Under the pieces are notes generated by a model. It was not told the origin of the DNA. It saw nothing but the letters and a program-made list of their open reading frames with translations, and searched no databases. Shown piece by piece: positions 1 through 64,000 of a DNA stretch of 64,000 nucleotides. The translations under genes were made by a program, and so were the position numbers. Numbering within the stretch: position 1 is the first letter of the stretch; each line of letters starts with the position of its first letter. The DNA lies in IMG/VR virus record IMGVR_UViG_3300009481_004294. The stretch is one strand, 5' to 3'. The DNA is from a virus.

Positions 1-2
1 AT

Positions 3-893
3 GAATTAGTATTAGAAAATGAAAATGATGTAGGAATGACATTTTTATCTGATGTTGAGTCTAATGCACATATTATGTTTGGTGATTCTGCTGATGCAGA
101 TATTGGAGGAATTGTATATAATCATCTTTTAGATAGTATGTATATAGTCACAGGTGGTGCAAATACAGTTGAACTTGGAAATGAGTATGGTGGTTATATG
201 CAAGTTGCTGGTGGAGATACATTAGGAACTCAAACAGGAAAATTCCATGTAAATGTTGGATCATCTGATGGAACAGCAGGAATTTTTCTAGATTCAAATG
301 ATGTGGATCAAATAGGTGTCTCAATTGATGCGGCACAAACAACTGCAAATGTTTTTGAAATTAATGCCGATGCATTTACTACTGGTCATGTGATTTCAAT
401 ACATCGTGGATTAGGAACTGGTGATTCTAATGATGCTAATGGTTCTTTAATACATCTTACAGACAATAATAGTTCAACAAATGCTAGAGCAATTCTTGAT
501 ATAGTACAAAATACAACAGGTGCTACTGGATCAACGGGATTAAAAATTACAACAGATGGTGGAACAGGTATTTCTGTTATACAAAACCAAAATACTAATC
601 CAGGATTAAATGTATGGGCAACAAATGCTCATTCTACAAACTTGGGTCATTTCCAATCAGATGCAATTAATTCAACAGGTGTCACCCTATATGTTCAAGG
701 AAATTCTAGCACAGGAGGAACAAAAGTTGTTGAATTTGCAAATTCAACAGGTAGTTTTTTTGCTGGAAGAGCAAATGGAGTAACTTGGTGTAGTCGTCTT
801 GAAGTTGATACTTTTTTAACTCCAGATAACGATGCAGTTCACATGTTTGCTGTGAGAGATACAGGCGGAACAATTGTAAACCCAGGAACATAA
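3..893 (+). CDS. 5'-truncated virion structural / tail-fibre-like protein (C-terminal part)
   Basis: Frame is open from base 3 (ELVLENENDVGMTF...), so the track's Met at 36 is probably internal. G/T/N/S-rich beta-type composition; directly upstream of gp13. Confidence 0.6.
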   Translation, partial: ELVLENENDVGMTFLSDVESNAHIMFGDSADADIGGIVYNHLLDSMYIVTGGANTVELGNEYGGYMQVAGGDTLGTQTGKFHVNVGSSDGTAGIFLDSNDVDQIGVSIDAAQTTANVFEINADAFTTGHVISIHRGLGTGDSNDANGSLIHLTDNNSSTNARAILDIVQNTTGATGSTGLKITTDGGTGISVIQNQNTNPGLNVWATNAHSTNLGHFQSDAINSTGVTLYVQGNSSTGGTKVVEFANSTGSFFAGRANGVTWCSRLEVDTFLTPDNDAVHMFAVRDTGGTIVNPGT

Positions 894-900
894 GATAAAA

Positions 901-1911
901 ATGGCAAAACCTAGTACAAGAGAAGAATTAAAACAATATTGCCTTAGAACTTTAGGAAAACCAGTTATTGAAATAAATGTAGAAGATGATCAACTGGAAG
1001 ATCGAATGGACGAAGGCTTGCAATTTTTTCAGGAATATCATTTTGATGGTGTTGAAAGAATGTATAACATTCATCGAATTACAGGTTCAACTGTTAAAAT
1101 TACTTCAAATACAGGCGCCTTTACAGTAGGCGAGAAAATAACTGGTGGAACATCAAATGCAACCGCAAAAGTAGTTTCTTCAAATACTACAGTTATTACA
1201 TTTAAAAGTCATAAAGACACAGATGATATTTCAAATAATGATGTAACATCTAGTTTTTCAAATGGTGAAACAATAACTGGAAGTACAAGTGGATCTACTG
1301 CAGTAGCCGATACCGATGCATCATTGGTTACTTTTGGTGATGTAGACAATCATTATATTACATTAAGTGATTCCATAATTGGTGTGACAGGTATTTTTGA
1401 TATACAAGATACTGGTGGGGGACAGACAACAAGTGATTTATTTTCGTTTAGATATCAGTTTCATTTAAATGAAATGCCATATCTTACTGCTACTTCTATA
1501 ATAAATTATAAAATGTCAATGCAACATTTACAATTGTTGAATGATATGTTTGTAGGAAAGAAGCCTTTACGATTTAATAGACATCAAAATCGATTATATT
1601 TAGATTTAGATTGGGATAATGATGATCTTGAAGTAGATGAATATGTTGTTGCAGAGTGTTATAGAATAATTGAACCCGCAACATTTACAGATGTATACAA
1701 TGATATGTTTTTAAAGAAATATGTTACGGCTCTTTTTAAAAGACAATGGGGAGCCAATTTAATAAAATATGAAGGAGTTCAACTTCCAGGAGGAACGACA
1801 TTAAATGGAAGAACAATGTTTGAAGAAGCAATAACAGAATTAAGAGAAACAGAAGAACAAGTGTCTCTTAAATTCGAATTACCAGTTGACTTTATGGTTG
1901 GTCCAGGATAA
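901..1911 (+). CDS. gp13: Neck protein gp13
   Basis: Starts MAKPSTREELKQYCLRTLGKPVIEINVEDDQLEDR; ends KRQWGANLIKYEGVQLPGGTTLNG, both typical of T4-like gp13. Confidence 0.95.
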   Translation: MAKPSTREELKQYCLRTLGKPVIEINVEDDQLEDRMDEGLQFFQEYHFDGVERMYNIHRITGSTVKITSNTGAFTVGEKITGGTSNATAKVVSSNTTVITFKSHKDTDDISNNDVTSSFSNGETITGSTSGSTAVADTDASLVTFGDVDNHYITLSDSIIGVTGIFDIQDTGGGQTTSDLFSFRYQFHLNEMPYLTATSIINYKMSMQHLQLLNDMFVGKKPLRFNRHQNRLYLDLDWDNDDLEVDEYVVAECYRIIEPATFTDVYNDMFLKKYVTALFKRQWGANLIKYEGVQLPGGTTLNGRTMFEEAITELRETEEQVSLKFELPVDFMVGPG

Positions 1912-2771
1912 TGCCTACTAATTCTTACTTTAATCACTTACAAAATGCCTCAGAACAAAATTTACATCAAGATTTAATTATAGAATCGATAAAAAATTTT
2001 GGCATAGACAACTATTACCTTCCAAGACAATATATGAATGAGGATCTTCTTTATGGAGAAGATACTATTTCACAATTTAATCAATCTCATTTAATAGAAA
2101 TGTATGTCAAGTCTGTTGACGGATTTGAAGGAGAAGGTGATTTTATTTCAAGATTTGGATTAGAAATAAGAGATCAGGTTATTTTTTCTGTGGCGAGAAG
2201 AAGATGGGAAAATTTAGGAACTGGTTATGATAGACCAAGAGAAGGTGATGTAATATTTCTCCCATTAAATAAAAAACTTTATGAAATTAGATTTGTTGAA
2301 CACGAATCAATGTTTTATCAATTTGGAAAATTACCAATATTTGATTTAACATGTGAATTGTTTCAATACGATGATCAAAGAATTGATACTGGTATTGAAG
2401 ACATAGATGAAGTAGAAGATAAATATGCTTATTCAATAGAAGTAACTCTTGATTCAGGAGGTTCAGGAAATTATGTAGAAGACGAATATGTATTTGTTGG
2501 TAGTACTGAAAGTTCTGCCAATACAAAAGGAAGAGTAATATCTTGGAATTCTACTGATAGAGTATTGAAACTAACAGATTTGAGGGGAACCTTTACATTA
2601 AGTCAAAATGTAGTTGGAAACACAAGTGGTGCATATTATACAGTAGGCACTACACCTGATACACAAACATTTGTTAATGATGCTTCAGCAAATAATATAA
2701 CTATTGAAACTGAAGCAGATTCTATTATTGATTTCTCTGAAGGGAATCCATTTAGTGAAGGCAATATTTAA
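1911..2771 (+). CDS. gp14: Neck protein gp14
   Basis: EQNLHQDLIIESIKNFG.D.YYLPR, IEMYVKSVDGFEGEGDFISRFGLEIRD, RPREGD..FLPL motifs; follows gp13. Confidence 0.95.
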   Translation: MPTNSYFNHLQNASEQNLHQDLIIESIKNFGIDNYYLPRQYMNEDLLYGEDTISQFNQSHLIEMYVKSVDGFEGEGDFISRFGLEIRDQVIFSVARRRWENLGTGYDRPREGDVIFLPLNKKLYEIRFVEHESMFYQFGKLPIFDLTCELFQYDDQRIDTGIEDIDEVEDKYAYSIEVTLDSGGSGNYVEDEYVFVGSTESSANTKGRVISWNSTDRVLKLTDLRGTFTLSQNVVGNTSGAYYTVGTTPDTQTFVNDASANNITIETEADSIIDFSEGNPFSEGNI

Positions 2772-3118
2772 GTTGTAGATTCTGGAAGAATTGTAATCAT
2801 TCCCTCAACTACTCTTTCCTTTGTTACCTCATCCGATTGGGTGTATTCAACATCATATACATATAATCCTGAAGACATATTTGCTGTTTGAGTAGCATTA
2901 GCGGTTATGGTCACATTACTGCCCGATACTGCCGTTGTGAAAGACATTATCCAGGAAGTATTAGTAGTTGTGTGGTTCTTTTTCATTTTAGAAGCACAAG
3001 TACCAGTACTTATAGTTACATTTGAATTGTTTGCATCTTTAGCAGTAAAAACTTTTTCAAAGTTACTACCTTGATACATTGTTAAATTTTCGCCTTGGGT
3101 TTTTATTGATAGTGCCAT
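2768..3118 (-). CDS. Small beta-rich virion structural protein (BppU-like; the type often found between gp14 and gp15)
   Basis: QGSNFEKVF...GLYVYDVE...RVVEGMITILPE pattern; has its own late promoter. Confidence 0.6.
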   Translation of the reverse strand: MALSIKTQGENLTMYQGSNFEKVFTAKDANNSNVTISTGTCASKMKKNHTTTNTSWIMSFTTAVSGSNVTITANATQTANMSSGLYVYDVEYTQSDEVTKERVVEGMITILPESTT

Positions 3119-3123
3119 AAGAC

Positions 3124-3131
3124 TATTTATA
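3124..3131 (-). promoter_or_regulatory. T4-type late promoter TATAAATA (minus strand)
   Basis: + strand TATTTATA at 3124-3131 reads TATAAATA on minus, 5 nt before the ATG at 3118; gp55 is encoded in this window. Confidence 0.7.
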
Positions 3132-3165
3132 CAACTAAATAATATTACAATCTTTATGGAGTATT

Positions 3166-4098
3166 ATGTTAGGACAAACTTTTTATCATCAAACAATAAG
3201 AAAATATGTTGCGTTGTTTGGTACGCTATTTAATGATATTAATATTGAAAAAAAGGACTCGGGCGGTAATGTTTTATCTCGACAAAAAGTACCAATAGCT
3301 TATGGACCAAAGCAAAAATTTCTTACAAGAATAAATCAAGATGCTAGTTTAGATAGACAAGTAGCTATTCAACTTCCTAGATTGGGATTTGAAATGACTG
3401 GCATGGCTTATGATCCCGTTAGAAAATTAAATACAATAGGCTCATTGACACATAAAGAAACGATAAATGGAAATCGTAATGTTAAGAAGATGTATAATCC
3501 TTCTCCATATATTTTTGATTTTTCTTTATATGCATTTGTAGAAAATGCTGAAGATGGTACTCAGATATTAGAACAAATTCTTCCGTTTTTTACTCCAGAA
3601 TTTAATGTGACTGTTAATATCATAACAGAAATGGGTCTCTCGATAGATATTCCAATCATTGTTCAAAGTGCAACGAGTGAAGATTCTTACGAGGGAGAAT
3701 TTTCTGCCAGAAGAACAATTATTTGGACAATATCTTTTATGATGAAAGGATTTATATATCCTGATATTAAATCTAGTCAATCAATTATTAAAACAATTGA
3801 AGTTGCATTTAAAGAAGTTGCGGATGCTGATACTACTGATCTAAATCATGAATTATTGTTAGAAACTTCTACTCCTTTTGATCAAGATCAATTTCTATTA
3901 GAAACAGGAAGTCTTCTCTTAACTGAGGATAGTATAACTGAACTCGGTCAGGATAATATAATCAGTAAAATTACAATTATACCTGAAGGAGGAGCAAATA
4001 CATATATTATTCCAGGAGATGATTTTGATGCAAATACTACAATAACAGTTTATAGTCCACCAGTAGATTATAATGAAGCAACAGGTGTATACGAGTGA
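3166..4098 (+). CDS. gp15: Tail sheath stabilizer / tail terminator gp15
   Basis: FYHQTIRKYVALFGTLFNDI, KVPIAYGPKQKFL, LPRLGFE, QILEQILPFFTPEF motifs. Confidence 0.95.
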   Translation: MLGQTFYHQTIRKYVALFGTLFNDINIEKKDSGGNVLSRQKVPIAYGPKQKFLTRINQDASLDRQVAIQLPRLGFEMTGMAYDPVRKLNTIGSLTHKETINGNRNVKKMYNPSPYIFDFSLYAFVENAEDGTQILEQILPFFTPEFNVTVNIITEMGLSIDIPIIVQSATSEDSYEGEFSARRTIIWTISFMMKGFIYPDIKSSQSIIKTIEVAFKEVADADTTDLNHELLLETSTPFDQDQFLLETGSLLLTEDSITELGQDNIISKITIIPEGGANTYIIPGDDFDANTTITVYSPPVDYNEATGVYE

Positions 4099-4106
4099 GG
4101 TAAGTT

Positions 4107-4511
4107 ATGATAAAAGATTTTGAAGATAAATTAAATGAAATTCTAGAAATGCCTTCTGGCTCTATTGTTAAAAAGCCCATTGAAAGAAAAGTTGTTGCAT
4201 CTAATCCAGATGATTTAAATACTGATTATAAGTATGTTCGTGAAAATATATACAATATTATTGAAAGGGGACACGATGCTATTGAAGATTTATTACAAGA
4301 TGCAAGAGATAGTGGTAATGCCAGAATGTTCGAAGTTGTCGGACAATTAATTAAAACTGTAGGTGAACAAAATCAAAATTTAATGAACGTTCATAAACAA
4401 GTAAAAGATATCAAACAAGAAACCAGTACAGGACCTAATTCAGTAACAAATGCATTATTTGTTGGTAGTACTGCAGAACTCCAAAAAATGTTAAAAGATA
4501 AAAAAGAATAG
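4107..4511 (+). CDS. gp16: Terminase small subunit gp16
   Basis: DYKYVRENIYNIIERG..AIE, ARMFEV.GQLIK, NALFVGSTAELQKML motifs. Confidence 0.93.
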   Translation: MIKDFEDKLNEILEMPSGSIVKKPIERKVVASNPDDLNTDYKYVRENIYNIIERGHDAIEDLLQDARDSGNARMFEVVGQLIKTVGEQNQNLMNVHKQVKDIKQETSTGPNSVTNALFVGSTAELQKMLKDKKE

Positions 4512-5932
4512 TGGCTCATTTAGGACAAATCGATAGAAGATTTCCAGGACAAGTGGTTTTCACACGATATGTTACAGAAAATGCTGACTGGAAAAAATTA
4601 AAGCTGAGAATAGAAAATGGTCAGGTTGCCGAAATGTTTGAAGAAACTAATAACGCATTAAACAGTATGAATGTTACTATTCAACCCAGAACAGACATAA
4701 TATTACTTTCAGAGAAATATAAAGAATTTGAAAGAAGAAAGTATGCTAATATTGAATATCAGAGAAAAAAAGGATATATATTAATTTCAAAAATAAGAAA
4801 ACCTACAGACAATCTTAATTCAGAAAGACCGCAAAAATTACAAATATTAGCAGAAGATTTTACAGAAAAAGGCGACAATGAAAAAATAACAGTACTTTCT
4901 AAAAAAGATGTTCCAGTAAAATTATTTAATACTTATGAAGATTTAAAAAAAAGTATTGTTTGGGGTTTAGATAATAAAATTAGTAATAATGATTATCTTA
5001 TAGAAAAAATAAAAACATATTTAGATAAAGATGATTTATCTGAAATTGATCTGAATGGTATTGATGATAGTCATATTGATGAACTAGGTGTTTATTTTGG
5101 TGAGATTTTAATAGGAATATTAGCATTTAAAAATCAGTTATCAGATACTTGTACTCCTTCTGATATGTTTGGAATTAATTTGAAATCTTTTAGTATACCG
5201 ACTGATCCTGCATTTAAACTTGTTGATAGTAGTTTGATATTTGATACAACTACTGTTAGCATATCGAGTAAATATGATAAGGGCTCCGCCGCATCATTTA
5301 TGTCGAATGTTCTTCCTTATGGAATGAAATATTATACTGGTTATAGAGATTGTTTTTTTAAAAAAATGTGTCGAGTTGCATCTAATATGGGATATACATC
5401 AGAACAAGTAGGAGCAAGTAGATTTAAATATTCAAAAAATATAACATTTGAAGTTGGATTAAGAACAGTATTAAAAATAAAAAAATCAATTGTACAAAAT
5501 ACAAATCATTCTATTTATGAAAGTATTCGAAAAGTCGCAATGAATCAGACTCTTTCTCCAAAAGAAAATCAAGAAATTGATGATGTAATAGTAGCAATAG
5601 AAGATTATTTTATAAAGAGAAAAACTTTCGATGGAAGAGAACAAGTTATACAAACAATAAGAAATAATTATCCCTTTACAATTACTTCTTTTTTTAATTA
5701 TTCTGTGGCGAGTGTATTAAATAATGATAGGTTATCAAGAAAATATGTTCACGAAATAATCGGTGGTAAAGATTTTTATCAAGCAAATTTAAATAAATCT
5801 AAATGGAGAAAAGGTATTATTGATATAAGAATGGTTTCTCCCAAATCTGCTACATTAAAAATATTAGGATCAATGTCAGGCGCTACAGATTTTACCGCAA
5901 AACAAGGTTTAGTAAATTACGAGTTAAAATAA
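4511..5932 (+). CDS. Hypothetical 473-aa protein, possible PD-(D/E)xK-type nuclease, between terS and terL
   Basis: GTG start overlaps the gp16 stop and its stop overlaps the gp17 start. YFGEI...IPTDPAFKLVDS...ISSK resembles a restriction-endonuclease-like core (by eye only). Confidence 0.4.
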   Translation: MAHLGQIDRRFPGQVVFTRYVTENADWKKLKLRIENGQVAEMFEETNNALNSMNVTIQPRTDIILLSEKYKEFERRKYANIEYQRKKGYILISKIRKPTDNLNSERPQKLQILAEDFTEKGDNEKITVLSKKDVPVKLFNTYEDLKKSIVWGLDNKISNNDYLIEKIKTYLDKDDLSEIDLNGIDDSHIDELGVYFGEILIGILAFKNQLSDTCTPSDMFGINLKSFSIPTDPAFKLVDSSLIFDTTTVSISSKYDKGSAASFMSNVLPYGMKYYTGYRDCFFKKMCRVASNMGYTSEQVGASRFKYSKNITFEVGLRTVLKIKKSIVQNTNHSIYESIRKVAMNQTLSPKENQEIDDVIVAIEDYFIKRKTFDGREQVIQTIRNNYPFTITSFFNYSVASVLNNDRLSRKYVHEIIGGKDFYQANLNKSKWRKGIIDIRMVSPKSATLKILGSMSGATDFTAKQGLVNYELK

Positions 5933-7575
5933 TGGCTAAAGATACTTACGCAGGAAATCCTCTTCTTAAAGGGGCATATCAACCAGTAGAGTATGATAAA
6001 GAGACTATAGAAGAATATATTAGATGCTCTAATGATCCTGTACATTTTGCAAAACAGTATATGAAAATCGTTCATGTTGATCATGGTTTAATGCCTTTTG
6101 ATTTGTATGATTATCAAGAAGAGATGGTTGAAACATTTCATAATAATCGTTTTGTTATTTGTAAGATGCCTCGACAAACTGGAAAATCAACAACAATTGT
6201 TGCTTATTTATTACATTTTGCTCTTTTTAATGAACAAGCTAATATTGCTATATTAGCAAATAAAGGGTCTACTTCAAGAGAGATCCTTCAGAGATTAAAA
6301 ACTGCATATGAGCATTTACCAAAATGGTTGCAACAAGGCGTAGTTGTTTGGAATAGAGGTAATATTGAATTAGAAAATGGTAGTAAAGTTATATCTGCTT
6401 CAACTTCTTCTTCAGCGGTTCGTGGATCGTCTTTTAATATTATTTTTATGGATGAGTTTGCACATATTGATCCACCAAGTTTAGCAGAAGATTTTTTCAC
6501 TTCTGTATATCCTACAATTTCTTCTGGTGTCACCACTAAAGTTTTTATTGTTTCAACTCCAAAAGGATTGAACATGTTTTATAAGATGTGGGTCGATGCT
6601 GAAGAGAAAAGAAGCAATTATATTCCCATTGAAGTTCATTGGTCTCAAACACCTGGAAGAGATCAAAAATGGAAAGAAGAAACAATAAAAAATACGAGTG
6701 AATTGCAATTTGCTCAAGAATATGAATGTGATTTTATTGGTTCACAAAATACATTAATTTCTCCTTCTAAATTGAGACAAATGCCTTATAAACCACCTAT
6801 TTCAAAGAGAGATAGTTTAGATGTATATGTTGAACCAGATCCTAAACATTCATATGTGTGTATAGTTGATGTTGCAAGAGGAAGAGGCCAAGATTATTCT
6901 GCATTTTCAATTATAGATGTTTCTCAATTTCCATATGAACAAGTTGCAAAATATAGAGATGAAAACATTTCTCCTATATTATTACCAAATGTTGTTGATA
7001 ATGTGAGTAGATATTATAATTCTGCATATATTTTAGTTGAAATAAATGATATTGGTGGTCAAGTAGCAGATATTTTACATCACGATTTAGAATATCCTAA
7101 TATTTTTCAAACAAGTGTTATGGGAAGATCGGGTCAAACTTTAGGGGGCGGATTCGGAAAAGGTTCGCAATTAGGAATTAGAACTACAAAAGAAGTTAAA
7201 AGAAAAGGGTGTTCTAGTTGTAAAGATTTGATAGAAGGGGATAAATTACTTGTTTGGGATTTAGACACTATTACTGAAATGACGACATATATTGCTAAAG
7301 GATCAAGTTATGAAGCAGATGAAGGATATCATGATGACTTGATGACAACTTTAATTTTGTTTGGTTGGTTAGTAAATCAAAAATATTTTACAGAAATTAC
7401 AGATTTAGATTTACGTGAAAAAATGTTTAAAGAACAACTAGAAGAAGCAGAAGCACAATTGATACCTTTTGGTTATATAAATGATGGAAGAGATTCTTAT
7501 GAACCAGAAACAGTAAATATGGGTGGTGAAAAATGGGTAGTAGATAAAAAATATTCTACGGATTATCTACATTAA
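5932..7575 (+). CDS. gp17: Terminase large subunit gp17
   Basis: Walker A RQTGKST, Walker B IIFMDE, FAQEYEC, nuclease motifs VDVARG.G.DYS and HDDL. Confidence 0.97.
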   Translation: MAKDTYAGNPLLKGAYQPVEYDKETIEEYIRCSNDPVHFAKQYMKIVHVDHGLMPFDLYDYQEEMVETFHNNRFVICKMPRQTGKSTTIVAYLLHFALFNEQANIAILANKGSTSREILQRLKTAYEHLPKWLQQGVVVWNRGNIELENGSKVISASTSSSAVRGSSFNIIFMDEFAHIDPPSLAEDFFTSVYPTISSGVTTKVFIVSTPKGLNMFYKMWVDAEEKRSNYIPIEVHWSQTPGRDQKWKEETIKNTSELQFAQEYECDFIGSQNTLISPSKLRQMPYKPPISKRDSLDVYVEPDPKHSYVCIVDVARGRGQDYSAFSIIDVSQFPYEQVAKYRDENISPILLPNVVDNVSRYYNSAYILVEINDIGGQVADILHHDLEYPNIFQTSVMGRSGQTLGGGFGKGSQLGIRTTKEVKRKGCSSCKDLIEGDKLLVWDLDTITEMTTYIAKGSSYEADEGYHDDLMTTLILFGWLVNQKYFTEITDLDLREKMFKEQLEEAEAQLIPFGYINDGRDSYEPETVNMGGEKWVVDKKYSTDYLH

Positions 7576-7978
7576 TACGATGAATATTTTTAGGTTCTTT
7601 TATTTGATCAATTAATTTGTTTATATCGTGTTTTAAATCTGGTCTTAAATTTTTTAATTTTTGTAAATATCTTATAGATTCATTGAATATCATTTCAGGA
7701 TTAATTCTCAATTCATAAAATTTATTTCTCGTTTCACTTTTTGTAGTTAAATACAAATGTTCTGGTTTTACACAATATGTATTGTTGCATGATTGATGAA
7801 CTATTTTATTTCGTTCAATAGATCCCTTATAAGCAATATATGCAAATCTATGAGCAGGAATTGATTGTCCATCATATGAAAACATACCATATCCCTGTTT
7901 TGTTTTGCTTGCAGTCCAGAACCAACAATCATTTGTTTTTAAAATTTTATCTTCAAATCTTTCAATAGCCTTCTTCAT
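7556..7978 (-). CDS. HNH / His-Me homing-endonuclease-like protein with apparently degenerate active site
   Basis: CWFW...GYG...AHRFAY...G scaffold, but the canonical HxCDNxxCVNPxHL reads QSCNNTYCVKPEHL. Confidence 0.75.
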   Translation of the reverse strand: MKKAIERFEDKILKTNDCWFWTASKTKQGYGMFSYDGQSIPAHRFAYIAYKGSIERNKIVHQSCNNTYCVKPEHLYLTTKSETRNKFYELRINPEMIFNESIRYLQKLKNLRPDLKHDINKLIDQIKEPKNIHRINVDNP

Positions 7979-7983
7979 CTTAT

Positions 7984-7991
7984 TATTTATA
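7984..7991 (-). promoter_or_regulatory. T4-type late promoter TATAAATA (minus strand)
   Basis: + strand TATTTATA at 7984-7991, 5 nt upstream of the HNH ATG at 7978. Confidence 0.7.
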
Positions 7992-8028
7992 TTACAATAA
8001 ATAAAAACATCTCCAAAATCAGCTAAAA

Positions 8029-8036
8029 TATAAATA
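8029..8036 (+). promoter_or_regulatory. T4-type late promoter TATAAATA for gp18-gp19
   Basis: Exact TATAAATA in the intergenic region, followed by a GGAG RBS and the gp18 ATG. Confidence 0.8.
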
Positions 8037-8082
8037 TATTGGAAGCAAAAGATTTATTCAAAATATTTTAGGGAGAGATAAT

Positions 8083-10398
8083 ATGGCCTTTCAAGTTAGT
8101 CCAGGAGTAGCCGTAGCAGAAATCGACTTAACCACTAGAGTATCCATTCCTTCTATTTCAGATGGTGCTATAGCTGGTAATTTAACATGGGGTCCCTTGG
8201 AGGAGGCAACATTAGTTACTTCAGAAGATGAGCTGGTTTCAGTATTCGGTAAACCAAACGGAAATACATATAAAACATTTTTTAGTGCCGCAAGTTTTTT
8301 GAGTTATTCAAATAAACTAAGAATTGTTAGGGCGGCTAGTACATCAACTGCTAAAAATGCAGTATCTGGTGGTACTGCAATGTTGATTCGAAACGATAGT
8401 GAATATCAAAATACATACATGTCCACAACAACTGCAGGAACAAGTTTTACAGCAAAATATCCAGGAGTACTTGGAAATTCAATGAAAGTGTCTATATGTA
8501 TTGCAGACAGAGCAAATACAATAGTTAGTGAGAGTGATGGTACTGTTAAACTAGCAAGTAATACAGATATTGCACTTACTGGTACATTTGCAAATAGTGA
8601 TACTGGAGCAGGTATTACAGGAACAAGTACATTATTTGATACAGAATTAAGAGTTGGAGATGTTGTTGTAGAAGGTGGTTCAAACAGTAATGTAGGAATA
8701 GTAACTGCAATTACTTCTAATACTGTGGCAACAATTGCACAAGCTACTGGTGGTGCTGAAACTACAGGATTAATTGGTGGATCAGGTGTATCATTTGTAA
8801 GAAAAAAGAGATCAGCTTTTAAAGAACCAGCAACTAATATGCAAGGTTCTCTTAGTGCAACTGCAGGTTCTCAGGTAATTACAGGAACAGATACTAATTT
8901 TTCTCGACAAATTCATGTTGGAGATATTATTATATGCAATGATGATACTGGTGTTGAAGTACAACGAAGAGTGCAATCTGTTGGAAATACAACATCCATG
9001 ACTATGGTATCCGCTTATGATAGAGCAATAACTACACAGAGTACTTGGAAAAGACAATGGGAATATGCAGATTCTTTTGCACAACCACCTCTTACAAGTC
9101 CTTTTGCTTATAATAAAACTGGATCAGGAGATGTTGGAGATGAAATTCACGTTATAGTAGTAGATGAAGATGGCGATATTTTAGGAGCAAAAGATAAAAG
9201 AGGAGCAAAATCTACTTCAAATAGACAAGTTCTTGAAGCACATCCAAAAGTATCAGTAGCAAATGGTGCTACAGGATCTACTGGACAATCTGTGTATTAT
9301 AAAGAAGCAATAAACAATAGTTCTAAATGGGTTAGATGGACAGATCATGATGCAATGGGAGATGCTCCTACAGATGCAGGATCTAATAAAATTACTCTTG
9401 ATTGGGGTAATACTCTTACTCAAGGAAATCTTAGTGCTAGATTTGCTGGATCTTTTAGTGGAGCAGGCTCAAATGGAATTATGACAGCCAGTCTTTCAGG
9501 AGGAGTTGATGGATATAGTTCTTCAGCTTCAGATGAAATTAATGCTTATAGTTATTTCAAAGATCCTGCAAAAATAGATGTTTCTTTAATAATTTCGGGA
9601 GAAGCATCAAATACTTTATGCACATATTTGATTAATGAAATAGCAGAAACTAGAAAAGATTGTGTTGTATTTGTTTCTCCTGAAGAAGCAGATGTTGTAA
9701 ACAAAGAAGGAAGCGAAGTAACAAACGCAGTTGCTAGAAGGAATGCATTACCAAGCACAAGTTATGCTGTTATGGATGGAAGTTACAAATACTTGTTTGA
9801 CAGGTATAATTCTATTTATAGATGGGTTCCAATGAATGGCGATATTGCTGGAATTTGTGCCCAAGCAGATAATGTTAATCCTTATGTTTCTCCTGCGGGA
9901 TTTACAAGAGGAAATATAAAAGGTGCAGAATTTATAGCATATATTCCGAATAATGCTGAAAGAGATGATTTGTATATAAATGGTATTAATCCAATAGCAT
10001 CATTTCCTGGAAAAGGAAAAATCCTATTTGGTGATAAAACATTATTAGCAAGACCATCATCTTTTGATAGAATTAATGTACGTAGACTTTTTATTATTCT
10101 AGAAAAAGCTATAGCAAATGCGGCTGAAAATTTGTTATTTGAATTTAACGATGAATTTACACGATTAAATTTTATTTCTATAATAGAGCCTTTTTTAAGA
10201 GATGTTCAATCATCAAGAGGTATAGAAGCGTTTCAAGTAGTATGTGATGGAACAAATAATACGCCTGCTGTTATAAATAGAAATGAGTTTAGAGGAGATA
10301 TTTTCATTAAACCCACTAAATCTATTAACTTTATAGGATTAAACTTTGTTGCCGTGGCTTCTGGAGTAGAATTCTCTGAAGTGGTTAACGCAGTTTAA
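8083..10398 (+). CDS. gp18: Tail sheath protein gp18 (with insertion domains)
   Basis: MAFQVSPGV...EIDLT, WGP, D..RINVRRLF..LEKAI, FEFND..TR, IFIKP.KSINFI.LNFVA. Confidence 0.97.
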   Translation: MAFQVSPGVAVAEIDLTTRVSIPSISDGAIAGNLTWGPLEEATLVTSEDELVSVFGKPNGNTYKTFFSAASFLSYSNKLRIVRAASTSTAKNAVSGGTAMLIRNDSEYQNTYMSTTTAGTSFTAKYPGVLGNSMKVSICIADRANTIVSESDGTVKLASNTDIALTGTFANSDTGAGITGTSTLFDTELRVGDVVVEGGSNSNVGIVTAITSNTVATIAQATGGAETTGLIGGSGVSFVRKKRSAFKEPATNMQGSLSATAGSQVITGTDTNFSRQIHVGDIIICNDDTGVEVQRRVQSVGNTTSMTMVSAYDRAITTQSTWKRQWEYADSFAQPPLTSPFAYNKTGSGDVGDEIHVIVVDEDGDILGAKDKRGAKSTSNRQVLEAHPKVSVANGATGSTGQSVYYKEAINNSSKWVRWTDHDAMGDAPTDAGSNKITLDWGNTLTQGNLSARFAGSFSGAGSNGIMTASLSGGVDGYSSSASDEINAYSYFKDPAKIDVSLIISGEASNTLCTYLINEIAETRKDCVVFVSPEEADVVNKEGSEVTNAVARRNALPSTSYAVMDGSYKYLFDRYNSIYRWVPMNGDIAGICAQADNVNPYVSPAGFTRGNIKGAEFIAYIPNNAERDDLYINGINPIASFPGKGKILFGDKTLLARPSSFDRINVRRLFIILEKAIANAAENLLFEFNDEFTRLNFISIIEPFLRDVQSSRGIEAFQVVCDGTNNTPAVINRNEFRGDIFIKPTKSINFIGLNFVAVASGVEFSEVVNAV

Positions 10399-10409
10399 GG
10401 AGAAAAGAA

Positions 10410-10991
10410 ATGGCTTTCAATATAGCAAATTTTAGACATGCAATGTATTATGATGGGCAAAGGCCCAATTTATTTCAAGTCACGATTGCTTCACAAGCTA
10501 ATATCTTTGATGGAGGTGAATTAAATATGTTTGCTAAAGCGACTTCAATACCCGGTGCTACAATTGGAACAGTTATAGTGCCTTATTTTGGTAGAGAAGT
10601 TAAAATGGCAGGAAATAGAACTTTTCCAGAATGGACTGTGACTGTTATTAATGATGAAAATTTTGCGGCAAGATCACAATTTGAATTTTGGATGAATCAA
10701 ATAAACAATCATTCAGACAATATTAGAGGCGCAGGACAATCATCCTCATCTTATGTCAGTACTGCAGAAGTTAAACAGTTTTCTAAAAACGGTTCTGCCA
10801 CTGCAAGATATAGGTTTGTAAGCCTATTTCCAACTGATCTTTCAGAAATTACTCTGGATTGGGGTGATAATGATACTGTTGAAGAATATACTGTAACTTT
10901 TTCATATGATTATTGGACTCGTCATGCAGGTGGTATGAGTGCTGGTACGGGAACAGTAGCGCCAGATATTGAAACAAACACAGGTGGCTAA
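10410..10991 (+). CDS. gp19: Tail tube protein gp19
   Basis: RPNLFQV, IVPYFGREVKMAGNRTFPEWTVT.INDE.F, FPT.LSEI.LDW...D.VEE.TVTF.YDYW. Confidence 0.96.
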   Translation: MAFNIANFRHAMYYDGQRPNLFQVTIASQANIFDGGELNMFAKATSIPGATIGTVIVPYFGREVKMAGNRTFPEWTVTVINDENFAARSQFEFWMNQINNHSDNIRGAGQSSSSYVSTAEVKQFSKNGSATARYRFVSLFPTDLSEITLDWGDNDTVEEYTVTFSYDYWTRHAGGMSAGTGTVAPDIETNTGG

Positions 10992-11027
10992 TACCTCAAA
11001 AAACATAATTTTCTGATTTTGCGAGTG

Positions 11028-11035
11028 AATAAATA
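11028..11035 (+). promoter_or_regulatory. Probable late promoter variant (AATAAATA, overlapping TATAAATT) for gp20
   Basis: ATAAATA core in the gp19-gp20 intergenic region. Confidence 0.5.
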
Positions 11036-11086
11036 TAAATTAGTACAGTACTATTATAATTATTTAACTCGCATTCAGGAAATTAC

Positions 11087-12769
11087 ATGCCTATTGAACT
11101 ATTCGGTTTTTCAATCGGAAAAAAAGAACAAAAGAACGTAAAGGTTCAAACTTTTGCGGAAGCAGAATATGAAGATGGAGCATTGTCCGTAGCATCAGGT
11201 GGTGTTTATGGAACATATGTTGATACAGAAGGTGCTATAAAAAGCGAGTCTGAATTGATAAACAGATATCGTGATATGGGTCTTCAAGCAGAAGTAGAGA
11301 ACGCTATTGATGACATTGTTAATGAAGCAATTGTATCATCAAAAGACAAACCCGTTGTAAGAATTAACGTAGATAATTTAAATGTTTCTGAACCCATTAG
11401 AGACAAACTAAGACTAGAATTCAAATCAATAAGTAAACTTTTAGATTTACAAAATTTAGGATCTGATGTTTTTAAGAGATGGTATATTGATGGTAGAGTT
11501 TATTATCATGTTATTGTTGATGAGAATAACTTAGAAAAGGGTATTCATGAATTAAGAATCTTAGATCCCAGAAAAATAAAGAAAATACGAGAAAAGAAAA
11601 AAGAAAAACAACCCGATGGTAAAACAAAAACCACGGTTTTAGAATATTATGTTTATAATCAAAAGGGAATTTATCAATCACAAGGACAAGTAATCGGAAC
11701 TGCTTTTACAAGTGCCGCCAGTGGTTTAAAGATATCTCCCGATTCGATTGTATATACACATTCAGGACTAATGAATGCTACACGTTCATTAGTTTTATCC
11801 TACCTACACAAAGCAATCAAACCATTAAATCAATTAAGAATGATAGAAGATTCTCTGGTAATTTATCGTATTTCACGGGCTCCAGAAAGAAGAATTTTTT
11901 ATGTTGATGTTGGTAATTTACCAAAATTAAAAGCAGAACAATACATGCGTGATTTAATGACACGATACAAAAATAAACTTGTATATGATGCAAACACCGG
12001 TGAAGTTAGAGATGATAGAAAACATATGTCAATGCTTGAAGATTATTGGATGCCAAGAAGAGAAGGTGGAAGAGGAACAGAAATTTCTACCCTACCTGGT
12101 GGTTCAAATCTTGGAGATATTGAAGATGTATTATATTTTCAGAAAAAACTTTACAAATCACTAGGTGTTCCTATTTCAAGACTTGAATCAGAAGCAAATT
12201 ATACAATTGGCCGTGCTACAGAAATTTCAAGGGATGAAGTTAAATTTACACGGTTTGTTAATAAACTCCAAAGTAGATTTAGTTTAATGTTTGATGAGAT
12301 TATGGAAAGACAATTAACACTCAAAGGCATAATGTCTAGAGAAGATTGGAAAAATGTTAAGAATGAAATATTTTATGAATTTGAAAACGATAGTCATTTT
12401 GCAGAAATAAAGCATAATGAACTTCTTCAAGATAGATTAAACATTTTAAGAGATTTACAAGATTATGCTGGAAAATATTGGTCACATGAGTATATAAGAA
12501 AGCATATTTTGATGATGACTGATGATGAAGTTAAATCTAATGATGAGCAAATGCAAAAAGAATTAGATGATCCCAGATTTTCGGGAGAAGAAGAAATGCA
12601 ATTTAATTCCGTAGAAGTAAATACGGACAATAAACAATATATCAATGAAGATATTGATAAAAAAATTGAGGAGAAATTTGAAGTTGCGAAGAAAGAAAAT
12701 GAGATTAAAGATAAAGTAAATGATATTCTTTTTTCTGTTTTAGAAGATGATGAAAAATTTGTAAGTTAA
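11087..12769 (+). CDS. gp20: Portal protein gp20
   Basis: LHKAIKPLNQLRMIEDSLVIYRISRAPERRIFY.DVGNLPK.KAEQY, EDYW.PRREGGRGTEI.TLPGG. Confidence 0.98.
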   Translation: MPIELFGFSIGKKEQKNVKVQTFAEAEYEDGALSVASGGVYGTYVDTEGAIKSESELINRYRDMGLQAEVENAIDDIVNEAIVSSKDKPVVRINVDNLNVSEPIRDKLRLEFKSISKLLDLQNLGSDVFKRWYIDGRVYYHVIVDENNLEKGIHELRILDPRKIKKIREKKKEKQPDGKTKTTVLEYYVYNQKGIYQSQGQVIGTAFTSAASGLKISPDSIVYTHSGLMNATRSLVLSYLHKAIKPLNQLRMIEDSLVIYRISRAPERRIFYVDVGNLPKLKAEQYMRDLMTRYKNKLVYDANTGEVRDDRKHMSMLEDYWMPRREGGRGTEISTLPGGSNLGDIEDVLYFQKKLYKSLGVPISRLESEANYTIGRATEISRDEVKFTRFVNKLQSRFSLMFDEIMERQLTLKGIMSREDWKNVKNEIFYEFENDSHFAEIKHNELLQDRLNILRDLQDYAGKYWSHEYIRKHILMMTDDEVKSNDEQMQKELDDPRFSGEEEMQFNSVEVNTDNKQYINEDIDKKIEEKFEVAKKENEIKDKVNDILFSVLEDDEKFVS

Positions 12770-12815
12770 AAATTTATAAATTGATTCTGGTGAAGATTTA
12801 GGTGCAGAGACATAA

Positions 12816-15800
12816 ATGAAAGACGATCAAAAAGAACCACAAGACTTAGATTTAAGTAAAGTTTTAGCTACTGCTCTTGCTTATACTAAAAAAACACTTA
12901 AAAAGACTAAAGAAGAACTTGTTGTAGGCATAAAAGAAATTTTAGATCCTGTAACTGGTGAAAAAGTCAGAGTTCTTGAAATCAAAGGTACAGAAGGTTC
13001 CAAGGGCGAAAAAGGTGAAAAGGGAGAGCAAGGAGAGATTGGTCCCGTTGGTGAACGAGGGGAAGACGGGAGAATTGGGCCTCAAGGTGTTCAAGGACCT
13101 CAGGGAGAGCAGGGAGAAACTGGACCCGAGGGACCCGAGGGAGAAAAGGGCGATCCTGGTGATGATGCTGAAGTAACTAGACTTGAAATTGAAATAGAAG
13201 GCATCAAAAAAGTTGTTAAAGAAGTTAGTTCAAAAGCAACCCAAACTGCACAAAAAGTAGCAGGAGGAAGCGGTTGGGGTGAAGGCGGCGGTGGAGGAGG
13301 AGCTTCTGGAATACACGGAACACATGGAACTTCTGGATCTGCGGGTTCATCTGGCGAAACTCATGGTACTTCTGGATCTTCTGGAGTTGATGGAACGTTT
13401 TTAGGCACTCATGGTACTTCTGGCTCTGCAGGAAGTTCTGGAGGAACAGGAAGTCATGGTACTTCTGGCTCTGCAGGATCATCTGGATCTGCTGGTTCGT
13501 CTGGCTCATCTGGGTCTACAGGAACTTCTGGATCATCTGGTTTAACATATGCTTCATCTGGATCTTCTGGAACTGCAGGAACATCTGGTCGTGATGGCGG
13601 TTCTTATATTCATATTCAATCTTCAGCCCAACCTGTTTGGTTAATAAATCATAATTTAAATACTAGACCAATAAACATATTAGTAGTAGATAGTGATTAC
13701 AATGTAATTTATCCTGAATCTGTTCAATTTATTGATTCCAATACTGTAAAAATAATCTGGCCTTCCTCTCAAGCAGGATTTGCTTCAATCACTTTTGGTG
13801 AAGCCTCTTCTGGTACTTCAGGAACATCTGGATTAACATATGCTTCTTCTGGTTCTGCTGGCTCTGCAGGAAGTGCTGGATCTACTGGTTCTGCAGGAAG
13901 TTCGGGAAGTGCTGGAAGTGCAGGAAGTTCGGGATCGTCTGGTCGTGATGCTTCTTCTGGATCATCTGGTTCTTCTGGAACATCTGGAACATCTGGAGTA
14001 GATGGTGAACAAGGAGATACGGGAGAAGGAGGAACTTCTGGTTCGTCAGGAACTACTGGAACGCATGGAAGTTCTGGTTCTTCGGGAACAGATGGGACAT
14101 CAGGAACATCTGGATCAGATGGAACTGAAGGAGATACAGGACCTCAAGGAACTGGAGGAACATCTGGCTCTGCAGGAAGTTCGGGAAGTGCTGGATCGTC
14201 TGGTTCATCTGGAGAAGATGGAACTTCGGGATCGTCTGGTTCATCTGGAGAAGATGGAACTTCTGGATCTTCTGGATCGTCTGGTTCTGCAGGAAGTTCT
14301 GGAACTTCTGGAACTGCTGGTACAAGTGGAACTTCTGGAACTGCTGGATCATCTGGTATAGATGGTGGTTTTGGAGGAGCTTCATTTTCATATCGTTACA
14401 ATACTACACAAGGTACGGATGATCCAGGAACAGGGAAAATAGCATTTACTCTAACTTCTGGTACTTTTACAACTCCTGATCAAGCTAATAGATTAAGAAT
14501 AAGTGATACTGATCAAGACGGAACAATAATTGATAGTTTTTTACAAACAATTAATGATGTTGCTTTTAGTGATCCTAAAGGACATTTACGAATTTATGAT
14601 AAAGATGATCCAGATGAATTTATGTTATATGGTATCAATGAATTTGATACTGTAAATCCTTCATGGTATTATGTAAAAGTTACATATTTAGATTCCTCAT
14701 TAACTGATTTTCAAAACGCAACTGAACTTGTTGCAACATTTGCAAGAACTGGTGATTCTGGAACTTCTGGATCTGCTGGTTCATCTGGATCTGCGGGTAG
14801 TGCTGGATCCGCTGGTTCTGCTGGAAGTGCTGGCTCTGCAGGGAGTGCGGGTTCTGCAGGAACTGCTGGTTCTGCTGGTTCATCTGGATCCGCTGGATCT
14901 TCTGGATTGACATATGCTTCTTCTGGATCTGCTGGATCGTCTGGATTGACATTTGCTTCATCTGGATCATCTGGAGGAACAGGAAGTCATGGAACTTCTG
15001 GAACTACTGGAACTTCTGGCTCTGCTGGAAGTACTGGTTCTGCAGGTTCTGCAGGTAGTGCTGGATCTTCTGGACAAGATGGTGGTTCTTATATTCATAA
15101 TCAAGAGTCAGCGGCATCCGTTTGGTTAATAAATCATCATCTAGGTGTTAGACCTTTAAATACTACAGTTGTAAATACTGATTATGATGTAATTTATCCA
15201 GAATCGATTAGATTTACAGATTCACGTACTGTTAAATTAGTTTTTACATCTGCAGTAGCGGGTTGGTGTGCATTAACTTTTGGAGAAGGCTCTTCTGGAA
15301 CTTCTGGTTCTTCTGGAACTTCTGGATCGTCTGGTTCTGCAGGATCTGCTGGTTCTGCTGGTTCTGCAGGATCGTCTGGATCGTCTGGTTCTGCAGGAAG
15401 TGCAGGTAGTGCTGGATCATCTGGATGGACTTATGCTTCTTCTGGATCGTCTGGTTCTGCAGGAAGTGCTGGCTCTGCTGGAAGTGCTGGATCTGCTGGT
15501 TCTGCTGGAAGTGCAGGAAGTTCGGGAAGTGCTGGATCGTCTGGCTCTGCAGGAAGTTCGGGAAGTGCTGGATCTGCTGGTTCCGCTGGTTCTGCAGGGA
15601 GTGCTGGTTCATCTGGATCTGCAGGAAGCTCTGGATCTTCTGGTACTTCTGGATCTTCTGGTTCATCTGGCTCTGCAGGAAGTGCTGGCTCTGCTGGAAG
15701 TGCTGGCTCTGCAGGATCATCTGGATCTGCTGGTTCATCTGGCTCTGCAGGATCATCTGGATCTGCTGGTTCATCTGGCTCTGCAGGAAGTGCTGGAAGT

Positions 15801-17855
15801 GCTGGCTCTACAGGAAGTTCGGGAAGTGCTGGATCATCTGGTCGTGATGGTGTTTTTGGAGGAGCGGCTTTTGAATATGATTTTTCAAATACAGCATTTG
15901 TAGGAGCTACAAGTGATCCTGGTGCGGGTAAACTTAACGTAGGATTCGATAATGGATCTATTACTTTAGAGGATGATACTGGAAGTTTTATTTTAGAAAC
16001 AGAGTCGGATCTTTTATTAGAGGGAGGTTCTACACCTACTGATTTTTCTACAGTTAACAGAATTTCTATAAGCGAAACTGATGTAAATGGAACATCAACT
16101 GAAAGTTTTTTAAGTCAAGTTCAAACAGCAACATCTGCAATTAAAGGTCATGTAAGAATTCATCGAAAAACATATTCTGACCAATATGCAATGTTTACCA
16201 TTCATTATGTTACTAATAATACAGATTTTCAAGAAATAGAAGTTACAAAAGTTGGTGGTGAAAATGCATTTTTTGCTAATGATGAAGACATAGTTGTTAC
16301 ATTTGCAAGAACTGGTGATGCTGGAACATCTGGAACATCTGGATCATCTGGATTAACTTATGCTTCTTCTGGAAGTGCTGGCTCTGCAGGAAGTGCAGGA
16401 AGTTCTGGAACTGCAGGATCGTCTGGTCGTGATGGGGGTTCTTTTACTCATGAACAATCTTCAGCGGCATCTGTTTGGTTAATAAATCATACTTTAACAA
16501 AAAGAGTTATAAATGTTCAAGTTTGTGATGATGATTATAATGTAATTTATCCAGAATCTATTCAATTTACGGATTCAAATAATATAAAAATAGTATTTCC
16601 TACTGCAATAGCAGGATGGGCTACAGTAACGTTTGGAGAATCAACTTCTGGTACTTCTGGAACTGCAGGATCATCTGGAATAACTTATGCTTCTTCTGGA
16701 TCGTCTGGTTCTGCAGGAAGTGCTGGCTCTGCTGGAAGTGCTGGATCTGCTGGTTCTGCTGGAAGTGCAGGAAGTTCGGGAAGTGCTGGCTCTGCAGGAA
16801 GTGCTGGTTCATCTGGCTCTGCAGGAAGTGCTGGAAGTGCTGGAAGTGCAGGAAGTGCTGGCTCTTCTGGTTCTGCAGGAAGTGCTGGATCCGCAGGAAC
16901 TTCTGGAACTGCAGGAACTTCTGGACTAGATGGTAATTTTGGAGGAGCATCTTTTGAATATGATTTTGAAAATACAACATTTACAGGTGCATCAAGCGAT
17001 CCAGGTTCTGGTAAACTTGAAGTAGGTATTGATACTGGATCTGCACCAACTGATTTCTCTACAGTTAACAGAATTTCTATAAGCGAATTAGATGTAAATG
17101 GTACATCAACTGAGAGTTTTCTAGATCAAGTTGATGGTGCAACATCTGCAATTAAAGGTCATGTAAGAATTCATAAAAGATTTAATAGTGATCAATATGT
17201 AATATTTACAATTTCAGATGTTACTAATAATACAGATTTTCAAGAAATAGAAGTTTCAAAGATCGGAGGACAAACTGCATTATTTTCCGATGATGAAGAT
17301 ATAGTTGTTACATTTGCAAGAACTGGTGATGCTGGAACATCTGGAACTGCTGGAACTTCAGGAACTGCAGGAACTTCTGCTTCTGCTGGTTCTGCAGGAA
17401 GTGCTGGATCATCTGGCTCTGCAGGAACTTCTGGAACTACTGGTTCTTCAGGAAGTGCAGGAAGTTCGGGAAGTGCTGGATCGTCTGGCTCTGCAGGAAC
17501 TGCAGGATCCTCTGGATTTTTAAATCTAAATAATTCTGCAGAAGATCGTTTAATTTCTATTAATGCTGATACTGAATCTGGTGATGGAGAAACAAATTTA
17601 ACATTTGATGGAAATGAATTAAATGTAACTGGTAAAACTTTTTTGGTGGGTACAAGTGGAACAACTGGTTATATTCAAATGTCTCAAAGAGATGATGTTT
17701 CAGGAAATAAACCTACTTTGACTGCAGGTCAATCTGCAGTTTTTTCAAGTTCTTCGGGAGCAGGAGGAACAGGAATATATTTTAAACAAGGAACTGATGA
17801 TCCCGATGAATTGGTTTCACGCAAAAAAGCAATAACTTATGGATTAATATTCTAA
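12816..17855 (+). CDS. Giant collagen-like fibre protein 1 (1679 aa): N-terminal collagen and coiled coil, Gly-Ser-Ala/Thr triplet tracts, alternating globular modules A-B-A-B-A-B
   Basis: 20 classical G-X-Y triplets, long (GSA/GSS/GTS)n tracts, three ~70-aa (Y/F)xHxQ...W.I.H modules and three ~140-aa FGGA.F.Y...FARTGD modules. Confidence 0.8.
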   Translation: MKDDQKEPQDLDLSKVLATALAYTKKTLKKTKEELVVGIKEILDPVTGEKVRVLEIKGTEGSKGEKGEKGEQGEIGPVGERGEDGRIGPQGVQGPQGEQGETGPEGPEGEKGDPGDDAEVTRLEIEIEGIKKVVKEVSSKATQTAQKVAGGSGWGEGGGGGGASGIHGTHGTSGSAGSSGETHGTSGSSGVDGTFLGTHGTSGSAGSSGGTGSHGTSGSAGSSGSAGSSGSSGSTGTSGSSGLTYASSGSSGTAGTSGRDGGSYIHIQSSAQPVWLINHNLNTRPINILVVDSDYNVIYPESVQFIDSNTVKIIWPSSQAGFASITFGEASSGTSGTSGLTYASSGSAGSAGSAGSTGSAGSSGSAGSAGSSGSSGRDASSGSSGSSGTSGTSGVDGEQGDTGEGGTSGSSGTTGTHGSSGSSGTDGTSGTSGSDGTEGDTGPQGTGGTSGSAGSSGSAGSSGSSGEDGTSGSSGSSGEDGTSGSSGSSGSAGSSGTSGTAGTSGTSGTAGSSGIDGGFGGASFSYRYNTTQGTDDPGTGKIAFTLTSGTFTTPDQANRLRISDTDQDGTIIDSFLQTINDVAFSDPKGHLRIYDKDDPDEFMLYGINEFDTVNPSWYYVKVTYLDSSLTDFQNATELVATFARTGDSGTSGSAGSSGSAGSAGSAGSAGSAGSAGSAGSAGTAGSAGSSGSAGSSGLTYASSGSAGSSGLTFASSGSSGGTGSHGTSGTTGTSGSAGSTGSAGSAGSAGSSGQDGGSYIHNQESAASVWLINHHLGVRPLNTTVVNTDYDVIYPESIRFTDSRTVKLVFTSAVAGWCALTFGEGSSGTSGSSGTSGSSGSAGSAGSAGSAGSSGSSGSAGSAGSAGSSGWTYASSGSSGSAGSAGSAGSAGSAGSAGSAGSSGSAGSSGSAGSSGSAGSAGSAGSAGSAGSSGSAGSSGSSGTSGSSGSSGSAGSAGSAGSAGSAGSSGSAGSSGSAGSSGSAGSSGSAGSAGSAGSTGSSGSAGSSGRDGVFGGAAFEYDFSNTAFVGATSDPGAGKLNVGFDNGSITLEDDTGSFILETESDLLLEGGSTPTDFSTVNRISISETDVNGTSTESFLSQVQTATSAIKGHVRIHRKTYSDQYAMFTIHYVTNNTDFQEIEVTKVGGENAFFANDEDIVVTFARTGDAGTSGTSGSSGLTYASSGSAGSAGSAGSSGTAGSSGRDGGSFTHEQSSAASVWLINHTLTKRVINVQVCDDDYNVIYPESIQFTDSNNIKIVFPTAIAGWATVTFGESTSGTSGTAGSSGITYASSGSSGSAGSAGSAGSAGSAGSAGSAGSSGSAGSAGSAGSSGSAGSAGSAGSAGSAGSSGSAGSAGSAGTSGTAGTSGLDGNFGGASFEYDFENTTFTGASSDPGSGKLEVGIDTGSAPTDFSTVNRISISELDVNGTSTESFLDQVDGATSAIKGHVRIHKRFNSDQYVIFTISDVTNNTDFQEIEVSKIGGQTALFSDDEDIVVTFARTGDAGTSGTAGTSGTAGTSASAGSAGSAGSSGSAGTSGTTGSSGSAGSSGSAGSSGSAGTAGSSGFLNLNNSAEDRLISINADTESGDGETNLTFDGNELNVTGKTFLVGTSGTTGYIQMSQRDDVSGNKPTLTAGQSAVFSSSSGAGGTGIYFKQGTDDPDELVSRKKAITYGLIF
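12987..13166 (+). repeat. Classical collagen G-X-Y tract (20 triplets, GEK/GPQ/GPE)
   Basis: Runs GTE GSK GEK ... GDP GDD; counted from the translation. Confidence 0.9.
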
Positions 17856-20800
17856 TATGTCTATCGAAACAAATTTAATAGCAAATACAAATAGTGCAAC
17901 AGCCACTACAGTTTATACTTCATCAGGAGAGTCTGCAGTTACAACAATATTTTTTTGTAATACAGATTCTTCTGCTATTGATGTAACATGTTGGATTGTT
18001 CCTAATGGTGACACATTGGGAGATGAACACATGATAATGAAAGAATTAACAATAAATGCAACTGATACTTTTGCTTTTGGAAGTGAAAGAATTTTAATGG
18101 GAGCAAGCGATACTATTCAAGCAATCGCTGATACAGTAGATAAAGTTTCAGTAGTAATTAGCTATACGAGTATTTAATTAATGGCACTATTTCTTAAAGG
18201 CGAATACGCAGATTATAGTTTAAAAGAGAAAACAACTTCTGGTTCCGCTGGCTCTGCTGGATCTGCGGGGAGTGCTGGATCTGCAGGTTCTGCTGGTTCT
18301 GCAGGATCGTCTGGATTGACATATGCTTCATCTGGAAGCTCTGGCTCTGCGGGTTCTGCAGGGAGTGCTGGATCTTCTGGACAAGATGGTAGTTCTTTTG
18401 TTCATACTCAATCTTCAGCTTCACTTGTCTGGTTGATAACTCATGGTTTAGGAACTAGACCAGTAAATATAGAAGTTGTTGATGATAATTATAATGTTAT
18501 TATACCAGAATCTATTCAATTTATTGATGGAAATAATGTAAAAATAGTATTTACTTCTTCACAAGCAGGATATGCCGCCATAACTTATGGACAGGGTTCT
18601 TCTGGAACTTCTGGTTCTGCAGGAACTTCTGGTTCTTCGGGAATGGGTGGAACTGCTGGATCATCTGGATCTACTGGTTCTACAGGAAGTGCTGGCTCTG
18701 CAGGATCATCTGGCTCTGCGGGAAGTGCAGGAAGTTCTGGGAGTGCTGGTTCTTCTGGTTCTGCAGGAACTTCTGGAACTACTGGAACTTCTGGAACTGC
18801 AGGAACATCTGGACAAGATGGAAATTTTGGTGGTCAATCTTTTGAATATGATTTTGAAAATACAACATTTACAGGCGCCGCAAGTGATCCAGGTTCTGGT
18901 AAACTTGTAGTAGGAATTGATACTGGATCTGCACCTACAGATTTTTCTACAGTTGATAGAATTTCTATGAGTGAAGCTGATGTAAATGGTACATCAACTG
19001 AAAGTTTTCTAGATCAAGTTGATGGTGCAACATCCGCAATTAAAGGACATGTAAGAATATCGAAAAAATTTGATACAAGTACGTATGTAATGTTTACTAT
19101 CTCGGATGTTACTAATGATTCGGGTTTTCAAGAAATAGAAGTTTCGAAAATAGGAGGACAAACTGCATTATTTGATGATGATGAAGACATAATTGTTACA
19201 TTTGCAAGAACTGGTGATGCTGGAACTTCTGGAACATCTGGTTCTTCAGGAAGTGCTGGTTCTGCAGGATCATCTGGCTCTGCGGGAAGTGCTGGCTCAT
19301 CTGGATCCGCTGGCTCTGCGGGAAGTGCGGGTAGTGCTGGAAGTGCTGGTTCTGCTGGAAGTGCTGGCTCTGCAGGAAGTGCTGGTTCTTCGGGGGCAGG
19401 AGGAACACACGGAACTGCAGGTAGTGCTGGATCTGCTGGTTCATCTGGATCTGCAGGAAGTGCTGGCTCTGCGGGTTCTGCAGGAAGTGCTGGATCTTCT
19501 GGACAAGATGGCGGATCTTATATTCATACTCAATCTTCAGCTTCACTTGTCTGGTTTATACCTTATAATTTAAATACTAGGCCTGTAAATATAGAAGTTG
19601 TTGATGATAATTATAATGTAATTTATCCAGAATCTATTCAATATATTGATTCAAATAATGTAAAAATAGTATTTCCTACTACTCAAGCAGGATATGCGGC
19701 GGTAACTTTTGGTGAAGGATCGTCTGGATCATCTGGTTCGTCTGGATTGACTTATGCTTCATCTGGATCATCTGGTACTTCTGGATCATCTGGGAGTGCT
19801 GGTTCTTCAGGAAGTGCTGGATCTGCTGGTTCCGCTGGCTCATCTGGATCCGCTGGCTCTGCAGGAAGTGCTGGTTCATCTGGCTCTGCAGGAAGTGCTG
19901 GAAGTGCTGGAAGTGCAGGAAGTGCTGGCTCTGCAGGAAGTGCTGGCTCTGCTGGTTCTGCGGGCTCTTCTGGATACACTTATGCTTCATCTGGTTCATC
20001 TGGCTCTGCGGGAAGTGCTGGTTCTGCAGGATCATCTGGTTCGTCAGGAACTACTGGAACTTCTGGAACATCTGGTTCTTCAGGAAGTGCTGGTTCTGCA
20101 GGATCATCTGGCTCTGCGGGAAGTGCTGGTTCTGCTGGATCCGCTGGCTCTGCAGGAAGTGCTGGAAGTGCTGGTTCATCTGGTTCTGCTGGTTCTTCAG
20201 GAAGTGCTGGAAGTGCAGGAAGTGCTGGCTCTACAGGAAGTGCTGGATCCGCTGGCTCTGCAGGGAGTGCTGGATCATCCGGTCGTGATGGTGGATCTTA
20301 CATTCATACACAATCTACACCTGCAATTGTTTGGTTAATACCTTATAATTTAGGAACTCGACCTGTAAATATAGAAGTTGTTGATACTAATTATAATGTT
20401 ATTGTACCAGAATCCACTCAATATGTTGATTCTAATACTGTAAAAATAATTTTTCCCATTGCTCAAGCAGGATTTGCCGCAATAACTTTTGGTGAAGGAT
20501 CGTCTGGAACTTCTGGATCTTCAGGAACTTCTGGATCTTCAGGAACTTCTGGATCGTCTGGACAAGATGGAAACTTTGGTGGTGCATCTTTTCAATATGT
20601 TTTTGAAGATACTTCATTTACAGGATCAGCAAGTGATCCTGGTTCTGGAAGACTTGAAGTAGGTATTGATACTGGATCTGCACCAACTGATTTCTCTACA
20701 GTTAATAGACTTTCTATAAGTGAAACAGATTCAAATGGTGCCGATACTGAAAGTTTTCTAGATCAAGTTGATGCATCATCTTCAGCAATTAAAGGTCATA

Positions 20801-22210
20801 TAAGATTGGCCGCACTATTTGATGCTGGTCAATATGTAATGTTTACAGTTGGTGATCTTACGAATGCAGGAGATTATCAAGAAATAGAAGTTACAAAGAT
20901 TGGTGGACAAGACGCATTTTTTGCTGATGATGCTGATATACTTTTTACAGTTGCAAGAACTGGTGATGTTGGTACCTCAGGAACTTCTGGATCGTCTGGT
21001 AGTTCTGGATCTGCTGGCTCTGCGGGTTCTGCTGGAAGTGCTGGATCTGCTGGCTCTGCAGGAAGTGCTGGATCCGCTGGCTCTGCAGGAAGTTCTGGAA
21101 GTGCTGGCTCATCTGGCTCTGCAGGAAGTGCAGGTTCTGCAGGAAGTGCAGGAAGTGCAGGTACTGCTGGAAGTGCTGGAAGTGCTGGCTCTGCAGGAAG
21201 TGCTGGATCATCTGGTCGTGATGGCGGATCTTTTCTTCATACTCAATCTACACCTGCACTTGTTTGGTTAATAAGTCACGCTTTAAATATTAGACCTCTA
21301 AATGTAGAAATTACTGATACTAATTTTAATATAATTATTCCAGAATCAATTCAATTTATTGATTCTAATACTGTAAAAGTTATTTTTCCCACTACTCAAG
21401 CAGGATATGCGGCACTTACTTTTGGTGAAGGATCGTCTGGAACTTCTGGTTCATCTGGATTGACTTATGCTTCATCTGGTTCTTCTGGAACTGCAGGAAC
21501 TACTGGCTCTGCGGGTTCATCTGGATCGTCTGGTTCTGCTGGAAGTGCTGGTTCTGCAGGGAGTGCTGGCTCTGCTGGAAGTGCTGGAAGTGCTGGATCG
21601 TCTGGTTCTGCAGGAAGTTCTGGTTCTGCTGGCTCTGCAGGATCGTCTGGTTTAACTTATGCTTCATCTGGTTCATCGGGTTCTTCTGGAGAAACTGGAA
21701 CTGCTGGATCGTCTGGTTCTGCAGGAAGTTCTGGTTCTGCTGGCTCTGCAGGAAGTGCTGGATCATCTGGATCTGCAGGAAGTACAGGAAGTGCTGGCTC
21801 TGCAGGAAGTGCTGGATCGTCTGGTTCTGCAGGAAGTTCTGGTTCTTCAGGAAGTGCAGGGAGTGCTGGAACATCTGGAACAGATGGAACTGATGGAAAT
21901 GCTGGCGGTGCTTACATTCATACTCAATCTTCAGCCGCACTTGTCTGGTTGATAACTCATGGTTTAAATACTAGACCTTTAAATATCGAAGTTGTTGATG
22001 GTAATTATAATGTTATTATACCAGAATCTACTCAATATATTGATTCTAATACTGTAAAAATAATTTTTCCCACTACTCAAGCAGGATATGCTGGTCTCAC
22101 ACACGGAGAAGGATCTTCTGGAACATCTGGTACTTCTGGACTAACTTATGCTTCATCTGGATCTGCAGGAAGTGCTGGATCTGCAGGGACTTCTGGTGTT
22201 TCTGGAAGTC
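13300..22210 (+). repeat. Coding 9-bp-period repeats (ggntcngcn / ggnagtgcn) encoding Gly-Ser-Ala/Ser/Thr triplets, interspersed with globular modules
   Basis: Visible in both DNA and protein across both fibre genes; third codon positions vary. Confidence 0.9.
17857..18177 (+). CDS. Small virion structural protein (fibre-associated)
   Basis: 106 aa, beta-rich; TTVYTS...FCN...L..GDTIQA..D pattern; sits between the two fibre genes. Confidence 0.6.
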   Translation: MSIETNLIANTNSATATTVYTSSGESAVTTIFFCNTDSSAIDVTCWIVPNGDTLGDEHMIMKELTINATDTFAFGSERILMGASDTIQAIADTVDKVSVVISYTSI

Positions 22211-22911
22211 TTCCAGCAGGAGGTGCTGGTCAAATTCAATATTATGCAACATCATCTACTCTTGGAGCGTATTCTGGATTTCTTGTAGATGATGTTACAA
22301 CTCCAACTCAGATAGCCATGAATTTTCCAATTTACTCTTCAAGTGGTGCAACTGGATTAGCTAATCTTAAAGTACATGGAACATCTGGACTTGATGGAGC
22401 AACTACAGTAGGGGGGACTTTAACTACAGTAGATATTCTTCCTTCTGCAAATAATACGAGTGATGTTGGTTCAGCAACAATGGTTTATAATGACATGTAT
22501 GCAGTTACATTTAACGGAAGAGCAACTTCAGCAAACTGGTCTGACTTGGCCGAGAGATATGAATCAGATAAAATATATGAACCAGGAACTGTTTTAGCAG
22601 TAGGAGGAACAAAAGAGGTCACATTATATCAAGTTGACATGCCTTATGCTGGTGTTGTTTCAGATAAACCTGGATTGAGAATGAATGATGGTATGATACA
22701 AAGAGAAAATGAATTTATGCTTTTTATTTGTTTGAAAGGAAGAATATTAGTTAAGATTGAGGGAGGATGTAATAAAGGAGATTTTATTATAGCTTATAAA
22801 GATGGAACTGGAAAAGTTATAACTAAATATGAATATGAACCACACAAACATGATTTAATTGGAATAGCATTAACTAATAGTAATGGTGATTTTGTAGAAG
22901 TAAAAGTATGA
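18181..22911 (+). CDS. Giant fibre protein 2 (1576 aa): Gly-Ser-Ala tracts, modules A-B-A-A-B-A-A, C-terminal chaperone/autocleavage-like domain
   Basis: Same A (x5) and B (x2) modules as fibre 1. C-terminal DLAERY...YEPGTVL.VGG...GVVSDKPG...LKGRI.VK resembles intramolecular-chaperone (peptidase G2-like) fibre tips. Confidence 0.8.
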
Positions 22912-22928
22912 TATAGAAAGAAAGCAAT

Positions 22929-23471
22929 ATGTCTAGTGAACAACAGGGTGAACATGCAAAAAATGTAGATGCTCTTTTTAATGAAGAAAGAGGAGCCTGT
23001 TATAGAAAAATTTCAGATTCACCATGGTGGTCTGATTTAGATTTTGAAAGCGAACAAGATGAAGATTTAATGTTTATTGAACTTTGGTCTTCAGTAGTTA
23101 CTAATGAACACTATAAAGCATATAGAGTGATAACTTCACAAGGTATAGAAGATGATGATCCAGAAAGAGAAAATTTAATAAAAGAATTTAGTGAACCAGG
23201 TCCAGATTTTGTTCATCCAAGCGTTTTTGTTAGAGGAAGAATATTAAATGATTTTGAATCATTATCTGTTAAATATGGAGAAGACACATTCGAAACTTAT
23301 ATAAAAAAATTGTATAATGATTATCCCGTGCCTGAAGATCAAGAAACTTTAAATTGGGTTACAGAAAATAATAAAAATCCTGATTTTTTACTTAATCATA
23401 AATGGAAGATTTTATCTGAATTATTGAGTTCAATTCATAATTATTGTGCGAATAAAGGAATATCATTATGA
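22929..23471 (+). CDS. Hypothetical acidic protein
   Basis: 180-aa ORF immediately after fibre 2; overlaps the next gene by ATGA. Confidence 0.6.
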   Translation: MSSEQQGEHAKNVDALFNEERGACYRKISDSPWWSDLDFESEQDEDLMFIELWSSVVTNEHYKAYRVITSQGIEDDDPERENLIKEFSEPGPDFVHPSVFVRGRILNDFESLSVKYGEDTFETYIKKLYNDYPVPEDQETLNWVTENNKNPDFLLNHKWKILSELLSSIHNYCANKGISL

Positions 23472-24052
23472 CTCAAACTGAAAGAATGCGTGTTTTTAAA
23501 AAGGCTTGGGTAAAAACAATTGAAAGAACATTGTATTCTCCGAATATTTCAGCAAATGCTATAGGAGCTGGTATGTTTCTAGGTGAAGTTTCTATGCAAT
23601 TATTTCCAGATAATAATTTAACTGAAAAATTAGACTTTTCTGTTGGGGAAAAATATGTTGATATGAGATCATTAAAGCACGATATAATTAATTTGACAGG
23701 ATCAGAAATAATTCCTTTTACAAGTGCAAATGATTTAACTGAATCTATGCGTGGATCTAGTGCATTATATCTTCATGGTGAGAATTCTAGATTACTTAAA
23801 AAATTAGGAACTCAAATTAATGCATGTGTTCATTTAGGCAATGGTTATTTTATTGATAATATGACAGGTAGTTCATTTACTTGGGATGGATATAAATATG
23901 ATAATGAATTTGAACCTAGATTATTATGGTGGACAAAGATTCATTATAATCCAACAATACATATAAATGGTATGTATTGTAGGCCTAACAATTTAGGAGA
24001 TAATAATGATGAAATTGTGTGGAGAGATTTTTGGGATGGAATATGCCCTTAG
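23468..24052 (+). CDS. Hypothetical protein (weak NlpC/P60-like C-terminal motif)
   Basis: Coupled ORF; NACVHLGNGYFID resembles HVGIYLGNGxFIH but lacks the His. Confidence 0.5.
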   Translation: MTQTERMRVFKKAWVKTIERTLYSPNISANAIGAGMFLGEVSMQLFPDNNLTEKLDFSVGEKYVDMRSLKHDIINLTGSEIIPFTSANDLTESMRGSSALYLHGENSRLLKKLGTQINACVHLGNGYFIDNMTGSSFTWDGYKYDNEFEPRLLWWTKIHYNPTIHINGMYCRPNNLGDNNDEIVWRDFWDGICP

Positions 24053-24423
24053 ATCCTGAAAATAAACTAGAAATAATAGTAAATTTAAGTGTAGCAAATA
24101 ATGCGTTTGTTATTACAAGTGATATTGAACCTGTTCCTGATATGACTTTTTTTGATCATATTAGAATATTTTCTGATCATTTGACTGGTTGGGTAGAACC
24201 CAAATCGGATAATTCACATAAATTAGATTTAACTCTTACGAGTAATAATTATTCGATTCCCAAATATGTATCTTGCGGAGGACAATGGGGCGAAGCACAT
24301 TATTGGCATTTTGAATTTAATAATTCAATATATCATGATGTAATAACTATATTAGACAATAATAATATTTCATATACAGAAGTGTCAAATACAACTCCTG
24401 TGCATGTACGATTGAAATCTTAG
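24043..24423 (+). CDS. Hypothetical protein
   Basis: ATG at 24043 is preferred over the track start at 24019; overlaps the upstream stop. Confidence 0.6.
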   Translation: MPLDPENKLEIIVNLSVANNAFVITSDIEPVPDMTFFDHIRIFSDHLTGWVEPKSDNSHKLDLTLTSNNYSIPKYVSCGGQWGEAHYWHFEFNNSIYHDVITILDNNNISYTEVSNTTPVHVRLKS

Positions 24424-24430
24424 GAATTAT

Positions 24431-25024
24431 ATGGCTGGACCCTTAGCATGTCCTACAAATTTGACTAATCTTGCTTCTCAATTAAATGATTTAGTTGAGC
24501 AGTCTGATATTAATACAATGAGAACTTCTATCAATGATGAATTGACTAGAAGATCCATAACTAATGAAACTTGGGATCCTTATGCCGATCCAATCGCCGC
24601 ATCAATATTTGATGAAATACAACTCGCAGTTGAATATAATTTAGGAGGAACTACACCAACAACAGGTGTACCAATTCAACCAACTGTTTCTGCAGGTGAT
24701 CTAATTTTAGCATCTCAAATTGAAACGTTAGAATCTAATCTTGATGAATGGAAAGTTTTATGCGTATGCAATTGTAATTTCTGTCCATGTAATTGTGACT
24801 TTTGTCCTTGTAACTGTGATTTCTGCCCATGTAATTGTGACTTTTGTCCTTGTAACTGTAATTTTTGTCCGTGTAATTGTAACTTTTGCCCATGTAATTG
24901 CAATTTTTGTCCATGTAACTGTAATTTCTGTCCTTGTAACTGTAATTTCTGTCCTTGCAACTGTAACTTTTGCCCTTGTAATTGTAACTTCTGTCCGTGT
25001 AACTGTAACTTCGGTCCAAAATAG
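24431..25024 (+). CDS. Cys-rich heptad-repeat protein; putative radical-SAM substrate (RiPP-like precursor or virion protein)
   Basis: AGGA RBS; ~110-aa N-terminal region, then CV plus 11 x CNC(N/D)FCP plus CNCNFGPK; directly upstream of three rSAM genes. Confidence 0.85.
   Translation: MAGPLACPTNLTNLASQLNDLVEQSDINTMRTSINDELTRRSITNETWDPYADPIAASIFDEIQLAVEYNLGGTTPTTGVPIQPTVSAGDLILASQIETLESNLDEWKVLCVCNCNFCPCNCDFCPCNCDFCPCNCDFCPCNCNFCPCNCNFCPCNCNFCPCNCNFCPCNCNFCPCNCNFCPCNCNFCPCNCNFGPK
24767..25021 (+). repeat. 12 tandem 21-bp coding repeats (tgY aaY tgY RaY ttY tgY ccN)
   Basis: Read codon by codon. Units 2-4 have Asp; all other variation is synonymous except the terminal GPK. Confidence 0.95.
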
Positions 25025-25033
25025 AGAAATAAT

Positions 25034-26320
25034 ATGACTCAATCACACAACTTAGAAACTGTAGCTCCAAATCAAATGTATACACCACCAAGTACAGGGT
25101 GGTCTCCTCCACAACAGCAACAGAAGAATAATGGAGGAATGCCTGGCTTTAATCCAATGCAGAGTTTTAATTTCGATGTAAACGTAACAAGTGAATGTAA
25201 TCTTGCTTGTACTTACTGTTCAGAAGGAGAATCTTGTGGTCTTTCTTCTGCTTTTCAAGAGCCCACAGAAATGACTCCTGTGCAAGTAGTTGAAGCAGTA
25301 AGAACCTTAGATTATAACAAATATAAAGATGTAAATGTTTATTGGTGGGGAGGAGAACCTTTTGCCAATTTTCATTTTACAAGTACTTGTATGAAATTAT
25401 TGAAAGATGATAAAAAAGTTAATTTCATGTATTATACAAATGGTACTTATCTGAAAAAATATAAAAAACAACTTAAAGGTATTAGAGATATGCTTGGTAA
25501 GAGAATTGATTATCCTTGGCAAGATAGATTACATATACAAATTTCTTTTGATGGTGAGCCTATTAATACAAAAGAAAGAAGAACAAAAAAAGGCGAAAGT
25601 AAAAAATTATCGGCATCTGTTCTTAAAATATATGATGAGTTGAAAAAAGATGGATTTTCTGTAGGAATGAAACCTACTATCTCATCACGAAATTTTAAAT
25701 ATCTTTTTGAAGTTTGGAAGTGGCATCATGATCGAGGAGAACATTATGGACCTACTCCTGATACCCATAGTGTGGATCCAGATAGACCTGATGGCGCAGT
25801 TCCAGAAGAAGAATTTGCACAACACATGAAAGATTTAAGAGTGAATTTAATGAAAATTGTCAAATATAGCATGGAGAATAAAATAGAATTAGCACAATCT
25901 TTTAGATGGTTTAAGAGAGAAAAACAAAATTGTTCAGCAGGAATAAATTATCTATCATTGGATCTTGATGGTAAAACTTACCCATGTCATGGTTGTATGT
26001 ATCGACAAAGGGAAGATCATCATAGAGGAGATATTAAATCTAATACTTTACAAAAACTTGTTGATGAAACAACTGCGACATATCAATCATATTTAAATGA
26101 TTTTAGAACAGATGGTACCTTAGCATGTAATAGTTGTACTGCAGATTTTTGTTTAAAATGTCCAGCGGGATCTTTTGATGCATCAGATACAAAATATCCA
26201 GAAAAAACAGTAGGTGAAAAATGGCAAGATCATACTGCAAATCATCAATTATGTACTGTATGGAAAACCTTAGAACCCGTATCTAAAGCATATAGACAAT
26301 TAACAGGACATCAATTATGA
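25034..26320 (+). CDS. Radical SAM/SPASM enzyme 1
   Basis: CNLACTYC (CxxxCxxC), GGEP, SFDG, SPASM-type CSAG...DG..YPC and CNSC...CLKC...LC. Confidence 0.92.
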   Translation: MTQSHNLETVAPNQMYTPPSTGWSPPQQQQKNNGGMPGFNPMQSFNFDVNVTSECNLACTYCSEGESCGLSSAFQEPTEMTPVQVVEAVRTLDYNKYKDVNVYWWGGEPFANFHFTSTCMKLLKDDKKVNFMYYTNGTYLKKYKKQLKGIRDMLGKRIDYPWQDRLHIQISFDGEPINTKERRTKKGESKKLSASVLKIYDELKKDGFSVGMKPTISSRNFKYLFEVWKWHHDRGEHYGPTPDTHSVDPDRPDGAVPEEEFAQHMKDLRVNLMKIVKYSMENKIELAQSFRWFKREKQNCSAGINYLSLDLDGKTYPCHGCMYRQREDHHRGDIKSNTLQKLVDETTATYQSYLNDFRTDGTLACNSCTADFCLKCPAGSFDASDTKYPEKTVGEKWQDHTANHQLCTVWKTLEPVSKAYRQLTGHQL

Positions 26321-26532
26321 TAATAGGTGATCCTAAAAAGTGCCCAATAGCACTTTCTGATGGATGTACAACTTGTAGTAAAATTTATAGTGGGGAAGAT
26401 AGAGTGGAATTTGGTAATTGTCAAGAAGAACCTATTAAAATTAATTTTCATATGAAATTTAAAGATCAATTAACTGAGCAACAAAGAAAACAATCTGGTA
26501 GAGATCCTTGGAAGGAATTACAATATGCCTGA
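26317..26532 (+). CDS. Small Cys-containing hypothetical protein
   Basis: 71 aa, overlaps both rSAM1 and rSAM2; C-x7-CTTC...C. Confidence 0.55.
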   Translation: MIIGDPKKCPIALSDGCTTCSKIYSGEDRVEFGNCQEEPIKINFHMKFKDQLTEQQRKQSGRDPWKELQYA

Positions 26533-27751
26533 ATATCATTTAGAAGTGTCAGTAACAGAAAAATGTAATCTTGGTTGTCCATATTGTTATGTTGCAAATC
26601 AAGACAAATTTATGACACCTGAAGTGTTTGATAAAGCATGGCCTGAATTTATAAAGTTAGTAGATAGATCAAAGGCTGATGCTAGAGGAAGATTTCATTT
26701 AACATTTTTTGGTGGTGAACCTCTTTTAAATATGCCATTAATTAAACACGCTACAAAAAAATTAAGAGGAGGCGAACATTCTGATAGACTTCATGCATTA
26801 TCAATTATTTCAAATATGACATTAATAAATGATGAGATTGCTGATTGGTTAGAAGAAAATCGAGTAGGAATAAGTTGGAGTTTTGATGGAATATCTTCAA
26901 ATGAGTCTAGACCTGTAATTAAAAATATGGGAGAAAATAAAGGATATTCAAGTGTGTTTGAAATGTATAATGAAAAACAGCATTTGATTAGAAGACTGAC
27001 AAAATATAGTAAGACATGTAAAGTGATGATTTTTCCTGCTAATGTTGATGCAATGACAGAAAATTTTGAATTTTTAGTTGATTTTGGAATTCCTTGTCCA
27101 GATTTTTCTATTGTAAGAGATGATATTTGGTCTATTGATGATTTACAACATTTTAGAAGAGAGGTTAGAAGATTAGCAGATAAACAAATAGAATATCTTT
27201 CTAAAGGAATTTTAGCAGTTAATGGAATGTTTAATTTACCATTACAAGATATGTTATTGGGTATTACTAAAAACAAGAGACCATTTGGATGTTTTGCAGG
27301 AGTGAGCGGTTCAGTTATGTCAGTAGAAGGAGAATTTTATCCATGTGCTAGATTTGGATCTAAAAAAGTTTTACCTATGAAAGGAGATGAATATAATTTT
27401 TCATATTTTCAACATATTTTTAATCCTAAAACATATAATAAATGTAAGGGGTGTGATCTATATAAAGTATGTAATGCAGGTTGTACATATTCGCAGATAA
27501 GAAATGGAAATACACCTGTAGATTCTATTTGTGAATTATTTCATATGTACTATGATGAAGCAATAAGAATTGTTGAAGAGTGTAAAGATTTTCCAACATT
27601 TCAAGATTATATTGGAAAATTATTTAAGGGTCGAGGAGACTTTTATACTCCTTTTGAAATAGAGGAAAAGAAAGATTTATTTTCTATGCTAGAAGTTTCA
27701 CAGATGAAACATAGTGAACATCAATCATTTGTGGAATCATTACCAGCATGA
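26525..27751 (+). CDS. Radical SAM/SPASM enzyme 2
   Basis: CNLGCPYC, FFGGEPLLN, SFDG, SPASM CFAG...G..YPC.RF and CKGC....CNAGC...IC. Confidence 0.93.
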   Translation: MPEYHLEVSVTEKCNLGCPYCYVANQDKFMTPEVFDKAWPEFIKLVDRSKADARGRFHLTFFGGEPLLNMPLIKHATKKLRGGEHSDRLHALSIISNMTLINDEIADWLEENRVGISWSFDGISSNESRPVIKNMGENKGYSSVFEMYNEKQHLIRRLTKYSKTCKVMIFPANVDAMTENFEFLVDFGIPCPDFSIVRDDIWSIDDLQHFRREVRRLADKQIEYLSKGILAVNGMFNLPLQDMLLGITKNKRPFGCFAGVSGSVMSVEGEFYPCARFGSKKVLPMKGDEYNFSYFQHIFNPKTYNKCKGCDLYKVCNAGCTYSQIRNGNTPVDSICELFHMYYDEAIRIVEECKDFPTFQDYIGKLFKGRGDFYTPFEIEEKKDLFSMLEVSQMKHSEHQSFVESLPA

Positions 27752-28416
27752 TATTTGATAAACCTGTAATAGATCCAAGAGTTAACCAAGGAGATGGACC
27801 ACCAAAATATATTCCTGGTCAATTATTAGATAAAAAAGATTTAACAGTATATCAACATAAAGATACTACAATGGTTGTTTTAGATTATGATCAAAAAATT
27901 AATGTTGATGTGATGAATGAAGTTTTATATAGAACTATAGAGGGTGGAGCAATAAGAAAAAATGAATATGTAATTATAGTATCTAAAAAACAATTAAATA
28001 GAAAAATGTTTAGAAATGTAATAGATAAAATTCTATATTCACAAGATTTGAGATATGATTATATGTCAAGTCTTCCAAAGAATTTACATAATAATGTAAT
28101 AGATTTTAAAGATACTAAAGAATTAACGGGGGACTTAAATAAATCTACATACGAAGAAGAAGGCACTTTAAGTTGGGAATTACTTAGTCCGGTTGAACAA
28201 GGTTGTATAATATTTGAACAATTTTATGGTGATGATCCTGAAATTGTCGCAGGTAAAAATATAAGTGCTGAAGAATGGATATCTGCAAATAGAAATGTTT
28301 GGCATCTTGTAGATAGAGCAACAGATGAACAGAGAAAAGAGTGGTTAGAAAAGTTCTATAGATATAAAAAAGTGTATGATACATTTCCAACCGCACCACT
28401 TATTACGGAGCCATAA
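27748..28416 (+). CDS. Hypothetical protein in the rSAM cluster
   Basis: 222-aa ORF with ATGA and TAATG coupling on each side. Confidence 0.6.
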   Translation: MIFDKPVIDPRVNQGDGPPKYIPGQLLDKKDLTVYQHKDTTMVVLDYDQKINVDVMNEVLYRTIEGGAIRKNEYVIIVSKKQLNRKMFRNVIDKILYSQDLRYDYMSSLPKNLHNNVIDFKDTKELTGDLNKSTYEEEGTLSWELLSPVEQGCIIFEQFYGDDPEIVAGKNISAEEWISANRNVWHLVDRATDEQRKEWLEKFYRYKKVYDTFPTAPLITEP

Positions 28417-37808: not shown

Positions 37809-38575
37809 AAATCATTTCAAAATATAATAATACCTGGATGGCATATTTTGGATTTCAAATTTTATTTCATATATTAACTGTTGTTGGATTGTTATATTCA
37901 TCATGGCATTGGCTGTGGTTGTCTTTAGTGGGCATTATTTTTTTCAGACATATTGGTGTAGAAATTGGCGCCCATCGATATTTTGCACATAAAAGTTTTA
38001 AAGCAAAACCTTGGGCTAAAAAATTAATGGCCATTTGTGGACTTTTTGCATATGGAGGAACACACTATGCTTGGATTCCTTTTCATAGACTACATCATCA
38101 AAAATCAGACACTAAATTGGATCCCCATTCACCACATCACATGAGTTTCATAGATGTTTATTTTACTAACTGGCGAGTTGAAGTGTTAGATGTTAAATTG
38201 TATCAAGATTTAATAGAAGATAAATTTTTACAATTTTTACATAGAAATTATTTAATTATAGTAACTACACCATTAATTTTATTTGCATTGATAGATTGGA
38301 GAATATCTGTTTTTCTATTTGCTATTCCAAGTGCATTTGCACTTCATTCTGGGGGGCTGGTAAATTCTATAGGGCATTTATATGGATATAGAAATTTTGA
38401 TGATACAAACGATAAAAGTCGAAATTCTACATGGGTGAATATACTAACTTTAGGAGAAGGTCTGCAGAATAATCATCATGCACATCCTGAAAGATATAAT
38501 TTTAAAATGTCTAATAGATGGTATGAGACAGATTTTTTGAACGTTTTTCTAATAGAAAAGTTTTTAAAGGCGTGA
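37805..38575 (+). CDS. Membrane fatty-acid desaturase 3
   Basis: HRYFAH / HRLHH / QNNHH. Confidence 0.9.
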   Translation: MKIISKYNNTWMAYFGFQILFHILTVVGLLYSSWHWLWLSLVGIIFFRHIGVEIGAHRYFAHKSFKAKPWAKKLMAICGLFAYGGTHYAWIPFHRLHHQKSDTKLDPHSPHHMSFIDVYFTNWRVEVLDVKLYQDLIEDKFLQFLHRNYLIIVTTPLILFALIDWRISVFLFAIPSAFALHSGGLVNSIGHLYGYRNFDDTNDKSRNSTWVNILTLGEGLQNNHHAHPERYNFKMSNRWYETDFLNVFLIEKFLKA

Positions 38576-39438
38576 TAATGTTTAAATATGAGATGACACG
38601 AAATGCAATTATTATTGGGATGATGATTCATTTATCTTTTCATGTTTTATTAGTATATGGAATAATAACTTTTTCTTTACATTGGTTGTGGTTAACATTA
38701 ATAGGAACCATTTTAATTCGACATATAGGAACTGAAATAGGCGCTCACAGGTATTATACTCATCAAAGTTTTAAAGCAAATCCGTGGGCACAGTGGCTTA
38801 TGTCTATTTTATTTGTATGGAATTATGGAGGTAGTATGTTAGCATGGTGTCCTGGACACAGTTATCATCATAGATTTTCTGATAGTAAACATGATATACA
38901 ATCTCCACATTATATAAAAAAATTTAAAGATTTTGTTAGAGTTGTTTTTCCTGCAGTATTCGCATATGAAAAATTATATAACGATGAAATTGATAAAATG
39001 AGAATGAAAAGATACATGGAATGGTTTCATGAAAAGAGGGGTTTTATGGAATTAATGAAGAATAAACCAGCGAGATTTACTCATAATTATTATTGGTTGA
39101 TTGTATCTCTTCCAATTATAATTTTACCAATAATTGATATTCGTTTATTAATCTTTCTTATAGCAATACCATGTGTAATTAATTTTTGGTCTTTGGCTCT
39201 ACTAAATTTTTTTGGACATATTTCTACTATTGGAAGTTATAAAAATTTCGAAACTGATGAGTGGGGTAACAAGGAACGTTCAGTTAATACTCTATGGTTA
39301 AATATATTTACTGGGGGAATGGGACTACAAAATAATCACCATCATAATTCAAGAGCCTATAATTTTAAAATGAATGATAAATGGCATGAAACAGATTTTT
39401 TGAATGTATTTTTAATAGAAAAATTTTTAAAGGTTTAA
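38572..39438 (+). CDS. Membrane fatty-acid desaturase 4
   Basis: HRYYTH / HSYHH / QNNHH. Confidence 0.9.
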   Translation: MIMFKYEMTRNAIIIGMMIHLSFHVLLVYGIITFSLHWLWLTLIGTILIRHIGTEIGAHRYYTHQSFKANPWAQWLMSILFVWNYGGSMLAWCPGHSYHHRFSDSKHDIQSPHYIKKFKDFVRVVFPAVFAYEKLYNDEIDKMRMKRYMEWFHEKRGFMELMKNKPARFTHNYYWLIVSLPIIILPIIDIRLLIFLIAIPCVINFWSLALLNFFGHISTIGSYKNFETDEWGNKERSVNTLWLNIFTGGMGLQNNHHHNSRAYNFKMNDKWHETDFLNVFLIEKFLKV

Positions 39439-39439
39439 C

Positions 39440-40279
39440 ATGTTCAAATTTACAGCAAATAGGTTTGCAGTTATTATGATTTCTATTATTCATACGTTAT
39501 TTCATATATTAACTGTATATGGATTAATAACTTTTTCTTTACATTGGTTATGGTTATCTTTTATTGGTGTTATATTATTACGACATATCGGTACAGAAAT
39601 AGGAAATCATCGATATTTTTGTCATAGGAGTTTTGAAGCAAAACCTTGGGCAGAATGGCTTATGATGATTGGATATGCATTTTCGTATGGAGGAAGTAAT
39701 ATAGCATATGCTATAGGTCATAGATGGCATCATGCTACATCTGATACTGAAAAAGATCCAATTTCTCCTCATAACATTAAGAATGTTAAAGATGTTTTTA
39801 GAATTATAACTCAAACTTTAGGAGAACTTCAACAGGAAGAACGTAAAGATTGGAATATTTTTAGAAAAAGTGAAAATAAATTTTGTAAAAAATTATTTAA
39901 AAATAAAGTAGCAAGATTCAATCATGAATATTATTGGTTAATAGCACTTTCTCCCATTGTAATTTTATCAATAATCGATATTCGTTTGTTAATATTTTTT
40001 ATAGCATTACCTTGTGTTATAACTTTTTGGTCTGGAATGTTAGCACATTTTTTAGGACATGTAATGTTATTTGGTTGTTATAGAAATTATGAAACTACAG
40101 TTGATGATCTATCGGTAAATAATCCATGGTTAAATATAATAACAGGAGGATTAGGAACATTACATAATAATCATCATGCACATCCTGAAAGATATAATTA
40201 TAAAATGTCTAATAGATGGTATGAGACAGATTTTCCCAATGTGTTTTTAATAGAAAAGTTTTTAAAACATGATAGATAA
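39440..40279 (+). CDS. Membrane fatty-acid desaturase 5
   Basis: HRYFCH / HRWHH / HNNHH. Confidence 0.9.
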   Translation: MFKFTANRFAVIMISIIHTLFHILTVYGLITFSLHWLWLSFIGVILLRHIGTEIGNHRYFCHRSFEAKPWAEWLMMIGYAFSYGGSNIAYAIGHRWHHATSDTEKDPISPHNIKNVKDVFRIITQTLGELQQEERKDWNIFRKSENKFCKKLFKNKVARFNHEYYWLIALSPIVILSIIDIRLLIFFIALPCVITFWSGMLAHFLGHVMLFGCYRNYETTVDDLSVNNPWLNIITGGLGTLHNNHHAHPERYNYKMSNRWYETDFPNVFLIEKFLKHDR

Positions 40280-41063
40280 CCTTAATAAATTATTTGTTAA
40301 AGATTTTCAAATTAGTATATTACAATATGTGTGGATTTATACCTTTCCTATCATATCTGTATTGGGAATAATATATTCGTCATGGCATTGGTTGTTTTTA
40401 ACATTAGTGGGTATAATTTTGTTTAAAGATATTGGAGGCGAAATAGGAGTCCATAGATACTGGACACATAATTCATTTAAAGCGAAACCTTGGGTACCAA
40501 AATTATTTTCAATTTGTACAATTTTATGCTATGCTGGTAGTCCTCTTACTTGGTCATATGTTCATAGACATCATCATGAGCATTCTGATACTGAAAAGGA
40601 TGTACACTCTCCCCACCACAGCAAATGGTATCATATCTGGAGAGGATATTGGGATTTTTCAAAAATAGAAAAGTTTGATCCTAGATTCGTAGCAGATTTG
40701 TTGAAAGATGAATCAATAAAATTTGCACATCGATATCATTTATTGATTCAAATATGCGTAATCATAATAACTGTGTCTATAGATTGGAGAATATTTGTAT
40801 TTTTATTTGCTCTTCCTAGTGCAATAACATTTTGGTTTGGATCTATAGCTGTTAATATGATGAGTCATTTGTGGGGATATCGTAATTTTGAAACACCTGA
40901 TAATTCAAAAAATAATATACTTGCTTGTATTCTTGTTTCTTCTGGAGGATTACAAAACAATCATCATTATAATCCTTCTTCATATAATTTTAAAATGTCA
41001 GATAGATGGTATGAACAAGATATGAAAAATGTGTTTCTTATTGAAAGATTTTTTAAAGCATGA
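40269..41063 (+). CDS. Membrane fatty-acid desaturase 6
   Basis: HRYWTH / HRHHH / QNNHH. Confidence 0.9.
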   Translation: MIDNLNKLFVKDFQISILQYVWIYTFPIISVLGIIYSSWHWLFLTLVGIILFKDIGGEIGVHRYWTHNSFKAKPWVPKLFSICTILCYAGSPLTWSYVHRHHHEHSDTEKDVHSPHHSKWYHIWRGYWDFSKIEKFDPRFVADLLKDESIKFAHRYHLLIQICVIIITVSIDWRIFVFLFALPSAITFWFGSIAVNMMSHLWGYRNFETPDNSKNNILACILVSSGGLQNNHHYNPSSYNFKMSDRWYEQDMKNVFLIERFFKA

Positions 41064-41824
41064 TTAATTATTATATTAAATCTAAGCGAACTCCCTATTT
41101 TTTCTTAATTAATTTAATTGCTCATTTAGCAATTATACCCGCAATTCTTTATGGCGAATGGTGGATGTGGATATTAAGTTTGATATGGTGGCAGTGGATA
41201 GGATGTACAGCATATACTACTGGGTATCATAGGTATTATACTCATAAAAGTTTTAAAGCACCGCTTTGGTATGATTATTATTTTAATTTTTTTTCTTTAT
41301 TTGGTAATCCAGGACCAGTTCTTATATGGAGCGGAACACATAAATTACACCACAAATATAGTGATACGGAATTAGATCCACATAGTCCTAAACATAAAGG
41401 ATTTTGGAATGTGTGGACAAGTTTTTGGGGAATGGGAGTGTTTACAATAGATCCTCCTACAAGAGAAGATTTAAAAGATTGGTTAGAAGAAACAAAAGAT
41501 CCTATTGCTAAATGGTTTTATGATAATTATCTTTCTTTAACAGTTATTATTATGATTGTATTGTTATTCATGGGTCCTTGGTTTTTTATATTTGGTTTTT
41601 GTATTCCTACATGTTTAATACTTCATGGTTCGGGTATTATTAATGCATTTACTCATAAGAATGGAAAACCAGAGAATAAAAATTTAGTGGCATTGATAAC
41701 CGCTGGAGAAGGATGGCATTTGAATCATCATGAAGATCCATCTAATTATACGACAAGAAAAGAGTCGTATAAATGGTGGCAAGTTGACTTAAATGGTATA
41801 TGGATCAATTTAATTAAAATATAG
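41060..41824 (+). CDS. Membrane fatty-acid desaturase 7 (most divergent, closest to the canonical GEGWHxNHH type)
   Basis: HRYYTH / HKLHH / AGEGWHLNHH. Confidence 0.92.
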   Translation: MINYYIKSKRTPYFFLINLIAHLAIIPAILYGEWWMWILSLIWWQWIGCTAYTTGYHRYYTHKSFKAPLWYDYYFNFFSLFGNPGPVLIWSGTHKLHHKYSDTELDPHSPKHKGFWNVWTSFWGMGVFTIDPPTREDLKDWLEETKDPIAKWFYDNYLSLTVIIMIVLLFMGPWFFIFGFCIPTCLILHGSGIINAFTHKNGKPENKNLVALITAGEGWHLNHHEDPSNYTTRKESYKWWQVDLNGIWINLIKI

Positions 41825-41875
41825 GCTCGATATATATTAACACCAGAGAATGGAAACGAAAGTTCCGCTTTGGAC

Positions 41876-41948
41876 AGGGGTGTAGTTTAATTAAAACGGC
41901 CAACAGGGTGTTGGGAAGTTGTGAGTGTAAATCTCGCCACCCCGACCA
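41876..41948 (+). tRNA. Atypical tRNA-like RNA with GGG (Pro) anticodon and encoded CCA
   Basis: Manual cloverleaf. Acceptor aGGGGTG/CACCCCg (6 bp plus A1.G72), discriminator A, CCA. D stem GTTT/AAAC with AATTA loop. Anticodon arm CCAA-CAGGGTG-TTGG. T stem GTGAG/CTCGC with TGTAAAT loop. Confidence 0.6.
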
Positions 41949-41968
41949 AAATTAAAAAAAAGTATGTT

Positions 41969-42775
41969 ATGATTACAATTAATACATGGAAAAATAATTA
42001 TATTATTGCACATGATCCTCATTCAAAAATTGAAATAGATTCTTTGAATAAATTATTTGTTTCATTAGTAGATAAAATTGGGGGTAGTGATCAAGATTCT
42101 ATTGAACGAGCAAAGAGAAAAGGTGAATATTTATTAATTGCTGGACATGCAAATATAAAATATGAATTGTTAGCAAGAACTTTTCAAGATTTTCTTAAAC
42201 AATTTGAAATTGGTTATGATTGGAGAGGTGAAAGTTCTGCTGATAATATATCATTATTTAATGAATTAAATATTTTACCAACAGAAGATCCTTCTACAGG
42301 TGCTATAGGTGGAGGAGTGCCTGATGATAATCAGAATGAAATAGAATTAGGTATTCTTCCATTGGTCACTATTCTCAATACATTTGATGGAATTAGAACT
42401 TTTGGTTCATGTGAAGGACACTATGTTAAGTCTGATTTTCTCAATGCGTATATATCATGGACTGCTTGCAATATAAATGGACTAAATTATTCTACATTTC
42501 TTTTAAAAAATGCAATTAATGGTGTTTGGGAAAAAAGAAAATTAAATGATGATGAGAATTTTAATATAAATCAAATAATTAATAGAATTACATTAAGTTT
42601 TAATACAGGATATTGGAAGCCTGCACGTTTAAGGACTGCTCCATTACCAGGTGAAAATTTTTATCATTTTCGTTTTGATTATGAATTTAAATTTCGATCA
42701 CTTGTTTTTAATATAATAAATGATATTGCTGAACATATTATAAATGAAAAATATGAATTGTCAAAGGAGATATAA
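41969..42775 (+). CDS. Hypothetical protein with TFGSCEGH motif
   Basis: ATG at 41969 is preferred because the track's GTG at 41921 lies inside the tRNA-like element. Confidence 0.6.
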   Translation: MITINTWKNNYIIAHDPHSKIEIDSLNKLFVSLVDKIGGSDQDSIERAKRKGEYLLIAGHANIKYELLARTFQDFLKQFEIGYDWRGESSADNISLFNELNILPTEDPSTGAIGGGVPDDNQNEIELGILPLVTILNTFDGIRTFGSCEGHYVKSDFLNAYISWTACNINGLNYSTFLLKNAINGVWEKRKLNDDENFNINQIINRITLSFNTGYWKPARLRTAPLPGENFYHFRFDYEFKFRSLVFNIINDIAEHIINEKYELSKEI

Positions 42776-43038
42776 TGGCTAAAATTAGTGAAATATCTAA
42801 TGAGTTGAAGAAAAAACTTGAAGACACAATGCAGGGTGGATATACAGGAGGCTGTCAAGAGTGGATTAATTTAATTGCAACTGCTGAACCGTCAGAAAAT
42901 GAAAAAGAAGCAAATATGTTAAAAGCGTTAAATGATTTAACAACACAATTTACAGCAACGATGTCTGGAAATGCACCAGGTGATCTGACAATTTGGTATC
43001 AAGAATTAAACTTTGCTATGAATGAATATTTGACTTAA
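42775..43038 (+). CDS. Hypothetical small protein
   Basis: 87-aa ORF, TAATG coupling. Confidence 0.55.
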   Translation: MAKISEISNELKKKLEDTMQGGYTGGCQEWINLIATAEPSENEKEANMLKALNDLTTQFTATMSGNAPGDLTIWYQELNFAMNEYLT

Positions 43039-43045
43039 TAATCTT

Positions 43046-43729
43046 ATGAAAATAGAATTTTATGGTTCTAGTATAATAGGATCAAATACTTTTCAAATAG
43101 AAAAGCCTAAAGCATTCTATGATTTGATTCTTGATCATTTCAATGCTTCTTCATTAAATTATATGATAGCACAATGTTCAGAAGAAAGGATTCTTTACAA
43201 TTTAAAAAAGACCAGTGAAATTGATATAGCAATAATCTTTCATTCAACTCCTCAATTTATATATTTTCCAAATTTTACTAGAGATTTTATTTATATGAAT
43301 GATGATAGAGTTGATGATTGGGATAATCGGCAACATTTTTTAGATTATGTTGATGCTTTTAAACAAAACAGAAAAGACATAGTTACAAATTTTAGTGTAC
43401 CTACAGAACCTATTGATGCATCAATTATAAAAGATTTCATGAAATTACATTTTAATAGAGATGTAAATAGAAATAGATTTCATGGAGCATTATCTTTAAT
43501 TGATGAATATGTTTATTCAAAAAAAATACCAACAATACACGTTATAAATGATCATATTCCTGGTTGGTTTACTTTTAAATCGGGCATTATAGATGAAGAT
43601 ATTTGTGAAATCGAAAAAGAATATAGTGTATCATTCAATAAATCTGTAAATGGAATAAGTGAAGAGGGAAATAATCTTATTTTTAATAAATTAATTGGTT
43701 TGATCCAAAGTACAATACAAAGGACATAA
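43046..43729 (+). CDS. Hypothetical protein (SGNH-hydrolase-like layout, catalytic residues doubtful)
   Basis: N-terminal FYGSS and C-terminal NGISEEGN..IF resemble GDS...NH-type proteins. Confidence 0.45.
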   Translation: MKIEFYGSSIIGSNTFQIEKPKAFYDLILDHFNASSLNYMIAQCSEERILYNLKKTSEIDIAIIFHSTPQFIYFPNFTRDFIYMNDDRVDDWDNRQHFLDYVDAFKQNRKDIVTNFSVPTEPIDASIIKDFMKLHFNRDVNRNRFHGALSLIDEYVYSKKIPTIHVINDHIPGWFTFKSGIIDEDICEIEKEYSVSFNKSVNGISEEGNNLIFNKLIGLIQSTIQRT

Positions 43730-43733
43730 ACCA

Positions 43734-43741
43734 TATAAATA
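43734..43741 (+). promoter_or_regulatory. T4-type late promoter TATAAATA for the prohead genes
   Basis: Exact match, followed by a GAGG RBS and ATG 43774. Confidence 0.8.
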
Positions 43742-43773
43742 TAAATTAGATAACGAAATTTATTTAGAGGGTT

Positions 43774-44352
43774 ATGAAAAAATTTAAAGATTTATCAGCA
43801 ACGGCTAAAAAAGAAGTAAAAGAGCATTTTAGTGGTGTTCCACATCAACATCCTCATGGAAAAATGAATTATGATGATGTTGAGGGGAGAATGGCTAAAC
43901 AAAGTTTATACAAACTACACAAATATAGTAGAGAACTTTTTGAAATGCTCGATGATCATACAGAATTAGAAGCATGGGTTCAAGATAAAATTTCAAGAGC
44001 ATGTTCTTATATAAGTTCTGTAAAGCATTTTCTTGAATATGAAATGGATCATGGTTCAGAAGATAATCCTTATGAGGAATTCGAATATGATGATGATCTG
44101 GATATGATTGAAGATGTTCATCATATTGATGATTTAATTCCATTACTCAAGCAAATTTATAAAGTTCAAGAATCACATAAAATAAATTTGAAAGATGTTC
44201 AAGTAATTGTTGAACCTGATGATGCAGAGGTTTTATACGAAACTTATAAAAAATTAAATGACGAAAATAAGAAAGAATTTTCTAAAAAAATATTTGAAAG
44301 TAAAGAAGATTTTTGGAATATGGTTTCTTTTTCTAGAAGCAGAGGAGAATAA
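43774..44352 (+). CDS. Conserved prohead-region protein (gp67-position)
   Basis: EGRMAK..L...L..WVQ.KI and Y..LNDENK..F motifs; under a late promoter upstream of gp21. Confidence 0.55.
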   Translation: MKKFKDLSATAKKEVKEHFSGVPHQHPHGKMNYDDVEGRMAKQSLYKLHKYSRELFEMLDDHTELEAWVQDKISRACSYISSVKHFLEYEMDHGSEDNPYEEFEYDDDLDMIEDVHHIDDLIPLLKQIYKVQESHKINLKDVQVIVEPDDAEVLYETYKKLNDENKKEFSKKIFESKEDFWNMVSFSRSRGE

Positions 44353-44355
44353 TTA

Positions 44356-44604
44356 ATGGCTTATAAACTACTTGGTGCCTTAGTAACCGATCCAGCAAAT
44401 AATACTATTGGTTCAGCAACTACAGTTGCATGTAACATAGAAACTGCGGGAACCGTAGAAGTACAGGGACCTGCAATAAATGGTGGATCTTGGGAATCTA
44501 AAGGAACGATTAAACTTCCTGTAGGAATACATAAAATTCTTAAAAATTCTGATTGGAGTGTAACTTTTACGGGTCAGGCAACTTCAGTAGCACATTCGGA
44601 CTAA
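44356..44604 (+). CDS. Small hypothetical virion-region protein
   Basis: 82 aa with GGAG RBS. Confidence 0.55.
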   Translation: MAYKLLGALVTDPANNTIGSATTVACNIETAGTVEVQGPAINGGSWESKGTIKLPVGIHKILKNSDWSVTFTGQATSVAHSD

Positions 44605-44612
44605 GGTCATGA

Positions 44613-44921
44613 ATGAAGAGAATACATAAAATAAGTCGTGTTCGAACTATTGGTGGTAGACGAAAAGCATTTAGAAATATTTTTAGAAAAAATAGAGGAC
44701 TGATTGGTAAGGGATATAGAAAGGTTGCAGGCAAGAAAATTCTTAAAAAAATGACTGCAAAAGAAAGAAAGAAATTTAATCCTAAAACTAATCTGAAAAT
44801 AAGACAGTCTTTAAGAAAAAGAAAAATAAAACAGAGATTAATAAACATAAAAAGAAAAAAAACATTAAGGTCTGGATTATTTAGAGGAATTTCAAAGCTA
44901 AATAAAAATATAAAAAGATGA
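44613..44921 (+). CDS. Highly basic prohead core protein (gp68-like)
   Basis: Arg/Lys-rich; positioned before gp21 like T4 gp68. Confidence 0.55.
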   Translation: MKRIHKISRVRTIGGRRKAFRNIFRKNRGLIGKGYRKVAGKKILKKMTAKERKKFNPKTNLKIRQSLRKRKIKQRLINIKRKKTLRSGLFRGISKLNKNIKR

Positions 44922-45319
44922 AAATATTCAGAGAATTTAAAGACGAAGCAGAATATCAGCATGTTCCTCTAGAGGAAAGAAAGTTTACTCTTCAACAAAG
45001 ATTGAAAGCGGGACAACGGGCTAGGAGAAGGTCTAAGTTGTTGAAGAGAGCAAAACAAAGAGCATTGAGAAGAATTGCGAGTCCAGAAGTATTACAAAAG
45101 CGGGCTAGAAGAACGGCTAGAAATATAATGAAAAGCAGAATTGCTAGAGGACAAAGCCTTTCACAAATGTCTCCTGCTCAAAAAATAATGCTTGCGACAA
45201 GATTAGAGAAATTTTTACCAAGAATTAAAAAAATGGCTAAAAGATTAGTAAAAGTTAAAAGAAAAGAAGAATTAGCACGTAAAAGAAACAGAACAAAAAC
45301 ACCAGGTCAAAAAGGTTAA
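44918..45319 (+). CDS. Second basic prohead-region protein
   Basis: TLQQRLK...R..KLL.RAK.RA..R.AS.E.L.KRA pattern; Arg/Lys-rich. Confidence 0.55.
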   Translation: MKIFREFKDEAEYQHVPLEERKFTLQQRLKAGQRARRRSKLLKRAKQRALRRIASPEVLQKRARRTARNIMKSRIARGQSLSQMSPAQKIMLATRLEKFLPRIKKMAKRLVKVKRKEELARKRNRTKTPGQKG

Positions 45320-45322
45320 GTT

Positions 45323-45970
45323 ATGCATTTAATTACAGAACTAAACGAAAATATAGAGTACGTTACAGAAGAAGGAAAAGACGGGAAAAAATCTCTATAT
45401 ATCCAAGGACCCTTTATGATGGCAGAAGTGAAAAATAAGAATGGAAGAATTTATCCTAAAGAAGTTCTTATGAAAGAAATAAAAAGATATAACGAAAGTT
45501 ATGTCGGAAAAAATAGAGCATTCGGGGAACTGGGTCATCCAGACGGTCCTGGTATAAATTTAGAACGGGTATCACACATGATTACTGAATTAAAAGAAGA
45601 TGGTAATAATGTTGTCGGTAAAGCGAAGATTATTGATACCCCATATGGCAAAATTGTGCAAAATCTTATCGAGAATGGCGCACAATTAGGCGTATCTTCT
45701 AGAGGAATGGGTTCTTTAGAAGAAAAAGGCGGAGTAAAATACGTAAAAGATGATTTTTATTTAGCAACTGCCGCAGACATAGTTGCTGATCCTTCTGCTC
45801 CTGAAGCCTTTGTTCAAGGTATCGTGGAAGGAAAGGAATGGGTTTGGGAATCAGGTGTTCTTAGAGAAAAGGTGATTTCAGCTATTCACAAAGAAGTTAC
45901 CAAAGCGCCGTCTAAAAAACTAGAAAATGTTAAGTTAAAAGCATTTAATAGCTTTCTTTCAAACCTATAA
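45323..45970 (+). CDS. gp21: Prohead protease gp21
   Basis: KNKNGRIYP, AFGELGHP, VSHMI, GVSSRGMGSL, DIVADPSAP.AFV.GI.EGKEW. Confidence 0.97.
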   Translation: MHLITELNENIEYVTEEGKDGKKSLYIQGPFMMAEVKNKNGRIYPKEVLMKEIKRYNESYVGKNRAFGELGHPDGPGINLERVSHMITELKEDGNNVVGKAKIIDTPYGKIVQNLIENGAQLGVSSRGMGSLEEKGGVKYVKDDFYLATAADIVADPSAPEAFVQGIVEGKEWVWESGVLREKVISAIHKEVTKAPSKKLENVKLKAFNSFLSNL

Positions 45971-45973
45971 TTG

Positions 45974-45981
45974 TATAAATA
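45974..45981 (+). promoter_or_regulatory. T4-type late promoter TATAAATA for gp22-gp23
   Basis: Exact match in the intergenic region; AGGAG RBS before ATG 46030. Confidence 0.8.
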
Positions 45982-46029
45982 TAAACATGAGACAGAGACA
46001 ATATTCTCACAAAATTAAGGAGTTATCAC

Positions 46030-47262
46030 ATGTCAGAAGAAAAAAATGAAGCTCTGGAGCAAGAAGCAACAAGTGAAGAAGTGACTGAGGAAACTCAAGA
46101 AGAGTCCACTCAAGAAGACGATGTTCAAGTCGATGAGGCTTCCCTTCCAGGTGCTGGAAAAAATAAAGAACCTATGCACCCCGCTCCTGAAAAAGCGGCC
46201 GATACGGGTGTGAATAATGAGGTTCCAGATGGACCCAAACCTGATTTCACAAAAGGGGTCCCATCTGCTAAGAAACGTCCTGCTGATAAAGGAAAAGTTT
46301 CTGAAAGTGCATCAAAGATGTCACTTATTAAATCGATTTACGATAAGTTGGACGAGATGAGCAAAGACGAAGTTGCTGAAATTCTCGGCGCACTTAACGA
46401 AGTTGAAGATACCGAATTCGATGAAGAAGGTAACGAAATTGTTTCTGAAAATAAAAAAGAAACAAAAGAAGTAGTTGCTAAAGAAGAATTTGATTTGGAA
46501 AGTGATGTTCAAGCACTTATCGAAGGCGAAGAGCTTTCAGACGAATTCAAAGAGAAAGCGGCCACTATATTTGAAGCCGCAGTTTTTGCCAGAGTAAATG
46601 ATGAAATTTCGACAAGAATAGACAAACTTGATGAACAATACAAAACAGAACTTCAAGAAGCCATTGAAAACAATCGTACTGTTATGATTGAAAAAGTAGA
46701 TGATTTCATGAATTATGTTGTTAAAGAATGGATGCAAGAAAATGAACTTGCAGTTGATAAAGGTATTCGTTCAGAAATTGTTGAAGATTTCATGGTCGGT
46801 CTTAAAAATCTATTTGTTGAACACTATGTCGATATTCCAGACGAAAAAGTTGATCTTGTAGATGACTTATTCGCCAAAGTTGAAGACTTAGAGGGTTCAT
46901 TAAATTCTGAGATACAGAAAAACATTGATTCATCTAAAGAACTCCAAGAGTACAAAAAGATGGATGCTCTGTATACAGTTTCAGAGGGAATGACTGAAGT
47001 TGATCAAGAAAAAATGGTCAAATTGGCAGAAGGTATTGAGTATGAAGACGAAGAATCCTATACTGAAAAACTTCAGATCATTAAAGACAAGTATTTTCGT
47101 ACAGAAAACGCTGAAGACAAACAGGTTTTAACTGAAGGATCTACAGACACACAAGATGATATGGAACCAAATGACGAAAATTCTTCAGATGATGCAATGG
47201 CACAAGCACCTGAACATATACAACATTATGCTAAAGCCATTTCTAGAACTATTACTAAATAA
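46030..47262 (+). CDS. gp22: Prohead scaffolding protein gp22
   Basis: Acidic coiled coil; LS.EFKEKAATIFEAAV, W..ENE.AV..GIR.E..E.F..GLK.LF.EHY. Confidence 0.93.
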   Translation: MSEEKNEALEQEATSEEVTEETQEESTQEDDVQVDEASLPGAGKNKEPMHPAPEKAADTGVNNEVPDGPKPDFTKGVPSAKKRPADKGKVSESASKMSLIKSIYDKLDEMSKDEVAEILGALNEVEDTEFDEEGNEIVSENKKETKEVVAKEEFDLESDVQALIEGEELSDEFKEKAATIFEAAVFARVNDEISTRIDKLDEQYKTELQEAIENNRTVMIEKVDDFMNYVVKEWMQENELAVDKGIRSEIVEDFMVGLKNLFVEHYVDIPDEKVDLVDDLFAKVEDLEGSLNSEIQKNIDSSKELQEYKKMDALYTVSEGMTEVDQEKMVKLAEGIEYEDEESYTEKLQIIKDKYFRTENAEDKQVLTEGSTDTQDDMEPNDENSSDDAMAQAPEHIQHYAKAISRTITK

Positions 47263-47281
47263 CAATTAAGGAGATTTACAC

Positions 47282-48622
47282 ATGTATCTTTCAGAAAATT
47301 TACAAAAAAAGTGGGCTCCTATTCTTGACCATCCAGAATTGGGTAAAATAGACGACCCATATCGTAAAGCAGTAACAACTGTTTTGTTGGAGAACCAAGA
47401 AAAGTCCATGCAGGAAGACAATCAAGTTCTTTCCTCACAGAATTTCTTGACAGAGGGACAGGCTTCAGGTGCATTTCCAGACACAGGTGGAGTTGCAAAA
47501 TATGATCCTATTATGATTTCTCTGGTCAGGCGTGCAATGCCTAATTTGATTGCATACGATGTTTGTGGTGTGCAACCAATGACTGGTCCAACTGGACTTA
47601 TCTTTGCTATGAGAGCAAGATATGTCACAATGAATCAGTCCCCAGAGGCCCTTTACAACGAAGCAGATACAAGTTTTGCTTCTAATACCTCTGCTGTAAC
47701 ACAAGCTGATAACACACCAGGCCTTCATATCCATACAGATGGAACAGCTAACGCTTCTCATACTTTAGTAGCGGGTGGATTATCAACTGCCGTAGGCGAA
47801 GGCGTAACACCTAATAACATGGCTTTCTCAATCGAGAAGGTTACTGTTACTGCGAAGACAAGAGCTTTAAGAGCAGATTACACAATGGAAGTTGCTCAGG
47901 ATCTTAAAGCAGTTCATGGTCTCGATGCAGAAACAGAACTCAGCAATATTCTTTCCGCTGAGATTCTTGCAGAAATTAACCGTGAGGTTGTTCGTAAGAT
48001 TTACAGGGAAGCCAAAGTTGGTGCCCAAAATAACACTACACAATCAGGTATCTTTGATCTTGACACAGATTCAAATGGTCGCTGGTCCGTTGAGAAGTTT
48101 AAAGGTCTCATGTTCCAGATCGAGAGAGAAGCAAACGAGATTGCGAAGAAGACACGTAGAGGAAAAGGTAATATGATTATCACTTCTTCAGATGTTGCTT
48201 CTGCACTTCAAATGGCTGGAGTCCTTGATTACGCTCCTGCTCTTGATAGCAATAATCTCAATCCTGATGATGCAGGAAACACTTTTGTTGGCGTACTTAA
48301 CGGTCGCTATCGTGTTTATGTTGATCCATATGCAGTAACAAATGATGTCAACTACTTTGTAGTTGGATACAAAGGATCCTCATCTTATGATGCAGGTATG
48401 TTCTACTGCCCATACGTTCCGTTACAAATGGTACGTGCGGTTGACACAAACACCTTCCAGCCAAAAATTGGATTCAAGACTCGTTACGGTCTCGTAAGGA
48501 ATCCTTTTGCAACTGGAGCCGCAGATATCACAAGTACTGGATCCTCGGATATCAGTGGTGATAATGCTGGTGCATCAAGCAATGAGTACTACAGGCTTGT
48601 AAGAGTAGCTAACTTAATGTAA
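47282..48622 (+). CDS. gp23: Major capsid protein gp23
   Basis: ISLVRRAMPNLIAYD.CGVQPM.GPTGLIFA, ELSNILS.EI..EINRE, FYCPYVPL, FQPKIGFKTRYG. Confidence 0.99.
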   Translation: MYLSENLQKKWAPILDHPELGKIDDPYRKAVTTVLLENQEKSMQEDNQVLSSQNFLTEGQASGAFPDTGGVAKYDPIMISLVRRAMPNLIAYDVCGVQPMTGPTGLIFAMRARYVTMNQSPEALYNEADTSFASNTSAVTQADNTPGLHIHTDGTANASHTLVAGGLSTAVGEGVTPNNMAFSIEKVTVTAKTRALRADYTMEVAQDLKAVHGLDAETELSNILSAEILAEINREVVRKIYREAKVGAQNNTTQSGIFDLDTDSNGRWSVEKFKGLMFQIEREANEIAKKTRRGKGNMIITSSDVASALQMAGVLDYAPALDSNNLNPDDAGNTFVGVLNGRYRVYVDPYAVTNDVNYFVVGYKGSSSYDAGMFYCPYVPLQMVRAVDTNTFQPKIGFKTRYGLVRNPFATGAADITSTGSSDISGDNAGASSNEYYRLVRVANLM

Positions 48623-48648
48623 GTTTCTCTAAAAAACTTAGTATACAT

Positions 48649-48681
48649 AAAAGGAGTAGGGTAAAACCTACTCCTTTTTTT
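48649..48681 (+). terminator. Rho-independent terminator after gp23
   Basis: AAAAGGAGTAGG-gtaaaa-CCTACTCCTTTT hairpin followed by a T run. Confidence 0.88.
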
Positions 48682-48696
48682 GTTTTTGGAGATATT

Positions 48697-49227
48697 ATGC
48701 ATGAAAAAATTGATTTATATAAACAACTTCCCCCCTATCCTGGTATTTCTCTTACCCCCCATTTAGACAATATTAAAAAATTAATAAAAACTACAAAATC
48801 AAAAACCGCATTAGATTATGGATGTGGAGATGCATTTCACTATATCCAGGGTATTCATTTATCATGGGGACTTGATAAGATGGGGCTTTATGATCCTGCA
48901 ATATTAAAATGGAATAGTTTACCAGGAGATAATTTTGATTGTGTTATTTGTACAGATGTTTTAGAACATGTTCCAGAAGGAGAAATAAACGATACTTTAA
49001 AAGAAATTTTTACATTATCAAATAAATGTGTTTTTTTAAATATAGCAATGTATCTTGCACGCCAGATTTTACCAAATGGTGAAAATGCTCATTGTACATT
49101 GAAACCGATACAGTGGTGGAGACATAAAATAGCTGAAACAATAAAAGAAAATATTATAACTCATGTTGTATATTCGTATACACATGATAATAGAAACAAA
49201 GAATATGAAATTTATACAAAAAAATGA
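48697..49227 (+). CDS. Class I SAM-dependent methyltransferase
   Basis: LDYGCG, FDCVIC.DVLEHVPE. Confidence 0.85.
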   Translation: MHEKIDLYKQLPPYPGISLTPHLDNIKKLIKTTKSKTALDYGCGDAFHYIQGIHLSWGLDKMGLYDPAILKWNSLPGDNFDCVICTDVLEHVPEGEINDTLKEIFTLSNKCVFLNIAMYLARQILPNGENAHCTLKPIQWWRHKIAETIKENIITHVVYSYTHDNRNKEYEIYTKK

Positions 49228-49892
49228 TTTTTTGCATAGGTAATGGTAAATCAAGAGAAGCAATAGACTTGCATTTTTTGAAGAAAAGGGGTATAATATA
49301 TGGAAGTAATGCTTTATATCGGGATTTTACGCCTGATATACTCGTTACATGTGATCCACTAATGCTTGAAGAAATAATTGAGTCTGAATATTCTAAAGAA
49401 AATAAAGTTTATACAACTGAATATGGATATGGTAATGTATTAGAAAAAGTACCTAAAGGACATAAAGTTTCTTTAGTACCTTTTAAAAAAATATATCCAG
49501 TAAATTCTGGATGGACGAGTATTAGATTAGCTTATCATTTTTATCCAGAAGAGCAGATATATATGATAGGTTTTGATATGTTTGGTGATAGAAAAAACAT
49601 TTATGATCGTACTCGTAATTATCCAAGAGGTGCTGGTTTGTGGACGAAAGGAAGATATAAAGAAAAATATGATAATAATGCATATAAAGATGATCCTAAA
49701 GTTGATATGCATCTACAAGCAGAAAAAGAATTTCGTTGTGGTGAAGATGAAAGAGTTGGATTGTTTTATTTGTTAAAAGAAGAATTTTGTCCTGGAATAA
49801 GATTGACAAGAGTTATTGATGATAATACAAAAGTTGAAAATATTGATAATATAACAACAGAACAGTTTCTTGAAGAATTAAAATGGCAGTAG
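49224..49892 (+). CDS. DUF115/MAF_flag10-like putative sugar-related transferase, paralog 1
   Basis: IGNGKSR...GSNALYRDF.PD.L...D, IYMIGFD. Confidence 0.6.
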   Translation: MIFCIGNGKSREAIDLHFLKKRGIIYGSNALYRDFTPDILVTCDPLMLEEIIESEYSKENKVYTTEYGYGNVLEKVPKGHKVSLVPFKKIYPVNSGWTSIRLAYHFYPEEQIYMIGFDMFGDRKNIYDRTRNYPRGAGLWTKGRYKEKYDNNAYKDDPKVDMHLQAEKEFRCGEDERVGLFYLLKEEFCPGIRLTRVIDDNTKVENIDNITTEQFLEELKWQ

Positions 49893-50566
49893 TTATAATA
49901 GGAAATGGGAAATCCAGACAGCATATGGATTTAAATAAAATTAAAGAAAAAGCATGGACATTTGGTTGCAATGCTTTGTATCGTGATTTTGCACCAGATT
50001 ATCTTTTAACCATTGATCCTCATGTTACTCATGAAGTAATAGATTCTGATTATTCTTTAAATAATAAAGTTCTTATTAGTAATATGAATCCTCTTCCAGG
50101 AGAAGTTAGAGGCTCTATGGAAATTCCTAATGATGCTATATTATATGAGAATGATCCAACTGGTTATGAATTCATTTTTAATGGATTTAGACGACATCAT
50201 TATGTAACTTGGATAAAAGAAAAAAGTCAAATATCACATGTTCCCAGTCCGATATATGGAGGAAGTGCTGGTATACAAACTATAAGAGTAGCACATACTT
50301 ATTATCCCAAAGACATAAAATATTTAATAGGTTTTGATGTATTTGGTGAAAGAGATAATATGTATGATGGTACTAATGGATATCCTTCAGAAGGAACGGC
50401 TAATAATATGACAGATGAATTCATAGAAGGATTCAAAGACTTACTAAATATATATGATGATCTTATAATGAAAAGAGTTATTGATCAAGATCAAGAATTA
50501 GAAAATATACCTAACGTATCGGAAGATGAATTATGGCAGAATCTAGCAGACAACCAAAAAATTTAA
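49883..50566 (+). CDS. DUF115/MAF_flag10-like putative sugar-related transferase, paralog 2
   Basis: IGNGKSR...GCNALYRDF.PD.L..ID, YLIGFD; paralogous to the upstream gene. Confidence 0.6.
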   Translation: MAVVIIGNGKSRQHMDLNKIKEKAWTFGCNALYRDFAPDYLLTIDPHVTHEVIDSDYSLNNKVLISNMNPLPGEVRGSMEIPNDAILYENDPTGYEFIFNGFRRHHYVTWIKEKSQISHVPSPIYGGSAGIQTIRVAHTYYPKDIKYLIGFDVFGERDNMYDGTNGYPSEGTANNMTDEFIEGFKDLLNIYDDLIMKRVIDQDQELENIPNVSEDELWQNLADNQKI

Positions 50567-51039
50567 ATTATTTTATACCTACGGGTTTTAAATTTAATAT
50601 TGACAAAATTCCGCATGTAAACTTTTTTTGTCAATCTACGAATTTACCTGGACTGTCAGCGGGTCAGTGGTTATTGACAACTCCCCTTAGAGATATTCCT
50701 GTTGCTGGCGATAAAGTTCAAATGAATGAATTACGTGTTAGATTTATAATAGATGAAGAATTACAAAATTGGCTAGAAATTTATGAGTGGATAAAAACAC
50801 TTACTTTTCCTGAAACCCAAGAACAATACATACCAGAGCAAGTATATTCTGATGGACTATTAACAATCCTTACAAGCAACAAAAATGTTCAATATGCGGC
50901 TAAATTTACAAATTTATTTCCCGTAGATTTAACTGATATAGAGATGTCTTCGGATGTTGCTGATGCAGAAGTTGTTGCCGCGGATGCTACATTCGCATAT
51001 ACTACATATAAAGTTGAGAGAATTATAGGAGAACGTTAA
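50533..51039 (+). CDS. gp3: Tail completion / sheath stabilizer gp3
   Basis: NY..PTGFKF.I...P.V.FFCQS.NLPG, L.V.FIIDE.L.NW.EIY.W. Confidence 0.88.
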   Translation: MAESSRQPKNLNYFIPTGFKFNIDKIPHVNFFCQSTNLPGLSAGQWLLTTPLRDIPVAGDKVQMNELRVRFIIDEELQNWLEIYEWIKTLTFPETQEQYIPEQVYSDGLLTILTSNKNVQYAAKFTNLFPVDLTDIEMSSDVADAEVVAADATFAYTTYKVERIIGER

Positions 51040-51051
51040 TTATGAGGTATA

Positions 51052-51495
51052 ATGAAATTAGAAGATATACAAGAATTATGGACCAGTGATTGTGTTCTAG
51101 ATGATTTACAATTAGATGTAGAATCAACAAGAATACCAGAACTTCACAACAAATATTTTAAAATTTTTTCAGATGAAAAATTAAGACTTGTAAAATATGA
51201 GTCAAAAATGAAAGAATTGTCTAAATTAAAATGGCTTTATTATACAGGCAAACTCGATAAAGATAGTTTAGATAAATTAGGATGGGAACCATTTGAATTA
51301 GATATTAAATCTAGAAACAAATTAGATATAGATAGATTTTTAAATTCAGATAAAGATATAATTGAAATGCAAGAAAAAATTGAATATCAAAAAGAAAAAA
51401 TAAATTATTTAGAATCAATTATAAAAACGATTATCAATAGAAATTTTTTGATTAAGAGTATAATTGATTGGAGAAAATTTACTTCAGGGGCATAA
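51052..51495 (+). CDS. uvsY: Recombination mediator UvsY
   Basis: W..D..LD...L..ES..IP.LH.KY, KW.YYTGK, R...IK..IDW.KF..G. Confidence 0.9.
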   Translation: MKLEDIQELWTSDCVLDDLQLDVESTRIPELHNKYFKIFSDEKLRLVKYESKMKELSKLKWLYYTGKLDKDSLDKLGWEPFELDIKSRNKLDIDRFLNSDKDIIEMQEKIEYQKEKINYLESIIKTIINRNFLIKSIIDWRKFTSGA

Positions 51496-52508
51496 TGTAT
51501 GATTATTTAATCTTTGCGCCTCAATTATTTGAAAAAGATGGTGGTGCAATGGGTGGAACTGAAAGACAGATTGTAACTGTTGCAGAAAAACTTGCTAGTG
51601 AAAATTTTAATGTTGGATTAGTACATTCTCAAACAGATGGAACTGATCGTATAATAAATGATGTGAAACATTTAAATATGTTTAGACATCATTATGCTGA
51701 ATCAAGAGTGAGAATACATTGTAATCAAATTGCATATAATGGAAATAGTTGGAAAAATTATTATATGTATAATCCCCATATTCCAGTATTATCACCTTTA
51801 GAGATTAATAGTGGAAACAATACTTATATTTGGTTGCATAATTGGACAACTTGTCATGAAGAAGTGCCTAGATTGTTTTTATCTAATGCACTTAAAAACT
51901 ATGTTCAAGGTAAAGGAAAAAAAGTTGCGGGAGATCAAACTATTCATTATATGGTTCCAAAAGATATGGATAAACAAAAGCCAAAAGAAAAGAGATCAAA
52001 TTATCTTTTCTGGATGAGTGCTTTTGGAAAAGGATTTAGAGAAGCATTAACAATTTATGTTGCTCTTTATGATAAAGGAATGAAAAGACCTTTTTATGTT
52101 TGTTGTCCTCCTCAAAGACAAAAGAAAGATGTTAAAATATTTACAGATTTTATAGCAGACCTCAATAAAAACGGATATCCTATTCATTTTTTAGGAGAAT
52201 TAAATTATGAAAGAGTTTTAAAAAGTTTATCAAATGCCGCTTGTCTTTTTAGAACAGGAAGGCCCCAAGAAACTTTTGGTCTTGTTTATCTTGAAGCAAA
52301 TAAACTGGGAGTACCTGTAATAACGTATGAGTCAGATGCGGCGGAAGAAATATTAACAGACGAAAATAATATGTTTATAAGAAAAGATACAACTATAGAT
52401 GATGTTTATAATTGGACTATTGATATTGAAAAAAAGAAAACATCAGTTGATATGAAAAAATTCGATCCTGATAAAATCATTAAAAAATGGACTAAACTAT
52501 TAAAATGA
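51495..52508 (+). CDS. Glycosyltransferase (GT-B, GT4-like)
   Basis: MGGTE and ETFGLVYLEA..LG.PV motifs; ATG 51495 overlaps the uvsY stop (TAATG). Confidence 0.85.
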   Translation: MYDYLIFAPQLFEKDGGAMGGTERQIVTVAEKLASENFNVGLVHSQTDGTDRIINDVKHLNMFRHHYAESRVRIHCNQIAYNGNSWKNYYMYNPHIPVLSPLEINSGNNTYIWLHNWTTCHEEVPRLFLSNALKNYVQGKGKKVAGDQTIHYMVPKDMDKQKPKEKRSNYLFWMSAFGKGFREALTIYVALYDKGMKRPFYVCCPPQRQKKDVKIFTDFIADLNKNGYPIHFLGELNYERVLKSLSNAACLFRTGRPQETFGLVYLEANKLGVPVITYESDAAEEILTDENNMFIRKDTTIDDVYNWTIDIEKKKTSVDMKKFDPDKIIKKWTKLLK

Positions 52509-53137
52509 ATTCGCCAAATCCAAAAGATTTAATAAAAGCAGGTGCCCAGTTTGCTTATCCTGTTCAGTGGAGAAGATGGGAAGTAATTAATGTTTTTGTC
52601 ACACAATTTAATTGGAAAATAGGTGTTGAAATTGGTGTTAATGAGGGTTTAAATATTTTTGAAGTAGCAAAAAATAATGAAAAATTAAAAATTTATGGTG
52701 TTGATCCATACAAAGTGCAAGAAGAAAATACTTTATATGAAAAAAAGATAGGTGAAGTACAAAAATTTAATAGAAAAAGATATGATAATGATTCTTTAAA
52801 TATGATTAGAAGAAGAATGTTAAAAGAGTCTCTTAAATATTCAAATCTTAAAATAATTATAGATACTTCTGTTAATGCTTCAAAACAATTTGATAAAGAA
52901 TCAATTGATTTTGTTTTTATAGATGGAGATCATAGTTATGAAAGTGTTAAAAGTGATATAAAATATTGGGAGCCAATAGTAAAAGAAAATGGTTTAATTA
53001 TGGGTCATGATTATAATTGGGGCGATGTTGCCAGAGCAGTTGGAGAAAATTTTAATGAAGTTTGGATATTACCTGATAATGTTTGGGTAGCTTCAAAAGT
53101 CTGGTTAAGAAATGTTAGAAAAAATTTCAATAGATAA
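52505..53137 (+). CDS. Class I SAM methyltransferase (Methyltransf_24-like)
   Basis: VEIGV..G, IDFVFIDGDHSYE.V..DI, GHDY. Confidence 0.85.
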   Translation: MNSPNPKDLIKAGAQFAYPVQWRRWEVINVFVTQFNWKIGVEIGVNEGLNIFEVAKNNEKLKIYGVDPYKVQEENTLYEKKIGEVQKFNRKRYDNDSLNMIRRRMLKESLKYSNLKIIIDTSVNASKQFDKESIDFVFIDGDHSYESVKSDIKYWEPIVKENGLIMGHDYNWGDVARAVGENFNEVWILPDNVWVASKVWLRNVRKNFNR

Positions 53138-54608
53138 GAAAAATGAAGTCTACATGTTGGTTCAAGCAGAACCAGGTATTGAACAGGAAATAAGTGAATA
53201 TTTTACTTTTTTTATTCCTGGTTATAGATTTATGCCGTCTTACAGAAATAAAATGTGGGATGGTAAAATTAGACTTTTTAATTTAAGATCAAAAGAATTA
53301 TATATTGGATTATTAGATCATTTACTTAAATTTTCAAAAGAAAGACAATATGAAATAGAGTATAAAAGTTTTCCTAAAAGTTTAAATAAATATGATAAAG
53401 AGGACTATGAAAGATTTGCCAAAAGTCTTGCATTAACAATTAATGCTAGAGATTATCAGATTGATACGTTTTTATACGCTATAAATCATGAAAGGTGCTT
53501 ACTTCTCTCTCCCACAGCATCTGGCAAATCTTTCATAATTTATCTTCTTTTAAGATATTATCAACAAAAACTTCCAACCTTTAAAGCATTAATAGTAGTT
53601 CCCACAACATCTTTAGTCGCACAAATGAAAAGTGATTTTGCTGATTATTCTAAAACAGATAATTGGGATGCTTCGGAAAATATTCATCAAATTTATGCAG
53701 GTAAAGATCGAGTATCACCTAAACCCATTTATATTTCTACTTGGCAATCTTTATATAAAATGACTATTAATTATTATGCTGAATTTGATTTTATTTTAGG
53801 TGATGAGGCCCATCTTTTTAAAGCAAAATCACTTACATCAATAATGGAAAAGACAACCAAAACGAAATATAAATTTGGAACAACTGGAACTTTAGATGGT
53901 ACGTTAACACATAAATTGGTATTAGAAGGATTATTTGGAAAGACTTATACAGTAACAACTACAAAAGATTTAATAGATAAAAAAACATTATCTCCATTTC
54001 AGATTAAGTGTTTAGTTTTACAATATCCTGAAAAATTATGTGAATTAGTTAAATCATATAATTATAAAGAAGAACTTAATTGTATTGTTTCAAATGAAGC
54101 AAGAAATAGATTCATTAGAAATCTTGCAATAAGTTTAAGCAATAATACTTTAGTATTATTTCAAATGGTAGAAAAACATGGAAGAATAATTTATGACCTC
54201 ATCAAAGAAAAGACAAAAAAAGAAAGAAAAATCTTTTTCGTATACGGGGGGACGGAAACCTCCGATAGAGAAGATATTCGAAAAATCGTTGAATCTGAAT
54301 CAGATGCCATCATTGTTGCGAGTTACGGTACCTTTTCTACTGGTATCAATATTACTAATTTACATAATGTTATTTTTGCTTCTCCTTCTAAGTCAAGGGT
54401 AAGAAATTTACAGAGTATAGGAAGAGGTCTTAGAAAAAATGCATCAAAAGAAATAGCTACATTATATGATATATCTGATGATTTTACCTATAAAAGCTAT
54501 AAGAACTATACTTTAAAACATTTTGTTGAAAGAATAAAGATTTATAATGAAGAGCAGTTTGAATATAAAATAATAATTGTACCAATTGGCGCTCCGCAGA
54601 AATTTTAG
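53112..54608 (+). CDS. uvsW: UvsW DNA helicase
   Basis: WDGKIRLF, SPTASGKS, GDEAH, QSIGRGLR. Confidence 0.96.
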   Translation: MLEKISIDKKNEVYMLVQAEPGIEQEISEYFTFFIPGYRFMPSYRNKMWDGKIRLFNLRSKELYIGLLDHLLKFSKERQYEIEYKSFPKSLNKYDKEDYERFAKSLALTINARDYQIDTFLYAINHERCLLLSPTASGKSFIIYLLLRYYQQKLPTFKALIVVPTTSLVAQMKSDFADYSKTDNWDASENIHQIYAGKDRVSPKPIYISTWQSLYKMTINYYAEFDFILGDEAHLFKAKSLTSIMEKTTKTKYKFGTTGTLDGTLTHKLVLEGLFGKTYTVTTTKDLIDKKTLSPFQIKCLVLQYPEKLCELVKSYNYKEELNCIVSNEARNRFIRNLAISLSNNTLVLFQMVEKHGRIIYDLIKEKTKKERKIFFVYGGTETSDREDIRKIVESESDAIIVASYGTFSTGINITNLHNVIFASPSKSRVRNLQSIGRGLRKNASKEIATLYDISDDFTYKSYKNYTLKHFVERIKIYNEEQFEYKIIIVPIGAPQKF

Positions 54609-54650
54609 CATTTTTACCGTACGATTAAATATATATAAAATCAATTATAC

Positions 54651-54680
54651 TTGACAAATAGTAAATGTTTATGTTATCAT
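54651..54680 (+). promoter_or_regulatory. Sigma70-type (early/middle) promoter for gp55-47-46
   Basis: TTGACA-N18-TATCAT with a TG extended -10. Confidence 0.7.
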
Positions 54681-54714
54681 AGTAGTTCAATTAATAACTT
54701 AATGGAGAGCCATT

Positions 54715-55263
54715 ATGGCCAATTATATAAACAATGAAGATTTTCTTAATGCAATGATTGTGTATAAAGAAGATATCAAAAAAGCAGAGGAAAAAAATAT
54801 AGAAATTCCACCTGTTCCAGATTATATAGGAGAATGTTTTTTACTTATAGCGGAAAGACTTTCTTTTAGACCTAATTTTATAAATTATGCATTTAAAGAT
54901 GATATGATTTCTGATGGTATAGAAAATTGTCTTCAATATGTTAATAATTTTAATCCAGAAAAATCAAAAAATCCCTTTGCATATTTTACTCAAATAATTT
55001 ATTGGGCATTTGTTAGAAGAATACAAAAAGAAAAGAAGAATTTATATATCAAATATAAAGAAATGGAAAGAATGTCCTATCTTGAAGATCATATAGAAAC
55101 GAGTTCGGATGATAATAAGGAATATTTGAGTTTAATAGGATCTGCTGATTCTAGAAATATGATATCTCAATTTATAGAAGATTTTGAAGAAAAAAGATTT
55201 AAGAAAAGAAAGAAAAAAGAAGACGATACCGTTGTTTCTAATATTGGATCAGTTAGTATATGA
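54715..55263 (+). CDS. gp55: Late-transcription sigma factor gp55
   Basis: YIGECF..IA..LS.RPNF.NY...DDMISDGIENC..Y..NF.PEKS.NPFAYFTQI. Confidence 0.96.
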   Translation: MANYINNEDFLNAMIVYKEDIKKAEEKNIEIPPVPDYIGECFLLIAERLSFRPNFINYAFKDDMISDGIENCLQYVNNFNPEKSKNPFAYFTQIIYWAFVRRIQKEKKNLYIKYKEMERMSYLEDHIETSSDDNKEYLSLIGSADSRNMISQFIEDFEEKRFKKRKKKEDDTVVSNIGSVSI

Positions 55264-56336
55264 AAATAGCATTAATCACAGATACGCATTGGGGAGCAAG
55301 AAATGATAATATTGCATTCTCCGATTATTTTAGTAAATTTTACAATAATATCTTTTTTCCCTATCTAGAAAAGCATGATATTAAGACATGTATTCATTTA
55401 GGAGATGTTGTTGATAGAAGAAAATATATTAATTTTAAAACTGCTAATGATTTAAGAGAAAATTTTGTAGAACGATTATGGAAAATGGGTGTTGATACTC
55501 ATGTTATAATCGGAAATCATGATATTTTTTATAAAAACACCAATGATATAAATTCTATGGAAGAATTGTTTTCTTCATCAGATGGTAAATATGAACCTTG
55601 GATTTATGCGAGTCCAAGAGAAGTTGAATTTGATGGTACTAAAATAATGATGATGCCTTGGATTACTTCTGATAATTATTCAGACTGTGTAAGTGCTATT
55701 AAAAAAACTAAAGCACAAATTATGATGGGACATCTTGAAATTAGTGGATTTGAAATGCATCGTGGACAAATATGTGATACAGGCTTTACTGCAGAAATGT
55801 TTTCTAAATTTGATCTAGTTTATAGTGGACATTTTCATCATAAGTCTACACAAGGAAGTATTACATATCTTGGTAATCCTTATGAAATAACTTGGTCTGA
55901 TTATCAAGATGCAAGAGGTTTTCATATATTTGATACTAAAACAAGAGAATTACAGTTTATTCAAAATCCGTATAATATGTTTCATAAAATTTATTATGAT
56001 GATACCAAAGAAACATTCGAAACAATTAAAGAAAAAGATTATGAACAATATGCAGGATCTATTGTTAAAATTATAGTTGTACAAAAACAAAATCCATATT
56101 GGTTTGATACAATGTTGGATGAATTATATAAAGTTGATATAGTGGATATATCAGTTATAGAAAATATTGATCTTGAATTTGAAGATGATGATACAGTTGT
56201 GGATGAAGCTGAAGACACCCTTACAATTTTGAGTAATTATATAGATACATTAAATATACAAAAAGATAAAAAAGAACTTGACACTTTAATAAGGACATTA
56301 TACAATGAAGCAATCGACTATCAAATCTCAGCTTAG
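55260..56336 (+). CDS. gp47: Recombination endonuclease subunit gp47 (Mre11/SbcD-like)
   Basis: DTHWG, HLGD, GNHD, SGHFH, Y.GNPY. Confidence 0.95.
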   Translation: MKIALITDTHWGARNDNIAFSDYFSKFYNNIFFPYLEKHDIKTCIHLGDVVDRRKYINFKTANDLRENFVERLWKMGVDTHVIIGNHDIFYKNTNDINSMEELFSSSDGKYEPWIYASPREVEFDGTKIMMMPWITSDNYSDCVSAIKKTKAQIMMGHLEISGFEMHRGQICDTGFTAEMFSKFDLVYSGHFHHKSTQGSITYLGNPYEITWSDYQDARGFHIFDTKTRELQFIQNPYNMFHKIYYDDTKETFETIKEKDYEQYAGSIVKIIVVQKQNPYWFDTMLDELYKVDIVDISVIENIDLEFEDDDTVVDEAEDTLTILSNYIDTLNIQKDKKELDTLIRTLYNEAIDYQISA

Positions 56337-56496
56337 AGAACTTGAATTAAATTTACCAGATGAAATAATAGTAAAATTAGCATTAGATGCACATAAAAGA
56401 GATGTATCTTTAAATTCTCACATTATTGATATTTTGAAAAAAGAAACAAAAAATAACGCATTTGATGGATCACCTCAATTACTTACTGAAAATTAA
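56305..56496 (+). CDS. Small ribbon-helix-helix-like protein
   Basis: ELNLPDE....LAL.AH..D.SLN..I..IL pattern. Confidence 0.55.
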   Translation: MKQSTIKSQLRELELNLPDEIIVKLALDAHKRDVSLNSHIIDILKKETKNNAFDGSPQLLTEN

Positions 56497-56647
56497 ACTT
56501 GATGAATTGTCTGTCTTAGAAGAAGAATATATTAAAACATATAGACACAAATATCAAAACAACAGAGACATAGCATACGCTAGGATTCTGGCTTGCCAAA
56601 AAGAAATAATAGAAATATTGAAATCAAATTATGATAAATTTTCATAA
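56462..56647 (+). CDS. Possible small hypothetical protein
   Basis: Fills the gap before gp46; overlaps both neighbours; no recognisable motif. Confidence 0.3.
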   Translation: MMDHLNYLLKIKLDELSVLEEEYIKTYRHKYQNNRDIAYARILACQKEIIEILKSNYDKFS

Positions 56648-58343
56648 GATCAGATGGAAAAACGTTCTTTCCACTGGTCAAAATTTTATTGAAATTGATT
56701 TAGACAAAAATCCAACAACTTTGATTGTTGGAGAAAATGGGTCTGGTAAATCTACAATATTAGATGCTCTTACCTTTAGTCTATTCGGAAAAGCATTTCG
56801 TAATATTAATAAATCTCAAATTATCAATTCAATTAATGATAGAAATTGTCTTATTGAAACAGAATTTTCAATTGGTAATAGACACTATCTTGTACGTAGA
56901 GGAATAAAACCAAATCTATTTGAAATTGAAGTTGATGGAGCATTAATAAATCAAGATGCAAAAGTAAGAGATTATCAAGAACATCTTGAAAAAAATATTC
57001 TTAAATTAAATTATAAATCTTTTACTCAAATTGTTGTTCTTGGTAGTTCGTCTTTTGTTCCTTTTATGCAACTCAAATCAAATGATCGTAGAATTATTAT
57101 TGAAGATTTGCTCGATATTCAAATATTTTCTACAATGAATTTTATATTGAAAAGCAAAGTTTCTAATTTAAAAGAAGAACAATATCAAAATGAATTAAAT
57201 TTATCAAAAGCTGAAACTGCTTTAGAATTACAAGAAGATTTTATTTCGAAAATGAAAAAAAGCAATAAACAATTAATTGCTAGTAATCAAAAAAAAATTA
57301 AAGATTCTCATAAACAAATAGAAAAATATAATTCTCTTGTTGCAACTTGTGATAAAGAAATAGCAACTCTTCAGAAACTTGTTAATGATTTTGATAAAGA
57401 ACAAAAGAAACATCAAAAATTAGAACTATATCAGAATGAAATTGAAAAAAATGTAAAGAAACTTGAAAAAGAAATTGAATTTTACAATGAAAATACAGAT
57501 TGTCCAACATGTAAACAAACAATTGATGATGAACATAGAAATTGCGAAATTCATTCAAAAGAAGAGAAAAAAGTAGAATTAAGTGAAGCAATTAGTAAAA
57601 TAGGGAGTGATATTAAAGAATCACTTTTCGTTATTTCTGAAATGCAAACAACCCAAGAAAATATTACTGAAATTCAAAGTACTGTAACAAAACATAATGT
57701 TTCGATATCTGCAATTAATCAATATATTGAAAAAATAAATGAGGAAGTAAATCAATTAAATGAAAATGATGTAGATGTTTCAGATGCTTCTGCAAAATTA
57801 AAAAAAATAAAATCAGAACAAAAAGATTTTTTAACATTAAAAGAACAGCATAGTAATACACAATCTATATATGATACTGCAAGTGTTTTATTGAAAGATG
57901 GGGGCATTAAAACTTTGATTGTCAAAAAATATCTTCCAATTATGAATAAATTGATTAATAAGTATTTGGCAAATATGGACTTTTATGTTTCATTTAATCT
58001 TGATGAAAATTTTAATGAGACAATTAAATCTAGATTTCGTGATGAATTTACTTATGCTTCTTTTAGTGAAGGAGAAAAGATGCGTATTGATTTAGCTTTG
58101 CTTTTTACGTGGAGAGCAATTGCTAAGTTGAAAAATAGTATGAGTACTAATTTACTTATACTAGACGAAGTATTTGACAGTTCGCTTGATGAAGATGGAA
58201 CAAGTGATTTTCTTAAAATAATACATTCTCTTGGTAGTGCATCAAATGTGTTTGTGATAAGTCATAAGGGAGAAATACTTTATGATAAATTCAAACACAT
58301 GATTAAATTTGAGAAAATTAAAAATTTTAGTAGGATAGTGTAA
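56631..58343 (+). CDS. gp46: Recombination ATPase subunit gp46 (Rad50/SbcC-like)
   Basis: GENGSGKST, CPTC zinc hook, FSEGEKMRIDLA, LILDEVFDSSLD. Confidence 0.97.
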   Translation: MINFHKIRWKNVLSTGQNFIEIDLDKNPTTLIVGENGSGKSTILDALTFSLFGKAFRNINKSQIINSINDRNCLIETEFSIGNRHYLVRRGIKPNLFEIEVDGALINQDAKVRDYQEHLEKNILKLNYKSFTQIVVLGSSSFVPFMQLKSNDRRIIIEDLLDIQIFSTMNFILKSKVSNLKEEQYQNELNLSKAETALELQEDFISKMKKSNKQLIASNQKKIKDSHKQIEKYNSLVATCDKEIATLQKLVNDFDKEQKKHQKLELYQNEIEKNVKKLEKEIEFYNENTDCPTCKQTIDDEHRNCEIHSKEEKKVELSEAISKIGSDIKESLFVISEMQTTQENITEIQSTVTKHNVSISAINQYIEKINEEVNQLNENDVDVSDASAKLKKIKSEQKDFLTLKEQHSNTQSIYDTASVLLKDGGIKTLIVKKYLPIMNKLINKYLANMDFYVSFNLDENFNETIKSRFRDEFTYASFSEGEKMRIDLALLFTWRAIAKLKNSMSTNLLILDEVFDSSLDEDGTSDFLKIIHSLGSASNVFVISHKGEILYDKFKHMIKFEKIKNFSRIV

Positions 58344-58891
58344 TGATTTTAGACCTCGTAGATGGAGTACATCCTTTAATAGAAACTAAATTAGACGAAT
58401 TTGATTTCGATTCTAATAAAACAACATATTTTGATGATGAAAAAGTATTACATACATTGAATGCTCACGAATTAGAACAAATACTTCTAGAAAACATGGT
58501 TCATCATGAAGGATTGGGTATTTCTTCTAATCAAATAGGGATTAATTGCAGAGCATTTGCAATGTTACATGAAGGCGAGCCTTTGATTATGATTAATCCT
58601 AAAGTTATACAAGCAACAGAAGAAGAAGTTTTGATGAAAGAAGGATGTCTTACGTGGTTTGGTTTATTTCCTAATGTAAAAAGACCTAGTGGTGTTTCTA
58701 TTAATTGGAAAGATAGAGATGGTGAAGATTATAATGGAAATTTTATCGGCCTTTCTGCAAGAATTATTTTGCATGAATATGATCATTTGAATGGCTATAC
58801 TTTTTTTGATAGAACAAGTACATATCATATGCAACAAGCAAGAAAGAAAAGAAAACTATTTTTAAGGAAGGTGAAAAATGGCAAAATATAA
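58343..58891 (+). CDS. def: Peptide deformylase
   Basis: GLG.SSNQ, EGCL, HEYDHL.G. Confidence 0.92.
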   Translation: MILDLVDGVHPLIETKLDEFDFDSNKTTYFDDEKVLHTLNAHELEQILLENMVHHEGLGISSNQIGINCRAFAMLHEGEPLIMINPKVIQATEEEVLMKEGCLTWFGLFPNVKRPSGVSINWKDRDGEDYNGNFIGLSARIILHEYDHLNGYTFFDRTSTYHMQQARKKRKLFLRKVKNGKI

Positions 58892-59006
58892 ATTATTAGT
58901 TGAAGATGTTGGAGATTATTCTGAAGATAATTTGTTAAAATTATTCTATCTTGTTATTAAGCACAGATTTGGACATTTTTTAAAGGGCGAAGGTTTTCGT
59001 GATTGA
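58878..59006 (+). CDS. 42-aa small protein (MAKYKLLVEDVGDYSEDNLLKLFYLVIKHRFGHFLKGEGFRD)
   Basis: Translated manually; below the track's size cutoff. AAGGTG-like RBS; bridges def and the next gene with overlaps. Confidence 0.55.
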   Translation: MAKYKLLVEDVGDYSEDNLLKLFYLVIKHRFGHFLKGEGFRD

Positions 59007-59841
59007 TAAAATTATCACGAATATTATTGATCAAGAAGCACCTGATCAAACAGTTGCAGTATTGATGTCTGGAGGAACAGATAGTCTAACAGTTGCCGCG
59101 GCCGCTCATAGATTGAATAAAAAATTAAATTGCTATACATTTAGAGTTGATGGAAAAGATTCTGATGATAGCATATATGCAGAAAAAGCATGTAAGCATT
59201 TTGGTTGGAATTTTAAACTTATAGATGTTCCAGTTGACAATATTGAAAATGATTTTTTTACTTTGATTAAAACATATGAATGTAAAAAGAAAACTCATGT
59301 AGAATGTACATTTCCTTTTTTATATGTTTATCCTCATATAAAAGAGAAATATATCTTAACTGGTTGGGCCGCTGATGGTTATTATGGGGTGAGCAAAAAA
59401 GCAAATATACATTTCAAACACACCAAAGAATTGATGGATGAATTCAGACGGGATTACTTTGGTAAATTAGATGAGACTACACAAAAATTTATTCCAGGAA
59501 ATCCTGTAGGAGTGAAACAACAAATGTTGTTGGCAGAATCAATAGATTCTATTTTAGTTGCTCCATACATTGATAAGACGGTCTGGGACTGGATGATACA
59601 GTATGATTGGGATTTTTTCAATAAACCATATCAGAAAGCTCCGCTATTTGATGCATTTCCCGAATTGCTTGAAATAAAGAGAAGAAATCATCTGAATTTA
59701 CAGTTAGCCGCAGGAATACCAAATTATTTTGAGAAATTGCTTGACAATAAGGAAATTAATATCTATAATAGAAGCAGAATAATGGATTTAGTCAGAGATT
59801 GGAAAACTACAACTACAAATATAGAGGAATTTTTTGTATGA
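58999..59841 (+). CDS. Asparagine-synthase-like PP-loop ATPase (no glutaminase domain)
   Basis: VAVLMSGGTDS PP-loop, ILTGWAADGYYG, V.APY.D. Confidence 0.8.
   Translation: MIDKIITNIIDQEAPDQTVAVLMSGGTDSLTVAAAAHRLNKKLNCYTFRVDGKDSDDSIYAEKACKHFGWNFKLIDVPVDNIENDFFTLIKTYECKKKTHVECTFPFLYVYPHIKEKYILTGWAADGYYGVSKKANIHFKHTKELMDEFRRDYFGKLDETTQKFIPGNPVGVKQQMLLAESIDSILVAPYIDKTVWDWMIQYDWDFFNKPYQKAPLFDAFPELLEIKRRNHLNLQLAAGIPNYFEKLLDNKEINIYNRSRIMDLVRDWKTTTTNIEEFFV
59741..59769 (+). promoter_or_regulatory. Consensus sigma70 promoter inside the upstream CDS, pointing at the DNA methyltransferase
   Basis: TTGACA-N17-TATAAT exact; GAGGA RBS at 59824 and ATG at 59838. Confidence 0.75.
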
Positions 59842-61061
59842 GTTATCAAAAATATTATGTAAAAGATGTTAAAGAAAAATCATCTGAAAAACTATTTAAT
59901 GTTATTAGTTGTTTTGCTGGTGGTGGAGGAAGTTCTACTGGATATAGACTCGCTGGAGCAAATATTCTTTTAATTAATGAATTTGTTGAAGAAGCAATTT
60001 CAACATATCAAGCAAATTTTCCAGATACAAACGTTTTAGTTGATGATATTAAAAAATATACATCAGATGATTTTTTAGAAATGGCAGGAATTAAAGTTGG
60101 AGAATTAGATTTACTTGATGGTTCTCCTCCATGTTCTGCATTTTCACTTGCAGGTAAGAGAAATAAAGGATGGGAAGGTTATGTAGAAGATACAAGAGAA
60201 TCTTCTATTGATCTTGAAACTGGTGAAGTTGTGCAGACAGGAGAATTAAAGAAAAAAGATGGAATAAAGAAATATTCTGAAGATAAAATTCAAGAAAGTA
60301 TTGAAGATTTGTTTTTAGAATATATAAGAATTGCTAAGGGAATTCAACCAAAAGTTATCGTAGCAGAAAATGTTAAAGGAATAACTTTTGGAGAATCTAA
60401 GAAAAAACTTTTAGAATTTATTAATGATTTTGAACGAATAGGTTATGAAGTTTCGTATCAAGTTATGAATGCGGCTGATTTTGGAACACCTCAAGGAAGA
60501 GAAAGAACTATTTTTATTTGTGTTCGAAAAGATGTTGCAGAAACGATAGGTCTTAATTTTATGAATATAAGTGGTATTTTTCCTACTAAAACTGTAACTA
60601 AACACGTTACAATGAGAGAGGCTTTTGAAGATATTGAAAATGATCCCGAAGAAATTAAAATGCTGACAGAGTTTGTCGAAGGTTCTTTTCAAAAAAAATT
60701 TTTAAGTTTTCTTCCATTTAATCCAGAAAAACCGATTAAACCCTCAGATAAACAATTTCGTGAATTTAATCCTAAAGGATCATGTTTTAATATGATTCGA
60801 CCAGCACCCGATCTTCCTTCTCCTACTTTGACTCAACAAGGTCAGAAGAAAGGATTGTCTGGTGTTTTTCATTATGCTGAAAATCGCAAACCGACCATTG
60901 TTGAATTTAAAAGACTTATGGGTATGCCAGAAGATTTTATTTTGACAGGTGATTTTGATCAACAAGCAGAAAGATTAGGAAGAATGGTCGCTCCAAAAAT
61001 GATGAAAGAAATCGCAAATAGTATATACAAAAATGTACTAGAACCCTTTAATAAAAAATAA
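59838..61061 (+). CDS. dcm: C5-cytosine DNA methyltransferase
   Basis: FAGGGG (motif I), GSPPC (IV), ENVKG (VI), Q.RER (VIII), G.MVAP (X). ATG 59838 is preferred over TTG 59799. Confidence 0.93.
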   Translation: MSYQKYYVKDVKEKSSEKLFNVISCFAGGGGSSTGYRLAGANILLINEFVEEAISTYQANFPDTNVLVDDIKKYTSDDFLEMAGIKVGELDLLDGSPPCSAFSLAGKRNKGWEGYVEDTRESSIDLETGEVVQTGELKKKDGIKKYSEDKIQESIEDLFLEYIRIAKGIQPKVIVAENVKGITFGESKKKLLEFINDFERIGYEVSYQVMNAADFGTPQGRERTIFICVRKDVAETIGLNFMNISGIFPTKTVTKHVTMREAFEDIENDPEEIKMLTEFVEGSFQKKFLSFLPFNPEKPIKPSDKQFREFNPKGSCFNMIRPAPDLPSPTLTQQGQKKGLSGVFHYAENRKPTIVEFKRLMGMPEDFILTGDFDQQAERLGRMVAPKMMKEIANSIYKNVLEPFNKK

Positions 61062-61063
61062 TT

Positions 61064-61276
61064 ATGAAAGCTGATATCAAAAAACAAGTAAAAGAAAAAC
61101 TTGCAAAATATAATATGAAATATGCCGCTATGGACTGGGACTATAAGTGGTTTTGCTTTGAAAAGAAGCCGAAATGTGTCGATGATACATGGGATGTCAA
61201 AGATGGACATTATATGAGAATTCATACTCTTCCTACTGAAGGTTTTGACTGGAGAGATTCATTAGTCCAAAAATAA
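61064..61276 (+). CDS. Hypothetical small protein
   Basis: 70-aa ORF; YAAMD.D..W..FE.KP...W pattern. Confidence 0.55.
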   Translation: MKADIKKQVKEKLAKYNMKYAAMDWDYKWFCFEKKPKCVDDTWDVKDGHYMRIHTLPTEGFDWRDSLVQK

Positions 61277-61288
61277 CCAAGAATTGTC

Positions 61289-61317
61289 TTGACAGTATTT
61301 CCAGATATTGATACCAT
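61289..61317 (+). promoter_or_regulatory. Sigma70-type early promoter
   Basis: TTGACA-N17-TACCAT with a TG extension; AAGGA RBS before ATG 61356. Confidence 0.7.
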
Positions 61318-61355
61318 ATAAGTGAAGGTTAAAAACTAATCAAAAAGGATATCTT

Positions 61356-63689
61356 ATGAATGAAATACAGTCTACAAAATCTCTTTTAGCAAAACTTCTT
61401 GCTTCTGAGAACATTACAGTAGAGCATGGTAATTATCAAACAGCATCATTTGATGTTAAAAATCGGGTCATTCGTCTACCAATTTTCAAGTATATGAGTG
61501 GTTCGATTTATGATTTGATGGTTCTCCATGAAGTTGGACATGCACTTTGGACTCCTTTAAAAGGATTGCATTCTGAGAAGAATGAGAAGGGTCCTGGATT
61601 TAAGTCTTATCTTAATGTTGTTGAAGATGCTAGAATTGAGAAAAAGATAAAAAGAAAATATCCAGGTGGTTCAAAGCCGATGATTGAAGGCTATCGCCAA
61701 CTTGTATCAGAGAACTTTTTTGCAACAAAAGATCGTGATCTGAATGCATTAAATTTGATTGATAGAATTAATTTACATTATAAAATCGGTGCATCTGCGG
61801 GTATTGAATTTGATGAAATAGAAAGTCCTTTTCTTACTGAAATTGATAAAGCAGAGACTTTTGAAGAAATTTATGATATAACTGTAAGACTTTATGATTA
61901 TTCAAAAGAAAATGAAAGTCAAACAGATTTTCAAGATTTTACTGATTTTGATTCTTCAATGTGTGAAGGTTTTGAAAGTTTTGAAGAAGAGCCTGAAGTA
62001 ATGGGTGATTCTCCGCTTGAGTGGATGGAAGAAGAGGAAGAACGTGAAGATGCCAAGTCGGGTATGAGAGGTGATAGTTTAGAATCTGAAGAGGAAGAAG
62101 GATCTTCTGAAGAAGATTCTGCTGGAACATCTGAAGAAGATTCTGCTTCTGCTGGAAATAAAGGAGAAAATGAAGATGAAAATGGAGATAAAGGTAAAGA
62201 AGCGAGTGGAATAACTTCTGGTCTTGAGGGTGGAGTATCGAATGATGAAAGATATGAACCTAAATCTATAACTGATGAAGCATGGCAAGAATCAGCAAAA
62301 GATTTAAATCAAGAAACTGACCGAATTAGGGAATATGTAACAATTCCAAAAGCAAATTTGGAAGAAATAATTGTTCCTCACAAAGAATTATATAAGATGA
62401 CTCGGGACTTTTTTAAAGATTCTAAGTATGAAGACGGTCGTTATGATGAATTCTTTGCCGCCGCACAAAGTATGGTGAAAGATTTCAAAAGAAAAAATTC
62501 AAAAACAGTAGATTATCTTGTTAAAGAATTTGAAATGAAAAAGAGGGCTGATGAGTATAAAAGAACCAGCATTTCAAAAACTGGTTTACTTGATATGTCT
62601 TCAATTCATTCTTACAAATATAATGATAATCTTTTCAAAAAAGTTGCAACTATTGCTTCTGGAAAAAATCACGGTCTTGTTTTATTCATAGACTGGTCTG
62701 GTTCTATGCATTCCAATTTACCTGGTACTATTGATCAACTTTTGAATCTGGTTTTATTTTGCAGAAAAGTAAATATTCCTTTTGAAGTATATGCTTTTAC
62801 TGATCGTAATATTAAACAACCACTGGTTGATGGACAGCCAGTAGATTCTTCAATTCAAGAAGATATTAAACAGAAGGACAGGGTTTTCTTTCAAAAAGAA
62901 GGTCATATTGCTTCTAATTCTACTTTGTTTTTGATGAATCTTTTTAGTAGTTCAATGTTAACTTCAGAGTTGAATTATGCTATGCAAATTATGATGCAAA
63001 TGAAGATGAGATATGATACTGAAAATTGGTACGGTTTTAGATACAGTATTCCATATCATTTTGAATTGGGCGGAACTCCTCTTGATGCAACAATTATTAC
63101 AGCATTGGAATTGATTCCTGAATTTCAAAAGAAAAATCGTGTACAAATTGTAAATACAGTTTTTCTTACTGATGGTGAATCTCACACTAATACTCAAGTT
63201 TGGAGACCTAATAAAGAAGGTGTTCTTGATAAAGAATATTTTGATAGTAGAGGAAGAGACACTTATTATACTGATCCTGTCAGTAAAAAAACTTATACAT
63301 CTACAGGTCGCCGATCTGGAATGTCTACTCATACTTTTTATAATATTTTGAAAGATCGATGTAAAGTCAATATTCTGGGATTTTTCTTAATAGGAAAAAG
63401 ATTTAAATGGGTAAGTTCTGATATTTCCTGGGGTACAAAGAATGCTCCAAATCCTGCTGAAATTTTAAAATTATTCAAAAAAGAAAAATCATATGTTGCT
63501 TCAAATTGGATCGGATATGATAAATTATATTACATTAAAGATGGTAGTGATTTGAATGTTGAAGATGAAGGTTTTGCTGTTACTGAAGATGCTTCAAAAA
63601 GTCAATTGACTAAAGCATTTAAAAAATTCACTGGCAAAAAACTTACTAACAGAATTGTTCTGAAAAGTTTTGCAGAAATGGTCGCATGA
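61356..63689 (+). CDS. Metallopeptidase-like / vWA (CobT-like) protein of T4-like phages
   Basis: HEVGH zinc motif, NVVEDARIE, acidic linker, IDWSGSM MIDAS, GGTPL, VFLTDGE. Confidence 0.85.
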   Translation: MNEIQSTKSLLAKLLASENITVEHGNYQTASFDVKNRVIRLPIFKYMSGSIYDLMVLHEVGHALWTPLKGLHSEKNEKGPGFKSYLNVVEDARIEKKIKRKYPGGSKPMIEGYRQLVSENFFATKDRDLNALNLIDRINLHYKIGASAGIEFDEIESPFLTEIDKAETFEEIYDITVRLYDYSKENESQTDFQDFTDFDSSMCEGFESFEEEPEVMGDSPLEWMEEEEEREDAKSGMRGDSLESEEEEGSSEEDSAGTSEEDSASAGNKGENEDENGDKGKEASGITSGLEGGVSNDERYEPKSITDEAWQESAKDLNQETDRIREYVTIPKANLEEIIVPHKELYKMTRDFFKDSKYEDGRYDEFFAAAQSMVKDFKRKNSKTVDYLVKEFEMKKRADEYKRTSISKTGLLDMSSIHSYKYNDNLFKKVATIASGKNHGLVLFIDWSGSMHSNLPGTIDQLLNLVLFCRKVNIPFEVYAFTDRNIKQPLVDGQPVDSSIQEDIKQKDRVFFQKEGHIASNSTLFLMNLFSSSMLTSELNYAMQIMMQMKMRYDTENWYGFRYSIPYHFELGGTPLDATIITALELIPEFQKKNRVQIVNTVFLTDGESHTNTQVWRPNKEGVLDKEYFDSRGRDTYYTDPVSKKTYTSTGRRSGMSTHTFYNILKDRCKVNILGFFLIGKRFKWVSSDISWGTKNAPNPAEILKLFKKEKSYVASNWIGYDKLYYIKDGSDLNVEDEGFAVTEDASKSQLTKAFKKFTGKKLTNRIVLKSFAEMVA

Positions 63690-63692
63690 ATT

Positions 63693-64000
63693 ATGGCAAT
63701 CGATAATCCTGTATGGGACAATAAAAATAAAGAAATACAAAAAATCTTAACAGAAAAGATTCTGACAGATTCCCAATTGCTTAAAGCAATGGAAACTTCA
63801 GCCCATAAGGAAATAAATAGACTGCAAGAACATGCAAATCTTTTAGTAAAACAAGCACACGAAATTATGGAAAGAGTACAATTAACAAAAAGAATACATG
63901 AAAGAGTTGATATTCAATTTCGTATTGTAAAAGAAAAACATTATTTTTTATATGAAGATGATACATTATCTTTAATTTCTCCAGAAGAATGGGATAAGAA
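63693..64000 (+). CDS. 3'-truncated hypothetical protein (DUF2452-like)
   Basis: Manual translation MAIDNPVW...YFLYEDDTLSLISPEEWDK runs off the window end. Confidence 0.55.
   Translation, partial: MAIDNPVWDNKNKEIQKILTEKILTDSQLLKAMETSAHKEINRLQEHANLLVKQAHEIMERVQLTKRIHERVDIQFRIVKEKHYFLYEDDTLSLISPEEWDK

Follow-up and report, generated by a model that had tools for sequence, protein, structure and literature searches.

A 31-kb fiber and biosynthesis island between the portal and prohead genes of an uncultured marine T4-like phage

Position and layout of the island

The stretch of DNA analyzed here (IMG/VR record IMGVR_UViG_3300009481_004294; 64,000 nucleotides, referred to here as the window) comes from an uncultured marine T4-like (Kyanoviridae-like) myovirus, whose portal protein is ∼52% identical to the portals of Kyanoviridae phages. 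PHROG matches place homologs of gp13 to gp20 and of gp21 to gp23 in T4 order on one strand, with gp22 at 46030 and gp23 at 47282. In T4-like modules gp20 adjoins gp21, with few small ORFs between them, and the cultured relatives Melnitz and S-H38 carry one to three small ORFs at this place. In the window, by contrast, 31 kb and 32 genes intervene. The same island was found between gp20 and gp21 in G001, G002, G004, and G005, and we conclude that the late structural operon carries a real insertion here, one that recurs among these phages. Its borders, subdivisions, and fiber genes are as follows.

11087..12769, + strand: gp20 portal (phrog_213, E = 1.5e-202), left border of the island
12775..12782, + strand: late-promoter-like motif TATAAATT, 41 nt before fiber 1
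12816..31033, + strand: block A, structural, with the fibers and the Cys-heptad/radical-SAM cassette
12816..17855, + strand: collagen-like giant fiber protein 1, 1,679 aa (Pfam Collagen, E = 8.8e-87, 11 stretches; tail-fiber PHROGs)
17857..18177, + strand: 106-aa protein between the fibers (phrog_1276 alone, a function-unknown family)
18181..22911, + strand: collagen-like giant fiber protein 2, 1,576 aa (Pfam Collagen, E = 2.1e-80; phrog_22593)
22929..24423, + strand: three conserved proteins of 180, 194, and 134 aa (no Pfam or PHROG match)
about 31997..41824, perhaps to 43729, + strand: block B, accessory biosynthetic cassette
41825..41965, + strand: intergenic stretch of 141 nt, the sole sizeable gap within the island
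43734..43741, + strand: late-promoter motif TATAAATA, before small head-module genes
45323..45970, + strand: gp21 prohead protease (phrog_207, E = 1.1e-79), continuation of the head module to the right

The 32 ORFs of the island (12816 to 43729) all lie on the + strand, and 22 of the 31 junctions between them overlap, 11 being of the 4-nt ATGA type, in agreement with the coupled, one-strand layout described in an earlier note on this DNA. Gaps of more than 17 nt are limited to 46 nt before fiber 1 and the 141 nt at 41825 to 41965. The gene order given in the same note, from collagen-like giants through a Cys protein, three radical SAM enzymes, and ACP, PKS, and oxygenase genes to seven desaturases, was likewise recovered. 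Fiber protein 1 contains 21% Gly and 2% Pro. On many contigs, the C-terminal "DLAE-Y ... LKGR-PV" domain of fiber protein 2 recurs on fibers encoded just upstream of the radical-SAM cassette. The 180-, 194-, and 134-aa proteins are present in every island relative; in L002 and L004 they lie at the far end of the island.

The variant motif previously noticed at 12775 to 12782 does read TATAAATT and is similar to the TATAAATATAAAT(T) motifs that precede gp20 (11029), the gene at 43774 (43734), and gp22 (45974); it is not conserved ahead of the fiber gene of G001. The motif at 43734 had been taken for the next exact late promoter after the portal, which is incorrect, since another + strand TATAAATA lies at 23891, within the ORF at 23468 to 24052. 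Late expression would agree with the packing of the genes into an operon and with the motifs resembling promoters, and blocks A and B would probably be carried on one long late transcript that starts at the promoter-like site ahead of fiber 1. The small number of short metatranscriptome contigs could stem from DNA carry-over. A tRNA-like RNA proposed for the 141-nt stretch could not be upheld: ARAGORN found no tRNA there, Rfam gave no match even at E ≤ 1 (tRNA model included), the folding energy is ordinary (z = −1.5), and the 92% identity to L048 is part of a longer similarity, a 1.2-kb block with 98% identity. L002 is without the junction that contains this stretch.

That the contig is a metagenomic fragment, ∼33% complete, and that natural-product enzymes are unusual in phages would both fit an assembly chimera of phage and bacterial DNA. 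Against this, the same layout is present in independent IMG/VR, ENA, and Logan assemblies, the GC content outside the Gly-rich fibers equals that of the remaining window, and strand and gene packing are unbroken. Moreover, 72 to 99% of the words of 24431 to 34400, the region of the module junction, were recovered in each of 20 public runs, which represent at least 6 studies. These runs rule out a chimeric assembly, to which we assign practically no probability, and settle this question of the earlier note in favor of the contig.

The island is composite and consists of two separable blocks, A and B, that must be analyzed separately. The radical-SAM trio recurs on 27 other IMG/VR contigs, where a heptad gene follows it and a fiber gene usually precedes it; the PKS/desaturase set is missing from 27 contigs that have the trio, and three complete ∼200-kb genomes with the trio lack any PKS or desaturase. 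In the other direction, all PKS contigs with readable context have the radical SAM trio directly upstream, and block B was seen solely beside block A. The fiber plus biosynthesis island of the earlier note is real, whereas its two enzyme sets do not form one obligate unit; independence in relatives, which the note had named as a refuting condition, holds for the radical-SAM set and not for the PKS set, so that this condition applies in part.

The Cys-heptad/radical-SAM cassette of block A

The remaining genes of block A, up to its junction with block B, are listed below.

24431..25024, + strand: Cys-heptad protein, 197 aa, 37 Cys (phrog_26958, the CP220 gp140 family, E = 1.7e-19)
25034..26320, + strand: radical SAM/SPASM enzyme 1 (Pfam Radical_SAM, Fer4_12, and SPASM)
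26317..26532, + strand: 71-aa ORF with 4 Cys, overlapping both neighbors, conserved in L048 (94%) and L006 (51%)
26525..27751, + strand: radical SAM/SPASM enzyme 2 (PapB, 142.5 bits; QhpD, 96 bits), the best-conserved cassette marker
27748..28679, + strand: 222-aa protein, a paralog of that at 41966 to 42775, and 87-aa helper
28676..30052, + strand: radical SAM enzyme 3 (Pfam Radical_SAM; N-terminal extension, partial C-terminal Cys cluster)
30046..32013, + strand: three proteins of 248, 91, and 327 aa (no family matches; 24 to 93% identity in relatives)

The 71-aa ORF, which lies between the genes for radical SAM enzymes 1 and 2, had been overlooked in the earlier note.

The Cys-heptad protein consists of a ∼110-aa N-terminal part and a conserved helix, followed by ∼12 units of the form C-P-C-N-C-(N/D)-F. 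Over 281 units the consensus is C-(P/T)-C-(N/D)-C-N-(F/Y), with Asn at position 6 in 260 units, Asn or Asp at position 4, and Tyr or Phe at position 7. The heptad pattern gave 58 matches in IMG/VR, whereas a search of 185,579 species genomes gave 5. Next to the heptad gene, three of the latter show matches to radical SAM enzymes, and in one case the 161-kb contig also encodes a 71%-identical fiber. Among 47 distinct heptad proteins, 8 carry an S74-type tail (∼70 aa) and ∼18 have the first 12 residues of S74 directly after the repeat, so that the motif is present, in full or in part, in about 26; the protein of L039 matches Pfam Peptidase_S74 with 28.1 bits (cut-off, 22). In the heptad protein of the window, Pfam and the sequence itself revealed no Peptidase_S74 domain, the protein ending in GPK right after the repeat.

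Pfam Radical_SAM matches all three enzymes, which contain the CxxxCxxC motif and C-terminal auxiliary-cluster cysteines, the set in enzyme 3 being partial; the SPASM match of enzyme 1, at 21.4 bits, is about at the cut-off. PapB is the best NCBIfam match throughout, with 77.5 bits for enzyme 1 and 53.5 bits for enzyme 3 against a cut-off of 340, and enzyme 3 also matches SCIFF-maturase-like models. The best solved structure for enzyme 2 is CteB (5wgg; E = 6.7e-13). With 53 to 142 bits versus 340 to 450, none of the enzymes reaches the curated cut-off of any named maturase equivalog in NCBIfam. The 87-aa helper precedes radical SAM 3 in all cassettes and is conserved in L027, L036, and L039, and L002 at 3977 to 4798 matches the window genes at both 27748 and 41921. 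The Cys-heptad/radical-SAM set is a widespread, mobile phage cassette.

The polyketide and desaturase genes of block B

Block B and the genes that close the island comprise the following.

31997..32413, + strand: acyl carrier protein (Pfam PP-binding, 31.5 bits; DIDS serine motif; likely start ATG 32030)
32400..33524, + strand: TauD-family oxygenase (Pfam TauD, 42.7 bits; conserved WHSNE motif)
33526..34143, + strand: short SDR-type reductase (weak adh_short match; TGxxxGxG and YxxxK motifs)
34140..35168, + strand: type III polyketide synthase (Chal_sti_synt_N, 33.0 bits, and _C, 41.9 bits; cut-offs, 27)
35165..35593, + strand: AcpS-type phosphopantetheinyl transferase (Pfam ACPS, 43.3 bits)
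35590..36315, + strand: 2OG-Fe(II) oxygenase (Pfam 2OG-FeII_Oxy, 62.2 bits)
36290..41824, + strand: seven tandem SCD/DesC-type membrane desaturases, D1 to D7 (Pfam FA_desaturase; SCD1 4ymk, E = 2.5e-20; His boxes; tree)
41966..43729, + strand: three island-closing proteins of 269, 87, and 227 aa (no family matches)

Among 1.8 billion cluster representatives, no protein beyond the phage clade of the PKS itself, cellular ones included, exceeds 31% identity to it. Its best solved match is Pks11 (4jao; E = 2.4e-29), with the Cys-His-Asn triad aligned, and from this closest solved relative we predict a long-chain acyl starter and a pyrone or resorcinol product, as for synthases of the alkylpyrone/alkylresorcinol kind. 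The TauD-like protein aligns with Asn at the expected iron-binding Asp; it has a homolog (39%) in L025, a contig without PKS, and its gene is absent from L048. For the 269-aa protein (41966 to 42775), Atlas gave weak leads to SAM-binding folds.

Desaturases are known as cyanophage auxiliary genes. Five of the seven present here passed Pfam, D5 and D7 falling below the reporting threshold, and the boxes HxxxxH, HxxHH, and (H/Q)xxHH are kept in all seven, with Q replacing the first His of box 3 in D3, D4, and D6. In the tree they fall into groups A (D1), B (D2 to D6, expanded here to five copies), and C (D7), and these three orthogroups are retained across lineages. No loading enzyme, thioesterase, or acyltransferase was identified for block B.

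The AcpS-type transferase would prime the private ACP, and the PKS, the short reductase, the two Fe/2OG-type oxygenases, and the three kinds of SCD-type desaturase could then, going by their families, yield an oxygenated, polyunsaturated lipid, so that an unsaturated phenolic or pyrone lipid is probably the product of block B. Such a lipid might act as a free compound, change the host membrane, or decorate the virion. Between near-identical phages, block B is far more divergent than its flanks, and its co-occurrence with block A may reflect common descent in one phage lineage rather than shared function. So far known from phages alone, this self-contained cluster of polyketide/lipid genes is, given its divergence, a candidate for virus-made specialized metabolites in the ocean.

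Interpretation and comparison with known systems

As a whole, we lean modestly toward an explanation in which block A specifies a braced virion fiber and block B an accessory pathway for a phenolic or pyrone lipid. For the Cys-heptad/radical-SAM cassette, enzymatic cross-linking of a virion fiber protein is the best reading of the comparative data. The heptad protein would be a fiber-type virion protein, in which the three PapB/CteB/QhpD-related enzymes most likely join the heptad Cys residues post-translationally to neighboring Asn/Asp (or aromatic) residues; we infer both the chemistry and the site. The cross-linked repeat would then form a covalently braced rod. A cross-linked fiber is supported because the cassette adjoins fiber genes, because relatives fuse the heptads to an S74 chaperone, and because mass spectrometry of purified virions of the distant Campylobacter phage IBB_35 detected the product of gene 3-9, a heptad ortholog, with 2.6% sequence coverage (PMC3322345); homology of the enzymes and synteny complete this basis. 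Of the "cross-linked or lipidated fibers" suggested in the earlier note, the cross-linked part is therefore backed by comparative evidence for the Cys-heptad/radical-SAM set, and the lipidated part is not, as neither an acyltransferase nor a link between the PKS block product and the virion was found. Our full-text literature search returned no paper on radical SAM covalent cross-linking of a virion protein or on the heptad motif. If true, such cross-linking would be a new route of virus particle maturation, and heptad proteins would be a new, large class of SPASM-enzyme substrates.

Alternatively, the heptad protein of the window could serve to bind metal, or it could be the long-leader precursor of a RiPP. 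In the latter case block A would be an ordinary RiPP cluster, with a cross-linked Cys core freed late from the 197-aa precursor as a bioactive or metal-binding peptide outside the virion. The resemblance of the enzymes to PapB, CteB, SCIFF, and CcpM maturases fits this possibility, as does the lack of an S74 tail in the window; the conserved helix that immediately precedes the repeat might serve for leader recognition, and the small helpers ahead of radical SAM 3 could be recognition elements. We nevertheless consider it unlikely, given that Pfam and PHROG searches detected no leader peptidase or exporter in the island, that the S74 fiber-chaperone motif forms the C-terminus of over half of the heptad proteins, that the cassette usually adjoins fiber genes, and that an ortholog belongs to the IBB_35 virion proteome. 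The CP220 protein, 534 aa long with its repeat in the middle, also speaks against a precursor of this kind.

Block B might instead be a set of auxiliary metabolic genes that remodel host membrane lipids (for fluidity or oxidative protection), unconnected to the fibers and making no dedicated natural product. Its desaturases are of the SCD/DesC type, its divergence relative to the flanks is like that of accessory islands, and desaturases have been reported in freshwater pelagimyophages (PMC7029224). This is nonetheless improbable in our view: the private ACP and phosphopantetheinyl transferase, the type III PKS with its intact triad, the reductase, and the oxygenases suggest a pathway of its own, the lineages all retain three desaturase orthogroups, with group B in five copies here, and the block was never seen away from the radical SAM cassette. 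That exclusive pairing would in turn favor attachment of block B products to the fibers or the Cys-heptad protein, giving a lipidated or polyketide-decorated virion. L002 and L004 have block A genes on both sides of block B, the paralog pair at 27748 and 41966 has one member per block, and oxygenases of the Asp/Asn-hydroxylase and TauD kinds accompany heptads rich in Asn/Asp. Since no acyltransferase or ligase candidate was found, block A works without block B in three complete genomes, and the co-occurrence is limited to one phage lineage and may be inherited, we regard such decoration as very unlikely. Quite improbable, too, is a joint scheme in which the three radical SAM enzymes staple a heptad fiber rod with thioether bonds while the phage-only pathway of this lineage adds or supplies a polyunsaturated phenolic lipid that acts at the fiber or at the host surface; if it were true, phages would build their particle with natural-product chemistry, and hypervariable chemistry would be part of the host-recognition arms race.

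Returning to the proposed braced fiber, its enzymes share with their best NCBIfam and PDB matches, the thioether-forming maturases PapB (freyrasin), CteB (thermocellin, SCIFF), and QhpD, the CxxxCxxC core and SPASM-type C-terminal cysteines, and their genes adjoin a Cys-rich repeat substrate containing Asn/Asp. QhpD cross-links the gamma subunit of quinohemoprotein amine dehydrogenase, a folded protein subunit and not a small peptide. In contrast to these systems, there are three enzymes per substrate here, the heptad C-x-C-(N/D)-C-N-(Y/F) occurs in phage fiber-type proteins, and neither protease nor exporter is present. The CXXX-repeat radical SAM target system (TIGR04114/TIGR04115) also pairs a Cys-repeat protein with radical SAM enzymes, but here Cys occupies three of seven positions rather than one in four, and the enzymes number three rather than two. 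The heptad target has no Pfam or NCBIfam match and does not fit the CXXX-repeat target model, the island enzymes score 30 to 59 bits against TIGR04115 (cut-off, 350), and the Cys-heptad/radical-SAM system is a different family. With trimeric S74-chaperone fibers and spikes of the endosialidase type, the likeness lies in the relatives, whose heptads run directly into the S74 domain or its first 12 residues, unlike the heptad protein of the window with its missing tail.

The Campylobacter phage proteins CP220 gp140, CPt10_1891, and IBB_35 gene 3-9 (phrog_26958) have the same pre-repeat helix and C-T-C-(D/N)-C-N-Y heptads, and these phages encode many radical SAM enzymes, including one that shares 34% identity with radical SAM 2. 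The CP220 version differs in having a further Cys-rich C-terminal part after its mid-protein repeat, and its gene, for which the literature mentions just a "21 bp repeat" within an ORF called hypothetical (PMC2853527), is not adjacent to the enzyme trio.

The PKS of block B shares its fold and triad with bacterial phenolic-lipid pathways (M. tuberculosis Pks11, the Srs and Bps operons, and Azotobacter ArsABCD). Azotobacter ArsA passes the acyl chain from ACP straight to the PKS. Unlike those pathways, block B has a private ACP, AcpS, SDR, Fe/2OG oxygenases, and 3 to 7 SCD-type desaturases within a phage late operon; the nearest cellular PKS homologs lie in PKS-methyltransferase-FAD monooxygenase operons, whereas no methyltransferase or FAD monooxygenase partner was found in the island. 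Bacterial polyyne cassettes comprise a fatty acyl-AMP ligase, an ACP, three desaturases, and a thioesterase; the combination of an ACP with three distinct membrane desaturase types is a lead in that direction, while Pfam found AMP-binding and thioesterase domains in none of the island ORFs.

The island as a whole also resembles the hypervariable "host recognition cluster" of pelagimyophages and cyanomyophages, in which large, non-syntenic islands in the structural region combine fiber genes with enzymes, including radical SAM cassettes (PMC7029224). That cluster sits between VrlC and gp14, whereas the present island splits gp20 from gp21 and, unlike it, carries a PKS/desaturase set.

Placement and layout of the island

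The window represents 64 kb of a 76.9-kb IMG/VR contig (∼33% complete) and has a GC content of ∼30%. PHROG searches identified gp13, gp14, gp15, gp16, gp17, gp18, gp19 and the gp20 portal gene (11087-12769) to the left of the island, and gp21 (45323), gp22 (46030) and gp23 (47282), followed by UvsW, gp47 and gp46 homologs, to its right. The portal protein shares only ∼52% identity with its counterparts in cultured cyanomyophages and pelagimyophages and in the Methylophilales phage Melnitz, and the phage is therefore an uncultured marine T4-like virus. When the island plus its left flank was compared by megablast with 50,697 phage records, there were zero matches. In the cultured relatives Melnitz and S-H38, only one to three small ORFs separate gp20 from gp21, and we thus conclude that the insertion is real and unusual. 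Its parts are as follows.

12816-31033 (+), block A: collagen-like fibres 1 and 2, Cys-heptad protein, radical SAM 1-3
18181-22911 (+), fibre 2
22929-24423 (+), three unknown genes (180, 194 and 134 aa)
24431-25024 (+), Cys-heptad protein
25034-26320, 26525-27751 and 28676-30052 (+), radical SAM 1, 2 and 3
∼31997-41824, perhaps to 43729 (+), block B: ACP, TauD, SDR, type III PKS, AcpS, 2OG oxygenase, seven desaturases
41825-41965, 141-nt non-coding gap
41966-42775 (+), first of three closing proteins

The island is not a chimera, a possibility that the earlier note had raised. It recurs at the same place in the independent IMG/VR contigs G001, G002 and G005 (portal 88% identical) and G004 (head genes 90 to 100% identical), as well as in ENA and Logan assemblies. 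Sequence spanning the boundary between the two enzyme sets was recovered in 20 sequencing runs from at least six studies (marine, plankton and subsurface), with 72 to 99% of the sampled words present.

The initial description of the island proved largely right. All 32 ORFs between 12816 and 43729 lie on the plus strand, and 22 of the 31 junctions overlap, 11 of them being of the 4-nt ATGA type; the only gaps exceeding 17 nt are 46 nt before the first fibre gene and the 141 nt at 41825-41965. A 71-aa ORF at 26317-26532 had been overlooked. Pfam searches supported the gene content, comprising two collagen-like giants, three radical SAM enzymes, an ACP, a TauD-family oxygenase, a weak SDR match, a type III PKS, an AcpS-type PPTase, a 2OG-Fe(II) oxygenase and desaturases.

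TATAAATT was indeed located at 12775-12782. Exact intergenic copies of TATAAATA precede gp18, the 43774 gene and gp22, and the extended TATAAATATAAAT motif is also found upstream of gp20. The site at 43734 does carry an exact TATAAATA, but it is not the next one, as had been claimed, since another exact plus-strand copy lies inside an ORF at 23891. Within the island, matches to the sigma-70 promoter and terminator consensus were no more frequent than expected by chance, and the first clear terminator-like structure after the gp20-to-gp23 array is a strong hairpin followed by a T run (48623-48696) directly 3' of gp23. The layout of the island fits one long late transcript starting at the promoter-like site before fibre 1. 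In marine metatranscriptomes, the PKS gene was represented by one 245-nt contig, and the radical SAM genes and 41946-42110 by a few contigs of 150 to 200 nt; these are too few and too short (∼150 to 250 nt) to prove transcription or its timing.

The structural region contains just two minus-strand ORFs, 2768-3118 (-) and 7556-7978 (-), each directly preceded by an exact minus-strand TATAAATA (3124-3131 and 7984-7991, respectively). Between the small and large terminase genes lies a 473-aa ORF (4511-5932) that is 79% identical in G001 and has no PHROG match; Melnitz carries an F5/8 type C domain protein at the corresponding position. Downstream of gp46, an Asn-synthase/QueC-like protein adjoins a C-5 cytosine DNA methylase (58999-61061), and the two may form a DNA-modification pair.

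The 141-nt gap, the sole sizeable non-coding gap of the island, contains a GNRA-capped hairpin (GGAAC-GAAA-GTTCC), and its 3' part can be drawn as a degenerate cloverleaf. The earlier reading of this gap as a tRNA-like RNA was nevertheless dropped. ARAGORN made no call, nor did Rfam at gathering scores or at E ≤ 1; the predicted fold is ordinary, the junction is absent from the related locus L002, and a 25-nt pattern taken from the gap had zero matches in IMG/VR. The gap is conserved in another related locus, L048, but there it merely shares in the 98% identity of a surrounding 1.2-kb block.

Distribution and mobility of the radical SAM cassette

Searching with a radical SAM 2 profile, we recovered 27 other viral contigs (up to 214 kb long) that carry the radical SAM trio in the same order, with identities of 34 to 54%. 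Just upstream there is usually a fibre with a C-terminal domain of the fibre-2 type, and just downstream of the third enzyme a Cys-heptad protein, e.g., (C-T-C-N-C-N-Y)n. No PKS or desaturase was found within the 10-kb flanks of the trio in these contigs, and three of them are complete genomes (202 to 214 kb, with terminal repeats) that lack both genome-wide. The two enzyme sets are thus not one obligate system, and block A is an autonomous phage cassette.

The cassette is also mobile. In contig G003, whose portal is only 51% identical to that of the window, gp20, gp21, gp22 and gp23 are contiguous. Radical SAM 1 and 2 are instead located downstream of gp46, together with the heptad gene, the three unknown genes and the end of the fibre gene. 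Over the compared stretch (24431-27751), these two enzymes (L006 and L013) are 93% and 92% identical to those of the window; together with the different genome positions, this points to a recent horizontal transfer of the fibre/heptad/radical SAM cassette.

Most cassettes without PKS carry a truncated UDP-glucose dehydrogenase-like protein (∼245 aa) directly before the radical SAM genes (8079-8813 in L027), a gene shared at that position by the Campylobacter phages (6669-7439 in L052, which is CP220). Additional radical SAM genes accompany such cassettes, as does a gene for an IscA-like Fe-S assembly protein (6194-6523 in L039). Locus L118 (PAAV01000055.1, 161 kb), labelled as a Chloroflexota MAG, encodes a heptad protein, a radical SAM 1 enzyme (55% identity) and a collagen-like fibre that shares 71% identity with fibre 2; it is probably phage DNA that was assigned to a bacterial MAG during binning.

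The polyketide-desaturase block and its link to the cassette

The PKS contains both chalcone-synthase-type domains, and in an alignment with its best solved relative, Mycobacterium tuberculosis Pks11, the Cys, His and Asn of the two proteins coincide. Among 1.84 billion cluster representatives, only its own clade was found at ≥65% identity; the next relatives (≤31%) reside in ordinary bacterial operons, where the PKS is accompanied by a methyltransferase and an FAD monooxygenase. A word-index search yielded ∼20 clusters of this clade at ≥68% identity, all metagenomic, and a profile built from the PKS alignment retrieved from IMG/VR the 4 loci that the single-sequence query had already found. 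The desaturases are homologous to SCD1 (E = 2.5e-20), and all seven copies retain the histidine boxes of the SCD type, the third box being of two kinds. Three orthogroups can be distinguished, each present in all relatives; group B has expanded in the window, where it numbers five copies. The block has an ACP and a PPTase of its own, and together with the PKS, reductase, oxygenases and desaturases these point to a dedicated pathway that probably makes an unsaturated phenolic or pyrone lipid; as no loading enzyme, thioesterase or acyltransferase was found for block B, we infer both product and target.

The accessory genes of this block vary between relatives. L048 lacks the TauD gene and encodes a FabA/ApeI-like dehydratase and an Asp/Asn hydroxylase, and a Rieske oxygenase is present in L002, L049 and L051. 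Protein identity between the window and L048 is 52 to 81% in the PKS block and 59 to 65% for the three unknown genes, compared with 93 to 99.8% in the radical SAM block and 92 to 99% in the head genes. Divergence or exchange is thus far more rapid in block B than on either side of it, as in accessory islands.

The TauD-family protein (32400-33524 in the window, 15433-16560 in L002, 12836-13960 in L004 and ∼2547-3650 in L025) has zero sequence matches in PDB. Its conserved WHSNE motif, with Asn at the expected iron-binding Asp of TauD-type enzymes, is retained even in a 39% homolog.

Block B was encountered only adjoining block A, and wherever the context of a PKS-clade cluster could be read, the radical SAM trio lay directly upstream. 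In L002 and L004, block A genes lie on both sides of block B, the paralog pair 27748/41966 has one member per block, and L025, a contig without PKS, has a TauD homolog near the radical SAM cassette. These observations hint that the heptad protein is a substrate of some block B oxygenases, but do not count as evidence for it. Shared descent would explain the co-occurrence equally well, because all PKS-bearing contigs fall in one phage lineage. The idea of lipidated fibres remains speculation.

The Cys-heptad protein and its candidate cross-links

The heptad consensus is C-(T/P)-C-(N/D)-C-N-(Y/F), with Asn at position 6 in 260 of 281 units, and a conserved helix, I-x-A-x-x-I-N-x-L-I, lies upstream of the repeat. 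A DNA pattern for two consecutive heptads matched 58 stretches in IMG/VR versus five in 185,579 prokaryotic species genomes. In three of these five, the heptad gene has radical SAM matches next to it, and one of the five is on a contig of 161 kb that also encodes a fibre with 71% identity; the prokaryotic matches therefore look like phage DNA. We found no description of the motif in full-text literature searches; the original CP220 paper mentions the numerous radical SAM genes, but of the repeat it says only that a hypothetical gene contains a "21 bp repeat" (PMC2853527).

For radical SAM 1-3, the top match is the ranthipeptide maturase PapB, followed by the QhpD, SCIFF and CcpM maturases, all far under every family cut-off; among solved structures, CteB is the best match for radical SAM 2. 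By analogy with PapB and QhpD, these enzymes would form thioethers from Cys to Asn/Asp within the heptads. Each heptad offers three Cys and two Asn/Asp, and the enzymes likewise number three.

Among phage proteins, the S74 intramolecular-chaperone domain is a hallmark of fibres and spikes that are trimeric. A ∼70-residue tail of this type directly follows the heptads in 8 of 47 distinct heptad proteins (Peptidase_S74 in L039 scoring 28.1 bits against a Pfam cut-off of 22), and a further ∼18 end in its first twelve residues, SD-x-R-L-K-x-x-I-x-Y-M. In the cultured Campylobacter phages CP220, CPt10 and CP21, the heptads lie inside a 534-aa protein, whose PHROG is matched by the heptad protein of the window (E = 1.7e-19). 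Gene 3-9 of phage IBB_35 is an ortholog, with identical coordinates once the contig is reversed and 92.6% nucleotide identity, and its product was among 38 proteins detected by mass spectrometry in purified virions (PMC3322345, Table S2). The S74 tails, the Campylobacter phage orthologs and this virion detection provide the decisive comparative evidence, and we therefore read block A as a putative system for covalent cross-linking of a fibre-type virion protein, the chemistry itself being what we infer. The cross-linked fibres proposed in the earlier note have thereby gained, for block A, independent comparative evidence and one published experiment.

A homotrimer prediction for the Cys-heptad protein scored 0.00 and speaks neither for nor against a trimer. 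For the C-terminal domain of fibre 2, the AlphaFold2 model was unusable (pLDDT of 41) and there were zero sequence matches in PDB. Atlas look-ups of 41966-42775 and 23468-24052 gave weak leads (0.83 to 0.89).

Heptads of the C-P-C-N-C-N-F type, without hydroxyl groups, occur in the lineage of the window and a few other contigs, with C-T-C-N-C-N-Y nearly everywhere else (L068, L073, L082, L089, L097 and L103 compared with other heptad loci). When the P/F type was compared with the presence of the PKS, the two extra contigs with such heptads, G010 and G011, proved to be fragments without a PKS match.

A related theme is known from the CXXX-repeat system (TIGR04114/TIGR04115), in which Cys recurs at every fourth residue. 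The enzymes described here, however, score only 30 to 59 bits against a model cut-off of 350, and the target protein of the window does not match that family. The Cys-heptad system is a separate family that has arrived at a convergent theme.

What the first reader, a model, noticed from the sequence alone, without database searches (positions are those of the whole stretch)
41851..41948. tRNA-Pro(GGG)-like RNA with hallmarks of a non-ribosomal tRNA at the end of the cluster
Seen: a full cloverleaf with encoded CCA and G72/A73/GG anticodon bases. The D loop is AATTA (no G18G19), the T loop is G-TGTAAAT (no TTC), the first pair is A1.G72, and there is no U33 or purine 37. The anticodon arm can zip to CCAACA-GGG-TGTTGG, a 3-nt loop. 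A GNRA hairpin (GGAAAC-GAAA-GTTCC) lies just upstream. Known: G72, A73, G35 and G36 are ProRS identity elements, and staphylococcal non-proteinogenic tRNA-Gly species have GG-to-UU and GTPsiC-to-GUGC changes. Inference: chargeable but not used for decoding; a possible aminoacyl donor for the neighbouring pathway, a decoy for anticodon nucleases or synthetases, or a decaying pseudo-tRNA.
Basis: partly seen in the sequence, partly recalled or inferred. Interest (0 to 1): 0.68.

Follow-up and report, generated by a model that had tools for sequence, protein, structure and literature searches.

The report
Handle-tagged tRNAs paired with phage enzyme
The odd proline tRNA is real and conserved, and belongs to an apparently undescribed phage system in which tRNAs that keep their amino-acid-loading signals but lose codon-reading features carry a shared RNA "handle" and sit next to a serine-esterase-fold gene, most likely as private amino-acid donors for that enzyme.

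Summary
Observation confirmed. The RNA is longer than reported (41842-41948): a 31-nt handle hairpin plus a tRNA-Pro-like body. It is conserved with compensatory changes (13 of 26 pairs). In 13 Pro-type loci the ProRS signals G35, G36, G72 and A73 never change, while base 34 takes all four values and U33 survives once. So it is not a pseudogene and is unlikely to decode.

It does not follow the neighbouring PKS/desaturase cluster. It follows the 227-aa ORF at 43046-43729, an unnamed SGNH-fold protein with an invariant Ser9 (154 clusters, seen only on phage-like contigs). A tagged tRNA lies beside this gene in 30 of 31 discovery loci and 19 of 20 distinct new loci, in either orientation. Payload identities vary (Pro, Gly, Ala, Val, Ser, Thr and others). 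The handle is either a 5' leader or built into the T arm, with the same geometry.

Best reading (0.5): host synthetases charge the RNA and the SGNH protein transfers the amino acid to an unknown acceptor. Charging, binding and catalysis are inferred; there are no expression data. I found no description in the papers searched, in Rfam, or in this scan's earlier notes.

The parts
41831..41838 (+). Late-promoter-like box TATATATT (two mismatches to the T4 late promoter TATAAATA), 4 nt before the RNA
   Evidence: A TATAAATA/TAAATA-like box lies within 15 nt upstream of 16 of 29 leaders; exact TATAAATA precedes structural genes of this window at 8029, 10272, 45974. Function inferred.
41842..41873 (+). 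Handle hairpin: 6-bp outer stem (41843-41848/41868-41873), 3x1 internal loop, GG plus bulged A (41852-41854), inner stem, CC (41865-41866)
   Evidence: Outer stem 100% paired, 4 of 6 pairs with double changes; same layout in 29 distinct leaders; found on 14 of 271 ARAGORN tRNAs, all near the SGNH-like gene.
41876..41948 (+). tRNA-Pro-like payload: keeps G35, G36, G72, A73, G49 and CCA; lacks C1:G72, G18G19, U33, purine 37 and TTC
   Evidence: ProRS determinants from PMC9976931.
43046..43729 (+). 227-aa SGNH-fold protein, the genomic partner of the RNA; invariant S9, E47, R48, K54, K55, D80, R144; block-V His absent
   Evidence: Model pLDDT 85.7; VIA-align Z 11.1, rmsd 3.3, 148 aligned to SGNH esterase 3hp4, nearly all top 50 rows SGNH/GDSL; conservation in 50 proteins; no Pfam family; co-occurrence.
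41969..43038 (+). Two intervening ORFs (268 aa TYW3-like lead; 87 aa). Context only: they follow the PKS cluster, not the RNA
   Evidence: Present without the RNA in L031, L035, L045; absent between RNA and SGNH gene in L012.

Best explanation
A two-part phage module. (1) The RNA is made as its own late transcript (inferred from the promoter-like box and the free orientation). (2) Host ProRS charges it (inferred from selection on G35/G36/G72/A73/CCA). (3) Loss of U33, of the D/T-loop elbow and of the 1-72 pair, plus the attached leader, keeps it off the ribosome and probably away from EF-Tu and RNase P (features shown, effect inferred). (4) The SGNH-fold protein binds the handle, which mimics a 6-bp acceptor stem plus T arm, so the payload's aminoacyl-CCA hangs where the CCA of single-tRNA (type B) members sits (geometry shown, binding inferred). 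(5) Ser9 takes the aminoacyl ester and passes it to an acceptor, as DltD does with D-Ala (inferred). The acceptor is unknown; a virion or cell-envelope hydroxyl or amine (glycan, lipid) made late in infection is my guess. The amino acid is changed by swapping the payload.
For: Association: 30 of 31 discovery loci; 22 of 32 new loci by a pre-set motif within 78 nt and 9 more by inspection, i.e. 19 of 20 distinct; 2 of 2 very distant members; none of 257 other tRNAs carries the leader. Charging selected: Pro-type G35 G36 G72 A73 in 13 of 13 with N34 = G, U, A, C; Gly-type U73 with UCC, ACC or CCC; Ser-type G73 plus long arm with variable shrunken loops; Ala-type G3.U70 with expanded arm. Decoding lost: U33 in 15 of 47 tagged against 168 of 176 ordinary tRNAs. 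Geometry: 17 of 17 type-B RNAs have a 6-nt acceptor 3' strand after the T-arm motif, matching the leader. Intermediates with a CCA-less type-B tRNA fused to a payload: L074, L136. Ser9 50 of 50. Proteins 97.8% identical (L086, L093) carry unrelated payloads. Precedent: DltD takes an aminoacyl ester on its catalytic Ser (PMC12148441); staphylococcal non-proteogenic tRNA-Gly serve Fem transferases (PMC7826273).
Against: No expression, charging, binding or activity data. The canonical catalytic His of block V is missing and block III has His in place of Asn (block assignment from sequence and secondary structure only). In E. coli, pre-tRNAs with 5' extensions of 8 nt or more (hisR, serV) were poorly charged, although leuX with 6-22 nt leaders was 90% chargeable (PMC7049720). 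G37 and C1:G72, listed as E. coli Pro determinants, are lost in the window copy. No neighbouring gene recurs as a candidate acceptor. No signal peptide is evident by eye, unlike envelope SGNH transferases. Two genes (L065, L133) have no RNA in the fetched DNA. About 11 of 47 tagged RNAs pass my simple canonical-feature test.
Confidence: 0.5

Rival explanations
1. The protein binds the tagged RNA and reads or hydrolyses the aminoacyl ester without building a product: a sensor of host charging state or a dedicated deacylase that tunes late infection (Oskar-like RNA-binding SGNH domain).
For: Block-V His absent; invariant basic residues R48, K54, K55, R144; payload identity is interchangeable (L086/L093; two payloads in L062/L063), which suits a sensor; the Oskar OSK domain is an RNA-binding, non-enzymatic SGNH fold (PMC10792757).
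Against: Oskar has Asp in place of the nucleophile whereas Ser9 is kept in 50 of 50; no effector domain is fused (most of the 154 clusters are 210-310 aa); a private deacylase would be a futile cycle.
Confidence: 0.24
2. The handle is an RNA antitoxin or decoy: it neutralises a toxic SGNH protein, or the charged RNA soaks up host tRNA-targeting defence enzymes; charging only stabilises the 3' end.
For: Tight one-gene, one-RNA mobile cassette in unrelated contexts; the RNA acts in trans in any orientation.
Against: Orphan genes L065 and L133; no nuclease fold; no repeat array as in type III systems; an anticodon-nuclease decoy should keep a canonical loop, yet loops are deformed; a decoy needs no fixed partner gene.
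Confidence: 0.11
3. One reading: a prolyl donor dedicated to the adjacent ACP / type III PKS / desaturase pathway.
For: In five close relatives the RNA and SGNH gene sit at the end of the PKS island; desaturases lie within 6 kb in 10 of 30 loci. The SGNH protein could acylate the lipid product in this lineage.
Against: PKS islands without RNA or SGNH gene exist (L031, L035, L045); Pro-type RNAs occur without PKS in the fetched DNA (L049, L051, L057, L058).
Confidence: 0.07
4. A tRNA-like processing signal (t-element) that lets RNase P/Z cut the late message or release the hairpin.
For: In several type-B loci the RNA overlaps the end of the SGNH ORF (L066, L078); similar readings were offered for other phage tRNA mimics in this scan.
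Against: Often antisense to its neighbours (L049, L051, L058, L060, L062, L106, L129); anticodon bases 35/36 are conserved while the elbow that RNase P reads is lost; a hairpin abutting +1 blocks RNase P (PMC8925977).
Confidence: 0.04
5. An unusual but functional decoding tRNA-Pro that evades host anticodon nucleases, or a decaying pseudogene.
For: Full cloverleaf with CCA; some family members look nearly canonical (L070, L072, L110).
Against: A33, pyrimidine 37, 5- to 7-nt T loops and all four bases at 34 among close relatives; U33 is near-invariant in elongators (PMC5041475); CCC is only 67 of 621 Pro codons in the window; covariation excludes decay.
Confidence: 0.04

Closest known systems
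Staphylococcal non-proteogenic tRNA-Gly with FmhB/FemA/FemB (PMC7826273)
   Same: Extra tRNA kept chargeable but poorly used by the ribosome; T-loop triplet TGT/TGC in the window and L012; recognition elements in the D/T region serve a partner enzyme.
   Different: Phage-encoded; about ten amino-acid identities; partner is SGNH-fold, not Fem/GNAT; a portable handle hairpin; the window T stem is not the weak A49-U65/A51-U63 type.
SGNH acyltransferases DltD, PatB, OatA, AlgX (PMC12148441, PMC10792757)
   Same: SGNH fold with block-I Ser; DltD accepts an aminoacyl O-ester on that Ser and transfers it.
   Different: Known donors are acyl-Tyr peptides fed by MBOAT proteins, not tRNA; they keep the block-V Asp/His, which this family lacks; no MBOAT or membrane anchor seen here.
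Oskar OSK domain (PMC10792757, PMC7250577)
   Same: SGNH fold without the catalytic triad that binds RNA.
   Different: OSK lacks the nucleophile Ser and binds mRNA in insects; this family keeps the Ser and has a dedicated tRNA-like partner.
Ro60/TROVE with tRNA-like Y RNA in jumbo phages (PMC7824862)
   Same: Gene for an RNA-binding protein next to a two-module RNA with a protein-binding stem and a tRNA-like domain.
   Different: Different protein fold; here the tRNA module keeps matched synthetase identity sets and CCA.
Bacterial tRNA-Pro (Rfam RF00005)
   Same: Cloverleaf, G35 G36 G72 A73, CCA; L136 shows descent from a C1-G72 tRNA-Pro.
   Different: No U33, purine 37, G18G19, TTC or 1-72 pair; attached handle.

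Membership tests
Canonical elongator tRNA-Pro | Four-stem cloverleaf with 3' CCA | tested here: met
Canonical elongator tRNA-Pro | ProRS determinants G35, G36, G72, A73 | tested here: met
   13 of 13 Pro-type loci; list from PMC9976931
Canonical elongator tRNA-Pro | C1-G72 pair and G37 | tested here: not met
   A1.G72 and U37 in the window; C at -1 could pair with G72 if A1 bulges
Canonical elongator tRNA-Pro | U33, G18G19, T-loop TTC | tested here: not met
   All absent; missed by default ARAGORN and Rfam
Staphylococcal non-proteogenic tRNA-Gly | [quoted passage not shown] | tested here: inconclusive
   TGT in window, TGC in L012, but TAC, TCC, TTT or shortened loops in other relatives
Staphylococcal non-proteogenic tRNA-Gly | Weak T stem A49-U65, U50-A64, A51-U63 and Gly identity | tested here: not met
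   G49-C65, U50.G64, G51-C63 and Pro identity
Staphylococcal non-proteogenic tRNA-Gly | Charged but excluded from EF-Tu and ribosome; used by a transferase | not testable with these tools
   Needs biochemistry
SGNH hydrolase superfamily (partner protein) | SGNH alpha/beta/alpha fold | tested here: met
   VIA Z 11.1, rmsd 3.3, 148 aligned; viral SGNH models TM 0.60, E 7e-6; atlas TM 0.53-0.65
SGNH hydrolase superfamily (partner protein) | Block I nucleophile Ser (G-x-S) | tested here: met
   S9 50 of 50, G7 49 of 50
SGNH hydrolase superfamily (partner protein) | Block II Gly and block III Asn (oxyanion hole) | tested here: inconclusive
   Position 44 is Gly in 25 and Cys in 22 of 50; His66 (47 of 50) sits after the block III strand; no residue-level superposition available
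SGNH hydrolase superfamily (partner protein) | Block V Asp-x-x-His catalytic pair | tested here: not met
   N202 (48 of 50) followed by G/A/N/C; no His in the loop before the last helix
Oskar OSK-like non-enzymatic SGNH | Nucleophile Ser replaced | tested here: not met
   Ser kept against Asp in OSK
Type III toxin-antitoxin | Tandem RNA repeats upstream of an endoribonuclease toxin (own knowledge) | tested here: not met
   One handle-plus-cloverleaf in the window, one or two per locus, either side and strand; protein is SGNH-fold
Described Rfam RNA family | Match at gathering score | tested here: not met
   No match in the window; only generic tRNA in nine relatives, nothing for the handle

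The most novel reading that the evidence does not exclude
Aquatic T4-like and jumbo phages encode a new class of tRNA-dependent aminoacyl transferase (SGNH fold) whose amino-acid specificity is set by an exchangeable, handle-tagged private tRNA charged by host synthetases: a portable RNA tag that turns any tRNA into a ribosome-independent acyl carrier.
Probability: 0.45. Interest if true: 0.93.

Novelty: categorically new. Interest (0 to 1): 0.85.

Why it matters
It offers a testable non-translational function for a class of phage tRNA genes that annotation tools miss or mislabel (SeC, Arg, Met or '???'). Dedicated non-ribosomal tRNAs had been detected only in S. aureus and S. epidermidis according to PMC7826273, and I found no SGNH enzyme reported to use aminoacyl-tRNA. 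A 30-nt handle that recruits one enzyme to any payload tRNA would be a natural orthogonal acyl-delivery device, with natural near-identical enzyme pairs (L086/L093) that differ only in payload. Even if the transferase step is wrong, the RNA-protein pairing across proteins only about 30% identical is a new system to explain.

Tried and rejected
TYW3-like ORF (41969) as partner: weak fold lead but it follows the PKS cluster and occurs without the RNA. GNRA tetraloop as key element: not conserved. Cis-regulation of a downstream gene: orientation and side vary. Exact-pattern scans on the T loop gave chance hits, ordinary tRNA-Pro genes or tRNA-end-like fragments. The long GTG-start ORF at 41921 that overlaps the RNA is most likely a miscall; most homologues begin at the ATG matching 41969. 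No RNA or protein homologue was found in GTDB genomes or among INPHARED phage records; these are limited-sensitivity searches. No Pfam family or PDB sequence match for the partner. A first idea that only small aliphatic amino acids are used was dropped (Asn-, Phe- and Tyr-like payloads).

Full report
Setting. The window is part of a 76.9-kb contig of a marine T4-like phage; its major capsid protein is 64% identical to that of Pelagibacter phage HTVC008M, so the host is unknown but a streamlined marine bacterium is plausible. The element lies after the last of seven desaturase-like genes of an ACP / type III PKS island and before two ORFs and a 227-aa ORF at 43046-43729. It is identical in nine other assemblies of the same phage population, so it is not an assembly error. 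The contig has no ordinary tRNA gene.

Observation. It is the only strict cloverleaf in the window, with none in 20 simulated windows. The upstream hairpin is larger than described: a 6-bp outer stem from 41843, a 3x1 internal loop, GG, a bulged A, a short inner stem and CC. A late-promoter-like box lies just before it.

Conservation. Relatives found through neighbouring proteins carry the same RNA. In ten Pro-type copies 99.2% of cells pair and 13 of 26 pairs show changes on both sides, against 39-54% pairing when partners are slid (many of the double changes come from one split between two clades, so they are not independent events). The RNA is 82-94% identical to the window copy where the partner gene is 66-91%. 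Across 13 Pro-type loci G35, G36, G72 and A73 are invariant, base 34 is G, U, A or C, U33 survives once (L110), and the T loop ranges from 5 to 7 nt. These four bases are the main bacterial ProRS determinants (PMC9976931), and U33 is near-invariant in elongator tRNAs (PMC5041475). Selection therefore appears to act on charging, not on codon reading.

The partner. The RNA does not track the PKS island: L031, L035 and L045 have PKS, desaturases and the TYW3-like ORF but neither RNA nor 43046 homologue in the fetched DNA, and most RNA-bearing loci lack PKS. It tracks the 43046 family. In the discovery set 30 of 31 loci have a tagged tRNA-like RNA, usually within 80 nt of the gene, on either side and either strand. 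Of 271 ARAGORN tRNAs in and around these loci only 14 carry the leader, all next to the gene (13 within 71 nt, one at 1.3 kb). With the motifs fixed beforehand, 22 of 32 newly fetched loci scored within 78 nt; nine more show clear variants by eye; one (L133) has none. Collapsing near-duplicates gives 14 strict, 5 by eye and 1 absent among 20. The same scan gave 5 loose hits in 495 kb of control sequence and two spurious ones about 1.9 kb from the gene. Two distant proteins (E 3e-24 and 5e-10) also have the RNA right after the stop codon. The family has 154 clusters at 50% identity, no Pfam model, and was not found in GTDB genomes or among INPHARED phage records.

Two architectures, one handle. 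In type A the handle is a 5' leader joined by 0-2 nt (rarely up to 4) to a payload tRNA. In type B there is no leader; the T arm itself reads GGAGG/CCCCC and the acceptor stem has only 6 bp (17 of 17). Both give the same layout: 6-bp stem, one unpaired 3' base, GG-bulged A helix. L074 and L136 are intermediates in which a CCA-less type-B tRNA is fused to a payload; in L136 the payload is tRNA-Pro(AGG) with A33. So the leader most likely descends from a type-B tRNA, and in type A the payload's CCA hangs at the foot of the 6-bp stem where type B has its own CCA. This points to a protein that grips the handle and reaches the 3' end (inference).

Payloads. Identity sets are matched and varied: Pro; Gly (U73 with UCC, ACC or CCC, mostly G33); Ala (G3.U70, expanded or shrunken anticodon arm); Ser-like (G73, long arm, variable loops); Val, Ile, Leu, Thr, Asn; and Phe- and Tyr-like anticodons with an unexpected U73 or C73, whose charging is uncertain (assignments by eye against the table). 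U33 is present in 15 of 47 tagged RNAs against 168 of 176 ordinary tRNAs from the same loci; about 11 tagged RNAs pass all my simple canonical tests, so loss of decoding is a strong trend, not universal. On the protein tree the type-A Pro copies fall within one 17-row group that also holds Val, Ile and Gly types (support 93/92, unresolved inside), types A and B are interleaved elsewhere, and L086 and L093 (97.8% identical) carry unrelated payloads. L062/L063 have one gene flanked by a Val-type and an Ala-type RNA.

The protein. The model (pLDDT 85.7) matches SGNH/GDSL esterases and acyltransferases (Z up to 11.1). Ser9 in the block-I G-x-S motif is invariant in 50 proteins, as are E47, R48, K54, K55, D80 and R144; H66 and H165 are nearly so; the block-V His is absent. 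Oskar's RNA-binding SGNH domain lacks the Ser (PMC10792757); DltD uses its Ser to take D-Ala from an O-ester donor and pass it on (PMC12148441).

Mechanism and limits. An ester-handling Ser paired with an RNA selected to carry an aminoacyl ester makes tRNA-dependent acyl transfer the simplest reading (0.5). A sensing or deacylating complex (0.24) and an antitoxin or decoy role (0.11) remain open. Shown here: structure, conservation pattern, gene linkage, handle geometry and fold. Inferred: transcription, retention of the leader (a hairpin abutting +1 blocks RNase P in synthetic constructs, PMC8925977), charging despite the leader (mixed evidence, PMC7049720), binding, catalysis and the acceptor. 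No neighbour recurs often enough to name the acceptor. Expression could not be checked.

Novelty. Literature searches, Rfam and this scan's notes showed no description of the handle, the family or the pairing; the paper library lacks most subscription journals, and the 10,006 candidate viral RNAs of PMC10690425 were checked only in the main text. Verdict: real, conserved, part of a widespread undescribed RNA-protein module; interest 0.85.

Noticed in passing
window 24431-30052: 197-aa ORF ending in about 11 repeats of a Cys-rich heptad (C-P-C-N-C-N/D-F), followed by three radical-SAM-like genes (25034, 26525, 28676): looks like a RiPP-type precursor with maturases.
   Followed up: no
window 31997-41824: ACP, TauD-like, SDR, type III PKS, AcpS, 2OG oxygenase and seven desaturases; related islands vary in content (FabA-like, Asp/Arg hydroxylase, ring hydroxylase) in L031, L032, L045, L047.
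   Followed up: partly
window 41969-42775: 268-aa ORF with invariant F-G-S-C-E-G-H motif, weak TYW3/DUF6919 resemblance; in the PKS island in all loci fetched. One homologue (P0009) carries an extra PF00381 (HPr) domain.
   Followed up: partly
L066 7470-8213 with 8184-8257; L078; L085/L086/L093: The SGNH-like ORF runs into the RNA, with its stop codon inside the tRNA or handle; excising the tRNA would leave a stop-less mRNA, a possible feedback link.
   Followed up: no
L057 9300-10708 and 11939-12047: Two tandem paralogues of the SGNH-like gene share one Pro-type RNA 1.3 kb away.
   Followed up: partly
L049 5884-5987 (minus strand): The RNA lies antisense, overlapped by the last codons of a called ORF (5345-5926) and divergent from the SGNH-like gene.
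   Followed up: partly
L065 9989-10837; L133 3001-3720: SGNH-like genes with no tagged RNA in the fetched DNA; it may lie elsewhere in the genome or be lost.
   Followed up: partly
L084, L102, L111, L125, L069, L071, L076: Type-B RNAs with Tyr-like (GUA, long arm) or Phe-like (GAA) anticodons but U73 or C73: mixed identity, charging enzyme unclear.
   Followed up: no
window 12816-22911: Two very long (1679 and 1576 aa) genes with Gly/Ser/Ala-rich repeats, probably tail-fibre-like, raising local GC to 43-45%.
   Followed up: no
L067 2235-2320, L068 8192-8277, L077 10868-10956, L079 10940-11028: ARAGORN labels these Ser-like tagged RNAs as SeC, Arg, Met and Lys; such mislabels may inflate odd tRNA counts in phage annotations.
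   Followed up: yes
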